The notes under the pieces were generated by a model that was not told the origin of the DNA, searched no databases, and was given only the letters and a program-made list of their open reading frames with translations. Shown here piece by piece: positions 1 to 64,000 of a DNA stretch of 64,000 nt; within the stretch, counting starts at the first letter, position 1; the number at the start of each line of letters is the position of its first letter. A program made the position numbers and the translations under genes. The stretch is from Squalus acanthias (lineage: Eukaryota): positions 36,830,001 through 36,894,000 of the forward strand of contig CM059432.1 of NCBI GenBank assembly GCA_030390025.1, written 5' to 3'.

Positions 1-1348
1 ACTATGCAGCATTTTATTTCTCACTTGTATTATTAGTCATAACTCATACTGTCCTTCTGGAAAACAGCTAAGGTATCTTTACATTACCTCTCCTCCTCAG
101 AAACCATCATACTGAAGCTGCATAACATGGGGCTGGAAGTACAACTGAACATATCACTGGAACAAACCATCATCAATTAGGACAGACGAGTGTCAAAACT
201 CGCAAGACTGCGTCAAAGCAGGTCAAATCATAATTAGACTGTCTTACTGCATGAAATCTGTGTGGCTTCTGATCCTTCCCAGACTTCTTAATCAGATTTA
301 CTATTTCCTCGGTCCTGTTGCCTTTTTTCCCCTCAAACCTGAGCTGGATTATAAGGCTTCACAATTCCAGGAGTTTGATAACACAGTCCATTTTGTTTGA
401 AATGGCGTGATTCTTAGTCTGCACCAGTTCTTTAAAAAAAGCATTTACATAATCAACAATTTGTTAACTGTTGTTTTTTTGGGGACTATTTTCTTTATAC
501 AGGATGTGCTGATCACCAGTTGAAGAAAAAAAAAGATGTTTTGAGTTAGGAAGAATTATGGAAGTTCTTCCTACCAAGTTGAACCTGGCGCAGTTGCGAG
601 CCTGAAAGACCCACAAACGTTACAGGTCAAATCTCTGAATTGTGCCAAGTTCGCCAATCTCAGCCACAAAACTTTCCTCACTGCCTCCAGCAGGGGGAGG
701 TTTAAAAGAAACTCCTACAGAATTCCCACACTGACTCCTACTGGAAAGTGTTCACCTGTGACTATCAGGTGGGGAAAGAATCGGGCTTGATTATGGTGGG
801 CCCTATTGTTAAACAGTCCCCCATCTATCATTGTCTAAGCTGACCCTTAAAAGCAAGGTATGGGGAACCATACATCAGCATGCATCACTGCCTTCAGGGG
901 AGGAAGGGAGTAAAAGAGAGGGGCAACAACAAATCGATTAATATATTAAAAATCATACACCTACGTGCTTTTCGTCAACTTCTTCTATAATAAACTTCTA
1001 TGTCCACATTTATAATGAAAACTGCCTGTTAACTTGTTGCATTGTATTTACACTCTCCTGCCACTGGTGGTGTGGGAGAATCATCACTGGCAGGAGGATG
1101 CAATTACAGTGCGACAAGTTTACATGGGCAGTTTCCATTATAAATGTGTACACATAGGAAATGATAATGGAAATATAAAAATAAAGATAGAAAGCGTGAC
1201 ATGTATGATCGATTAGCACTTTATAAAGTTGAAGTAACAAGCATGGCGGATTGCCCTATGTACCCCTTTAAATCTAGTTTGGTGAGGTATTGATAATTAC
1301 AAAGAAGCAGACCACGGAATGTCCAAACACTGCACTCATTTGGCTACT

Positions 1349-1790
1349 GTGTCAACCAGTGGCTCAGTTGGTAGCACCCTCGCCTCTGAGTCAGAAGGTT
1401 ATGGGCTCAAGTCCCAATCCAGAGACTTAAGCACAAAAATCTAGACTGAGACTCCAGTGCAGTGCTGAAGGAGTGCTGCACTGTCGGAGGTGCCATCTTT
1501 CGGATGAGACGTTAAACTGAGGCCCCGTCTGCTCTCAGGTGAACATAAAAGATGCCATGGCACTATTTTTGAAAAAGAGCAGGGGAGTTATCCCCAGTGT
1601 CCTCAATCAACATCACTAAAACAGATTATGTGGTCATTATCACATTGCTTTTGTGGGAACTTGCTGTGCGCAAATTAGCTGCCGCGTTTACAACAGTGAC
1701 TACACTTCAAAAAGTATTTCATTGGCTGTAAAGTGCTTTGGGATGTCCGGTGGTTATGAAAGGCGCTATATAAATCCAAGTCTTTCTTTC
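1349..1790 (+). mobile_element. DeuSINE (SacSINE1/AmnSINE1-like), near full-length
   Basis: tRNA-like head (TGGCTCAGTTGGTAG A-box, GGCTCAAGTCCC B-box), Deu-type core (tgctgtgcgcaaatt.gctgcc) and L2-type tail aaggcgctatataaat; many homologous copies in the window. Confidence 0.85.
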
Positions 1791-2514
1791 TAGCAATGAC
1801 ACGAGGAAATACAGGGTCAATACAGTGCATTGTCCCTGCACAGAATTCATACGCCACAATAAAGACTGAAAGTCTCTGTCACATCCTGAATTTTTATGTT
1901 CTATAAGTCAAACTTGTGTAAATCTTTTCAGTAGCAGCCACTCATTTTTTTTTTTTTTAAAAAGGGTTCAAGTCCATTTCTGAAGCAGATGATACGGCGA
2001 TTAGAAAACAAACTAGAATTATGAGTAAAGAGAACGACAAGAAAAAGATGACAAAATGCCTGGCAGTCAATTATGAGGCGCTGATTCAATCAGCGGCTTA
2101 CCAACACCATGACAACAGCTGATTGAATCACAGCTGGACATTCATGATTCATTTTTTCATACATTAAACTCTACAAGAGAAGAGCGCGACAGTTACAGCA
2201 CGACACAGCTGAAAAGGCATTTATGACAAGTAACATGAAAAGTTAAGCTTTACGAAAATATATACCATCATGTTCCACCTCACTGCATTGTGCCAAGACT
2301 CAAAGGTTCTTTATTTATGCACTCGTCAGCCGACAATTTTCCGGTCTATTAAAATGAATTGGGGGTGGGAAAGAGAAGAAATCATGGGTTGGTGAACTGC
2401 AAGTAGAAAACCCTGGCCAAAGAAAGCAGAATACAACACTTGCCAAGTCAGTCACTAAAAAAAACAGCTCCTGTGCATGGGCTATGGTTGGAACCGTCAC
2501 TCATTCGTTGGCCT

Positions 2515-3105
2515 TACTAGCCATCTTCATTCTAGAGAAATGCAAAGTGCTTCACATGGGGACATATAATCCAGGAAGGAACTATTACTTAAACAGAATG
2601 AAAATAATATGCATGGAAAATGAGAGATATCCAGGGGTTCTGATTGACAATAAACTGAAGCTATTGCAACAATGCTCAGTGGCAGTGAGTAAAGCAAATC
2701 AGATGTTGACATGTATTAAAAGGTGAATTAAAAAAATGTATTAGCTGAGCCTAAATATTGAGGTAATCTGCCACTTTAAATCATTGGTGCGACCGCACTT
2801 AGAATACTGTGCATAGTTTAGGTTGCTGCAGTACGCAAAGGAGAGTGCTGCTCTTGAAAAGATACAAAAGAGAACCACCAAAATGATTGAGGGAATGGAG
2901 TGATTGGATTATGAGGAGCAATTATATAAATTGGGCACATTCTCACTGGAAATGAGGAGGTTGAGAGGTGAACAATTATATTTTTAGGAGTCAAAAGGGA
3001 CGAGATAATGTAGACCACAATAAGCTGTTCCATCTTGTCCAGAACAGTAGAACCAAAGGACACTGCCAGCACTTGAAGGGGGGTAAATTCAAAACTAATC
3101 TGCAG
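2515..3105 (+). mobile_element. Old CR1 LINE ORF2 3' fragment
   Basis: Degenerate EKCKVLHMG, KANQMLTCIKR and LVRPHLEYC motifs. Confidence 0.75.
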
Positions 3106-3124
3106 GGTGACGTCCCCTGCTTTT

Positions 3125-3304
3125 CTCCAAAATAGTGTCATGGGATCTTTTACATCCGAGGGGGCAGACAGGGCTTCGGATTAATGTCTTATGCGAAGGA
3201 TGGCATCTCCCTCAGTATTGTACTGGAGTGTTAGCCAAGCTTTTGTGCTCAAGTCTCTGGAGTGGGACTCCAGGTGAATGCTACCATTGAGCCACAGCTG
3301 ACAC
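3125..3304 (-). mobile_element. DeuSINE 5' part
   Basis: Reverse-complement homology to 1349-1570. Confidence 0.75.
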
Positions 3305-3591
3305 TGGGAGTTTCCTCTGCTTATGTCTGGGTCTGTTGTAGACTAATTGAGAGAGATTGATTGCCAGCTTCATTATCATTGTATCATGCGACTACCAGGA
3401 TGGTAGAAAGTGAACTCGATGGACCTTAGTCTTTATTTGTCTAGCAAATCCTATGTTCCTATGAGTATGTTGGGGAAAGAATGGAACAAATTTGGTTGTG
3501 ATGCCTGTGTAGTGAGCCTACCAAGATTCACATGAGTAGTGGGCAGTTCAGCAAGGTCCTATTTCTCACCAAAACCTCGTAAGTGGTTAAG

Positions 3592-3998
3592 TGTCAGGTT
3601 GGGTCAGTTGGTAGCACCCATACCTCAGAGTCTCAAAGTTGAGAATTTCAGCCCTACTCCAGGAATTGTGCATTAAATGTAGGTTGGCACTGCTCTGCAC
3701 CAGTGAGGGAGTGCTGCATCATCACTGCTCTTTGGTTGAGACATTAAACCAAGACCCGGTCTGCCTGTTTCAGTGGTGTAGGTAAACATTCAAGATCTCA
3801 TGGTACTATTTGAAGAGCCAACATTCCTCCCTCAAACAACATCACCAAAAACACAGATTAAGTGGTCATTCAGCTCATTCCTGTTTGCTGTATGCCTACA
3901 TAACAGCGAGTGCACTTCAAAGTAACTAACTGCACATGAAGTGCTTTAAGCTGTTTGAGATGTGACAAGGTGCCATATAAATGTACATTGCTTTCTTA
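3592..3998 (+). mobile_element. Old DeuSINE
   Basis: Diverged head, core and tail homologous to 1349-1790. Confidence 0.7.
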
Positions 3999-4011
3999 TT
4001 TCAGCCTTCAT

Positions 4012-4230
4012 GGAGTCCTGTCCCCAAGTTCAATTCTCAGTCTATGGTAATTGAACGGAATTCAACCAGGGTGGCAGTTGTGATGTTATAAATGGCCTCA
4101 AAATCCCTGGGTTAGGGAGGCTAAATTATCTAGAGTAACCACTCCTGATCGATATCCAGTGACTCCTGCTGGAAAGTGATTGTGTGGCCTTCAGGCGAGA
4201 ACAGGATCTTACTTGGCTCATCTGTGAATG
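4012..4230 (+). mobile_element. Old unnamed SINE-like repeat
   Basis: Shares tggcctca..ccctggg / tatccagtgac / gaggacaggat blocks with 4655-4860, 14100-14430, 18960-19265, 60690-61020 and 61345-61700. Confidence 0.55.
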
Positions 4231-5102
4231 GAACCCGAGTACTTTCAGAACAGTGCTCAAAATCCTCAAATCCAAAAGGTTTTTTGAAAGAGAACTAGTT
4301 CATCTGGTACCTATTTTAACTGGTCCAAGCCTAAAATATACTTGATCAGAATGGATGGTGAACAATAATATTCTGCTACTTTCCAACCACTCCCTTTCCG
4401 AGATGGTGCCCTAACTTCTAATTCTAACTTCGAGTGTGGAATATGTGTCGTTATTTTTTTTCAAATTGTACTACAGTACATGCGTGTGACAGCTCAAAAA
4501 TTAACTAATTTACATCAGAGATGGTTTCATTCACCAGCAGATTGGGGTGGAAATGACGTATGGGTTGCTCTAAATTGATTACTCTAATGTGGCAGTTTCC
4601 TTCCATGCCGCACATAAATGAAACGACGAATTTGTGGGTAAATGGTAGAGTCGTACAAGCCAAAAGGTGCCAGCTTCAATTCCCAATCTGTGCTGAGTTA
4701 AGTGATCACAACCAGGGAAGCAATTGGGGTGCTACAATTGAACTGAGTGTCCTTAGGCTACAGAGCTCGAAAGCACAATTGTGTGGATGCTGAACAACAG
4801 AGGCTAGAATTTACCTGCAATGATGGAGCCCATTGACTTGGATTGTATAGGTTCCCACTTTAAAAATGGGTCACTTTGGGGCATTGCATGTGAAACTGTA
4901 CCTCAGCAAGTATTGGCACCTCCAGAAAAGGAGCAGAGAAAACTGGAAAGACAGAGATTGGGAAAATGTTCACGAGCGCATTCAGCATTTTCCCTTCAGG
5001 CCTCTGAACCTGTTCTGGAATGACGCTGGGAGTGGTAGGGAGGATAATTAGAATGAGGTGAACTGCACCCATCTGCTTTTAGGAATTTCAGGACAGATCT
5101 TT

Positions 5103-5352
5103 AGAAGTAAAGGAGCTGGGGAGTTCTCCCTTATGTCCTGACCAATATTTATCTCTCACCCAAAATTACTAAAACAGATTATCTGATCATTATCGCATTT
5201 CTGTTTGTGGGACTTTGCTGCGCACAAACTGGCTGCCGCGTTTCCTACATTTCAACAGTGACTACACTTCAGAAGTATGTAATTGCCTGTAAAGCGCTTA
5301 GGGACGTCCTGAGCTTGTGAAAGGCGCTATATAAATGCAAATCTTTTCTTTT
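5103..5352 (+). mobile_element. DeuSINE 3' half
   Basis: Deu core plus aaggcgctatataaatgcaa tail. Confidence 0.8.
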
Positions 5353-5618
5353 CAACACATAAATTAATTATAATAGGAGATTGGCTTTTTCCAAAGAAAA
5401 ATGTATATTCCAAAATTTTCATCTGTAACTCAATGCAAGATTCGTTCTTCCTTACATCAAACGCATGAAAAGTAAATTTACTGTTTGTCTTGCAAAACAA
5501 AAAGAGCCTGCAATTAGGGAAATATTAGAAACTTGGAAGATATATTTGGTCTACATCTTCCATAAAAGAGAAGTCCACCAGTGTGAGAACAGCATCTTGT
5601 CAAAAAAATTAATAATAA

Positions 5619-6072
5619 AGAACTTGCATTTATTTATTGCCTTTCACAACCTCAGGATGCCTCAAATGCTTCACAGCCAGTAAATTACCTTGTGAAGTAT
5701 AATCACTGTTGTAATGTAGGAAAATGTGGCAGCCAATTTACACTCAACAAGGTCTCAAACAACTATGAGGTGAAGGACCAGATAATCTGTTTTAGTGATG
5801 TTTTGAGAGAGATAAATGTTGACCAGGGCACCAGGAGAACTCATCTGCTCTTCTCACAATAGTGCCATAAGATCTTTTACATCCACCTGATGGCAGATGG
5901 AACCTTACTTTAATGTCGCATTCAAAAGACGACACCTTCAACTGTGCAGCATTCCCCAAGTACTGCACCTAAAAGTCAGCTTAAATTATGCGCTCAAGTT
6001 TCTGGAGTAGGGCTTGAACCCACAACCTTCTGACCAGAGATGAGTGTGCTATCACTGAGCCGAAACTGACAT
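5619..6072 (-). mobile_element. DeuSINE full-length
   Basis: Reverse-complement homology over head, core and tail. Confidence 0.8.
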
Positions 6073-7289
6073 CGAAGGGTGCTTGAACTAAGAAAGCATG
6101 CTGACATTCCAATCCATTTTCCACCCCAGGCAGTCATAGTCAACAAGCTGCTCATGCAACATTAAACTCAAGCACATACAGCCTTGGCAACACATCAATG
6201 CAGAAGTGAGATATTAATGCAATAAAAGTCCATGTAAACTGACTGAACCTGGTATGTCACATTTTGAGAATTTTCTTATTTGTTCTTTGAAAATAAAAAT
6301 GGGAGAGAAATAAAAAAAACTCATGGGCATTCAATAAAAAAAATTATTTCCACTTCCATCTGCTTTCAGAAAAGAAGCGGATGATGAAACTGCATGCTTC
6401 TGCTATCAGATCAGTGGGTGAGTCACGAATGAATACAACTGCACCAACCCTTTCCATCACTTATTAGGTGTACTGCTTCCATTAAACTAAGCTGCTTGGC
6501 CTAGATACTATCCTTAATCCAGTCTAACCAGGTTTGCTCTCTTACATCTAATTCCTTGTACAACTGTCATTTCTATAGTGCTCATTATTTAGACATGTTT
6601 GAGTTTGCTTTACAGCATGGTACATTACCAGTGAATAACGAACCAAGGAGTAGAATTGTTCAGGATTCATAACAGAATGAGAGTCTTGGCTAATTTGTTA
6701 CTCATTCCACTTACATGTCTGAACCATCTGAGTTAGCTTACCAATTTGTTTTGCTCCGCTCATTTCATTCAGTGACATTTCTAAAAGCCTAGAACGTATC
6801 TCAGGTTAAGTTATTTGTGCCAGTGACAATCGTGGTTCATCTTCTACCTTAAAGCATCATGTTTCACTCCTAACAGGCTATACCAAAAGTTTTACATAAT
6901 CGGAGCAAGTTGAACAACACACTTGAATGGAATGATTTCAGAAGATGGGAGGTGCAGGGATGAAATCAAATGTACCACAACATGAACAGCTGCCAATTAC
7001 TGCAAGCTGAAGGGGATATGGAAAGTGAGGAGCATCAATTTGTAAAACAAACCGATACTGCATCCCTTTTTGAATGACCGTGTGGTGGGACAGAAGAGGA
7101 AGACGACTACAGGTGGAGAAAGGAGGAGAATTATAAAAGGATTGGTAACATTAATCAGCATAGGTCGTTTGGGTGTGCTGTGTGTGCCTGTTCAGTTTTA
7201 CCTAACTTGGTGTGACCCTCTCCCAGTGCCTTTATGAAATCAAGAATCCATCATTCATAAAGGAGAGAGTGGAGGAACAGCGCGGACCT

Positions 7290-7375
7290 AATCGGAAGCG
7301 GCTGAACTTTTCCCGATTTCCAAAAATACCAAGGTGTGACGTCACAGGCCAGCAGGTAAGATTGGTTGGTGAGTA
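7290..7375 (+). promoter_or_regulatory. Putative internal promoter of the CR1 5'UTR with two splice-donor consensus sites
   Basis: CGGAAG (ETS-like), palindrome TGTGACGTCACA (CRE core 7337-7344), ATTGG box, CAG|GTAAGA and TTG|GTGAGT. Confidence 0.45.
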
Positions 7376-7480
7376 TTAAGGTTTTTTTTCTCTAAACTAA
7401 GACAGTGGTTTATACGAGGAGCGGGAAACTATAACATACTGTATTACATTTACAGCTTAACTAGTTCAACTAATAGAAGT

Positions 7481-9648
7481 ATAGCAGGGCAGCTCAGTCC
7501 CGTGATTTTCACATGCTGTGCCATGTGGGAAGTCCTGGACGCTTCTTGCTGCCTGGACGACCATGTATGCAGGAAGTGTCGTCAGCTACAGCAACTCGAG
7601 CTCCGGGTTTCGGAGCTTGAGCGGCAGCTGGAGTCACTACATTGCATCCGCGAGGCTGAGAAATACTTGGAAAGTACATTTCTAGACGTGGTCACCCCGC
7701 AGCCTCAGAATGTGCAGGCAGAGAAGGAATGGGTGACCATCAGACAGAGAAGGAGGACCAGGCAGGTAGGGCAGGAATCCCCAGAGTGCATCTCGCTCAC
7801 TAACCGGTTCACAGTTCTGGAAACTGGTGGGGGTGAGGTTGATGGTTCCTCTGGGGAGAGCAGCCAAGGCCACGGCACCACAGGTGGCTCAGCTGCACGG
7901 GGGGGGGGGGGCGGGGAGAAGAAGAGCAATAGTGATAGCGGATTCATTCGTTAGGGGAACAGATAGACGTTTCTGTGGATGCAGGCGGGACTCCAGGATG
8001 GTATGTTGCCTCCCTGGTGCCAGGGTCGAGGATGTCACTGAGCGGCTGCAGGACACGGAGGAAGGGTGAACAACCAGAGGTCGTTGTCCATATCAACAAC
8101 AACAACTTGTATTTATATAGCGCCTTTAACGTAGTCAAACATCCCAAGGCGCTGCACAGGAGTATTTTAAGACAAAAAATGACACCGATCCACAAAGATA
8201 AATTAGGGCAGGTGACCAAAAGCTTGGTCAAAGAGGTAGGTTTTAAGGAGCGTCTTAAAGGAGGAAAGAGAGGTAGCGAGGTGGACAGGTTTAGGCAGGG
8301 AATTCCAGAGCTTAGGGCCTAGACAACAGAAGGCACGGCCACCTAAGGTTGAGCGATTATAATCAGGGATCCTCAAGAGGGCAGAACCAGAGGAGCACAG
8401 ATATCTTGGGGGGTTGTGGGGGCTGAAGGAGATTGCAGAGATAGGAAGGGGCGAGGCCATGGAGGGATTTGAAAACAAGGATGAGAATTTTGAAATCAAG
8501 GCGCTGCTTAACCAGGAGCCAATATAGGTCAGCAAGCACAGGGGTGATGGGTGAACGGGACTTGGTGCAAGTTAGGACTCGGGCAGCCGAGTTTTGGATG
8601 ACCTCAAGTTTACATAGGGTGGAATGTGGGAGGCCAGCCAGGAGTGCACTGAAATAGACAAGTCCAGAGGTAACAAAGGCATGGATGAGGGTTTCAGCAG
8701 CGGATGAGCTGAGGCAAGGGCGGAGACGGGCGATGTTACGGAGGTGGAAGTAGGTGGTCTTTGTTATGCTGCGGATATGTAGTCGGAAGCTCATTTCAGG
8801 GTCAAATATGACACCAAGGTTGCGAACAGTGTGGTTCAACCTCAGACAGATGTTCGGGAGAGCGATGGAGTCAGTGGCTAGGGAACGGAGTTTGTGGCGG
8901 GGACCGAAAACAATGGCTTTGGTTTTCCCAATATTTAATTGGAGAACATTTTTGTTCATTCAGAACTGTATGTCGGACAAGCAGTCTGACAAATTGGACA
9001 CCGTGGAGGGGTCGAGAGAATAAGTAGTGAGGTAGAGCTGGGTGTCGTCAGCGTACATGTGGAAACTGACGCTGTGTTTTCGGATGATGTCGTCAAGGGG
9101 CAACATGTAGATGAGAAATAGGAGGGGGCCAAGGATAGATCCTTGGGGGACACCAGAGGGAACGATGCGGGAGCGGGAAGAGAAGCGGTTGCAGGTGATT
9201 CTCTGGTTATGATTAGATAGATAAGAATGGAACCAGGTGAGTGCAGTCCCACCCAGCTGGACGACAGTGGAGAGGCATTGGAGAAGGATGGAGTGGTCAA
9301 CCATGTCAAAGGCTGGTACCAACGACATAGGCAGAAAGAGGGATGAGGTCCTGCAGGCAGACTATAGGGAGCTAGGAAAGAGATTAAAAAGCAGGATCTC
9401 AAAAGGTAGGAATCTCCGGATTACTCCCAGTGCCATGTGCTAGTGAGTACAGGAATAGGAGGATAAAACAGATGAATGCATGGCTGGAAAGATGGTGCAG
9501 GAGGGAGGACTTTAAATTCCTGAGGCATTGGCACCGTTTCTGGGGAAGGTGGGACCTGTACAAGCCGGACAGGTTACACCTCAACGGAGCCGGGACCAAT
9601 ATTGTCGCGGGGAGGTTTGCTAGTGCTGTTGGGGAGGGTTTAAACTAG
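7481..9648 (+). pseudogene. CR1 ORF1p (zinc finger/leucine zipper + SGNH esterase); frameshifted and split by L2 at 8095-9314
   Basis: CCAMWEV..HVCRKC, LQQLELRVSELERQLESL, NRFTVL, IVIADSFVRG, CLPGARV, EVVVHI | GTNDIG, LHLNGAG, GEGLN*. Confidence 0.88.
8095..9314 (-). mobile_element. L2 LINE, 5'-truncated, inserted into CR1 ORF1
   Basis: AFDMVDH, GVPQGSILGPLLF, YADDTQLY, LQLNIGKT, FHLRNIARLRP, GGRAF..GPKLWNSLP; (GTT)n tail at 8095-8106. Confidence 0.93.
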
Positions 9649-9812
9649 CTTGGCAGGGGGATGGGCACCAGCATATAGGAGTAGAAAGAGGAATAAAGTG
9701 CATAAAAGAGTGATTGTGTTGGATAGTACTAGAGAAGAAATTAGTATTAGAGGTGGAAACAGTACCATATATTAGATAGGACCAGACTAAAAGACTACAA
9801 AAAAATTCAAAA

Positions 9813-12557
9813 ATGGGTTTAGAATGCAGGTGCGTAAACGCACAAAGTGTGGTGAATAAGGTTGGTGAGCTACAAACACAATTAGCCGTGTGGCAATATG
9901 ATGTTGCGACAATAACGGAAACGTGGCTTAAAAACGGTGAGGACTGGGCACTTAATATTCAAGGGTACAAGGTGTTCAGAAAAGATAGGGAAAGAAAAAA
10001 GGGAGGTGGGGTCGCAGTGTTGATTAAGGGAGACATTGTAGTATTGGAAAGGGAGGATGTTCTTGAGGGGACAAGGACAGAATCCATTTGGTTAGAGTTG
10101 AGGAGCATAAAGGGTATGATCACATTATTGGGGATATTCTATAGGCCTCCAAATAGTGAGAGGGAGGTAGAGGAGCAAATCTGCAGGGAAATCACAGAGA
10201 TATGCAAGAGCTATAGAGTGGTGATACTGGGGGACTTTAATTACCCAAAAATCAACTGGGATAATGCTGGGGTAAAGGGAAAGGAGGGGGGAGGAATTTC
10301 TGAAATGTGTTCAGGAAAGTTTCCTTGACCAGCATGTTCTTGACCCAACTAGGAAGGAGGCATTGCTGTATCTGGTGCTGGGGAATGAGGTGGGCCAGGT
10401 CAACCAAGTGTCTGTGGGAGAACACTTGGGTACGAGTGATCATCGTATCATAAGATTTAGATTAGCAATGGAGAGGAGCAAGGAACAATCTAGAGTGGAA
10501 CTGCTAAACTGGAATAGGGCTAACTTCAATGGGATGCGAAAGGATCTAGCCAGGGTAAAATGGAACCAAAGATTGACAAGAAAAACTAACGGAACAATGG
10601 GTGATTTTTAAGGAGGAGATGTTCCAAGTACAGGCTAGGTACATTCCAACAAGAAGGAAGGGTAAGGGAAGGGCTCCTTGGATGATGAGGGAGATAGAGA
10701 AGATGATGAAACAAAAAAGTGTGTATGATGCATGTCAGGTGAATTCTTCAAAGGGAGAACCAGACCAAGTAGAATAAGGTGAGAGGGGAAGTGAAGATGA
10801 AAATAAGATTGGCAAAAAGAATGTGAAAGTAGAATGGCGGTTAACATAAAAGAGAACCCAAAAATCTTCTACCAGCGTGTAAACAGTAAGCTGGTAGTAA
10901 GAGACAGGGAGGAGCCTATTAGGGACAAAAGGTGATATTATGCTTAGAGGCGCAGGGCAAAGCTAGAATAGTACTTTGTATCGGTGTTTACTAAGGAAGT
11001 GGATGCTAACAAAATATCGGTAGAAGTGGAAAAGGTAGAAGCAATGGAAGAGGTGAAAACTGATAGACAGGATGTACTAGAAAGGGTGGGTATGCTTAGA
11101 GTGGATAAGTCGCTTGCATCCCAGGTTGCTAAGGGAATTGGGGGAGGAGATAGCGGAAGCGCTTGCCATAATTTTCCAATCTTCCCTGGATGAGGGGGAG
11201 GTGCCTGAGGATTGGTAGGTGGCAAATGTGACACCATTGTTCAAGAAAGGGTGCAAGGACAATCCTAGTAACTAACCACAAGCCGGTCAGTTTATCAGTG
11301 GTGGGTAAAGTTTTAGAAACAATAATCAAGAAAAAAATTAACGGGCACTTGGAGAGGTTTAAGCTAATTAAGGAGAGCCAACACAGATTTGTTACAGGCA
11401 GATCATGTTTGACTAATCTAATTGAATTTTTTGACGAAGTAACAGGGAGGATCGATGAAGGGAATGCAATGGATGTTGTCTGCATGGATTTTAGGAAGGC
11501 GTTTGACAAAGTACCACATAGAAGGCTGGTTAACAAAATTGAGGCTCATGGAATAGGTGGGTCAGTGGCAGCTTGGATAAGGAATTGGCTTAAGGATAGA
11601 AAACAGCGAGTTGTGGTAAATGGCTGTTTTTCAGACTGGAGGATGGTAGACAGTGGTGTTCCCCAAGGGTCAATGATATATATATATATTTATTTATGTA
11701 TTTATTTATTTATTTATATATATTTAAAAAATGACCTGCATATTGGAATATAGAGTAGAATTTCTAAATTTGCTGATGACACCAAACTTGGGGGTGTGGC
11801 AAACAGTGAGGATGATACTAATCGACTGCAGCAGGACATAGAAAGGCTAGCAGAATGGGCAGACAAGTGGCAGATGGAATTTAATACAGAGAAGTGTGAG
11901 GTGATGCATTTTGGCAGAAAGAACAGGGAGAGGCAATATACACTTAATGGCACAGTTTTAAAGAGTGTGCAGGGACAGAGGGACCTGGGAGTTAATGTGC
12001 ATAGGTCCTTGAAGGTGGCAGGACATATTGAGAGAGTGGTTAACAAAGCATATGGGATCTTGGGCTTCAGAAATAGAGGTATTGAGTACAAAAGTAGAGA
12101 AGTTATGCTGCACCTTTATAAAGCGCTGGTTTGGCCACAACTGGAGTATTGCGTCCAGTTCTGGTCAGCACGCTTCAGGAAGAATGTGAAGGCTCTTGAG
12201 GGGGTGCAGAGGAGATTTACCAGAATCGTTCCGGGGATGGGGGATCTTAGCTACAAGGACACGTTGGAGAAGCTGGATTTGTTTTCATTAGAGCAAAGGA
12301 GGTTGAGCGGGGATTTGATAGAGGTGTACAAGATTATGACGGGTTTGGACAGGCTAGACAGGGAAAGGCTGTTCCCACTGGTTGATGGTACAAGGACTGG
12401 GGCACACAAATTTAAGGTTTTGGGTAAGAGATGCAGGGGGGATGTGAGGAAAAACTTTTTACGCAGTGAGTGGCGAGGACCTGGAACTCGCTGCCGACGG
12501 AAGTGGTGGAAGCGGAGACACTCAATGTTTTCAAGGGGAGACTGGATAGGCACTTGA
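9813..12557 (+). pseudogene. CR1 ORF2p (APE endonuclease + reverse transcriptase) with multiple stops and frameshifts
   Basis: ITETWL, GGGVA, YRPPN, GDFNYP, SDH; DFRKAFDKVPH, GVPQGS, KFADDTKLG, EYCVQFWS. Confidence 0.92.
11676..11725 (+). repeat. (AT)n/(ATTT)n microsatellite inside the CR1 RT
   Basis: atatatatatatttatttatgtatttatttatttattt replaces the VLGPLLFL-coding segment present at 43574-43600. Confidence 0.85.
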
Positions 12558-14099
12558 GGGAAATAAACTTGCAAGAGCTACGGGGATAGAGCGGGTGAAT
12601 GGGACTGACTGGATCGCTCTACAGAGAGCCGGCACGGACTCGGTGGGCCGAATGGCCTCCTTCAGTGCCATTATGACTCTACTGCTTCCAGTATGAAGCA
12701 GCATATTTCACTGATGGAGGCAAAGGACTGTAACTAAGGTTTAGCGAGAAGTTTTCTCAGTGGTATTTTGCGATCTTTTCCGTTATATATTCTGATGATG
12801 TCAGGTTCTGTTCAGATGTATGGAGGTACCCGATCGACAACACGGGGCTGATATAAGCTTCTTGGGACATTTTCTCTGTAAAGTGAGCTATATAAATGCA
12901 AACACTTGTTATATGAAACATGTGTCTCTCAGAATGGATTCTGAATCAGCAGTGTGAGTTTTAAACTTTGACCAACACACCCCTCTGTTGACTTAGGCTG
13001 GAGGGCGAGGCTGTGGCAAAATTCTTGCTATACCATTGAGCAATTCAACCTGACAGAGGAGCTAACTTTCATTCTCACAACATTCATATATAGATCAAAA
13101 AAAATATCCAAACAAGTATAATCACTTCGCTTATTCTGTCTACTGATAGCAACATGCAAAAGAAAGGAAAAACACTTGAACCAATACACTTTAATGTTGG
13201 GCAATGTCTCGGGTGCAACATTGAATTCAAGACTTGAAACTCCTCCCACTGCACACTGTGGTTTTCAAACCTGCTCTGTCGGGGGTAACCCTAATGTAAC
13301 ATACCCCTGGGGACCTCCTATCCTAACTTCATAAAGATGGCATCAACTACACAAAACAGCGTTATCAGAGCAAACGATGATTTTTATTAAAAGATATGCA
13401 GTATAAATAAAATCAGAGTACAACAACAAATACAGAAAATACAGAAATATGATGGACTTACCAAAATCTAACCTGAGGGGGAGGGGGCTGAAATCCCTTA
13501 GGGTTTGGTAATCCTAATTTGAAAATACATGTCCAAGTATTATAAACCTTAAAATGGTGTGTCCAGACACAAACTAAGTGCACACAGAATTAAAATCCCA
13601 CTCACCAAGCACTGTGCTCTACTGAAGCTCATGTAAAAACTAGCAGGAAAAATATCATATGCCCACCATTACCGAGTGACAAGACTAGAATGATTATTAA
13701 AATAATAGTAATTTCCACAATGCTTCTGTGTGTTTTAAGTTCTTACAGTATACATTCATTTTTATTAACGCTATCCAACCGATCGTATGTGTACAGCAAA
13801 CCATTTAAGCGGGGGATCTATTTTGTGTTTTCCAGTGTACTTGTAAATAAATTAACTGCTTCCACTCTCAATTACTTAATGAGTCGTAATTACTTAGGAT
13901 TTTTTGCCCAATCATTTTTGTTGTCTTTTCGTTAATGAGATGCACCATGAAGAAAATGAGGATTAAGGGTAAACAGCGAGGCTTAATGCTGCTGAATACT
14001 GATGGAATAATTAATATCCTAAAAGTGTTGAATCAGAATTCTATCTTTCAAAGACACTTCACTTTATTATGAAAATGTGCTTTCAGGTTAAAAAGACTG

Positions 14100-14430
14100 C
14101 AGTTTGGTCCCAATCTCCGCTGAGTTAGCTGATCTCAATGAAGTCAATAGTTGGGAATGCTATAACTGGCATCAGAAAATTGGCTTGGGAGGGGGCAGGT
14201 GATAAATTAAGTCAGCCACATTAAGTATTCTGGATCACTATCTAATGTCGGGACATCAGGTGAGGACAGGATCAAGCCTGGCTGAGATGCCTACTATGTT
14301 TGAATACTTGTCGACACTCACTGTCTCTGCTCACAAATGAAGAATAGCCACTGAGGTGAGATATTGGAGTGGTTGCTGATGCCCGTTGAACCATACGCCA
14401 CTGTGAGTCAGCGCATTCAGGAAGGGAAAA
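14100..14430 (+). mobile_element. Old unnamed SINE-like repeat (same family as 4012-4230)
   Basis: gctgagttagctgatctca, ggtgaggacaggatc and gaagaatagccact blocks. Confidence 0.55.
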
Positions 14431-14848
14431 TTAGAAAACAATAAGACTGCACAAAACATCAATCACAAATGCCAACCTCAAGGCACAAGGGACATCTGGT
14501 TGGTGATCCAATGCACAGTACCACATGGTAAGGTTTCAATCTATTTCATACTTCCAGGAGGCAGTTCTCAACAGAGACGAGGTTTTCTAGAAATAGTCTG
14601 TGCTGGCGCCAGTATTCCCAATTGCCACTCTCCATGTTTAAGTTAAAAATAAATACAATAAAGTTGTCATTTTACACTACTGTTTTATTTTGATTCTCTT
14701 ACAACAAATATATTTTCAAACAGGATTAATACAGATACAGAACAATGGTTCAATGTTTTTAAGATTGACTTCCCTGATTATTTTAAAAATCATCACTTGT
14801 TTCTCTGTTCTTCCCCTCCTCCCAACACCAATGGCTGATTAGTAAATG

Positions 14849-15091
14849 ATGCGGAGATGCCGGTGTTGGACTGGGGTGGACAAAAATGAGAAGTCGCACA
14901 ACACCAGGTTATAGTCCAACAGTTTTATTTGAAATTACGAAATCAACCGGGATCTCGGATCGCGTCTGTGAACCAGACAACGACGTCGGGTCACATCCTG
15001 TGGCGTGACGTGAAACCGCGATCCCGGTTGATTTCGTAATTTCAAATAAAACTGTTGGACTATAACCTGGTGTTGTGCGACTTCTCATTTT
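14849..15091. mobile_element. Fold-back element (probably Penelope-like terminus) with perfect 74-bp inverted arms and a 13-bp TSD
   Basis: Arms 14881-14954 and 15020-15093 are exact reverse complements; TSD tgattagtaaatg at 14836-14848 and 15092-15104; PLE assignment from recall. Confidence 0.8.
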
Positions 15092-16469
15092 TGATTAGTA
15101 AATGCACTACTTACAGGAGCTAGGCTATAGACTTACAGTAACTAAATAACAAATTCCATTTTTATTAACAAGGACTAGAGGATTTTAACTGGTGTTTTGG
15201 GGAGCACATTCCTCAATTCGCTTTGTTTTTCCATGAAAACCAAAAATCAATAGCCTTGGCAACAATTCATTCAAACTTGGGAAGGTTTAATACTATTAAC
15301 ACAGCTGCCGTTTATGGAAACAGGGAAACAGGAGTTAGTCATTCAGCCCCTCAAGCCTGTTCCGCCATTCTATTAGATCATGGCTGATGTGTATCTGTTG
15401 GAGTGAGCAGAGGGCAAAATGAGCCTCAGCCTTGTGGCTAGAGTGGGTGGGGGGAGTGGAACGCTTGTCAGGGTTCCAGCACCTCTGTTGGACGAGGACA
15501 GTATCAAAATACCTCGAAAGCCCCCCAACACTGTCGTCAAATAGTTCACTGATATTACCCAGGCTCACACGAAGAATTTAACACATTGTAAAGTACTGCT
15601 ACTTCCTGTGAACTGTACTTCTGCACAAATGACTACTTTCAGAGAAAAATTATGTAGAAGGCAACAGAAGAAGAAATTGAAAAGCAAATAAAGAAACTAT
15701 ACTTGCAACATTGATTCTATGAACATTCCTCCAATTAAAGGACCTGTATTACATAAATTTAAGACAGCTGCAGCATGAACTTTATTCCTTCAATTAAAAC
15801 AAAAAGTGAGGTATTCACTAACACAATTCCATGACTCACTCATCAAGCAGGCCCCATCAACGCACCTACTCCTCCTCTCCTTCAACCAAGTGACCAACAA
15901 GGTCGCCTCCTTATATGTTTTGTCCCCTCAGGGGATACAGCTATCGGCCCGATCATCAAAATGTGCCGAACTGTGCAATTGTACGAGAACCTCAACGTAT
16001 GTATCCACAAGGGCCATGTCATCATAACACAACTACAGATGCTTTTACACTGCGCTTGTGCTACATGGTTCATCAAACACAGGTTTACAAAGTTGGATCA
16101 AAGCCAAAAGTAAATCTCCACGAACTTGCTAAGAAGAGCAGTGGCCCTGATGACCTGCTAAAAGAGGGTCTTCATTGCTGGCGATCTTCGTGAATTCTGG
16201 CAGTTTTACATTTTGTTTGGAGCCGTCTGCACAAAACCAGTACTTGGAAAACCCAGCAGCACAAGCACAAATCTCATGCAATGTAAATGCAGCTCATGCG
16301 ATCATGTGTGCATTGTACTGTGAGCTGAGGAACTGCATGAATCTTTTTTGTATAATACAATATAAAAATAAATCATAGGAAAACTCTGCGAAACAAATCT
16401 CTGTATAGGTAACATTTTAAATAAAGGTCTACTCTATAAAAATTATCCGAGAGTGATCTGATGGAGGAG

Positions 16470-16985
16470 TTCAAAATAACAAACGGGAATTGACTGGGTA
16501 GGTAGGGAACGGTTCTTCCCTCTGGTAGAGGAATCCAGAGCAAGGGGCCATAACATTAGCATTTGAGTCAGGCTGGTTAAAAGTGAATCCAGGAAAAACT
16601 TTCATGAGGAAGGTTGCAAGAATGGGGAACCACTGCCCCCATCTCAAAAATAACATCGAAGTTAGTTTATCTATAAGTTTAAGAATCTGGAATATTTGAG
16701 AAACATCTCCAGCCTTCTCTTCAGGAGTCTTTGAGATGAGTTTGGTTGCCCTTTTCTGCACTGCCTCCAACGTGCAGAATGTCCGTGTTATGTACAATGA
16801 CCACAATTGTACACCGTAATCTAGGTGTGGTCTTGCCATATTCATACCAGTACCAAACATTGTGATTGTGATATATCCCTCTGGCTATTCAGCCCAATGA
16901 ACACTAAGATTTTCTTACTGTTGCTGAACTCAGCACTGTTGGTTTCATTGAGCTATCCATCAATACTCTTGGTTCCCACTTGCTA
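16470..16985 (-). mobile_element. Old CR1 fragment
   Basis: RPHLDYGVQLWS, LEAVQKRATKLI. Confidence 0.7.
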
Positions 16986-17054
16986 ATGTCCAAAACCTAC
17001 AGGAATTTACTTTATAACTCTCAAATTAAAATCCTACCCGAATCTCACTGAGGG

Positions 17055-17530
17055 ATATGGTACTGCAATGGTATGGTACTGCATTAACAACCCAGAGGTT
17101 GTGAATTCAAATCATTACCACGGCAATTTGGGAAAGTGGATTCAATAAATCTGGTAATTTATTTTATTCATACTCAGGATGTGGAAATCACTGGCAAGGC
17201 CGGCAATTCTTAAACTGTCATGGTGGGATTTGAACTCACTTTCTGTATTATTAAACCAGGCCTCTAGATTACTTGTACAGTAACATAACCACTACACTGT
17301 TATACCCTTGTATGTGAACTGGCACCAAAAAATGACACTGAAAGCTGCTGGATTGTTTTAGAAACTCAACTCGTTTTTGGGAAGGGAACTTCTCACCCCT
17401 ACCTGTCTGGCCTACATGTGACTCCAAGCACACAATGAGGTTGACTCTTAATGCCCTCACAGCAACTGGGATGGGCAATAAATACTGCCTTGCCAGCATT
17501 GCCGACATCTCAAGAACAGAAATATTAAAA
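17055..17530. mobile_element. Fragments (both strands) of a tRNA-derived SINE carrying the Crack-like LINE tail
   Basis: ttcaaatc...tgaattcaataaa head; tail gggatgggcaataaatactgccttgccagc shared with 21835-21875. Confidence 0.6.
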
Positions 17531-17559
17531 ATGACCTTACATTTAATGCAATTTTCCAC

Positions 17560-18680
17560 ATAACTAGATCTCTGCATTTAGTTAGCCCCTTCCCTGTTTG
17601 AACAAGCCCAATTTGGTGACATCTGTAAACACATATCTTTGTTTTTGTTTCAAGCTTCAAATCATACATGGTGCACAGCAGTGGCCCAGCACTAATCTGT
17701 GGAACCCTGCTAGCAATTCCTTGTCATATCGACGCAGCTCCATTCACAACCATTCTTCGCTTTCTCCAGTTTAAACCAATTTTCGATTGATTTCAGAAGC
17801 GTGCCTCCTAGCCCAGGTCTTCCTATCTTATGGAGTAATTGCTTATTTGGCATGGTATCAAAAACATTGCTGAAACCTGAATACATCAGTGACAAGTTCT
17901 GTTTTTAAAAATTCTGTAATTTCCTTTAAGACCTTCATTTCATAAATGCACACTTATTCCCACTTTCCATACCATATCTATCTGTTTCATTTTCCCTCTT
18001 ACAGAATAACTTTGAATACTTTCCCCACGACAGATGTTAGACACGCTGGCCTGTATTACCCTTTTTTAAAGATTGGTGTTCTGCTAGCTACTATCCAATC
18101 CTCAGGCACTAATTCCATTTCTCATAGTGGTGGAAATTCAAGTTGCCAACATACCTAATAATCTATTAAGGGTGAATATAAAATGAACCAGAATCCTATT
18201 TTCAGAAGCAGTATTTTTTGCCCAGTTGAAAAGGATGAGACAACATTTGTTAACAACTTGGATAAGTAGATCCTAAGAAAATGAACAGCCCTTAGGCACA
18301 GCTAGCCCAACACCATAACATAGATTAATCCCATCTATCCACCTTCACACCGTATCCCTCAATCACTTCAGAAATACATTCAACTGCCTCGAACCCTTTT
18401 ATACTGTCCCTTTCAATCACCAGCCCCAGTAACTCGTTACACAAGTCAATGACTCTTCAGATAAAAACATTCCATCTGACTTTCTTTCTTACTCTTAACT
18501 TCCTCATTTTTAACTTGAGTCTGAAACCTTTGCTGTTGAACAATTCAAGTGAATCAATTTAGCAAATTTCCTTCAGAAACATGAAAACTTTAATAACCAC
18601 AGTCTCCTCTTCTTCATAGAAAACCCAACTTCTCCAACCTTTCTCAAAACAAATTACCAATACCTGTAGTTATCTTTGTC
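17560..18680 (-). mobile_element. Very old CR1 RT and 3' fragments
   Basis: FSNVFDTMPNKQLLHKI...IENW remnants; degenerate CR1 3' end near 18300-18680. Confidence 0.55.
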
Positions 18681-18959
18681 GGTAAGGTGAAAAAGCAAAA
18701 TCAGGGATATTAGTGGAAAACTATCTTCACACTGTATGGCAACAGTTGGGAACACAACACATCTTTAAAGTGCAAATCTACAAGGATGTGACACTCAACA
18801 TAAAAGCATTAGTGGAAAACAATGAGCATGGTGAGCAGCTGTGGTTATCCCAATTACTAAAATATGGGAGCTGAAAAGAACTCGAAATTCAGTATGGATG
18901 AAATCAGGCCTTTTGTTTTATTCCAGCTATCTCCTCTCTTCTGAATTGCTTACTCTTCC

Positions 18960-19265
18960 AAGAGCACAGTTCCAGGGCTGGGGCATTCCAGCACCTGGTC
19001 CAAGTGACCCCATTCTTCATGCGTGAATTTGAACAGGGGCTGTTAGCAGCCTATTCCACAGAGAAGGCAACACCAGCCAAGACAAATCTTGACCTCATAG
19101 GAGCAGTTTCCAGTAGAAGTCACTGGACAGTAAGCAGGATTGGGAACCCTGGCTGAATTTTGTCCCTCCCTAGCCGCGATGGGCTCAGGCCAATTATAAC
19201 ATCCCAGAATCGGAACTCAGGCTTAGATCAACTAAGTCAGCACAGACTTTCTGGTTGATGTGGCA
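18960..19265 (-). mobile_element. Old unnamed SINE-like repeat
   Basis: Reverse homology to 14100-14430. Confidence 0.55.
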
Positions 19266-19716
19266 CGTGAGCATCTTCACTCAGGAAGCCATCACCAAAG
19301 TTGAATTAATCTTAACGGTGAATTGTAAGTAATTTAATTTTCACATTGAAACTGATATCAGAAGACAAGAGTGATGAATCGAGGAGTGTGCAGGCTTCAT
19401 TAAAGACTCATTGCTAAATGAGGCAATTTGATGACGGGTAAGCTGCCGTAGCAGGACCATAGAAAATGAGTAACTACTGCCTGGTCACCCTCTCCATCAA
19501 GTACACTACAGAGGAAAAAAAAAAATCACACTTGTGCTAAAACGCTTTGATGTTGCGGACTTCTCTTAATTCATCATCTCAAATTGGCTCGACCACTTGT
19601 GTAACTACCAAGATATCCTAGTGAGCAACAGGTCCATGATTGTACCGTTGGGTGTTTTTCTCACTTCAAGTGGACGCCACACCCAAAAATTGACACACAC
19701 ATCAGCATAGTTTTTC

Positions 19717-19978
19717 TTGAGCACATAATCTAGGCTGACACTTCAGTGCAGTATTGGGGGAGGTGCCATCTTTCAGATGAGACATTAAACTGAGGGCCCA
19801 TCCGCTGTCTCACATGGATGTAAAAGATCCCACAGCATTTTTTTTTTTAAAAAGAGAGCAGGGGAGTTCTCCCTGTTCTCCTGGCCAACATTTATCCCTC
19901 AACTAACACCACCAAAATAGATTTTTGGTTATTAATCTCATTGCTGTTTGTGGTACCTTGCTGTGCACAAATTGGCTA
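19717..19978 (+). mobile_element. DeuSINE internal part, truncated at the LINE pair
   Basis: Deu core ends at aaattggct immediately before the LINE 3' end. Confidence 0.75.
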
Positions 19979-19983
19979 CGGAG

Positions 19984-21000
19984 TTTTATTTTTATTCGTT
20001 TATGGGATGTGGACTTCGCTGGCAAGGCCAACATTTATTGCCCATCCCAAATTGGCCTTGAGAAGGTGGTGGTGAGCCGCCTTCTTGAACCGCTACAGTC
20101 TGTGTGGTGATGGTACTCCCACACTGCTGTTAGGTCGGGAGTTCAAGGATTTTGACACAGCGACGATGATGGATCGGCGATATATTTCCAAGTCAGGATG
20201 GTGTGTGACTTGGAGGGGAACTGGAGGTGGTGGTGTTCCCATGTGCCTGCTGCCCTTGTCCTTCTAGGTGGAAGAGGTCGCAGGTTTGGGAGGTGCTGCT
20301 GAAGAAACCTTGGCGAGTTGCTGCAGTGCATCTTGTAGATGGTACACACTGCAGCCACGGTGGTGGAGGGAGCGAACGCTTAAGGCGGTGGATGGGGTGC
20401 CAATCAAGCGGGCTGCTTTGTCCTGGATGGTGTTGAGCTTCTTGAGTGTTGTTGGAGCTGCACTCATCCAGGCAAGTGGAGAGTATTCCATCCAGGCAAG
20501 TGGAGAGTATTCCATCCTTACTTGCGCCTTGTAGATGGTGGAAAGGCTTTGGGGAGTCAGGAGGTGAGACACTCGTTGCAGAATACCTTGCCTCTGACCT
20601 GCTCTTGTTGCCACAGTATTTATGTGGCTGGTCCAGTTAAGTTTCTGGTCAATGGTGACCCCCCAGGATGTTGATGGTGGGGGATTCAGCGATGGTAATG
20701 CCACTGAATGTCTCGGGGCGGTGGTTAAACGCTTGATTGTTGGTGATAGTCTTTGCCTGGCACTTATCAGCCCAAGCCTGAATTTCATTCAGGTCTTGTT
20801 GCATGCGGGCATGGACTGCTTCGTTATCTGAGGAGTTGCGAATGGCACTGAACACTGTGCAGTCATGGGTGAACATCCCCATTTCTGACCTTATGTTGGA
20901 GGGAAGATCATTGATGAAGCAGCTAAAGATGGTTGGGCCGAGGACACGGCCCTGAGGAACTCCTGCAGCGATGTCCTGGGGCTGTGATGATTGACCTCCA
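19984..21000 (-). mobile_element. CR1-group (Crack/Daphne-like) LINE, 5'-truncated
   Basis: AGVPQGRVLGPTIFSCFINDLP, GVTIDQKLNWTSHIN, EYSPLAWMSAA; 3' tail at 19984-20060; 24-bp tandem duplication at 20465-20512. Confidence 0.88.
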
Positions 21001-21895
21001 ATGGGGATGTCCGCTGATGATTGCACAGTATTCAGTTCCATTCGCAACTCCTCAGATTATGAAGCAATTCATGCCCACATGCAGCAAGACCTGGACAACA
21101 TTCAGGCTTGGGCAGATAAGTGGCAAGTAACATTCGCGCCACACAAGTGCCAGGCAATGACCATCTCCAACAAGAGAGTCTAGCCATCTCCTCATGACAT
21201 TCAAGGAGATTATCATCGTCAAATCCCACACCATCGACACCCTGGGGGGTCACCATTGACCAGAAACTTAACTGGACCAACAACATAAATACTGTGGCAA
21301 CAAGATCAGGTCAGAGCCTGTGTATTCTGCAGCAAGTGACTCACCTCCAGACTCCCCAAAGCCTTTCTACCATCTACAAGGCTCAAGTCATGAGTGTGAT
21401 GGAATAATGTCCACTTGCCTGGATGAGTGCAGCTCCAACAACACTCAAGAAGCTCGACACCGCCCAGTTAAAAGCAGCCTGCTTGATTGGCACCCCATCC
21501 ACCACCTTAAACATTTGCTCCCTCCACCACCGGTACACAGTGGCTGCAGTGTGTACCATCTACAAGATGCACTGCAGCAACTCGCCAAGGCTTCTTCGGC
21601 AGCACCTCCCAAACCCGCGACCTCTACCATCTGGAAGGACAAGGGCAGTAGGCGCAGGGGAACACCATCACCTGCAAGTTCCCCTCCATCCTGACTTGGA
21701 AATATCGCCGTTCCTGCATAGTCGCTGGGTCAAAGTCCTGGAACTCCCTCCCTTACAGCACTGTGGGAGTACCTTCACCTCACGGACTCCAATGGTTCAA
21801 GAAGGCGGCTCACCACCACCTTCAAGGGCAATTAGGGATGGGCAATAAATGCTGGCCTTGCCAGCGACGCCCACATCCCAAGAAAGAATTTAAAA
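21001..21895 (+). mobile_element. Same LINE family, 5'-truncated, head-to-head with the previous copy
   Basis: MSADDCTVF, WADKWQVTFAPHKCQAMTIS, MSAAPTTLKKLD; tail gggatgggcaataaatgctggccttgccagcgacgcccacatccc. Confidence 0.88.
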
Positions 21896-23225
21896 ATGTA
21901 AAGCATTAATCTCTTTTCAGGCACATTAGCCAACTTTATTTCTCCCCTTCAACCTCTCCAATGGATTAATATTCCATTTATCTACTAGGTTCACTTGCAC
22001 TGTCTAAATGTATCGTATTTAAATAATTTAATTTTTAAACTTTCAACATTATTTGCTTCCCAGTAATTCCAACACCAAATGGTAGAAGGATAGGACAGCA
22101 GCTGGTGGTAGTGAGCATGGAAAAATGAGGAAGGAAATTTTCTGGCAATGTTTGAACTGATGGAAATTGTTTGCAAGTCTATGTGCTTTTTACCACCCTA
22201 TGCAAATGTAGATTTTATGCATCACTGCCAGTTCTAACGTTTTGCATTAGCAAGATTCTACCATATATACAAATGCTGGTTCCCACTTCCAGCCATTGAG
22301 GTTAACCCAGGCAGCGTTCTGTTTATCAGTTTCATTTTTAAACTGAAGGAGAAAAATCCCACTCTTACATCCATGGTTTGGAGTTCCTCAAACTGGAAGT
22401 TAAGCTGTGTTTAGATTATGATTGTAGTCTCTGCATGGTACCTGCTCTGTTGATCAACACAGTGGAGGCTCTCCCGGACACAACTGTGATCCAGTGTTAC
22501 GGTGTGCATTGAAAAGCAGATTAATAGTGCTTGGATGGTGTAGAGTGTCGTGTTATAACACTGGCCCATTGTAGAGTCGAGTACGAGCCCCCACAAAGTT
22601 CTTGATCTCATCCCGTCCGGCTTGACGGCAGGGATGAGATCAAGTTAACCTGGTTGCTCTCAGAGTGAGAGTTGGCAGTAAGTCACCCTAGCATGCAAGG
22701 GAAATGTGCGCAATGCTGGGGAACAAAGAAAAGACAAGACAGGCACATACATACAGACACATATACAGATGCAGAGCAGCAAAGATGATTACAAAAATAA
22801 AAATACATGTAAATGGGAAGCAGTGAGGATAAACTGGAAAATTGCTGTTTATACAGCAGAAAATTGCATCACTCTCTCTCTCTCGAGCAGAGGAGGGTAC
22901 AATGAGAAAACTAGAACACAGTGCAGGAATTGGAGACATGAGCAGCACAGCATTGCATGCCCCACCAACCTAACGACAAACCACTTGAAAAAAAACTGAA
23001 ACAGGAAATTAAAACCCGGCTAGTTTAAGATGACTAGACAGAAGAAAATGGCACAACAAAATTATGTGCCAGTCTGCACAGTATGTTGTTCAAAGTTATC
23101 CTCTATTTTTACCTTGCAATATTCTGTTAAAAGTTAAAACCCAAAGGAAAAAAAAGTTTAAAAACATTACAAGCAGGCTATAACACAACCTGGGATAAGA
23201 ATGAACTGTTCACAAATTCTTTTTA

Positions 23226-23438
23226 ACAACAGAAAACGCTGGAAAAACTCAGCAGGCCAGGCAGCATCCGTGGAGAGAGAAACAGAGTTAACGTTTCAGG
23301 TCGAAGACCTTTCAGGACCTTTTGACCTGAAACATTAACTCTGTTTCTCTCTCCACGGATGCTGCCTGGCCTGCTGAGTTTTTCCAGCGTTTTCTGTTGT
23401 TATTTCGGATTTCCAGCACCCGCAGTATTTTGCTATCG
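23226..23438. mobile_element. PLE-derived fold-back element with 79-bp arms and a 15-bp TSD
   Basis: Arms 23224-23302 and 23324-23402 (one mismatch); TSD cacaaattcttttta at 23211-23225 and 23439-23453. Confidence 0.85.
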
Positions 23439-23713
23439 CACAAATTCTTTTTATTGGGTCAAAATTCTACTCCTGGTGTTTACCAGTAAAGATATTTCTA
23501 CAGAACGAGCATATTAAGTAATCATTAAGAATAAAAAAACCACACGGCAAGTATTTTCTTCCCTCTGAAAGTTACTCCACAGCAAGCATGACCTTGCTTC
23601 CATGCCCCTCGCACCCCCTTACTCTGCAACACATTCATTGGGAAGCATGCCCAAGTAACATAACTGAACGCTCCCATTAACACACTCAACCAGCAGGTAA
23701 GCATTACCTCTAA

Positions 23714-23821
23714 GAAAGGAAAGAAACAAAAAAAGAAAACAAAGAGAGAAAGAGAAAGAAAGAAAGGAGAAAGAAAGAGAAAGAAAGAGAAAGAAGAAAG
23801 AGAAAGAAAGAAAGAGAAAGA
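23714..23821. repeat. (GAAA/GAGAAA)n purine microsatellite, expanded SINE tail
   Basis: Near-pure A/G tract abutting the 3' end of the minus-strand DeuSINE. Confidence 0.9.
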
Positions 23822-24253
23822 AAGGACTTGTATTTATATAGCACTTTTCACGGCCACCGGACGTCCCAAAGTGCTTTTGAAGTGTAGTCACTGTGGTAAT
23901 GTAGGAAACATGACAGCCAATTTGCGCACAACAAGCTCCTACAAACAGCAAAGTGATAATGACCAGATAATCTGTTTTAGTGATGTTGATTGAGGAATAA
24001 ATATTGGCCAGCACACCGGGGATAACTCCCCTGCTCTTCTTCGAAATAGTGCCGTCGGATCTTCTCCGTCCAGACGGGGCCTCAGTTGAACGTCTCATCC
24101 GAAAGACAGCACCCTCCAAAAGTGCAGCACTCCCTCAGCACTGCATTGGAGTGTCAGCCTAGATTTTTGTGCTCAAGTCTCTGGAGTGGGACTTGAACCC
24201 ACAACCTTCTGACTCAGAGGTGAGTGCGCTACCCACTGAGCCACGGCTGACAC
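23822..24253 (-). mobile_element. DeuSINE, near full-length and young
   Basis: High reverse-complement identity to 47446-47905. Confidence 0.88.
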
Positions 24254-24606
24254 TCCAATCCAAGCAGCCTTACAGAAAGGGTACAATTTATGGGCTGCAT
24301 TCTTCAGCCCAGAGGTGTCTAAGCTACAGGTCGTGGGCTGTATAAGGCTCCCAAGCCTTGGCATTCTGGCCCAGACAACTTCACTTTCTACTGGTGCTTA
24401 TATTTCTTACTTGCTGGTTTGTCCTAATTGAATTTGATAACCCCAGAGGCTCAGAAGGGGCTGCTCTTAAGTGCCGCTGCCCATTAATGGATAAATCTTA
24501 AATCAGAACACCAAGATCTATTATCTGCAGCAATAGGCATGTAAATTAATAGGAACATTCCTATATGAGCCTATGAAGGTCCATGTTATGAACCTAAATG
24601 GCCCTT

Positions 24607-25215
24607 AAGAACATAATGTAAAAAATAGGAGCAGGAGTGGGCCATTCGAGCCTGCTACGCCATTAAACAAGATCATGACTGGTCTTCTACCTCAACTTCA
24701 CTTTCCTGCACTATCCCCATATCCCTTGATATCCAAAAATCTATCGATTTCTGTCTTGAATACACTCAATGACTGAGCATCCACCGCCCTCACAGGTAGA
24801 GAATTCCAAAGGCTCAGTGATTGAGTGAAGAATTTTCTCCTCATCTCAGTCCTAAATGGCCAACCCCTTATTCTGAGACGGTGACCCCAATTCTTGACTC
24901 CTCAGCCAAGGGGAACATTCTCCCAGCATCTACCCCGTCAAACCCCTTAAGAATTTTATATGTTGCAGTGAGATCACCTCTCATTCTTTTAAACGCTAGG
25001 GAATATAGACCTAGTCTACTCAATCTCTCCTCATAGGATAATCCCCTCATCCCAGAAATCAGTCTAGTGAACCTTTGTTGCACTCCCTCTATGGCAAGTA
25101 TATCCTTCCTTAGGTAAAGAAACCAAAACTGTACACAATACTCCAGGTGTGGTCTCACCAAGGCCCTATATAATTGCAATAAGACTTCTTAAATCTTATA
25201 CTCCAATCCCTTTGT
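24607..25215 (-). mobile_element. CR1 3' fragment
   Basis: LYRALVRPHLEYCVQFW, RMRGDL; CR1 tail. Confidence 0.88.
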
Positions 25216-25258
25216 AGAAGCTGAAGATAAAGACCTTGGATACTAGCACATGCAATGA

Positions 25259-25668
25259 AAGAAATTGCATTTACATAGTGCCTTCCACAACCTCAGTACG
25301 GCCCAAAGCACTTGACAGTGGAGTACAGTCACTGTTGCAATGTAGGAAACACAGCAGCCAATTTGTGCACAGCAAGGTCCCATAAATGACCAGATCATCC
25401 GTATTTTAGGTGTTGGTTGAGGGTTAAATATTGGACTGGACACTGGGAGTACTCCCATACTCTTCTTAAATAGTGCCATGGGATCTTTTATATTCATTCG
25501 AGAGGGCAGACGAGGCTTCGGTTTAATGTCTCATCCAAAAGACGCCATCTCAGACAGTGCAGCAATCCCTCAGCACTGTACTAAAGCACCAGCCTAGATT
25601 ATGTGATCAAGTCTTTGGATTGGGGCTTGAAACCACTAACTTCAGACTCAGACTACCACTGAGCCAAG
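25259..25668 (-). mobile_element. DeuSINE
   Basis: Reverse homology to 1349-1790. Confidence 0.8.
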
Positions 25669-26159
25669 ACTGTTGCAAGATGACACTATTAAAGTAATTG
25701 CAAAACTGAAAAAGCACTGCATGACTGAAGCACTGTGACGACAACCCAATCAAATTTCAATGCATTCTGGTGTTGCCTCCTCCACAACATAATTTTGCAG
25801 ATGAAGCCATACTTATTTTATATATGTGGGTTTTAAAAAAAATAGATTCACACATTGTGAAAAAAAGATCCAGAACCCACTGAACATGATTCCTAACCAA
25901 CGAAACGGCCAACATCATAACAAACTTCATAATAAAAACCTGTATATCAGCGGATATTTTATATGGGTTTTAATTCTACAAATGTGCCAGAGTGCAAAAA
26001 CATCAACAGCACTAGGCGCATAGAGCAGGAAAAAACACTTACAATTATGAATTTGCTTTGAAATGTTACAAACAAGTTGTAGAACTGGGCCATGGAAAAC
26101 AGTTTCTAATCCACAGTGAAGAACCTTACTAAACCCAAGAGTAAACACACACCAAGTCA

Positions 26160-26632
26160 GTCAACACCTGTGGAGAAATTATAGCATAACATTTCAGGTC
26201 GTCGGAGACATGGTCTTCACCTTTCGTTTTCCTCCTCGCACGCAGACTGACCTGTTGTCTATTTGCAACATTGTGCGTTTTTGTTTCAGATTTTCATTTT
26301 TTCTTTTTGACATGGCATCTTCACTCGGTATTCTCACCTCTGAGTCAGAGATTGGAGGTTCATGTCTCACTCCAGGCCTTCAGCAGATAATTTAGGCTGG
26401 CATTGTGCAGTATTGGAGGGGGGCTGCATTTATCCCCATGTCAAAGTCAATATTCGTACCTCAACCAACACAACCAAAAATTGGTCATTCATTTAAGTGC
26501 TATCTGTGGGACATTGCTTGCACAAAATGGCTGCACATTCACTTACATAACAAAAGTGGCTGCATTTCAAATAAATTTATTCTGTGTGAAATTCGTTCGA
26601 GAGCTTGAGACATGATGAGATGCATAAATCAG
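26160..26632 (+). mobile_element. Old PLE-derived remnant (26160-26300) followed by an old DeuSINE (26315-26632)
   Basis: acatttcaggtc, gactgacctg..atttgcaacatt; diverged SINE head, core and tail. Confidence 0.55.
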
Positions 26633-26847
26633 TTTTTTTTTTATGGTCACGTTTATTTCCAACACCAGATTTCTGATTGGTCACCTTGGAGGACAAGACA
26701 CACCCAGCAGTTTCTCTGGAATGTGTAATTAGATCCTGCCTGCCCAAGTAATCAATTACTTTGCAAAGTGTAATTCGAGCCATTCTGACTGACAAACTCC
26801 AGACAGAACAGAGCTTACTTAGAACAGACAGGGCTCAGCCTTGAGGG

Positions 26848-27085
26848 TCAAGACCTTCTCCCCCACCGGCCTGAGTTTCTGACCTTTGCCCTCCCCAACA
26901 AGTTCCTGACTCTGACCTTACCTCCACCCCACCCAAGTTCCTGACCTACTCCGCCTGTCCAAGTTCCTCCCCCCACACCAAGGTTCTTGGCCTTCTCCCC
27001 CTGCCCAAGTTCCTCCCCCGCCAATCCAACCCCTCGGGTTCCTGACCTTCTCCACGCAAGAAGTTCCTGACCTCCCCCACCCCAA
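26848..27085 (+). repeat. Degenerate C-rich minisatellite, core (A/G)AGTTCCTGACCT, period ~20-30 bp
   Basis: About 9 imperfect units, plus one more at 27427-27445. Confidence 0.75.
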
Positions 27086-27237
27086 TAGATGGGGTATTGT
27101 GTGTGGGTCACAGATTAGTAACAGGTTTATTCGGTATGAAGTGAATCGTCTTAGTGTCATGACTTCCGGATTTTATCCAGTCCAATGATGTCACTTGCCA
27201 CACACACCCCGAGCTTTCCAAGAAATCAACCAGGTCT

Positions 27238-27268
<31 letters not shown>

Positions 27269-27450
27269 GGAACCTAGTGCAGGTGTAAAGTGGGTGGGGT
27301 TGGAAGAACGTGATCGGTTTTACCATCTGGATCACATTCTTGCGCTCATTCCCCCCACCTTTAGTCCTGGATCACGTTCTTCCCCCATCTCATGTGCTCT
27401 CCGTGCTCTTTACCACCCCGCCCCCAGAGTTCCTGACCTCCCCTCCAATC

Positions 27451-28173
27451 CTGTAATGTGGTGACCAGAACTGCACGCAGTACTCAAGCTGTGGCCGAAC
27501 CAGTGTTGTATACAATTCTAGCATAACTTCCCATCTCTTATATTCTATGCCTCGGCTAATAAAGGAAAGCATTCCGTATGCCTTTTTAACTACTTTATCG
27601 ACCTGTCCTGCTACCTTTAAGGATCTGTGGACATACACTCCAAGGTCCCTCTATTCCTCCACACCTCTCAGTATCCTCCCATTAATTGTGTATTCCCTTG
27701 CCTTGTTGCCCCTCCCCAAATGCATTACCTCACACTTTTCTGGATTGAATTCCATTTGCTACTTTTCTGCCCAACTGTCCAGTTCATCGATATCTTCCTG
27801 CAGTCTAAAGCTTTCCTCCTCACTGTCAACCACACGGCCAATTTTTGTATCATCTGCAAATTTCTTTATCATGCCCCCTACATTTAAGTCTAAATCATTA
27901 ATATATACTACAAAAAGTAATGGACCGAGTACTGAGCCCTGTGAAACCCCACTGGAAACAGCCTTCCAGTCGCAAAAACTCCCCTCAACCATTCCCCTTT
28001 GCTTCCTGCCAGAGCCAATTTTGGATCCAGTTTGCCACTCTCCCTTAGATCCCATGGGCTTTTACTTTTTTGATCAGCCTGCCATGTGGGACCTTGCCAA
28101 AAGCCTTGCTAAAATCCACATAGACTACATCAAATGCACTGCCCTCATTGACCCGCCTCGTTACCACCTCAAA
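27451..28173 (-). mobile_element. CR1 RT internal fragment
   Basis: DFSKAFGKVPHGRL, GVSQGSVLGPLLF, KFADDTKIG, LVRPQLEYCVQFWSPHY. Confidence 0.9.
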
Positions 28174-29379
28174 GATCCCCTCACTCTCTCCCCCCCCTCC
28201 GATCCCCCCGCCGATCCCCTCGCGCCCCCCCCCCCCCCCCCCCCCCCCCCCGATTCCCTTGCTCTCTCTCCCCCCCCTCTCCAGGGCCACCAACGGATCC
28301 AATGACCTTCTGCTTACGGAGCTGAGGAAAGTGTGGCCCACGCTGCAGGCTGCAACTGTTGGGTACTGCGCATGCACGGCTTCGGTAAACAGCGCACATG
28401 TGCAGAAGGGGATCGGGTGCGCATGCACGGCTCCGGGATGCCGCTCGCATGCACAGAAGGCCGCAAAAGTGTTTGTGCAGATTATCACTGTTTTTTTAAA
28501 ATCTTTCCCTACTAAGCCCAGCGCAGTAAATTTCTAGTACAGTACATTAATGGGAAAACTGGCATGTCACTCAAACAACTCAACAATATCCTGCGCTGAT
28601 CACGAAACTGCAAATGATGCCAACCTACTCTTAAGTGAGGGTCAACGGTTGTTTTCTGGTTTAGCAGAGAGGGCACAGCCCAAGGCAATTTCTGATTTCC
28701 CCCCCCCACCGCCCTCCCTCAGCACCAGAAAGTTTAAAACCTCAGTTCTAACAACATGCTACATGTAGTTACACAAAGACAAACACTGTACAATGAACAG
28801 GGCTGTGACATTTCCAAAAAAAACAGATGAAGTTCCTGTACCCTTAAATTGATGTCATGAACAAAGGGTATAAATAACTGAGCCTTACTGTCACTTGGAT
28901 TTCAGAGTATCTAATGGTGATGTTCATCTGAACTATGAAAAACACCAGCTGCACAATTATATATGTTGTCTTCCAAACTTGGGTAGTGACTGGAAGGAAC
29001 ATTTTCCATGAAGTGCCACTGGTCACTGGTCCATCACCGGCGGTGGTTAGTATTATTTGAGGTGGCAAATAAAGATGATCAGACAAGGCGGCTATTTATT
29101 GCATTTCACACTGATGCTGGGACAGAGAGTGTTGCTCAAGCAGAGAACTGTGACCACCAAGCATTGCTCTCCCCTTTTCACCAAATCAGCATGCCACCTG
29201 TCTCTGTGGGAGAACCAATAGGACATCTGACAGTCACCCTCAAAATCCAGGAAAAAGATGCTGCTGATAGAACATCGAATGTGTCAGTATATATACACAC
29301 GCCACTTGGGCATGTTATCTGAATCCCCGCTCAGAGATCCTTGTGTACTCAATTAAACCCATATACTTAGCTTCAACTA

Positions 29380-29750
29380 AACATTACAAGATGACAAGAA
29401 AATTATGGATGAGCAAGGCCATTTGGCTCATTGTCTTAGTACATCGATTCACAAATACCCTACAGTTCCCCCCAACACCACATCCAATTGTTTCTTACAT
29501 GATTCCAGGGTTTGTGCCGCCACTATTGATCTGGGGTCCATTCCATACATTGATCACTCCGAAGAAGAATTTCCTGACATTAATCCTAAATTTGCCTTTC
29601 ACTAATTTGAACCTGTATTTCCTCGTCTTACTTTTGCAATTTAATTTAGTCATATTCCATATTTACATTTTCCACTCCCTTAACTATCTTACACACCTCT
29701 ACAAACGATCACCTCTCTGACACCTCTTTTCCAGGCTGAAAAGCCCACAA
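29380..29750 (-). mobile_element. Old CR1 3' fragment
   Basis: Degenerate CR1 3' coding region and tail. Confidence 0.55.
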
Positions 29751-29779
29751 AAAATGACTTATTTCCTCTCCTCTACCCC

Positions 29780-30007
29780 TCCTCCCTTCAGCTGTCTAGG
29801 TCCCATGCTCTGGAAATGCCTCCCTGTACCACTCTGCCTCTCCACCCCCCTCTACTCCTTTTAAGATCCTCGATATGCAGTTTGTGATCATCCCTCCAAT
29901 ATCTCCTTCTTTGGACCAGCATCCATTTCTTTTTGATTACACCTCTGTGAAGTGCATAAGGATGTTTTTCTATGTTGAAGGTGCTATATAAACACAAGTA
30001 GTTGTTA
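29780..30007 (+). mobile_element. Old L2 3' end
   Basis: ctctggaa..cctccct...aaggtgctatataaacacaagtagttgtt, homologous to the reverse complement of 8095-8320. Confidence 0.75.
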
Positions 30008-30649
30008 TTTCTAATTTTCAAAACACAGTGAATCACAGTGAAACAAAAAAGAAACAGAACATTAATCTACGTTTTGTGATGGATTTCCTGTTTCTGTTCA
30101 CAAGGTATTGCAGAAAAATGAAATGGACTACGGTACAAAGATTTACAAACTAGCTTTTTATCTTCAGTCATAATGCTGTATTAAGGATAAACCTAACTGC
30201 TGATTTCATCTAATAGCGTATTGGTTAAATGCATTGTATGTTTTGATGCTGAGCTATATAAACAAGAACTAATTGAAACAGAATTTTTCCTGACAAACTA
30301 GGATGCATTTTTCACAGGATACTGAAAATACCAAGTTCAGAGTCTGTTACTATGTGTTGAGAATATATATGAATTATGTACATGCAGGAATAAAAAGAAA
30401 AAATGCGAAAGATAAACATGGTGCTGGAAATACACAATATTCGATATGAAAATTGATTAATTCTTTGGCTCAAATCATTCATCAGAACATATTCTCATGA
30501 TCCCACCTAAAACTACAACAATTTTCATTTATCTAGTGTCTATAACGGAGCAAAACATTTCATAGGCGTAATCAAAACAAAAGAAAGCTAAGCCGGGGGG
30601 GGCCCACAGGCCATGTTACAATAGTGGAAGTAGGCAGCCTTAATGATTA

Positions 30650-30690
30650 GGGGTTCTGATGAAAGGTCGTCAACCTGAAACGTCAACTCT
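30650..30690 (+). ncRNA. Minimal type-I hammerhead ribozyme motif
   Basis: ggggtt CTGATGA a aggt-cgtca-acct GAAA cGTC aactct: intact core, helices I and II, loopless helix III, GUC triplet. Confidence 0.65.
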
Positions 30691-30753
30691 GTTTCTCTCT
30701 CCACAGATGCTGCCTGACCTGCAGAGTATTTCCAACATTTCCTGTTTTTATTA
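30653..30753 (+). mobile_element. PLE-derived short element inserted in an old L2 remnant
   Basis: TSD ttaatgat(t/g)aggg at 30640-30652 and 30754-30766; body homologous to 23324-23402. Confidence 0.8.
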
Positions 30754-30959
30754 TTAATGATGAGGGCAATCTGGGTTGAATGGGACACTGAAGTTGCAAG
30801 TAGTCTGGTTCAGCCAGAGACAGTGGCTGGGGAGGGGGTGGAATCAGTAGCATGGAAATGGAATTTAGGGTTAAAGACTTTGGCTTTGGACTTCTCAATG
30901 TTTAGCTGCCGCTCTAATGAAGAGTCTCGCTGGAAACATTAGCTTATATTATGCCTTAA

Positions 30960-31140
30960 AAATGCAAAATACTATGAATGCTGGAAATCTGAAATATCAA
31001 TAGAAAATGCTGGAAATACTCAGCAGGTCAGGCATCATCCATGGAGAGTAAAACTGTTATCGTTTCAGGTCTGTGAGCTTTTGTCAGAACTGGAAAATGT
31101 TACAGATGTAAAGAGGTTTTAAGCAAGCACAGAGGCAGGG
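30960..31140 (-). mobile_element. PLE terminal-repeat fragment with degenerate hammerhead
   Basis: Homologous to 42042-42130; minus strand reads CTGACAA...GAAACGAT (G8 mutated). Confidence 0.7.
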
Positions 31141-31225
31141 AAGATGGTTGGGGGCAGGGGTGAAGATGGTTGAGGGCGGGGGGGGGGGTGAAGATGGTTG
31201 GGGTGGGGGTGGGGGGGGGGGAAGA
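31140..31225 (+). repeat. Three tandem GAAGATGGTTG + G-run units
   Basis: gaagatggttg three times, separated by G tracts. Confidence 0.8.
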
Positions 31226-31289
31226 CTTCAGTTACATCTTTCAAATGCTGAACTACTGTGCATTTTTAAAATTTAATACATTTGCACTC

Positions 31290-31720
31290 ATTTGAAATTT
31301 TCTTCATCTCTGGGACCTGGTTTCAAATCAGACTGACAGGATGAAAGTCTCCTCTTTCAGGTGCTTTAATGGCAGTAGCACAATGAAGTAGAACCAGTCT
31401 CAATTCAGCTTCCTGAGAGAGTCAGCCCACAATATAAAACTACCCACAATTCAACATGAATTGATACCTCATTCAAAAACATTATAGGATGGTAAGTATG
31501 GGAAATGGAAATACCAAATGTTTTAAGACACATTGTTGGATTAGAGCTGAGCAAACTGAAGTCCACCCATATTGTGTCGAACCAGAGAGCATTTATTTAA
31601 TACAGCAATGGAGAAGTAACTTTACCCCACTCTGTATCTGATCTGAACGACACAATGCACAATCTAAGTCAAAAGTGCAAGAGTTCCATTCCCTGCACGG
31701 ATACTCTTCAGCATGAATAC
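31290..31720 (+). mobile_element. Possible LF-SINE-like ancient SINE
   Basis: tcatctctgggacctggtttcaaatc...gatgaaagtc...gtctcaattcagcttcct resembles recalled LF-SINE consensus; similar head at 33905-33990. Confidence 0.4.
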
Positions 31721-31849
31721 AAAACTCCACCAAAATCACAAATCTAAAAAAAGACTCATGTTTTAAATTGCACGGTTAGTGCATTCTCCATGAGGGGGAT
31801 TTTTTTTCAACCAGGATATCAGTATCAAGTGCAGATTGTTCTGCAACCA

Positions 31850-31988
31850 CAATACAAAAGCAAAATACTGCAGATGCTGGAAATCTGAAATAAAAACAGA
31901 AAATGCTGGAAATACTCAGCAGGTCAGGCAGCATCTGTGGAGAGAGATGCTACCTGACTTAAGTATTTCCAGCATTTTCTGTTTTTAT
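31850..31988. mobile_element. PLE-derived fold-back element
   Basis: Inverted arms; TSD ttgttct(g/t)caacca at 31836-31849 and 31989-32002. Confidence 0.8.
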
Positions 31989-32994
31989 TTGTTCTTCAAC
32001 CATTTCAGCTAAACTTCACTTCAGTGTCGGCAGAAGATTCAAAGTTATCACTGTTAAGGGAGTATTTCATATTTATTAATAGGAAGTCAGTGATTTTAAC
32101 TTTGCATTTGCCTGGAACGGTCACTTGAATTTTATCTGGAGGAAATCAACCCTAGAAAGGAATCAATGTAAATTTGGTTTAGACATGAACTAAACAGGGG
32201 GTGAAGTTAAATCAGAAAAAGAAGAAATACAGGAACAAAGTACTGGAGAGAACAATGAATGATCAGAGCCTGAGGAATCAACACACCATCACACATAATT
32301 TGAAAAGCTAACAAGTCCAGCTATGACAAATTTACTCAAAAACTTTTTCACTATAAACAAACTTCTGTCAAGATCCACTTGAAATGTGCAATGCTTAGTA
32401 GAAACTAAAAGCTCACTCGGACAACCCATCCTCAGAGCTGGTACAGTAATAAGGTACAACTGGATAAGATTTCACTTGTTTGAGCAAGGGGGGAAAAACA
32501 GAAAACTACATTCAAGATAGGAATTGCACAGAAAAAAGACCACGCTCCATCCAGTTTGTCTTCTAACATCCTGGTAGTCTCCATGATAATGGAGTTGCTG
32601 ACTTATCGTGGCAATCAATCTCTATCAATTAGTCTACAACAGACCCAGGCACAACACGTGGAAAAGTTTGGGAACCATCGGTCCAAAGTCACCTGTTCCT
32701 CCCAAGCATGCTACACTTAACACATCATGTTTCAAATTACTTATATACTGTATCCTAAATTTTATGAAAGAAATCTATCTAACAAGGCCTAAAAACATTT
32801 TTTTTATATGTATTTGCTCTTGAGATGTGGGCCTGAGAAAGTAGAGGTGTGACTTTTATAACTTGTTTTTTCCAATTGAGTGGCTTGCTTGGCCACTCCA
32901 GAGGCAACCATGTAACAAGAGACTGGAGTCACATGCAGGACAGGCTGGTTCCCTTTAATGAGCCAGATGTTTTTCTAACATCAGAAACAATTCA

Positions 32995-33125
32995 GTTCTG
33001 ATGAAGGCTCCATATCTGAATCGTTAGCTTGCCCATTCTCTCCATAGATGCTGCCTGACCTTCAGCGTTTCTTACACCTTCTGTTTTTGTTTCAGATATC
33101 CAGCATCTTGAGTATTTTGCTTTTT
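32995..33125 (+). mobile_element. Old PLE-derived element with degenerate hammerhead
   Basis: gttCTGATGAaggctccatatctGAATcgtt...agatgctgcctgacc. Confidence 0.65.
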
Positions 33126-34879
33126 TGTTCATTTGGGTTTTAACATCAATTTGCCTTGGTGAAGGGAGACTAATCCGGCAGTTTCATTGCTGATCACTTC
33201 CACTTTAAGTGCACGTATGCACTGCAGGCACCTGTTGAGGAATGGGTCAAGCTTGGCTGCATTTTCCTCCAGTCGGATATCCAATCAGCATTCTCTGCCC
33301 AGGCTCCCATGGATAATTGTTGCTTACAGGAGGTACTGGCTCACACTCCTGGAACTGCACCTTGTAAGGTAGTCAATACCTTCAGCAAGAAGTGAGGGGG
33401 GGGGGGGGGGACGCTGAAGCAAAAGATGGCCAAGACAGCAATTAAGGAGAGTTGGAAGAGGAAATATGCTAGGATTTTCACTCTTCATCACTGTCCCAGT
33501 GAATCCTATTGGAAGGTTCAATTATATGGATGACTGGTGAGATGAGGTTGAGGCTCACATGTGATAAATGGTCACTTGTGCAAGGAGCCAGAGGGTTTCT
33601 GTAATGTTGGCACAATGGCCCAGCAAGTGTCAATGCCTGAAAGAGGGGGAGAAACTTAGATGTTTGGGGGAAGGGCACAGAAGAGATGAAAAATAGTTCC
33701 TTGACCAAGTTAATACTGGAAAATTCAGTCCCGTAAGTTGTTCATTGAAGCTCTTAATGACCCATGAACCCTAGTGGGAGGGGATTTTGTGCACCAGAAT
33801 GTATCTTCCCACTCAGCATGAAAGTCACAGCTCCAGGTGCAGCTTTTACAACAGTGCAGCCTGTACGTTATTGTAAAAACAGAACAAAATACACACGTAC
33901 AAGGTAACTGGGTGGTACAATGGGTTTAAACAGTAACCCTTTACTTCTGAAATCTGGGCTCAAATCCAGCAGAGGCAGATTTCCTCACAGGAACAAGTTT
34001 GAAGCTATTTCAATTCAAGAAGGAGCAAACGGCACAAAGTAAACCAGAACGATTATGCATAACCGGGCAGTTCCATGATTGTTTATTACTGAAGAAGCAT
34101 CATCAACGGCACCCTCTAATAGCTGCATTAACAATTAAACCAGTGGGGACAAGGTCAGATTGGAGCTGCTGTTAGATCACCATTTGCTTGTCAAGGTGCA
34201 AATCTGGATTTCATTTTTTAAATATTTGTTCAATACACAGTGATGCTGGCAAGGATGCATTTAACGCCCATCTGTAGTCACTCGAAAAGATGAGCTTCCT
34301 TAGCAATTGAAAAGGATATTAGAAGTCAACCACCTAGTGAAGCAGTTGGGTTTTTACAATAATCTGGCAGCTTTTATAGTCATTTTTCCTAGTGCCAGCA
34401 CATATTTACCAGATTTCTTGAATTCAATTTCTCTTGGGTTATTCATTCAGTATGGTAACCACTGCGCTACTGTACCTGATAGCATCTGAATCAGGTTTGA
34501 AGAATTCACATCAGGATTTAACGACTTCACTTTTATGTCTGCAGCTAACTGATGCTGCAGTAACTCTCCATGACTAAAACTTAACCACACTTGTATTTTA
34601 TTTTGCTAGGTTTTTTTTTTAAAGTTCCTATTTTCACATCCACAGCCATGAAAATCATGGACATGCTAACAAAAGTCGGCGTTGACCTAGAGTCGGAGCA
34701 GGAAGAAAGTTCAATAGGGAACAGCTTTCAGCACCTCTCCCTTGGACCCCCAAGTAGAAAAAGGCAGTTACTTGCAGCTGCCACATGGATAACTGCTATG
34801 GAAAACCGAAATGTCTTACTAGTGCTCGATCTTCATTGAGCTTTGAGGAAAGGGGAGATGAATTGATCAGGCTATTCCA

Positions 34880-35470
34880 GGAATCACAGGGATCCAGTGA
34901 TGAGCTTTGAAGGTGATGAATCTATGCTTTTTTTTTGCCAAATCAACTGAGTTGAAATCCTCAGAGGTCATGCTATAGCTGTACGTTGCCCTGGTCTTGT
35001 CTCAACTAGTGTGCGGCATACAGTTCCAGTTGACCTATAATTAGCTGGCCATCCAGGCCCAAGAGGATATTCCCTATGTCCAAGAGAAGCGGCATGAGGA
35101 ATTATTTGATAAAGTAGAACTCTTTAGCCTCAAAAAGAGAGGGGACCTTGGAATTAGTTGATAAACTAGGCTTTTTTAGCCTCAAAAAATGTTTGAGGCG
35201 ACCTTAAAGAGGATAGGGAAAGTAAATCTGAAAAAATACTTTCAATACACAGGGCAGGACAATAAGGTAAAGCTTCGGGGCTGTGAAGGGCAAGTTTGGG
35301 ACAGGTGCAGGAAGCAATTCTTTACACAGAAGCTGGTCAACAGGTGGTAGTGGTGGCTGCGGAGGATGGTTGAGGCCAGGGTACATTAACAGATACTGTA
35401 ATGGGAAAACAGTAGAGTTGGTATTGCAAAAGGATGAGATCAAATTGGCTGAAATATCTTGGTGAATTTA
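34880..35470 (+). mobile_element. Very old CR1 3' fragment
   Basis: Degenerate LY.ALV, LFSL.KR and KGKFGT remnants. Confidence 0.5.
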
Positions 35471-35785
35471 TTCTGCATTATGTATTAATGACTAACTATT
35501 TGTCACACGTTGCTGGAAAATTGTTACTCTTTCCTTTGCACTGTAATGAACTGAGTTATTTATTCTTGTGTAAGTCACACTGAAAGATGATACAGCCGGA
35601 GCCATCAATAGCTGTTGCACAAATCTGACCCTGGTGGAACATGAAGAGACACTGGGGAGCCCATGGATTAGCTAAAAAAAATTCCCACAGCATCACAATA
35701 CGCAAAAAGAGAAGGTAGTTTACAGCTCGTGGTGGTGTGTCATGACTTTGAACCCCAGCCTCCTGTAACAATCCAATTTCTTTGT

Positions 35786-35905
35786 GTTCTGATGAAAGGT
35801 CATCGAACTTTGTTTCTCTTTCCACGGATGCTGCCTGACCTGCTGATTATTTCCAGCTTTTTGTGTTTATTTCGTATTTCCAGCATCCGCAGTATTTTGC
35901 TTTTG
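35786..35905 (+). mobile_element. PLE-derived element with the hammerhead 3' half deleted
   Basis: gttCTGATGAaaggtcatcga then deletion; ggatgctgcctgacctgctga...cagcatccgcagtattttgc. Confidence 0.75.
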
Positions 35906-36599
35906 TGTTGTCCCTAATTGACAGATGGGACAAACCAGCTGGCTGATAATAGTGTTGCGTGGATGGAAAAGGAAAATATCCCCAAGCCTTGTACCCTTAT
36001 AAGCTGACGGAGAACAGAAGAAATCCACAGCAGCCAGATCGGGGCCGTCTCCCCAGCACTGTGTGAACTAAAGAACAGTTGACTGGCAATTTTTTGTCCA
36101 GGAGTTTGGAGACATGCTTCTTAAACCACCAACTCTCACGACTACTGAGACCGTCAGTACTTTTCCCAAGCATTCTACAGCTCAAAATGTTCTCTCCAGA
36201 CACAACCCAAGTTTAAAAGGGTGTTTTCTGCTGCACAAGTGAACATGGAGTGAAAATGTCACACTCCATTCGCAGCTCTTCTGTGAAAGACGCAGCCCAT
36301 GCCAGCCTACAACGGGGCCTGGAAAACATTTAAGCTTGGGCTGCCTACTAGGTAGCAGGTAACATTCATGTTAAAGAAAGGCCAACCACCAACTTTCAAA
36401 GGCTCCACTTTCACCAACGCAGTTACCAACATCTTAAGAGTCACCATTGACCAGAAATTTGACTGTACCAACCAGGTCAACACCCTGATTGCAAGAGCAG
36501 GGTAGAGACTGGGTGCTCTGGGACAAGTGGCTCATATGGAAATGATGCATAGCAGAGGAAGTCTGAAGATGGAGAAAAAATTAATACATATTGAAGAAA

Positions 36600-37460
36600 A
36601 ACCAACTGCAAATAAGGTGGGACATAAAGTTATTGTCTGAGATTTAGGACTGAAATCAGGAAGCACCTTTTCATGCAACGGTTAGTCGTATGGGTACGGT
36701 AGCATAATGGTTAAGTTACTGGACTTATAATCCAGAGAAGGTGAATTCAAATCCCACCATGGTTTGAGAATTTGAATTCAGTTTAAAATTAAAAGCTGGT
36801 ATCAGTAATCCTGACCATGCAACTGTCAGATTGTCATAAAACCCAAGCATTTCACTGAAACAAAAGTAAAATATTGCGGGTGCTGAAAATCTTTAATAAA
36901 AGCAGAAAATGCTGAAAATACTCCTGAGTTAACCTGAAACGTTAACTCGGTTTCTCTCTCCACAGATGCTGCCTGACCTGAGTATTCCCAGAATTTTTTT
37001 TTTTAATTCCATTCCAACTCTTTCAATAATGTACTTCAGTGCCATCCTTATCCGGTTGGCCTATTTGTGACTCCAGTCCCACAACAACATGGTTGACTCT
37101 TAACTGCCCTGTGTAGTACCCTAGCAAGCCACTCAGTTGTATCAAATCGCTACAATACAGTGATTCAAGAAGGTGACCCACTAGAAATGGACAATAAATG
37201 CCAACTTTTCCACTGAAGTCCTCTCCAAAGAATGAATTTAATAAAAACTGGCAATCCCGCCCCCCCCCCCCCCCACCCCGCCCCAACAAAAGGTTGTGGA
37301 TGATGGCTCAATTGAAATTTCAAGACCAAGATCAATAGATTTTTGTTAGGTAAGGGTATCAAGAGATCTGGAGCAAAGGCGGGTAAATGGAGTTGAGGTA
37401 CAGATCAGCCATGATCTAACTGAATGGCGGCACAGGCTCGAGGGGCCTACTTCTGTTCCG
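36600..37460 (+). mobile_element. Nested cluster: CR1 3' end interrupted by a SINE (36690-37240), itself interrupted by a PLE fold-back (36858-37005)
   Basis: CR1 reads through 36600-36690 and 37290-37460; SINE head ggttcaaatcccaccatgg-like with Crack-like tail; cctgaaacgttaactc PLE motif. Confidence 0.65.
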
Positions 37461-37604
37461 ATCGTGAGGAAAGACAGCAAACCCAGAGAGTCCCAGCTTG
37501 ATTGAAACATACTTTTTTCAGCCAATCTATAGGACAGCTAAACTAAGCCAGTAAGGTGGACTGGAAACAAGTTTCAGAGTATATTTGGACTTTGTTCACA
37601 CAAT

Positions 37605-39583
37605 GATTGGCCAGAAAAAGCAGTAACCCTGAGGATTGGGAGCAGTTTAAGATTCAACAAAGGAGGTCAAAGGAATTAATTAAGAAGGGGAAAATAGAAT
37701 ACGAGAGTAAGCTTGCAGGGAACATAAAAACTGACTGTAAAAGCTTTTATAGATATGTGGAGAGAAAAAGGTTAGTGAAATCAAACATAGGTCCCTTGCA
37801 GTCAGAATCAGGGGAACTTATAATGGGGAACAAAGAAATGTCAGACCAATTAAATGCATATTTTGGTTCTGTCTTCACAAAGGAGAACACAAATAACCTC
37901 CTAGAGATGTTGGGGAACACAGGGTCTGATGAAAGGGAGGAACTGAACGAAATCAGTATTTGTAGGGAAATGGTGTTAGGGAAATTGACGGGATTGAAGG
38001 CCAATAAATCCCCAGGGCCTGATAATATACATCCTAGGGTACTTAAGGAAGTGGCCCTAGGAATAGTAGATGCATTGCTGGTCATCTTCCAACATTCGAT
38101 GGAATCTAGAACAGTACCCATGGATTGGAGGGTAGCTAATGTTACCCCACTATTCAAAAAGGGTGGTCGAGAGAAAACGGGGAATTACAGACCGGTAAGC
38201 CTGACATCGGTAGTGGGGAAAATGCTAGAGTCCATTATAAAAGATGTAATAGCTGAGCACTTGGAAAACAGTGACAGGATCAGACAAAGTCAACATGGAT
38301 TTACAAAAGGTAAATCATGCTTGACTAATCTCCTGGAATTTTTTGAGGATGTAACTGGTAAAATAGATAAGGGAGAACCAGTGGATGTGGTGTATTTGGA
38401 ATTCCAAAAGGCTTTTGATAAGGTCCCGCATAAGAGATTAGCATGTAAAGTTAAGGCACATGGGATTGGGGGCAAGGTATTGACTTGGATAGAGAACTGG
38501 TTGGCAGACAGAAAGCAAAGAGTTGGAACAAATGGGTCTTTTTCCGAGTGGCAGGCAGTGACTAGTGGGGTACCGCAGGGATCGGTCCTTGGACCCCAGC
38601 TATTCACAATATATATTAATGATCTAGACAAGGGAACTCGATGTAATATCTCCAAGTTTGCAGACGACACAAAACTGGGTGGGCGTGTGCGCTGCGAGGA
38701 GGATGGCGAGAAACTTCAGGATGATTTGGACAGGTTGGGTGATTGGGCAGAAGCGTGGCAGATGCAATATAACGTGGATAAATGCGAGGTTATCCACTTT
38801 GGTGTCAAAAACAGAAAGGCAGATTATCTGAATGGCAATAGATTGGGAGAAGGGGAAGCGTAACAAGACCTGGGTGTCCTTGTGCACCAGTCGCTGAAGG
38901 TAAGCATGCAGGTGCAGCAGGCGGTTAAGAAGGCAAATGGTATGTTGGCCATCATAGCGAGGGTTTGAGTACAGGAACAAGGATGTCTTGCTGCAGTTGT
39001 ACAGGGCCTTGGTGAGACCACACCTTGAGTAGTGTGTGCAGTTTTGGTCGCCTTATCTGAGGAAGGATGTTCTTGCCATGGAAGGAGTTCAGCGAAGATT
39101 CACAAGGCTGATACCTGGGATGGCAGGAATGACATATGGAGAGAGATTGGGTCGATTGGGCTTATACGCGTTGGAGTTTAGAAGAATGAGAGGGGATCTC
39201 ATTGAAACTTATAAAATTCTGACAGGACAGGACAGGACAAACTAGATGCAGGAAGGATGTTCCCGATGGTCGGGGAGTTCAGAACCAGGGGTCACAGTCT
39301 AAGGATAAGGGGTAAGCCATTTAGGACAGAAATTAGGAGGAATTTCTTCACCCAGAGAGTGGTGAACCTGTGGAATTCTCTGCCACAGAAGGCAGTAGAG
39401 GCCAATTCATTAAATAGATTCAAGAAGGAGTTGGATATATTTCTTAAGGCTAAAGGGATATGGGGAGACAGCAGGGACAGGGTACTGAATTTGGATGATC
39501 AGCCATGATCGCATTGAATGGCGGAGCAGGCTAGAGGGGCCGAATGGCCTACTCCTGCTCCTATCTTCTATGATTCTATGATT
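37605..39583 (+). mobile_element. CR1 LINE, 5'-truncated (RT + 3'UTR)
   Basis: RT motifs and 3' tail (attctatg)n. Confidence 0.93.
37607..38863 (+). pseudogene. 418-codon uninterrupted CR1 ORF2 segment containing the RT domain (no endonuclease, premature stop)
   Basis: KSPGPD, NYRPVSLTS, QHGF, YLEFQKAFDKVPH, GVPQGSVLGP, KFADDTKLGG; further lesions downstream. Confidence 0.9.
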
Positions 39584-40109
39584 GAGTTTGCTCCACAGTT
39601 CTAATTAATGTATGGGAACATACCCTGGAGCACTAAACAATTCCTGGCTCATTTTTCTAGAGTCTGGTCATGGAAAGTCATCTTTAAAATACGAACTCTT
39701 GGAGGGAAAAGTGGTTATTTTCTCTTAAAATTTCCCATTCCGCAACTTCCGCGGCTGTGACCCTATGTTAAGGGGTTTAAAGAAATATTCTTGGACACTG
39801 CGCCCACAAAATTCCTTCTAATTGGGTATGGGGAGAGGAAGGAAAGTCTACCTGATAAATGGACTTAAATTTAGTAACCTCTGCTGGAAGTGAACATGCG
39901 CACATCAGAGAAGGATAGGATGGACTCAACTCATTCAGATATCGCACTAGCACTCAATGTCAAGGATCATAAACCAAATAATGGGCAAGAAACCAGAGGG
40001 CAGCCACTGATTCATACATCAGTAAGGAGACAATTATTTTCGGAGGGGAGGGAAGGGGCGGGGCAAAAAATTGGTACAGGAAAATTTAAGAAGCAATACC
40101 TAATGAATT

Positions 40110-40640
40110 TCCATAACAGCTCTCACTTATATCAGTGCTATTAGCACAAGGAAATAGCCCACGGTGTTTCACAAAGTGGGCATCAGATTTAAGGAGGCGG
40201 GGGGAGAAGAGTTGAGAGGTGACAGAAGGGGTAGTGAAAGTAGGTTTTACAGTTTTTGAAGATGGAGAGTGATGCAACAAGGCAGAGGGGGTTGGCAGGA
40301 GAATTCTGCAATAGTGGGGAAAGATGGTATAAGGGACTGTCACAAGGGTGGGTTGTAGGCAGGGGCAGCATATACAGAAGAACATAGTTGAAAGAAAGGA
40401 GGATGAAAACAGGGATTTAGGGTTGGAAATGGTTAGAATCATAGCTTTTACAGTGCAGAAGGAAGCCATTCAGCCCACCTATCTGAAGGAGCTGTCCCCT
40501 TAATCCCATTCCCCTGCCTTTGCCTCATATCCTTAATTTTTTTTCTTTTTCGAATATTATCCACTTCTCTTTTAAAAGCCTTCATAGATTCTGCTTCCAT
40601 CACTATTTCTGGCCGAGCATTCCACGTCCCAATAACCCTT
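40110..40640 (-). mobile_element. Old L2 3' remnant (40110-40430) and old CR1 tail (40433-40640)
   Basis: Degenerate L2 3' end; tagaatcatag...aggaagccattcagccc CR1 tail. Confidence 0.55.
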
Positions 40641-40671
40641 GGAGTTATAACATTTTTTTTTTGCCTAACGA

Positions 40672-41045
40672 ATAAGGGGCTGCTCTTTCAAAACTGAGAT
40701 GAGAAGGAACTACTTCACTCAGCTACATCATTACATAAATTTAAAACAGAAATAGACAGTTTCCTAGAAGTAAAGGGAATTAAGGGTTACGGTGAGCGGG
40801 CAGGAATTTGGACATGAGTCTCGGTTCGGATCGGTCATGGCCCGGTGGGTAGCGCAGCTGGCCCAGGGGCGCTGTAGCCTGATCCTGCTCCTATTTCGTG
40901 TGTCCAATTCTGTTAGGTTCAGGAGATGGTTCTGTGATCGTAGATTGGTGGTTAGGATCAGATCAGCCATGATCTTATTGAATGGCGGAGCAGGCTCGAG
41001 GGGCCAATTGGCCTGCTCCTGCTCCTATTTCTTATGTTCTTATGT
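40672..41045 (+). mobile_element. CR1 3' fragment with duplicated terminal unit
   Basis: FKTEMRRN, FKTEIDSFLEVKGIKGYGE; same subfamily as 51951-52531. Confidence 0.85.
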
Positions 41046-41129
41046 CTACCTTTGTTCTTTTGGTGATCTTAAATTTATACCCTCGAGGTACAATGGAGCA
41101 AAACAATTAAGGAGCTCGTAATTGAGGAT

Positions 41130-41370
41130 AACATTTTTGAAATTAACACATTGGGTAAGGGAAGCTAACAGACGTGAGCAAGAAGAGTGAAGCAGGAATT
41201 AGTGCAGGATAGGAAGCGGGCATACAAGGTGAGCTTGGCAGACTGGTGAGGAGAGCGGTAGAGAGGTTAAGCCTGGCGGTGGGCAAAGTGCCGATCAGAG
41301 TTTCAGCAACAATAGGGGTGAGGTAGAGACGGGCGATATTTCGCAGGTGGAAGTTAACAGTTTCGATGAG
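41130..41370 (-). mobile_element. Old L2 fragment
   Basis: FHLRNIARL...AETLI. Confidence 0.7.
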
Positions 41371-42041
41371 CAGCACCAGCTAACAACCTCCCACCTATGC
41401 AAAAGGACAGCATGTTTGCACTGTTGTTCTGTGCATTTCTCAGTCTTGTACAGTATACATACCGCACTTAGAGGATCAAAGCCAGAGACATGAAGTGCCA
41501 CAAACCCACCATAAACCGATTCAGAAAAACCAAACACTTCTTGGCAATAATGAAGCAATCCTGACACACTGCCAAAGTCTGCACTCAAACAGGAAAACAA
41601 AAAGCCATTTGCAAATAAGGTTTTGCTTTCAAATTGACTCCATGTGGGATTGAGGGGGTAATCACATTATTTAAATTATAGCCATAAATTTCAACCTCTT
41701 TCAGATCCAAAGTGTAAATTGAATTTAAGATTGATTGTTAATGCGAAAATAATTATTGCTAAGTGCACAAACCTCAATTTTATTTACTCTTGGAGGAGGA
41801 GGAAGGCTAGACTCAACTGGAAAACTCCATGGAAGATTTGTATACTTAAAAAGTACTGATATAGACAAGACACATTGCTGCAACCAACTAGGTTAGCGAC
41901 TGAACCAACTGGTAAAACTGGAGGATGAGTAATCGTTGGCTGCTCTCATGCACGGAGAAGCTGGTGAACGAGCACTGGCAGAGGTTGACTGTTTATCCAG
42001 CTTTGGAATTTCACAGGCAATTAACAAGTGATTTAAAAAGT

Positions 42042-42202
42042 ACAAAAGCAGAATACTGCAAATGCTGGAAAACTGAAATAAAAACAGAAAATGCTGGAAA
42101 TACTCAGCAGGTCAGGCAGCATCTGTGGAAAGAGAAACACAGATCGATCTCTCCACAGATGCTGCCTGACCTGCTGAGTATTTCCAGCATTTTCTGTTTT
42201 TA
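42042..42202. mobile_element. PLE-derived fold-back element with perfect 51-bp arms
   Basis: Arms 42079-42129 and 42152-42202; imperfect flanking duplication atttaaaa(a)gtacaaa(a)gc at 42031-42049 and 42203-42219. Confidence 0.82.
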
Positions 42203-43391
42203 ATTTAAAAGTACAAAGCTTCAAAATCCAATTCCAAAGTGCTGTAACTCCTGGTTTGGGTTTTCTGCCTCGGTGACATCAGGACAAATGAGACCAGCAA
42301 AAGACGTTGGCCTTTTTTTGGGTCTGAATTCTGTCCGCATTTCTTCGGACGGTGGTGGCTCATGCTGGGGTACAGTTCTATAGCCGTCAGTTACTCCTTG
42401 CTGCCAACAGTAAGTGCCCATTCTTCACACGCAACCCTGAACAGCAAGTGTTGGAAGATTATTCAGCTGTAGGATGCATGACATCCAAGCCTATTTGTGG
42501 TCTTATCACACATCTAGCACAAAACAGTATACAGAAGAAATGCGTATCAAAGTAACAGAGTATGTTATAGTACAGTGCATTTCTTCACTGCTGCAGTCAC
42601 TTGATGCCATATCCTTTGGGTACTGGCATCACCACTTCTATTTTCTTTTCAAATCAAGTCAGTGCCAATATCACACAATTATGCAACACAAAAATTATTT
42701 TTAAAAACATCAGTAATCCAGCAACAAGTCCTTTCAGCAGTTTCAGCAGAGAGAGTTGGGAGATGAAACATTTCCCTACAAGGAGTCATTGCAGCAGAAC
42801 CCATTGTGGATAAAAATTTGAAGCAAAGGAACATATTAGACTACAGGGAGATAGCAGAGCAGTGGAATGAGTTTGCAATTGCTCTAGCAGTGGTACAGAT
42901 GTGATGGGCTGAATGGCTTTCTAGTGTGCTGTAAACCTCTCTAGTTCTGTTATTGTCCATGAAAGAATACATCCTGGTTCATCATCAATTCCAACTGCCT
43001 TACTGAATTGGTCAAGGGGGCGTAAGGACAATCCTAGTAACTACAGGCCACCACTACAGTTTATCAGTGGTGGGTAAAGTTTTAGAAACAATAATCAAGA
43101 AAAAAATTAACGGGCACTTGGAGAGGTTTAAGCTAATTAAGGAGAGCCAACACGGATTTGTAAAAAGCAGATCGTGTTTGACTAATCTAACTGAATTTTT
43201 TGATGGAAGTAACAGAGAGGATTGATAAAGGGAATGCAATAGATGTTGTCTACTTGGATTTTAAGAAGGCGTTTGACAAAGTACCACATAGAAGGCTGCT
43301 TAACAAAATTGAGGCTCACTGAATAGGTGGGTCAGTGGCAGCTTCGATAAGGAATTGGCTTAAGGACAGAAAACAGCAAGTTGTGGTAAAT

Positions 43392-43509
43392 AACAGAAAA
43401 CGCTGGAAAAACTCAGCAGGCGAGGCAGCATCCGTGGAGAGAAAACAGAGTTAACGTTTCAGGTCGAGACCTTTCGTCAGAACCCATCTGCAGTATTTTG
43501 CTATCGTCG
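43392..43509 (-). mobile_element. PLE-derived element inserted in CR1 with a perfect 14-bp TSD
   Basis: TSD aagttgtggtaaat at 43378-43391 and 43510-43523. Confidence 0.88.
43448..43485 (-). ncRNA. Minimal type-I hammerhead ribozyme motif
   Basis: Minus strand: gggtt CTGACGA a aggtc-tc-gacct GAAA cGTT aactc. Confidence 0.65.
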
Positions 43510-44497
43510 AAGTTGTGGTAAATGGCTGTTTTTCAGACTGGAGGATGGTAGACAGTGGTGTTCCCCAAGGGTCAGTGCTGGGGCCACTGCTTTTTTTGAT
43601 ATATACAAATGACTTGGATATTGGAATACAGAGTAGAATTTCTAAATTTGCCACTGACACCAAACTTGGGGGTGTGGCAAACAGTGATGATACCAATCGA
43701 CTGCAACAGGACATAGAAAGGCTAGCAGAATGGGCAGACAAGTGGCAGATGGAATTTAATACAGAGAAGTGTAAGGTGATTCATTTTGGCAGAAGGAACA
43801 GGGAGAGGCAATAAACACTTATTGGCACAGTTGTAACGAGTGTGCAGGGACAGAGGGACCTGGGAGTTAATGTGCATAGGTCCCTGAAGGTGGCAGGACA
43901 TATTGAGAGTGGTTAACAAAGCATATAGGATCTTGAGCTTCATAAATAGAGGTATTGCGTACAAAAGTAGAGAAGTTATGGGGAAAGGCTGTTCCCACTA
44001 GTTGATGGTAGAAGGACTAGGGGACACAGATTTAAGGTTTTGGGCAAGAGATATAGGGGGATATGAGGAAAAACTTTTTTACGCAGCGAGTGGAGAGGAC
44101 CTGGAATTCGTTGCCGACAGAAGTGGTGGAAGCGGAGACACTCAATGTTTTCAAGGGGAGACTGGATAGGCACTTGAGGGAAATAAACTTGCAGGGCTAT
44201 GGGAATAGAGCAGGGGGAATGGGACTGACTGGATTGCTCTACAGAGAGCCGGCACGGACTTGATGTGCCGAATGGCCTCCTTCTGTGCCGTTATGACTCT
44301 AGTATATAATTACTTAAGACCTAGCTTGTCACTGGGTTTATTTAGTGCATTCACAGCAATATGCGGGGTGGGGGGGGGAAATTCCACTGAAACCACCAGT
44401 ATTTAATGTTGTGCAGTACAGCTATCCCCTACCCTTGCATTAATACCTCAAATTGTTTATATCACCATAACCAGTAAACACGACAACCACACCCCAG

Positions 44498-44820
44498 TTA
44501 CTCAAGAAGCTCAACATCATCCAGGACAGAGAAGGATCAGTACCCCTGCCACTGGACCCACTATCCACCTACTCTATAGCTGCAGTATGTACGATGTATA
44601 GGATACACTGCAGCAACTCACCAAGGTTACTTTGACAGCACCTCCCTCCTCTGTGATCTCTACCTCCAAGAGACATATCTGGGAACATCACTTGCACATC
44701 ACAAATCATCCTGACCTGGACATATCACCTATCCTTCATCGCCACTGTGTTAATATCCTGGAATTCACAAACGAACACCATTGTGGAAGGACCATCACAA
44801 GGACTGCAGCAGTCAAGGAG
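44498..44820 (+). mobile_element. Old Crack-like LINE 3' fragment
   Basis: ctcaagaagctcaacatcatccaggaca, cactgcagcaactcaccaagg; homologous to 21440-21800. Confidence 0.7.
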
Positions 44821-45775
44821 TTTATTGTTTATCCTCTACACTGCTCATGTGGAGGATAAACACCAACATGTACTGAATGGGCCGAACGTCTTGTTTCCAG
44901 GTTATAATTTCTACGTAATTCTAGAAAGCCCACCCCCTTAGGACAAGTGGAGATGGATAATAAATAGTCAATCCATCGTTGCTCAAAATGCTGAGGGGGG
45001 GGGGGGAAAAAATACCTTGCTCCGGGCACAATCCAAGGAGAACTTAGTATTTTACTGCTGCTTCCAGCACTCAAAAAAGTCCACACTGTTATCACGAGGG
45101 TTTTAGTAAAGCGTAATGGTGGACGTAGAATTTTTTTGCCATGTCCACTTGAACTGAGAGAAAAAACCAGCAGCACAATTGTGAATTTTAGTCACTTTAT
45201 ATTGATGGCACTTTCGTTGGTCAGATTCCAAGGGACCAGGGTTCTCAAACCACCGCAAACTGGTCTAAGGGCAAAAGTGCCAGATTTAGTACTGTAAACG
45301 CCAGGCATCAGCGTACAATGCTGGATTCTTGCAATGAAAACTAGAATGCCACTACATAGCTACTTTTATACTTTCCAGCTCAGTTGTATCTGGAGAGCAT
45401 TTTGAGCTGCAGAACAGTCGGTCCGTCATTGGTGCAAGCAGTTTGAGGTGTTGGATTTAGAGTATCACACAACATTCAAGTTTCCTAGCATTGCTAACAG
45501 TACACTAAATAAACCTGGAGACAACATTACATTAGAAATCTCTGAGTCCAAACAACTGAAGTGGACACGTGAAAAAGAAGAAAAACTCCAAGGGTCTCTT
45601 TTTCCATCTCTCTCTCTCTCCCCCCCAGCATAGCTGGCATTGAAACTTGAACCTCCACACCCTATTTCCTTAAATATCTGTTAAGAATACTGCAAATGGG
45701 ACCACTAAAATTTCGACTGCAGACACAGAAATGGTCCATCCATCTTGCAGTGATAAACACCAGGAAATTACAAAT

Positions 45776-47025
45776 TCACAGCCTCATACATTTTATGTTT
45801 AACGCTTGCTTCCTGCAGCATCACACTTCCTGTAATATTTTCTCCACCACACTTGGTGGATAATATCCGATTTTTATAAGTGTATTTTCCAACTCAATCT
45901 ACAACGCCACAGGACATCTGCCAGTTATTAATGTAAATTACAAGTGTTTTTCAACATCAACGCTGATTTTCCCATCTTTACATCAAATGACTGTACAGCA
46001 GGTCTCTCAGGAATTTTTGTTTGAAATTCAGTCCAAACAGAAGTTGACTCTGGGGGTGGTAATTAATGCAATGTTTCTGTATTGCTCTGGGTGCACAAAC
46101 GTCTGGCTAATACTTTCCATCAATAGCTGTTCTTCAGCTCAGTAAATGTCAAAGTTCTTGACAATCCAAGAAAAACTAACCTTGAAAATTGAAAGTGATT
46201 GTCATTGATTTGACTAGTGAACAACATGCTATTGTGGACATGTTTTTGCAGCTATAATACCTGAATGAGATGCATTTTCACGTCATTCCTCACTGAAACA
46301 TAGAAACATAGAATAGGAGCAGGAGTCGGCCATTCGGCCCTTCGAGCCTGCTCCGCCATTCAATATCACGGCTGATCCTCTATCTCAATACCATATTCCC
46401 GCTCTCTCCCCATACCCCTTGATGCCTTTTGTGTCTAGAAATCTATCTATCTCCTTCTTAAATATATTCAGTGACTCGGCCTCCACAGCCTTCTGTGGGA
46501 GAGAACGCCACAGCTTCACCACCCTCTGAGTGAAGAAATTTCTCCTCATCTCAGTCCTAAATGTCCTACCCCGTATCCTGAGACTGTGACCCCCTCGTTC
46601 TAGACCCCCCAGCCAGGGGAAACATTCTCCCTGCATCCAGTCTGTCTAGCCCTGTCAGAATTTTATACGTTTCAATGAGATCCCCTCTTATTCTTCTAAA
46701 CTCGAGTGAATACAGGCCTAGTCGACTCAATCTCTCCTCATACGACAGTCCTGCCATCCCAGGAATCAGTCTGGTGAACCTTCGCTGCACTCCCTCTATG
46801 GCAAGTATATCCTTTCTTAGGTAAGGAGACCAAAACTGCACACAGTACTCCAAGGTGTGGTCTCACCAAGGCCCTGTATAACTGTCTATATAACAGGCTA
46901 CGGCGAGACTGCATAATACTAATTAATAAAAATATAAGAGCTATATTATGATCACAAAAAAATCTTTCTCACAGCCTCATACATTTTATGTTTAACACTT
47001 GCTTCCTGCAGCATCACACTTCCTG
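45776..47025 (+). repeat. 57-bp dispersed direct repeat (45776-45832 and 46969-47025)
   Basis: tcacagcctcatacattttatgtttaac(g/a)cttgcttcctgcagcatcacacttcctg, one mismatch. Confidence 0.9.
46295..46885 (-). mobile_element. Young CR1 3' fragment
   Basis: EYCVQFWSPYLRKD...FFTQRVVKLW; (tctatgtt)n tail. Confidence 0.9.
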
Positions 47026-47047
47026 ACTGAAGGTTCATTCACCCAAG

Positions 47048-47435
47048 TCTGAGGGGTGACCTGATGGGGGTCTTTAAAATCATAAAGGGATTCGATAGGG
47101 TGGATGTAGAGAAGATGTTGCCACCTGGGGGGGGGCAGTCCAAAATTATGGTTCATAAATGTAAGACAGTCACTAATAAATCCAATAAGGAATTTAGGGT
47201 AAACTTCTTTACTCAGAGTGGCAAAAACGTGAACCTCGCAACCACATGGAGTAGTTGAGATGAATAGCGTGGATGCATTTAAGGGGAAGTTAGATAAGTA
47301 CATGAGTGAGAAAGGAAAAGGATATATTTATAGGGTGAAATGAAGTAAGGGGGGGGAGGCTCGAGTGGAGCATAAACGCTGGTATTGAACTGTTGGGCCG
47401 AATGGCCTGTTTCTGCGCTGTAAATACTTTCTAAT
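47048..47435 (+). mobile_element. Older CR1 3' fragment
   Basis: RGDLMGVFKIIKGFDRVD; gggccgaatggcctg tail. Confidence 0.8.
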
Positions 47436-47445
47436 ACTATGTACA

Positions 47446-47905
47446 GTGTCAGCTGTGGCTCACTGGGTAGCTCACTCGCCTCTGAGTCAGAAGGTTGTGG
47501 GTTCAAGTCCCACTCCAGGGACTTGAGCACATAAAGCTAGGCTGACACTCCAGTGCAGTGGAGGGAGTGCTGCACTGTTGGAGGTGCCGTCTTTCGGATG
47601 AGATGTTAAACCGAGGCCCCGTCTGCTCCCTCAGGTGGATGTAAAAGATCCTATGGCACTATTTTGAAAAGCAGGGGAGTTATCCCCAGTGTCCTGGCCA
47701 ATATTTATCCCTCAATCAACATAACAAAAACAGATTATCTGGTCATTATCACATTGCTGTTTGTGGGAGCTTGCAGTACGCAAATTGGCTGCCGCATTTC
47801 CCACATTACAACAGTGACTACACTCCAAAAGTACTACATTGGCTGTAAAGCGCTTTGAGATGTCCGGTAGTTATGAAAGGCGCTATATAAATGCAAGTCT
47901 TTCTT
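47446..47905 (+). mobile_element. DeuSINE, full-length and young
   Basis: Intact A-box, B-box GGTTCAAGTCC, Deu core and L2-type tail. Confidence 0.9.
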
Positions 47906-48569
47906 TTATATAATTTTCTCTGAAAACCAAGGCTACAGATTACACTCTTAATATCTGTTGCACATCCAAGAGAGCTTTGAAATAAAATAGAATATCTTAA
48001 ACTTATGAATTCCTGTTGTGTCATTTGACTGTGGAGATGTTAGATGTACTGATTTCACTCCAGTACAGGGATTTTGTATGCCAGTTATTCTTTCCTGGAA
48101 ATAGAGATTGCTGTTTTGATTCTGGTTCCATGAGCTTTGGCAGTCCTCCAGCTTCTCACCCAAAAGGCTATTCTCCATGTATAGCCCTAGACAATTCTAC
48201 CTTGTTGGGCATTATATACTCATTCAACATTCACATTTATGCACTTTCCAGCATGAGACACTGGATAGTGATCAGGAACAGGAACAGAAACCTGCACCCC
48301 CACCGCTGCCTCCCCCAGCCCAAGGGCACCAAGATCAAATGCAGTACTCTTTACTGTCCCGACCGAGTTCAACTCAATACAGACTGGGAATTCAACTGGA
48401 AAATTTCTTGTCTGTATGGCTCATACTGATTTTACCAACTCGGGCATCTATAGACAGGTTTTTAGTTTTCTCTGATAAACAATGAATATAAAACAATAGC
48501 AAATAAAAGGTTCCCTTTGTCTAATGTTGCTAATTTGCTTGGTGTCACTGCATCACTACTTCCTGATTT

Positions 48570-49118
48570 CATAGAATTATACATTGCAGGAGGCCGCCAT
48601 TCAGCCCCTCGTGCCTGTGCCAGCTCTTTGGTAGAGCTATCCAATTAATCCCATCTGTCACTGGGAACAGTTTTTCCTTATTTACTCTATCAAAACCATT
48701 CATGATTTGAACACCTCTAACAAATCTCCCCATAACCTTTTCTGCTCTAAGGAGAACAACCCCAGCTTCTCCAGTCTCTCCACATAGCTGAAGTCCCTCA
48801 TCCCTGGTACCATTCATGTAAATATCCTCTTCATCATCTCCTAAAGAACTTGACATCTTTCCTTAAGTGTGGTGCCCAGAATTGGACACATCACAATAGC
48901 TGAGGCCTAACCAGTGTTTTATGAAGGTTTAGCATAACTCCCCTGCTTTTGTACTCTATGCCTCTATTTATAAAGTCAAGGTTCCGGTGTACATTTTTTT
49001 TTTTTATTAACAGCCTCATCAACTTGTCCTGCCACCTACAAAGATGTATGTGAACCCGCAGGTCTGGAGATTGATAGCTTCCAAGTGATATCTCCTGCAC
49101 CACCTTTAAAATTGTACC
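48570..49118 (-). mobile_element. CR1 3' fragment with deletions
   Basis: FINRGIEYKSRGVML..KTLVRPQL. Confidence 0.8.
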
Positions 49119-49257
49119 AAAACTGTACTCAATAAGGATGGGTAATAAATACTACCTTGCCAGTGTCACCCACATCCCAAAAACTAATAAAACAAAATAC
49201 ATGGCAGCACTGCAGCACACAATAAAAATCATGAAACAACCATCTCCATACGCAGAT

Positions 49258-49462
49258 TATTCTCCCGGTGACCTGGTCAACATTTTTCCAACAACCAACA
49301 CCATCAAAACAGAGATTAAATAGACATTCATTGCCATGGGATCTAGCTGTGTGCAAAGTGACTGCCATATTTGCCTACATAACAATAGTAGTCACTGCAT
49401 TTCAATGTAATTCAATGTATGCAAAATGCTTGATGTTTTTGGTAAAGCATATGTGCAAGACT
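49258..49462 (+). mobile_element. Old DeuSINE 3' half (similar remnant at 51360-51575)
   Basis: Diverged Deu core gctgtgtgcaaagtgactgcc. Confidence 0.55.
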
Positions 49463-51675
49463 TTTTTTTTTCTCAGTTATACACCCTTCACCATTTTACA
49501 TAACCTCCCCAGATTAGTAAAAAACCCCTCACACAGCATTACATATTCCTTTAAAGTATTCCACAACATTTTGCAAATAAAACACATCAAAACTAGAAGC
49601 TGTGTTCTCACTCAGCTAACCTGACGCTGACGTGGAGAACACCTCAATCTGTTGTAGTTGCAACTGAAATACTGAAATTCACAAAACAAGACACCAATCC
49701 CATCAACAGAGTTCAATTCAAATAACCAACTTCACCTCGACTATAACAATAAATTTAGGACAGCACTTGTTTGGAAAAGTGTCATCAGGGAGATTACGTG
49801 GTGATGTTAAGAAACAGGGTTTTTCTGAGGCGGTTTATCATCCTCAGGAGTTGTCATCACTTGGAAGCAATCAATCTCCAGAACATCAACCCCAGGTCTC
49901 CTGGAAGTTCTAATGACACTCTTTAACAGTACCGAGTTACAAGCATAGGTACAGCAAAACCAAGGCTTTAATAACTTTTGTCACAAAAAAATCAAAGTCA
50001 ACCCAAGTTATCCAAAGTGAATAATCACCAAAGTCTTGTGTAATCAACACCAGATCTGCTTCAGAATCAGATACCTTAGAAATCATGCAAGTCTCCAAGG
50101 ATAGCCATGTTTTCCAAATACTAAACCACGACTGTCACGCGACAGATTCTGGTCTTTCTTGTACTCTCAAATAGAAAAACGAAATTATAGCACCCTTTCA
50201 TAACTGAATCATGGTGCCTCAGGAACTCAAAATTGTTGAACTCCTCAACTCCCTCAGTCTTCCCTTCCTCCTACAATCCACGGGCATTTAAAGCAAAGGT
50301 TGGTGTCAACTCACGGTAACTTCCTGATTTCCCTCATCTTCTCTTCTGCTTAATCCACTTTGGTAGTGCCCTGGGTATGTCAATAAATAAAAATAATTCA
50401 AAAGATGAACCAGTTAGCTGCCGCATTGTAAGCAGCTGGAATGCAAAATGTTTTCGGAAAAATAAAAGGCTACTCGGTTCAAACGAACCCGGCTCTTTTT
50501 CATAGCTCACCTCATCAAGCTGCTTTTTCATTACATCCCTCAATCCCTTCTCTCCAGAGAAGCCTCCACTTTTCTTTTAATCATTTATACCATCTTATTT
50601 GATGGCCTTCCTTGGTAACTTATTCCACAACTCTTCAGCCCAACTTGCTGCCCAACTTACTCATTTTTAATTTTTCTCAGTCTACTTTGAACGCTGCATT
50701 CAAATGCCAATCAGCATTTTCTGTTTTGCAGAACACAAGTTAAGGGGGATGGCAAACTGTGAGAAAGAATGCAGAAGCCTGCAACAAGACATAGGTAAGG
50801 GCTGAGCAGAGGAACAGGTTGCAAGGAGTTGCTGCATGCGAAAATTCAATGCAATGAAATTCAATTAATATCAGTAGAGATGGTCATCAATTACTACAGC
50901 TTTCAGCAATTGAACCATTGACCGAGTGCAGAGTAACGAGTGGCACTGTGAGGTTCATTCAGTGAAAGTGGGGTAAAACAGGAATGATGGCTGACAACAC
51001 CCAATGGTTGACAAGGTGTTTTTGCTGTGTGTTATATAGATGGCTGCAACCAGCCCATCTCTATTGCTCCCACACCTTCCTGCACCACAAGTGAAGCAGC
51101 TTTCAGGGCACGAATTTGCTTTGTGATTCGCCTAAAAATTTAAAACTACACAGATTCTCTTTTTTTTTTAATCCTCAGAAGGGTTGCGCAACAGACAGCA
51201 AGTTGGCAGCAGCCAGGTGTTTTCTTCCTCCCACCAGTGAAGTTGTCCACGGGTAGTTTTGCTAACTAGAAGTACAAATGTATGAAGCCATATCTGAAAT
51301 CAGCGCTGTAATATAAAGGAGATGCAACCTCTCCATCAAGCTCAGCAACTTCCCTCAACAAATTCCCAGGTGTCACAGAGAACCTTCCACACTTACCCAT
51401 AAACCAACAAAAAACTGGTTATTTATCTCATTGCTACTTGTGGAATCTTGGTGTGTACAAAGTGGCTGACATATTTTGCCTAAATAAAAGTCACTACTCT
51501 CCAAAGTAATTCATTGTGTGTGAAATGCCGAGATGTTTCTGAATAGAATGATTCAGTGCTACGTAAATGCAAATTGTTTATTTCTCCAGTTAATTCTGCT
51601 CAGATAAGGGCAATTTTAAGCTGGACTGTGACACATCAGTGGTCAAATAGACTGTCAACATGCATGGTCCAGGCT

Positions 51676-53618
51676 TTTTTTAAATTTGTTTATGGGATCT
51701 GGGCGTCGTTGGCAAGCTCAGTATTTATTGCCCATCCCTAATTGCCCTTTTGAAGGTGCTGGTGAGCCGCCTTCTTGAACTACTGCAGTCCATACAGTGA
51801 AGGTACTCCGACAGTGCTGTTAGGGAGGGAGTTCCAGGATTTTGACCCAGCGACGATGAAGGAACGGCGATATATTTCCAAGTCAGGATGGTGTGTGACT
51901 TGGAGGGGAATGTGGAGGTGGTGATGTTCCCATGCGCCTGCTGCCCTTGTCATAAGAACATAAGAAATAGGAGCAGGAGTAGGCCAATCGGCCCCTCGAG
52001 CCTGCTCCGCCATTCAATAAGATCATGGCTGATCTGATCCTAACCTCAAATCTAAAGAACACAAGAAGTAGGAGCAGGACCCGGCCACTCAGCCCCTGGG
52101 CCCGCTCCGCCACCCACAGGGCCTTGACCGAACCGAACTCAGCCTCATGTCCAATTTCCTGTCCGCTCCCCGTAACCCCTAATTCCCTTTACTTCTAGGA
52201 AACTGTCTATTTCTGTTTTAAATTTATTTAATGATGTAGCTTCCACAGCTTCCTGGGGCAGCAAATTCCACAGACCTACTACCCTCTGAGTGAAGAAGTT
52301 TCTCCTCATCTCAGTTTTGAAAGTGCAGCCCCTTATTCTAAGATTATGCCCCCTCGTTCTCGTTTCACCCATCCTTGGGAACATCCTTACCACATCCACC
52401 CGATCAAGCCCCTTCACAATCTTATATGTTTCAATAAGATCGCCTCTCATTCTTCTGAACTCCAATGAGTAGAGTCCCAATCTACTCAACCTCTCCTCAT
52501 ATGTCCACCCCCTCATCCCCGGGATTAACCACCTTCTAGGTGGTAGAGGTCGCGGGTTTGGGAGGTGCTGTCGAAGAAGCCTTGGCGAGTTGCTGCAGTG
52601 CATCTTGTAGATGGTACACACTGTAGCCACGGTACGCCAGTGGTGGAGGAAGTGAATAATTAAGGTGATGGATGGGGTGCCAATCAAGCGGGCTGCTTTG
52701 TCCTGGATGGTGTCGAGCTTCTTGAGTGTTGTTGGAGCTGCACTCATCCAGGCAAGTGGAGACTTTTCCAACACACTCTTTACTTATGCCTTGTAGATAG
52801 TAGAAAGGCTTTGGGGAGTCAAGAGGTGAGATACTCGCTGCAGAATACCTAGCCTCTGACCTGCTCTTGTTGCCACAGTATTTATGTGGCTGGTCCAGCT
52901 AAGTTTCTGGTCAATGGTGACGCCCAGGATGTTGATGGTGGGAGATTCGGCGATGGTAATGCCGTTGAATGTCAAGGGGCGGCGGTTAGACTCTCGCTTG
53001 TTGGAGATGGTCATTGCCTGGCACTTGTGTGGACCGAATGTTATCTGCCACTCATCAGCCCAAGCCTGAACGTCGTCCACCTCTTGTTGCATGCGGGCAC
53101 GGACTGCTTCATTATCTGAGGAGTTGCGAATGGCACTGAACATTGTGCAGTCATCGGCGTACATCCACATTTCTGACCTTATGTTGGAGGGAAGGTCATT
53201 GATGAAGCAGCTGAAGATGGTTGAGCCGAGGACACTGCCCTGAGGAACACCTGCAGCAATGTCCTGGGGCTGTGATGATTGACCTGCAACCACCACAGCC
53301 ATCTTCCTTTGTGCTAGGTATGACTCCCGCCAGTGGAGAGCTTTCCCCCTGATGCCTACTGACTTCAGTTTTACTAGGGCTCCTTGATGCCACACTCGGT
53401 CAAATGCTGCCTTGATGTCAAGGCAGTCACTCTCACCTCACCTCTGGAATTCAGCTCCTTTGTCCATGTTTGGACCAAGGCTGTAATGAGGTCTGGAGCT
53501 GAGTGGTCTTGGCGGAGCCCAAACTGGGCATCAGTGAGCAGGTTATTGGTGAGTAAGTGCCGCTTGATAGCACTGTCAATGACACCTTCCATCACTTTGC
53601 TGATGATTGAGAGTAGAC
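51676..53618 (-). mobile_element. Crack/Daphne-like LINE, 5'-truncated, interrupted by a CR1
   Basis: AQFGLRQDHS, WHQGALVKL, GVPQGSVLG, MYADDCT, LGVTIDQKLSWTSHIN. Confidence 0.9.
51951..52531 (-). mobile_element. Young CR1 3' fragment with duplicated terminal unit, nested in a LINE
   Basis: Host reads cccttgt|ccttctagg across the insertion; LIPGMRG...KGIRGYGE. Confidence 0.9.
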
Positions 53619-56600
53619 ACTAACACACACATTTGGGCAGGCTAAGTAGCACACACTGCATCTCGTGGAACCATACATGATCTGCAGGCATTACCCTCAG
53701 AAAAGGAATGGACATTGAGGGAAAAAATACTTAATTAACATTTACACACAGCACCAACCTCACAAAGTCAATGAAAAAACCCTCACTCAACATTTTCAAT
53801 TTCATTACTGGTTCAGAACAATCACCAGTGGCCTCAATTTGCCCACCAGCTCTGTTGTGTCTCTGCCTAAAAATTCTCAGTTAGTTCCCACCGATTCTTG
53901 GACTCCAAGCAACCCATGATCCTACATGTATGATGGGGCTTTGTGCCAGCATTTTTACAATAAACACTGGCTCCTAATACTTCTGTTGCAGAAAGGTTCT
54001 GAGGCAAAATACCAACTTGGTGTAGACATATTAGGAATAAAGATGCCACTTAATAAGGAGCCTCCCAACAATATTCAGTGCGGCGATGGAAATACATTAT
54101 ACATAGAAATACATTGTTACAACACAGAAAGAGGCCATTATGCCCAAATTATCCATGTTTGTTTTTGTTAGGTAAGGGTATCAGCGATACGGAGCAACGG
54201 TGGGAAAATGCAGTTGAGGTGCAGATCATCCATGATCTAATTGACTAGCAGAGCAGGCACGAGGGACTGAATGGCCCACTCTTGTTCCTTATGTTACTAT
54301 GTCATTCACACTCCACACAAAGAAACAGTTCAAATTACATTTACCAACCATGAGCCCAATTTCCTTCATCCCCTTTTCCCTCATCCACCTAACCAATCTA
54401 ATCTTGAATGGGACATAATTTCTGCCTCAACCATTAACCCTTGGAGTGAATTCCACAGCCTCGCAACTCTGCATGAAGAAGTTTCTCCTTCCCTCTGTTC
54501 TAAATAGCTTACATTTAACCTCTTAGCTACGGCCCTTCAACAACAAGAAACAGTCTGCCTCAATCTAAGCCGTCCCAATCTTCCAGAATTTTAAACACTA
54601 ACATATCCCCCCAATCGATGTAGCTCGAACAAAAATGACAATTTTTCACAAAGACACGCATATAGTTGAGGGTGAAAAGACCTGGGACACAATCACAAAC
54701 AAAAGACTAGAAATTGAAGAAATTGGTTCAAGAGGATAAAACCCTGCAAATGTACTAAAAACAGAAAATGCAAGTATAACACAGTGGGTCCACCAGTCCC
54801 TATAGAGATAACAGATGAACACTATGGTTTCAGAACCCCCCCGTCAGTGTTCTAACTTCGGGTACACACCAAGCCAATGCTACATGCAAGGACCCCTTTG
54901 CCAGCACGGAATTCTGATGAATGGTCTAGATCAGAAATGTCAACCTCCCTCCCCTCCCAATATTACCAGACCCACTCCACATCACTAACATGCTATACCA
55001 CAACGAAAATGAAGTGGAGAATTCTATCTTGCCCAGGGAGCATAGTAATAAGGGGAGGAAAGGATGAAAAAAACAAGTGACAAAATTATTTTTTTGGTCT
55101 AGCGTTGATTTGATAACTGTCCTGTAAAAATTACATGTGAAGATTAGCAGCCAGCTAAAGCCAATGTTGTACTGGGCCTGTCCTGATACTGTTTTAAGTT
55201 TCATCAGTTACAAGCCTGAGAGAGAGAGAGATCATTACACTTGTTGCTGTGCGATTGAGTCAGTTTGCAGTTAACTGACAGTTCCTTTTAGAATTTCAGA
55301 GGTCAGATATTCAAATTTGGGTGACTCCCTATAACTCTTTTCCATGATTTCAGAGAGGATGCAGCTTGAAATCTCAGAGGCCAGTCAGTCGCAGTCCATT
55401 TTCCTTTAGGGAAAAACACTGCATCTCTTCTAAAGTCATTTATACCGGATTAGCTTCGCTCTTAGAATTGTGATCTTTTTATAATTTTGTCCACGACTGT
55501 AATATATAATTATATAATATTTATGACTGTTTATGAGCTTGTTCAGCTTTTGTCAAATAAATATGCTGCATATTTCAAACTTGAAATAAGAACTGATGGG
55601 ATATTCTATTGTCTTCGAAGATGTGAGTGAGATCTCACGAAGGCACAAGATAAATCGAGTAGCTAAAATCGAGCAACTAAAAGCAATTAGCAGACAAAGT
55701 TTGCTGTTCCTTTCCTGTGTGCATTTTTAAAAACATATACATTAGTAGAATGAAGGAGACAATCATTTTCACTGTCGCTCCATATTATCGCAAAAAATTT
55801 GATCAGGCATAACTGAGCATTGACACACAGCCAGGTCAACATGAGGCATGCTAAGATTTTTGGTGAGTCACTTTTTTGGGCTGCTGTTTTTATAAACTCT
55901 CAGAATCTCAGGTCTCAGAACTTTTTTTTAAAAATGCTGAACAATTCATTATTCTCTGCTTGAATGCGCAGCCTCGAGTAATCAGGAGCAAGAAATTCAG
56001 CAAGTCAACATACAAGTCATCTGGCAAAGCACAGAAATTGCCGAGTGGCAGGGTGATTCTGTGGGGTGAGACTGAGAGCCGAGTTTTGGAGCTCCTTGTT
56101 CAACGCTGTCAACAAACTTTCCTTGTGGAACTGCACAACTCTGGAGATGTTTTGAGCCTGATGGGTGCCTAAACTGATCGACTTTCATTTATGAAGGGTT
56201 CAGCCCGTTCTCAAGGACAATGTGGGCATCTCCACCACAGCTATTCATTAAAAATCCCACCACTTTAATTGTACTTCCTGTCATTTGATCATTAAACATT
56301 ATACTTGTGGAGAACTCTGAAGTCTAGTCTCTCCAGGCCAGGAAGTGGAACACAGAGAGCATTGCATATGGACGTCAATACACGATGGAGATTTAAAAGT
56401 CACTTTAATACGATCTTGAACAACACTCTTAATTCTCAAATTGCTGCCACCACCAGTACTTCACCCCAACCATGGACAGCTGTTCTAAACAACCAAACAT
56501 TGGAAGGACAAGAACTACAACTGCGCTGTTGGGTGTTTTTCCACAGTTTGTGGATGAGAATTTCAAACAGCCACCTTGGTACTTTATTGAAATCCTGCTG

Positions 56601-58075
56601 GGGGGAAAAATTGTGCCTGGAGTACAACTCCATGGGAATTTCACACATCTGCCATTAGGCTATACTGAAGCCCAAGCGATAGAACTGAAGTATATATGGC
56701 AAAGAAGAGGTTTGCTGCTACAATTTTTAGCTGGAAAATTGTCAGAAAGGAGCTGTTTAATCCTGAGCAAAGCTGGTAGAAAAGTCTCGTCATCATTGAT
56801 CCATAACCAACTACTGCCATAGCAAACAACTCCACGCTACAAAGGGGAGATTTTACACACCACACACAAAATAAATTGTACATTCCCCATGCAAGAATTT
56901 CTTTCCATAAGTTCCTCTCAAACTTCTTTCCTTTATACCCTGATTTTGTTAGCTTTCCTTTACTCCTCTCCGAAACACATGCAAATGCTTTGTCCAAGTA
57001 GCTAGTGATGAAATGTGACTCCAGGCAGTGAATATCATAGGCTAACCAATCATGGAGGTCCAGCACATCGGAGCCTGATCCTGCCCTCACACCAATGTCC
57101 CTAAACACATACAAACAGGGGTGCACTTTGCAGCAAGTGTCACAGACAACAAACAGAAGCAGGAAGCTGGAGTAATTTTTCGTACTCAGGGCACTGAGCC
57201 CAACTCCTGCACCTGCTGATATCAGCAAATTTGGCGCACACTATAGACTGAACCCGGACCCTTCTGGTCTGTATGGGTTAACACGAGGTGGTGCCTTCAT
57301 CCTGTAAGCCACTGGGGAGCCAGAAAACATTTACAGGTGGATCATTTCAGCAGAGAAATGATACCGACAGTGAACAGATCCCAAAGCACTTTGACTTGTT
57401 GCTTTTATCCAGAACTGGGCAGTGGATCGCACAGCAAAAGAAATGGCAAAGATAAGAAAAGAACATGAAAAATACTGGAAAAGCACCCACCTTTTGATTA
57501 TTTTCAAACAGTTATACATTGACTAGAGGTAGGAATTGCCTTGTGTTTACATAATTACTTTACAAGTATTCACTATCGGCTGAAATTGGAGCTCCCATGA
57601 CAGATTTCAGAAAGGAACTAAACAGTCTTAGAATATCTCTAACCAGCAGATTTGTCCAAATCTCGACCTCTGTTCTAAGCCCAGACCATGAGTATTGGCA
57701 GTATTGTTCCCCCAATTTTTTTGGGGGTGCGGGCCTCTTTGGGCTGCACAGCCCCTTATTCACAGTTATGCACAAAACTTAACATTGGAAAAGCCGGTCC
57801 CGGGCTGCGCGTTGGGAACCCTGGTTGGCAGGTCACAAACCCATAAGGGCACCACAGCCAATTCCAATCCTCTTAGAATCATGAAATCATAGAATCTTAG
57901 AAGGAGGCCATTCGGCCCTTAGTGCCTGGGCCAGATCTTTAAAAGAGCTGTCCAATTTAATGCCACACCCAGCTTTTTCCCCCCATAACCCTGCAAGTTA
58001 GTCCTCTTCAAGTACCTGTCCAATTGCTTTTGAAAGTTCCTGTGGAATCTGCTTCAACCACCCTTTCATGTAGTG

Positions 58076-60461
58076 CAGCGGTTCCCAACCTGTGGTCCGT
58101 GGACCGAGCGTACTGCAGGTGGTCCGTGAAAAAAAATAATTATGATACTGTAAAATCACGTGTACCTCCTATGTATCATATTCGATATTACATTATTATT
58201 CGCAATGTAATATGCTTCACAAACATCCTAGTGATTCTCTGAATTTAAATAGTGTGGCGCTTTTACGTGACGTCAATGTGAACCAACGCTCTTAGAAAAT
58301 TCGACGGTTAGAGCACGGGAATCAAAAAATGGATCGGTGGCTTTTATCTGGCATGCTTAAGCGAACTCTCTATGGTCAAAATGACAGTGAGACATCAGCA
58401 AATGAAACTCAGCACAACAAAAGTAAGCAAAAAGTGAGGAGAAAATACAGCAGTGAATACTTAAAACTAGGATTTACTTACACTGGAACTGAGAACGAAC
58501 CGTTACCAGTATGTGTCGTGCGCTATGATGTTCTGTCGAATGAAAGCCTAAAGCCCGCTAATCTTCACCGTCATCTTGAGACTAAGCATGGGGAATACGT
58601 GTCCAAGCCAATTGGATTTTTTTACAACCAGCTCAAAGAATTTCAACGTAGCAAGACAATTATGGAATGCACATCTAAAGGCAGTGATAATGCTAAGGCG
58701 GTGGAGGCCTCGTACCAGGTAGCTAGGCTTATAGCAAAGACAGGGAAGCCGCACACAATTGGGGAGGTGTTGATATTGCCAGCGGCTAAGGAGATGGTGG
58801 GTGTTATGCTGGGAGAGGGGGCCTGCAAGCAAATTAACATGATTTCATTGTCGGATAACACAGTTCAACGCAGAATTGATGAGGTGGCTCAGGACTTGTG
58901 TGATCAGCTAAAAGCGAGAATGCAAGCGAGTCGTTTTTATGCACTTCAACTGGATGAATCAATGGACATTGCAAACCTTTCAAACCTGATCACCTATGTA
59001 AGGTATGAACACAATGGAGAGATACATGAGGATTTTCCCTTTTGTAAATCGTTGCCCACACGCTCAACTGCAGCGGCTATTTTTGGAATGTTGAACAGTT
59101 TCATTATTGAAAATGGGATTGATTGGTCAAAATGTGTCGGACTTGGCACAGATGGGGCCCGTGCGATGTTAGGCCAACACAGTGGGGTTGTTGCACGTGT
59201 AAGAGCAGTGGCTCCGCCAGCATCATCCATTCACTGCAGCATCCATAGGGAGGCGTTAGCTGCAAAGAAAATGCCTGCTGATCTCAAGACAATTTTGGAG
59301 GAAGCCGTTAAAACTGTTAATTATATCAAGGTCCGTCCACTGAATTCGCGAATATTTGCAGCTATTTGTGACGAGATGGGCAGTGATCACCATCAACTAC
59401 ATCTGCACACCGAGGTCCGCTGGCTGTCCCGAGGAAAGGTACTCACTCGTCCTTTAGAGTTGCATGATGAGGTGAGAATTTTTTTTACTGGACTCAAAGT
59501 TTGAACTTTCACATCGCTTCGGTGATTTTCAGTGGCTTGCCAAATTGGCATATATGGCAGATATTTTCGATCACTTGAATGATCTCAATCTGCGTCTTCA
59601 GGGAAAATCAGTGACATTCTTTCATGTGCAGGACAAAATAGAAGCGATGATCAAGAAAATAGAGATGTGGGCCAAACGACTTGAGCAGTCAAATTACGAC
59701 TCGTTTGCGAATCTGTCTGATTTTTTGGTCACGGCAGAGATGCAGCTTCCAAACAGTGTGAAACATATCATCAGAGAGCACCTCCAAAGTTTGAAAATAA
59801 ACATATGCGAGTACTTCCTTGTGCCTGACACAAAATTCAACTGGATATGAAATCCCTTTGCGAGCCTTGATGATGACATCCTCGCAAGCCTGACCTCGAC
59901 AGAGCAAGACAACCTTGTGGAACTGTCCTGTGACAGTGCTTTAAAGCAGGATTTCTCTCGGCAATACCTGACTGACTTTTGGCTTAAAGTTGCTTCGGAA
60001 TATCCAGCACTGTCCGACAAGGCAGTAAAGTTTCTAATGCCTTTTCCCACAACCTACCTTTGCGAAACTGGATTTTCTGTGCTTGTCGCATTGAAGACCA
60101 AATACCGGAATAAACTTCAAGTTGAACCAGATCTCCGATTGAGACTGTCATCGCTGGAACCTGAGATCCAGCGTTTGACGTCTGCGAAACAACATCAGCC
60201 TTCTCATTAGGTAAGTGTTATCTTTTCCCCACTGGTAGGCCTACTGCAGGTAAATGTGCTGAGACCAGTGCCAGTGCAATGTATTTGTGAGTGAGCAGAA
60301 TAAATGATTAGAAACAGCTGCGTTTTTAATACCTGTTGATATATAAGTTTGACTCCCGTCAGCCATAGGCTATGTTAAAAAAAATTAAACGGCTAGTGGT
60401 CCGCAGAAGCTTTTGAGGACGATGTAGTAGTCCGCATAAAGGAAAAGGTTGGGAACCGCTG
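58076..60461 (+). mobile_element. Full-length hAT DNA transposon, Buster (Charlie/SPIN-related) type, 2,386 bp
   Basis: 16-bp TIRs cagcggttcccaacct (58076-58091, 60446-60461); 8-bp TSD atgTAgtg (58068-58075, 60462-60469); subterminal gtggtccg repeats. Confidence 0.96.
58329..60210 (+). pseudogene. hAT Buster-type transposase (ZBED5/SCAND3-like), ~626 aa reconstructed; one frameshift and one nonsense
   Basis: BED finger remnant CVVR..HLETKH, LQLDES, TDGARAM, HCSIHREAL, EVRWLSRGKVL, TTYLCETGFS; +1 T at 59479-59486; TGA at 59848-59850 in WI*NPF. Confidence 0.94.
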
Positions 60462-60689
60462 ATGTAGTGCATTCCAGATCGTAACAACCCTCAGTGTGAC
60501 AAGATTTCTCTTCATTCCCCTTTAAGTTCTTTTACCAAATATTTTAAATCTATGACCTCTGGTTACTGACCCACTTAGAATCAGTTTCTTCCTACTTGCT
60601 CTATCAAAACCCCTCAATTTTGAATATTAGGTCTCTCTCTGCTCTAAGGAGAACAATCCCAGCTTCACCAATGTCTCCATATAATGCCA

Positions 60690-61020
60690 TGCAGATGCAC
60701 TTTCCAGAAGAGTTACCGGATATAAAGAGGAAATGGAACCCCAGTTGATTATTTTTCACCTTCGTCGGCCAGGACAAGACGACTAATTGCAGTGTCCAAA
60801 CTGTTGGCCAAAGTGCACTTGGCTTAAAGGCATAAATCAGTCGTGATGACTATGCCCAGTCCAATGATCCTTTCTGGAAGTTCACGTCATCAGATGTAGA
60901 CAGGATTAGCCATCACTGTGATATCTCCTACAACTGATCTATTTGCCAATATTCACTGACTAGGCTTACACATGAATAATGGCCTTTTACGCAAGGTACA
61001 GGAAATGACCAGCACTGGAA
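60690..61020 (-). mobile_element. Old unnamed SINE-like repeat fragments
   Basis: Homology to 18960-19265 and 14100-14430. Confidence 0.45.
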
Positions 61021-61344
61021 CAAAAACAATGCCTTCACCAGAGAGGAAGGGACAACAATTAGGAAGAGAAAAATTAATGAGGAAAAAAGTTAGCTTCAAC
61101 CATTTTTGTGTACATGTCGCATAATGAGGCAATTCTGAGAAGGACAAATATTTCAAAACTCTGATCCCAGCAGCTGCTAAAAACAATAATACTTGGAGAA
61201 ACTGCAGTCGACATGAATGGGCCAGGCACAAATTTCCCACCGCCCAATATATGACTCAGCGACCCTGGTTTAGACATTGATGGGTAACTCTGCATACAAA
61301 GTTCGCCCACGGGACGAGAGAGCAAAGTATCAAGCCAAATAGAT

Positions 61345-61700
61345 CAAAAACTACCAAATTCAAATTCCTGGCCTATGCCAAGTTAACTAATCTCATTCAG
61401 GATGCGGCAATTAGCCTCAGTGGCCCTGGGTTGGGGCTGTGGGGGGAGGGGGGGGGGGGGGGGAGAGAAAGAGTGAGAAGAAATACCTGAAGCCAGGGCT
61501 CCCACTCCGAGCAGTTATCCAGTGACCCCAAATGGAAAGTGTGCCAATGTAGAACCAGCGATGACAGTATTCGGCTTAGTTTTGATGCCCTCAGACTGCC
61601 TGCCAAATACCAACTGTCGAGGTCTACAGATGAAGAATTGCAACCTGCGCAATGTGATAGAGATGAACTGTATCTCATATTAGATTTCAGGAATGGAGGA
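61345..61700 (+). mobile_element. Old unnamed SINE-like repeat
   Basis: ttcaaattcctgg, aattagcctcagtggccctggg, tatccagtgacccc, gatgaagaatt. Confidence 0.55.
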
Positions 61701-62439
61701 GAGAAAATTGTAAAGGAAAAATAAATTCTGCATGGAAGTGACAAGGTAACCAATTGGATATAAATATTTAAGTTACAAAATGCCGGTTCAGACTCTCCCC
61801 ACATCACTGGAACACAACATTGGTGGAGCATTTTATTATTTGGGAAATATGATCACTTTCTTCTTACTTCACTGCATCTCCAATTCACAACTGACAACCT
61901 GAACAATGTTTTGTTCTTACTGAAAGATACCACATCACATGCGTAAAAGGAAGTCTTTAACGAGCCTGCTGCAACATCTTAGCCATCAGTCAGTACATCT
62001 TCCACTTGGTGAAGTTGCTTGCTCTCTCAAACAAGAAACTTATGAACTGGCTTTCTATAGCGGAAAATCTGCACAGGAGTCAAAGCAGCTGCACAATGTT
62101 CCCTTAGGACTCTTGGCCACATATCTTCCTGAGTGTACATTTTTCTGGAGTTCAAAAATAAAAATAAATTTCACGGATTTCACGAGAAGCCAGCCAGGCT
62201 GTGATTATTGCACATGAAGATGAAGATTGGATTCCAAAGTTTCCAAACTTAGTGAAGCTTCAAAAGTGCAAGGTGCAGTGAGGCCCCTTGCCCGATCTGT
62301 CCAAGGTACTAAAACTACAACTCAGTGAAGTTACCCTTCTGGAAGATATCCAATGACTTCCCCAATGTCTCAGTGTGGTTACTTAGTGAGTATATGAATC
62401 ATACAGGCTAGGAAAGTCCTAGCATCCATCAGTTTTGTT

Positions 62440-62745
62440 ATATGTTCTTGGGATGTTGTTGTGGTTGGGATGTGGGCAACACTGGCAAGTCCGAATTTAT
62501 TGCCGGTCCCAAGTTGCCGATGACAAGAGGAGACCACCCGTAGTGTGGGACTAGAGCCACAGGAAAGGGAGACAGAGTAGAGGTGGCACATTTCCTTCCT
62601 TGAAGGGCATTACTAAGTCAGTTGGGGTTTGATAATAAAATGGGAGCTTTCATAATAATTTCTGGTGCTTGTCCACAAATCACCAGATTTATTAAATTCC
62701 ATTTCTCTGGGTTGTTAGTTCAGTACCATAACCACGAGGCTACAG
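62440..62745 (-). mobile_element. Old SINE with Crack-like tail (related remnants at 32810-32980 and 34215-34475)
   Basis: gggatgtgggcaacactggcaag..atttattgcc tail; cagtaccataaccacgaggctac head. Confidence 0.55.
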
Positions 62746-62802
62746 TACTCTCATAGTATAGATCTGTGGACTGTGCACAGTTAACCGATTTCAGCCAGGG
62801 CA

Positions 62803-64000
62803 GTACCGGCTCTCTGCAAGAGCACTTCAGCTCGTCCCACTCCCCCGCCCTTTCCCCATAGCCCTGCAATCTTTTTTCCTTCAGGTACTTATCCAATTCC
62901 CTTTTCAAAGCCATGATTGAATCTGCCTCCACCGCGCTTTCAGGCAGTGCATTCAAGATCCTAACCACTCGCTGCGTAAAAAAGATTTTCCTCATGTCGC
63001 CTTTGGTTCTTCTGCCTATCACCTTAAATTTGTCCCCTCTGGTTCTCGACCCTTCCGCCAATGGGAACAGCTTCTCTCTATCTGGACCCCTCATGATTTT
63101 GAACACCTCTAATCGAATCTCCTCTCAACCTTCTCTGCTCTGAGAACAACCCCAGCTTCTCCAGCCTATCCACATAACTGAAGTCCCTCATCCCTGGAAT
63201 CAATCTTGTAAATCTTTTCTGCACTCTCTCTAAGGTCTTCACATCCTTTGGCCGAACCAGTGTTTTATAAAGGTTCTTCATAAATTCCTTGCTTTTGCAC
63301 TCGATGCCTTTATTTATAAAGCCCAAGATCCCACATGCTTTTTAACTGCTTTCTCAACCTGCCCGGCCACCTTCAACGATTTGTGCACATATACCCCCAG
63401 CTCTCTCTGTTCATTCACCCCTTTTAGAATTGTACCCTTTAGTTTACATTGCCTCTCCTCGTTCTTCCTACCAAAATGTATCACTTTGCATTTTTCTGCC
63501 TTAAATTTCATCGGCCACGTGTCCGCCCATTCCACCAGCCTGTCTATGTCCTCTTGAAGTCTATCACAATCCTCCTTACTGTTCACTATACTTCCAAGTT
63601 TTATGTCATCTGCAAATTTTGAAATTGTGCCCTGTACACCCAAGTCATTAATATGTCAAAAAAAGCTGTGATCCTAGTAACAACCCCTGGGGAACACCAT
63701 TGTGCACCTTCCTCCAGTCCAAAAAAACAACCATTCACCACGACTCACTGTTTCCTGTATCTTAGCCAATTTCGTATCCATGTTGCCACTGTCCATGGGC
63801 TTCAACTTTGCTGGCAAGCCTATTATGTGGCACTTTATCAAACGCCTTTTGGAAGTCCATGTACACCACATCAACCACATTGCCCTCATCAACCCTCTGT
63901 TACCTCATCAAAAAACTCAATCAAGTTAGTTGAACATGATTTGCCTTGAACAAATCCATGCTGGCTTTCCTTAATTAATCCACACTTGTCCAAGCAACTT
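62803..64000 (-). mobile_element. CR1 RT/3' fragment running off the window end
   Basis: ISKFADDIKLG, FKAEKCKVIHFG, FFTQRVVRILNALP. Confidence 0.9.

What the first reader, a model, noticed from the sequence alone, without database searches (positions are those of the whole stretch)
23211..43523. Family of short Penelope-derived elements, often fold-back, mobilised with 13-15 bp TSDs
Seen: at least 9 related copies (23226, 30653, 30960, 31850, 32995, 35786, 36858, 42042, 43392), each 100-210 bp. Several are palindromic with differing centres and five have flanking duplications, so the short units were inserted as such rather than eroded from long elements. No PLE ORF is present in the window. 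Established: PLE terminal repeats carry hammerheads and often show inverted 5' structures. Inference: a non-autonomous, retrozyme-like ribozyme/retroelement system. This is the best candidate for an under-described system here, although PLE hammerheads themselves are known.
Basis: partly seen in the sequence, partly recalled or inferred. Interest (0 to 1): 0.7.

Follow-up and report, generated by a model that had tools for sequence, protein, structure and literature searches.

The report
Twin-primed stubs of a Penelope retrotransposon
These 100-280-base repeats are real short insertions, often mirror-image, that are likely leftover end-pieces of a known kind of jumping gene (Penelope-like) rather than a new self-spreading ribozyme element, and their shared end points likely record where its copying enzyme starts and where its RNA begins.

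Summary
In detail: 9 of 9 copies are present, 5 have 13-16 bp target duplications, and no Penelope (PLE) ORF lies in the window. All copies derive from one ~135-nt unit with a minimal hammerhead motif, intact in only 2 of 9. In all 5 two-arm copies, one outer end is the full 3' end and the other stops at unit position 98-101. That matches the published PLE layout of an inverted terminal repeat plus a 30-40-bp tail, which marks two reverse-transcription start sites. Three arms start exactly at the hammerhead's first base, none at its predicted cut site. One copy runs on into shared upstream sequence. No head-to-tail arrays occur and no architecture repeats, so the retrozyme reading is not supported. 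Likely mechanism: both nicked target strands prime cDNA on PLE RNA, copying often runs off the RNA's 5' end, and the two products are joined. The protein-coding partner was not found here (no genome held). This scan has reported the same stubs on other DNA (28 findings, at least 8 genomes). Known kind; modest mechanistic interest.

The parts
23211..23453 (.). Youngest palindromic copy: 15-bp TSD (23211-23225 / 23439-23453). Antisense arm, unit 98 to 8 (23226-23314); stuttered junction at the helix II hairpin; sense arm from ~17-20 to the tail end (to 23438). Arms 97% identical. Neither arm holds a complete hammerhead.
26133..26297 (.).
30640..30766 (+). Single tail-less arm, unit 1-100 (30653-30753), in a 13-bp TSD with 1 mismatch; intact minimal hammerhead, core at 30656, predicted cleavage after 30684
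30957..31235 (-). Longer copy: tail plus unit (30957-31090) continuing into upstream sequence, multi-copy to at least ~31145 in public contigs. TTAAAA at -32 to -27 and an initiator-like motif at the unit start. Outer end (~31235) uncertain, in a G-rich tandem repeat. No TSD; hammerhead core mutated.
31836..32002 (.). Palindromic copy, 14-bp TSD with 1 mismatch; tail-bearing arm from the tail end to unit 42, tail-less arm ~53-101, joined over a 3-nt microhomology; no hammerhead sequence left
32990..33127 (+). Old single-arm copy with tail, start near unit -3 to 1 (fuzzy), degenerate hammerhead, no significant TSD
35786..35905 (+). Single-arm copy from unit 1 to the tail end, 12-nt deletion through the hammerhead core; 8-bp TSD candidate not significant
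36858..37003 (.). Diverged inverted copy: tail-bearing arm 135 to 72 (possibly to ~30 before a later deletion), tail-less arm 21 to ~100 (fuzzy, T run); no significant TSD
42031..42217 (.). Palindromic copy, 15/16-bp TSD with one indel (42031-42046 / 42203-42217); tail-bearing arm 136 to 35, tail-less arm 44-101; arms 98% identical
43378..43523 (.). Inverted non-overlapping copy inside a CR1-like RT fragment, 14-bp exact TSD (43378-43391 / 43510-43523). Antisense arm 98 to 1 with an intact minimal hammerhead on the minus strand (core 43480); one extra C at the junction (a G before unit position 1); then sense tail from ~114.

Best explanation
These insertions are short pieces of one ~135-base hammerhead-motif unit that is likely the terminal repeat of a protein-coding Penelope-like retrotransposon, likely laid down as dead-end products when its enzyme copies only the front of its own RNA, often from both cut DNA strands at once. 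Steps: (1) a staggered cut 13-16 bp apart in mostly AT-rich DNA (TSDs shown; the GIY-YIG nuclease is inferred from PLE biology). (2) cDNA starts at one of two fixed RNA sites, about unit position 135 or about 100 (end clustering shown; reading them as RT start sites follows PMC11167929). (3) If only one strand primes, a single arm results; when copying runs to the RNA's capped 5' end it stops at unit position 1 (stop shown in 3 arms; cap/TSS inferred). Priming in the downstream repeat of a full transcript gives longer 5'-truncated copies such as 30960 (inferred). (4) If both strands prime, one at each site, the two cDNAs are joined head-to-head through short microhomology, giving a tail on one side only (geometry shown in 5 of 5; two-sided priming inferred). 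The hammerhead is likely a passenger in the inserted copies.
For: Tail-less outer ends lie at 98, 100, 101, 101, 98; chance for 5 ends within 4-6 nt of ~100 positions is 1e-5 to 6e-5. The 35-nt offset to the full end matches the published 30-40-bp PLE tail, shown in vitro to lie between two RT start sites, with both target strands cut and extended. In 3 of 5 inverted copies (23226, 36858, 43392) the tail-less arm reaches further 5' than the tail-bearing arm, which snap-back of one tail-primed cDNA cannot give. 43392 has non-overlapping arms, and 3 contigs of run X8 show further non-overlapping arm-to-tail joints at other points (sides only 21-23 letters). Three of 14 arm 5' ends fall at exactly position 1 (chance 0.005-0.018). 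An initiator-like motif sits there with a loose TATA-like hexamer at -32 to -27 (both together at 0.25% of window positions, post hoc), and no variant at 20% or more is listed over that hexamer in public contigs. Upstream sequence is shared: loose ends past position 1 begin with the same letters as 30960 in 3 runs, and the upstream bins carry ~8e4 summed depth in X8 and X12. The family is very abundant: 17,569 contigs laid in X8 and 9,009 in X12. Minimal hammerhead anatomy (4-5 bp helix I, one bulged base before helix II, palindromic positions around helix III) agrees with PMC4209133.
Against: The autonomous partner was not found here: no genome is held; peptide searches gave no longer PLE protein; 6 of 6 collection scans gave 0 matches. 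PLE identity therefore rests on architecture, the hammerhead motif and unchecked notes on the same genome. Only 9-10 copies were measured. Four of 5 inverted copies have overlapping arms, which needs strand displacement or two RNAs, neither shown; the non-overlap in 43392 could also be a later deletion of one palindrome arm. The start at position 1 has weak statistics. Loose ends there in X8 (102 contigs, agreement 0.41) show many copies run at least ~8 nt further. The initiator motif would put the start one base upstream of the observed edge, and the same spot reads as a splice acceptor. The cap-G rests on one clear case (43392). Contig depth is not a copy number.
Confidence: 0.63

Rival explanations
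1. Same PLE end-pieces, but the inverted forms arise by self-priming or snap-back of one strand (PMC3846280 proposes self-priming on an antisense template) with endonuclease resolution at the tail boundary. The fixed 5' edge reflects a splice acceptor or RT stalling, not the cap.
For: Arm 5' ends lie within ~10 nt of each other in 3, possibly 4, of 5 inverted copies, as a short fold-back loop would give. Junctions use local inverted microhomology. In D. virilis the intron ends at the 5' edge of helix I, and the upstream of 30960 is pyrimidine-rich and ends in CAG. PMC8557442 attributes the tail to EN-mediated resolution.
Against: In 3 of 5 the tail-less arm holds sequence absent from the tail-bearing arm. 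Copies starting at position 1 share no upstream exon sequence. A structural stall would be expected at the 3' side of the hammerhead (~36), not after passing through it (inference).
Confidence: 0.2
2. A true non-autonomous, SINE-like family: solo 1-135 units are transcribed from their own loci and re-copied in trans by the PLE protein, so stubs beget stubs.
For: Eight of 9 copies lack the upstream body. 5' ends favour one position. PLE terminal repeats can act in trans, RT initiation is internal, putatively non-autonomous PLE derivatives exist in Chlamys, and the family is very abundant.
Against: No architecture repeats among the copies. The TATA-like element lies upstream of the stub and is lost from it. 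Two sequence subfamilies occur with the same mixed architectures, as successive autonomous masters would give. Seven of 9 lack an intact hammerhead.
Confidence: 0.12
3. A non-LTR retrozyme: tandem hammerhead repeats that self-cleave to monomers, circularise and reinsert.
For: Type I hammerhead motif; TSDs longer than 4 bp; retrozymes are reported as pLTR derivatives in one chondrichthyan genome.
Against: No head-to-tail array in the window. No permuted tail-to-start junction among 9 copies, 0 of 14 arm starts at the cleavage site. Motif is of the minimal, not the canonical, type.
Confidence: 0.04
4. A DNA-transposon MITE with terminal inverted repeats.
For: Short, non-coding, hairpin-forming (up to -159 kcal/mol), with TSDs.
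Against: The extreme ends are not inverted repeats (3-7 of 15 matches in 5 of 5 copies). The inversion centre and length vary. A copy with no inversion also has a TSD (30653). TSD length varies from 13 to 16.
Confidence: 0.01

Closest known systems
Insertion units of endonuclease-positive Penelope-like elements: pLTR, adjacent inverted 5'-truncated copy, optional 30-40-bp tail (Pen2a_Av, PMC3846280, parts 1-4 of 5 read; PMC8557442, 12 passages read)
   Same: Head-to-head inverted arms, tail on one side only, TSD, solo terminal repeats, heavy 5' truncation
   Different: Here 8 of 9 inserts are terminal repeat only (100-213 bp); TSDs are 13-16 bp against 8-10 bp in the Adineta examples; several copies share one 5' edge
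Poseidon_Ac (PAc) of Anolis, in vitro (PMC11167929, parts 1-2 of 4 read)
   Same: Two RT start sites bounding the tail, both target strands cut and extended, AT-rich targets, hammerhead cleavage not needed for insertion
   Different: PAc starts in an AC-rich stem-loop 111-118 nt into its ORF; here the inner site is a U-rich stretch at ~100. The paper's read parts do not explain inverted arms or a fixed 5' edge. No protein was linked here.
Minimal type I hammerheads of metazoan PLEs (PMC4209133, parts 1-2 of 4 read)
   Same: Conserved core, bulged base before helix II, short helix I, palindromic helix III positions, mostly single dispersed motifs, some pairs on opposite strands
   Different: Helix II is only 4-5 bp here against 7-8 bp in Schistosoma; activity untested
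Non-LTR retrozymes (PMC7229834, 12 passages read; bioRxiv 10.64898/2026.07.22.740005, parts 1-3 of 5 read, supplements not seen)
   Same: Non-coding, type I hammerhead, related to PLE terminal repeats, long TSDs, dispersed monomers
   Different: Defined by head-to-tail repeats with two or more complete ribozymes and monomer circles; none seen here, and ends follow the tail boundary, not the cleavage site
L1 twin priming (recalled; PMC12016303 seen in a search listing only)
   Same: Inverted 5' arm plus sense 3' arm inside one TSD, microhomology joins
   Different: Second priming site is fixed here (~100), and arms often overlap by 30-80 nt

Membership tests
EN+ Penelope-like element (terminal fragment) | Linked to an ORF with PLE RT and GIY-YIG endonuclease | tested here: inconclusive
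   None in the window; peptide and DNA searches blank or uninformative; no genome. Unchecked notes report such elements in this genome, family match not verified.
EN+ Penelope-like element (terminal fragment) | Optional 30-40-bp tail at one end | tested here: met
   Outer ends at 98-101 or ~131-139
EN+ Penelope-like element (terminal fragment) | Adjacent inverted 5'-truncated copy | tested here: met
   5 of 9 copies, head-to-head
EN+ Penelope-like element (terminal fragment) | Hammerhead motif in the terminal repeat | tested here: met
   2 intact descriptor hits against 0.04 in shuffles; below Rfam detection
EN+ Penelope-like element (terminal fragment) | Target-site duplication | tested here: met
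   5 of 10 copies, one with an empty sister site
EN+ Penelope-like element (terminal fragment) | Unit is the end of a longer repeated element | tested here: met
   30960 plus shared upstream sequence in public contigs, followed for ~55 nt only
EN+ Penelope-like element (terminal fragment) | Clade (Poseidon, Neptune, other) by RT phylogeny | not testable with these tools
   No RT sequence obtained
Non-LTR retrozyme | Head-to-tail tandem units with two or more complete hammerheads | tested here: not met
   None within this 64-kb window; rest of genome not testable
Non-LTR retrozyme | Monomer bounded by the self-cleavage site | tested here: not met
   0 of 14 arm 5' ends at position 33
Non-LTR retrozyme | Linear and circular monomer RNAs; self-cleavage | not testable with these tools
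   Only contigs of guessed RNA runs were laid; they cannot show ends, strand or level
MITE | Terminal inverted repeats at both extreme ends | tested here: not met
   3-7 of 15 matches in 5 of 5 copies
MITE | Fixed TSD length and uniform element length | tested here: not met
   TSD 13-16 bp, element 101-213 bp

The most novel reading that the evidence does not exclude
The 135-nt unit is a complete minimal retro-parasite: it starts at the RNA cap site, carries both internal RT start sites, and solo copies are themselves transcribed and re-copied in trans, giving a dispersed, SINE-like Penelope dependant whose two-sided priming generates hairpin insertions and hairpin RNAs.
Probability: 0.12. Interest if true: 0.6.

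Novelty: new member of a known kind. Interest (0 to 1): 0.27.

Why it matters
How PLEs make their inverted repeats and one-sided tails is stated as unresolved in PMC8557442 and PMC11167929. These stubs hold both ends and the junction in under 220 bp, so they are cheap records of each insertion. If the reading is right, the inverted repeat comes from priming both target strands at the two known start sites, and the hammerhead sits at the very front of the transcript. Both are directly testable with the existing PAc in vitro assay and with CAGE. My paper searches showed no listing that states this model, but they cover open-licence papers only. The element class, tail, inverted arm and ribozyme are all published, and this scan has already noted the same stubs many times, so the window adds little by itself.

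Tried and rejected
Whole genome: not held, so no genome-wide table. Pattern scans found 0 matches in viral contigs, metagenome contigs and prokaryote genomes; these collections are not expected to hold this host, so the blanks say nothing about absence. Rfam: 9 sub-threshold hits, 5 on these hairpins, none a hammerhead. An open frame runs through the unit, so two window translations were searched for longer proteins: 3 and 10 candidates, none significant. The representative library gave 3 hits: one unrelated repeat protein of 2574 aa (rejected as a chance match) and two short translations of similar repeats (71 and 176 aa). The idea that this frame is the PLE N-terminus is unsupported: between the two subfamilies it shows 0 synonymous and 8 non-synonymous codon changes. 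Raw-read run X21 gave only 4 reads, from a diverged relative, so no read-level end statistics. RNA-guess contigs hold the unit but do not show expression. Sequence and nearby look-ups in earlier findings returned nothing. TSD candidates of 8 bp at 32995 and 35786 were rejected as within chance. The nhmmer E-values for the listed copies are inflated because the profile was built from them, and were not used as evidence.
Full report
Observation. All 9 listed copies are present, and BLAST adds an older relative at about 26135-26300. After orienting every arm to the strand that carries the hammerhead core, they align to one unit of about 135 nt. I number it from the G three bases before the core. 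Two sequence subfamilies are visible: 23226 and 43392 are 95% alike, and 31850 and 42042 are 92-100% alike. Five of 10 copies have target duplications beyond chance (13-16 bp, null from 5000 random pairs). For 43392 a sister LINE fragment at 11502-11675 carries the target once, so the duplication arose at insertion. No GIY-YIG family was hit by 232 of 232 frames of 70 aa or more. The host is likely a cartilaginous fish; this is recalled resemblance plus unchecked notes, not a call result.

Anatomy. Arm limits on the ruler (refined by reading the junctions) are: 23226, antisense 98 to 8 plus sense ~17 to end; 30653, 1-100; 30960, end to beyond -55; 31850, end to 42 plus ~53-101; 32995, about -3 to 133; 35786, 1 to end with a 12-nt core deletion; 36858, 135 to 72 plus 21 to ~100; 42042, 136 to 35 plus 44-101; 43392, 98 to 1 plus ~114 to end. 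Three regularities follow. First, every outer end is either the full end (~131-139) or 98-101; the five sharp tail-less ends have a chance of 1e-5 to 6e-5. Second, all 5 two-arm copies are head-to-head, with the tail on one side only. Third, 3 of 14 inner or 5' ends sit exactly at position 1 (chance 0.005-0.018), while none sits at the predicted cleavage site after position 32.

Hammerhead. Rfam does not call it. A minimal descriptor finds two intact motifs, in 30653 and 43392, against 0.04 in shuffles. They have a 4-5-bp helix II behind one bulged base, a palindromic helix III stub and a short helix I, as described for PLE minimal hammerheads, which are thought to act as dimers and cleave weakly (PMC4209133, parts 1-2 of 4). 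Seven of 9 copies have lost or damaged the core, and the four overlapping palindromes hold no complete motif. The isolated motif's lowest-energy fold is not the hammerhead fold. Activity is untested.

Related sequence. Twenty of 24 listed public runs from 10 studies hold part of the 23226 stretch. Laying contigs on 30960 gave 17,569 contigs in X8 and 9,009 in X12 (55% of that run read). Coverage ends at the tail, where 250 X8 contigs run on into unlike sequence (agreement 0.41). It continues upstream of position 1 at lower summed depth (672,000 at 31082-31089; about 84,000 at 31114-31129). These sums are not copy numbers, but the upstream part is clearly repeated. Loose ends past position 1 of 43392 begin with the same letters as 30960's upstream in X8, X15 and X19. 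So the unit is the end of a longer repeated element. I could follow it for only ~55 nt and could not reach an ORF. Three X8 contigs show other non-overlapping arm-to-tail joints (short sides).

Mechanism. PMC3846280 (parts 1-4 of 5) and PMC8557442 (passages) describe PLE inserts with an adjacent inverted, 5'-truncated terminal repeat and an optional 30-40-bp tail. PMC11167929 (parts 1-2 of 4) shows that a Poseidon protein cuts and extends both target strands, starts reverse transcription at two internal sites that bound the tail, and does not need hammerhead cleavage. The simplest joint reading is that each nicked strand primes at one of the two sites and the two cDNAs are joined by short microhomology. 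This two-sided step is inferred. It is favoured over snap-back of one cDNA because in 3 of 5 copies the tail-less arm holds sequence missing from the tail-bearing arm. Against it, 4 of 5 copies have overlapping arms, often ending within ~10 nt of each other, which needs displacement or two RNAs, and 43392 could be a palindrome that later lost part of an arm. For the fixed 5' edge I favour run-off at the capped RNA start. 30960 has an initiator-like motif there and a loose TATA-like hexamer at -32 to -27 (0.25% of positions, post hoc; lead taken from note e1-8586887), and 43392 has one extra G-equivalent at the junction (copying of the cap as G is recalled from L1). The same spot also reads as a splice acceptor, and D. 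virilis Penelope has an intron ending at helix I (promoter passages of PMC2377424). Many public copies also run several bases past position 1. This step is therefore the weakest.

Comparison and membership. It works like an ordinary EN+ PLE insertion cut down to its terminal repeat. Five structural features were met (tail, inverted arm, hammerhead motif, TSD, longer parent); the link to an RT/GIY-YIG ORF is inconclusive here, so membership is likely, not shown. It fails the retrozyme tests that the window allows: no tandem array and no cleavage-bounded monomer, using the definitions in PMC7229834 (passages) and bioRxiv 10.64898/2026.07.22.740005 (parts 1-3 of 5; supplements not seen, and they may list this family). 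It fails the MITE test. A dispersed non-autonomous family is not excluded, but no architecture repeats and the stubs lack the putative TATA element.

Earlier notes. My reading before the look-ups was truncated PLE ends. Word and place look-ups then showed 28 findings in at least 8 genomes with the same verdict, and same-genome notes of ORF-bearing PLEs, two-sided priming and cap run-off. These are unchecked AI notes, used as leads only; I could not confirm that they concern this family.

Verdict. A real, correctly observed cluster of short insertions of a known kind. The retrozyme interpretation is not supported. The remaining value is as a compact record of an unresolved insertion mechanism. 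Interest 0.27; new member of a known kind.

Noticed in passing
window 23211-43523: All 10 clear copies fall in 20.3 of 64 kb (uniform chance about 2e-4, post hoc); unexplained. Counting the weak copy at 54750 would weaken this.
   Followed up: partly
window 54744-54950: Very old relative: weak antisense arm and, ~70 bp on, a near-complete minimal hammerhead core at 54912 whose helix II differs on both sides yet still pairs; helix I only 2 bp.
   Followed up: partly
loose ends, run X21: A diverged relative in another organism has a different but still pairing helix II, suggesting selection on the fold in parent elements (3 reads).
   Followed up: no
unit positions ~88-113 (e.g. window 31877-31905, minus strand): Pyrimidine tract ending in CAG, like a splice acceptor, right at the inner priming site; changed to CGG in the 23226 subfamily; an 11-nt motif is repeated on both sides of it.
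   Followed up: partly
window 35803-35804 and 42137-42148: 35786 has a 12-nt deletion ending at the predicted cleavage site; the 42042 junction can be read as a different 12-nt deletion over the same core. One X8 contig inverts at position 33. Could be chance.
   Followed up: no
window 37607-39560, 9780-12557, 43000-43990: CR1-like LINE fragments with RVT_1 and endonuclease hits; the longest open frame is 418 aa; family name recalled.
   Followed up: no
window 58296-60207: Broken hAT-like transposase (402-aa frame plus further pieces, weak hAT dimerisation hit).
   Followed up: no
window 23820-24240, 25260-25670, 36690-37200: tRNA-related SINE-like repeats (weak tRNA hits at 36699 and 47461); copy 36858 lies inside one such repeat.
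   Followed up: no
window 23000-23085, 29090-29280, 34645-34830, 36000-36200, 55860-56170: Exon-like stretches with splice-like edges and no convincing Pfam hit; host gene not identified.
   Followed up: no
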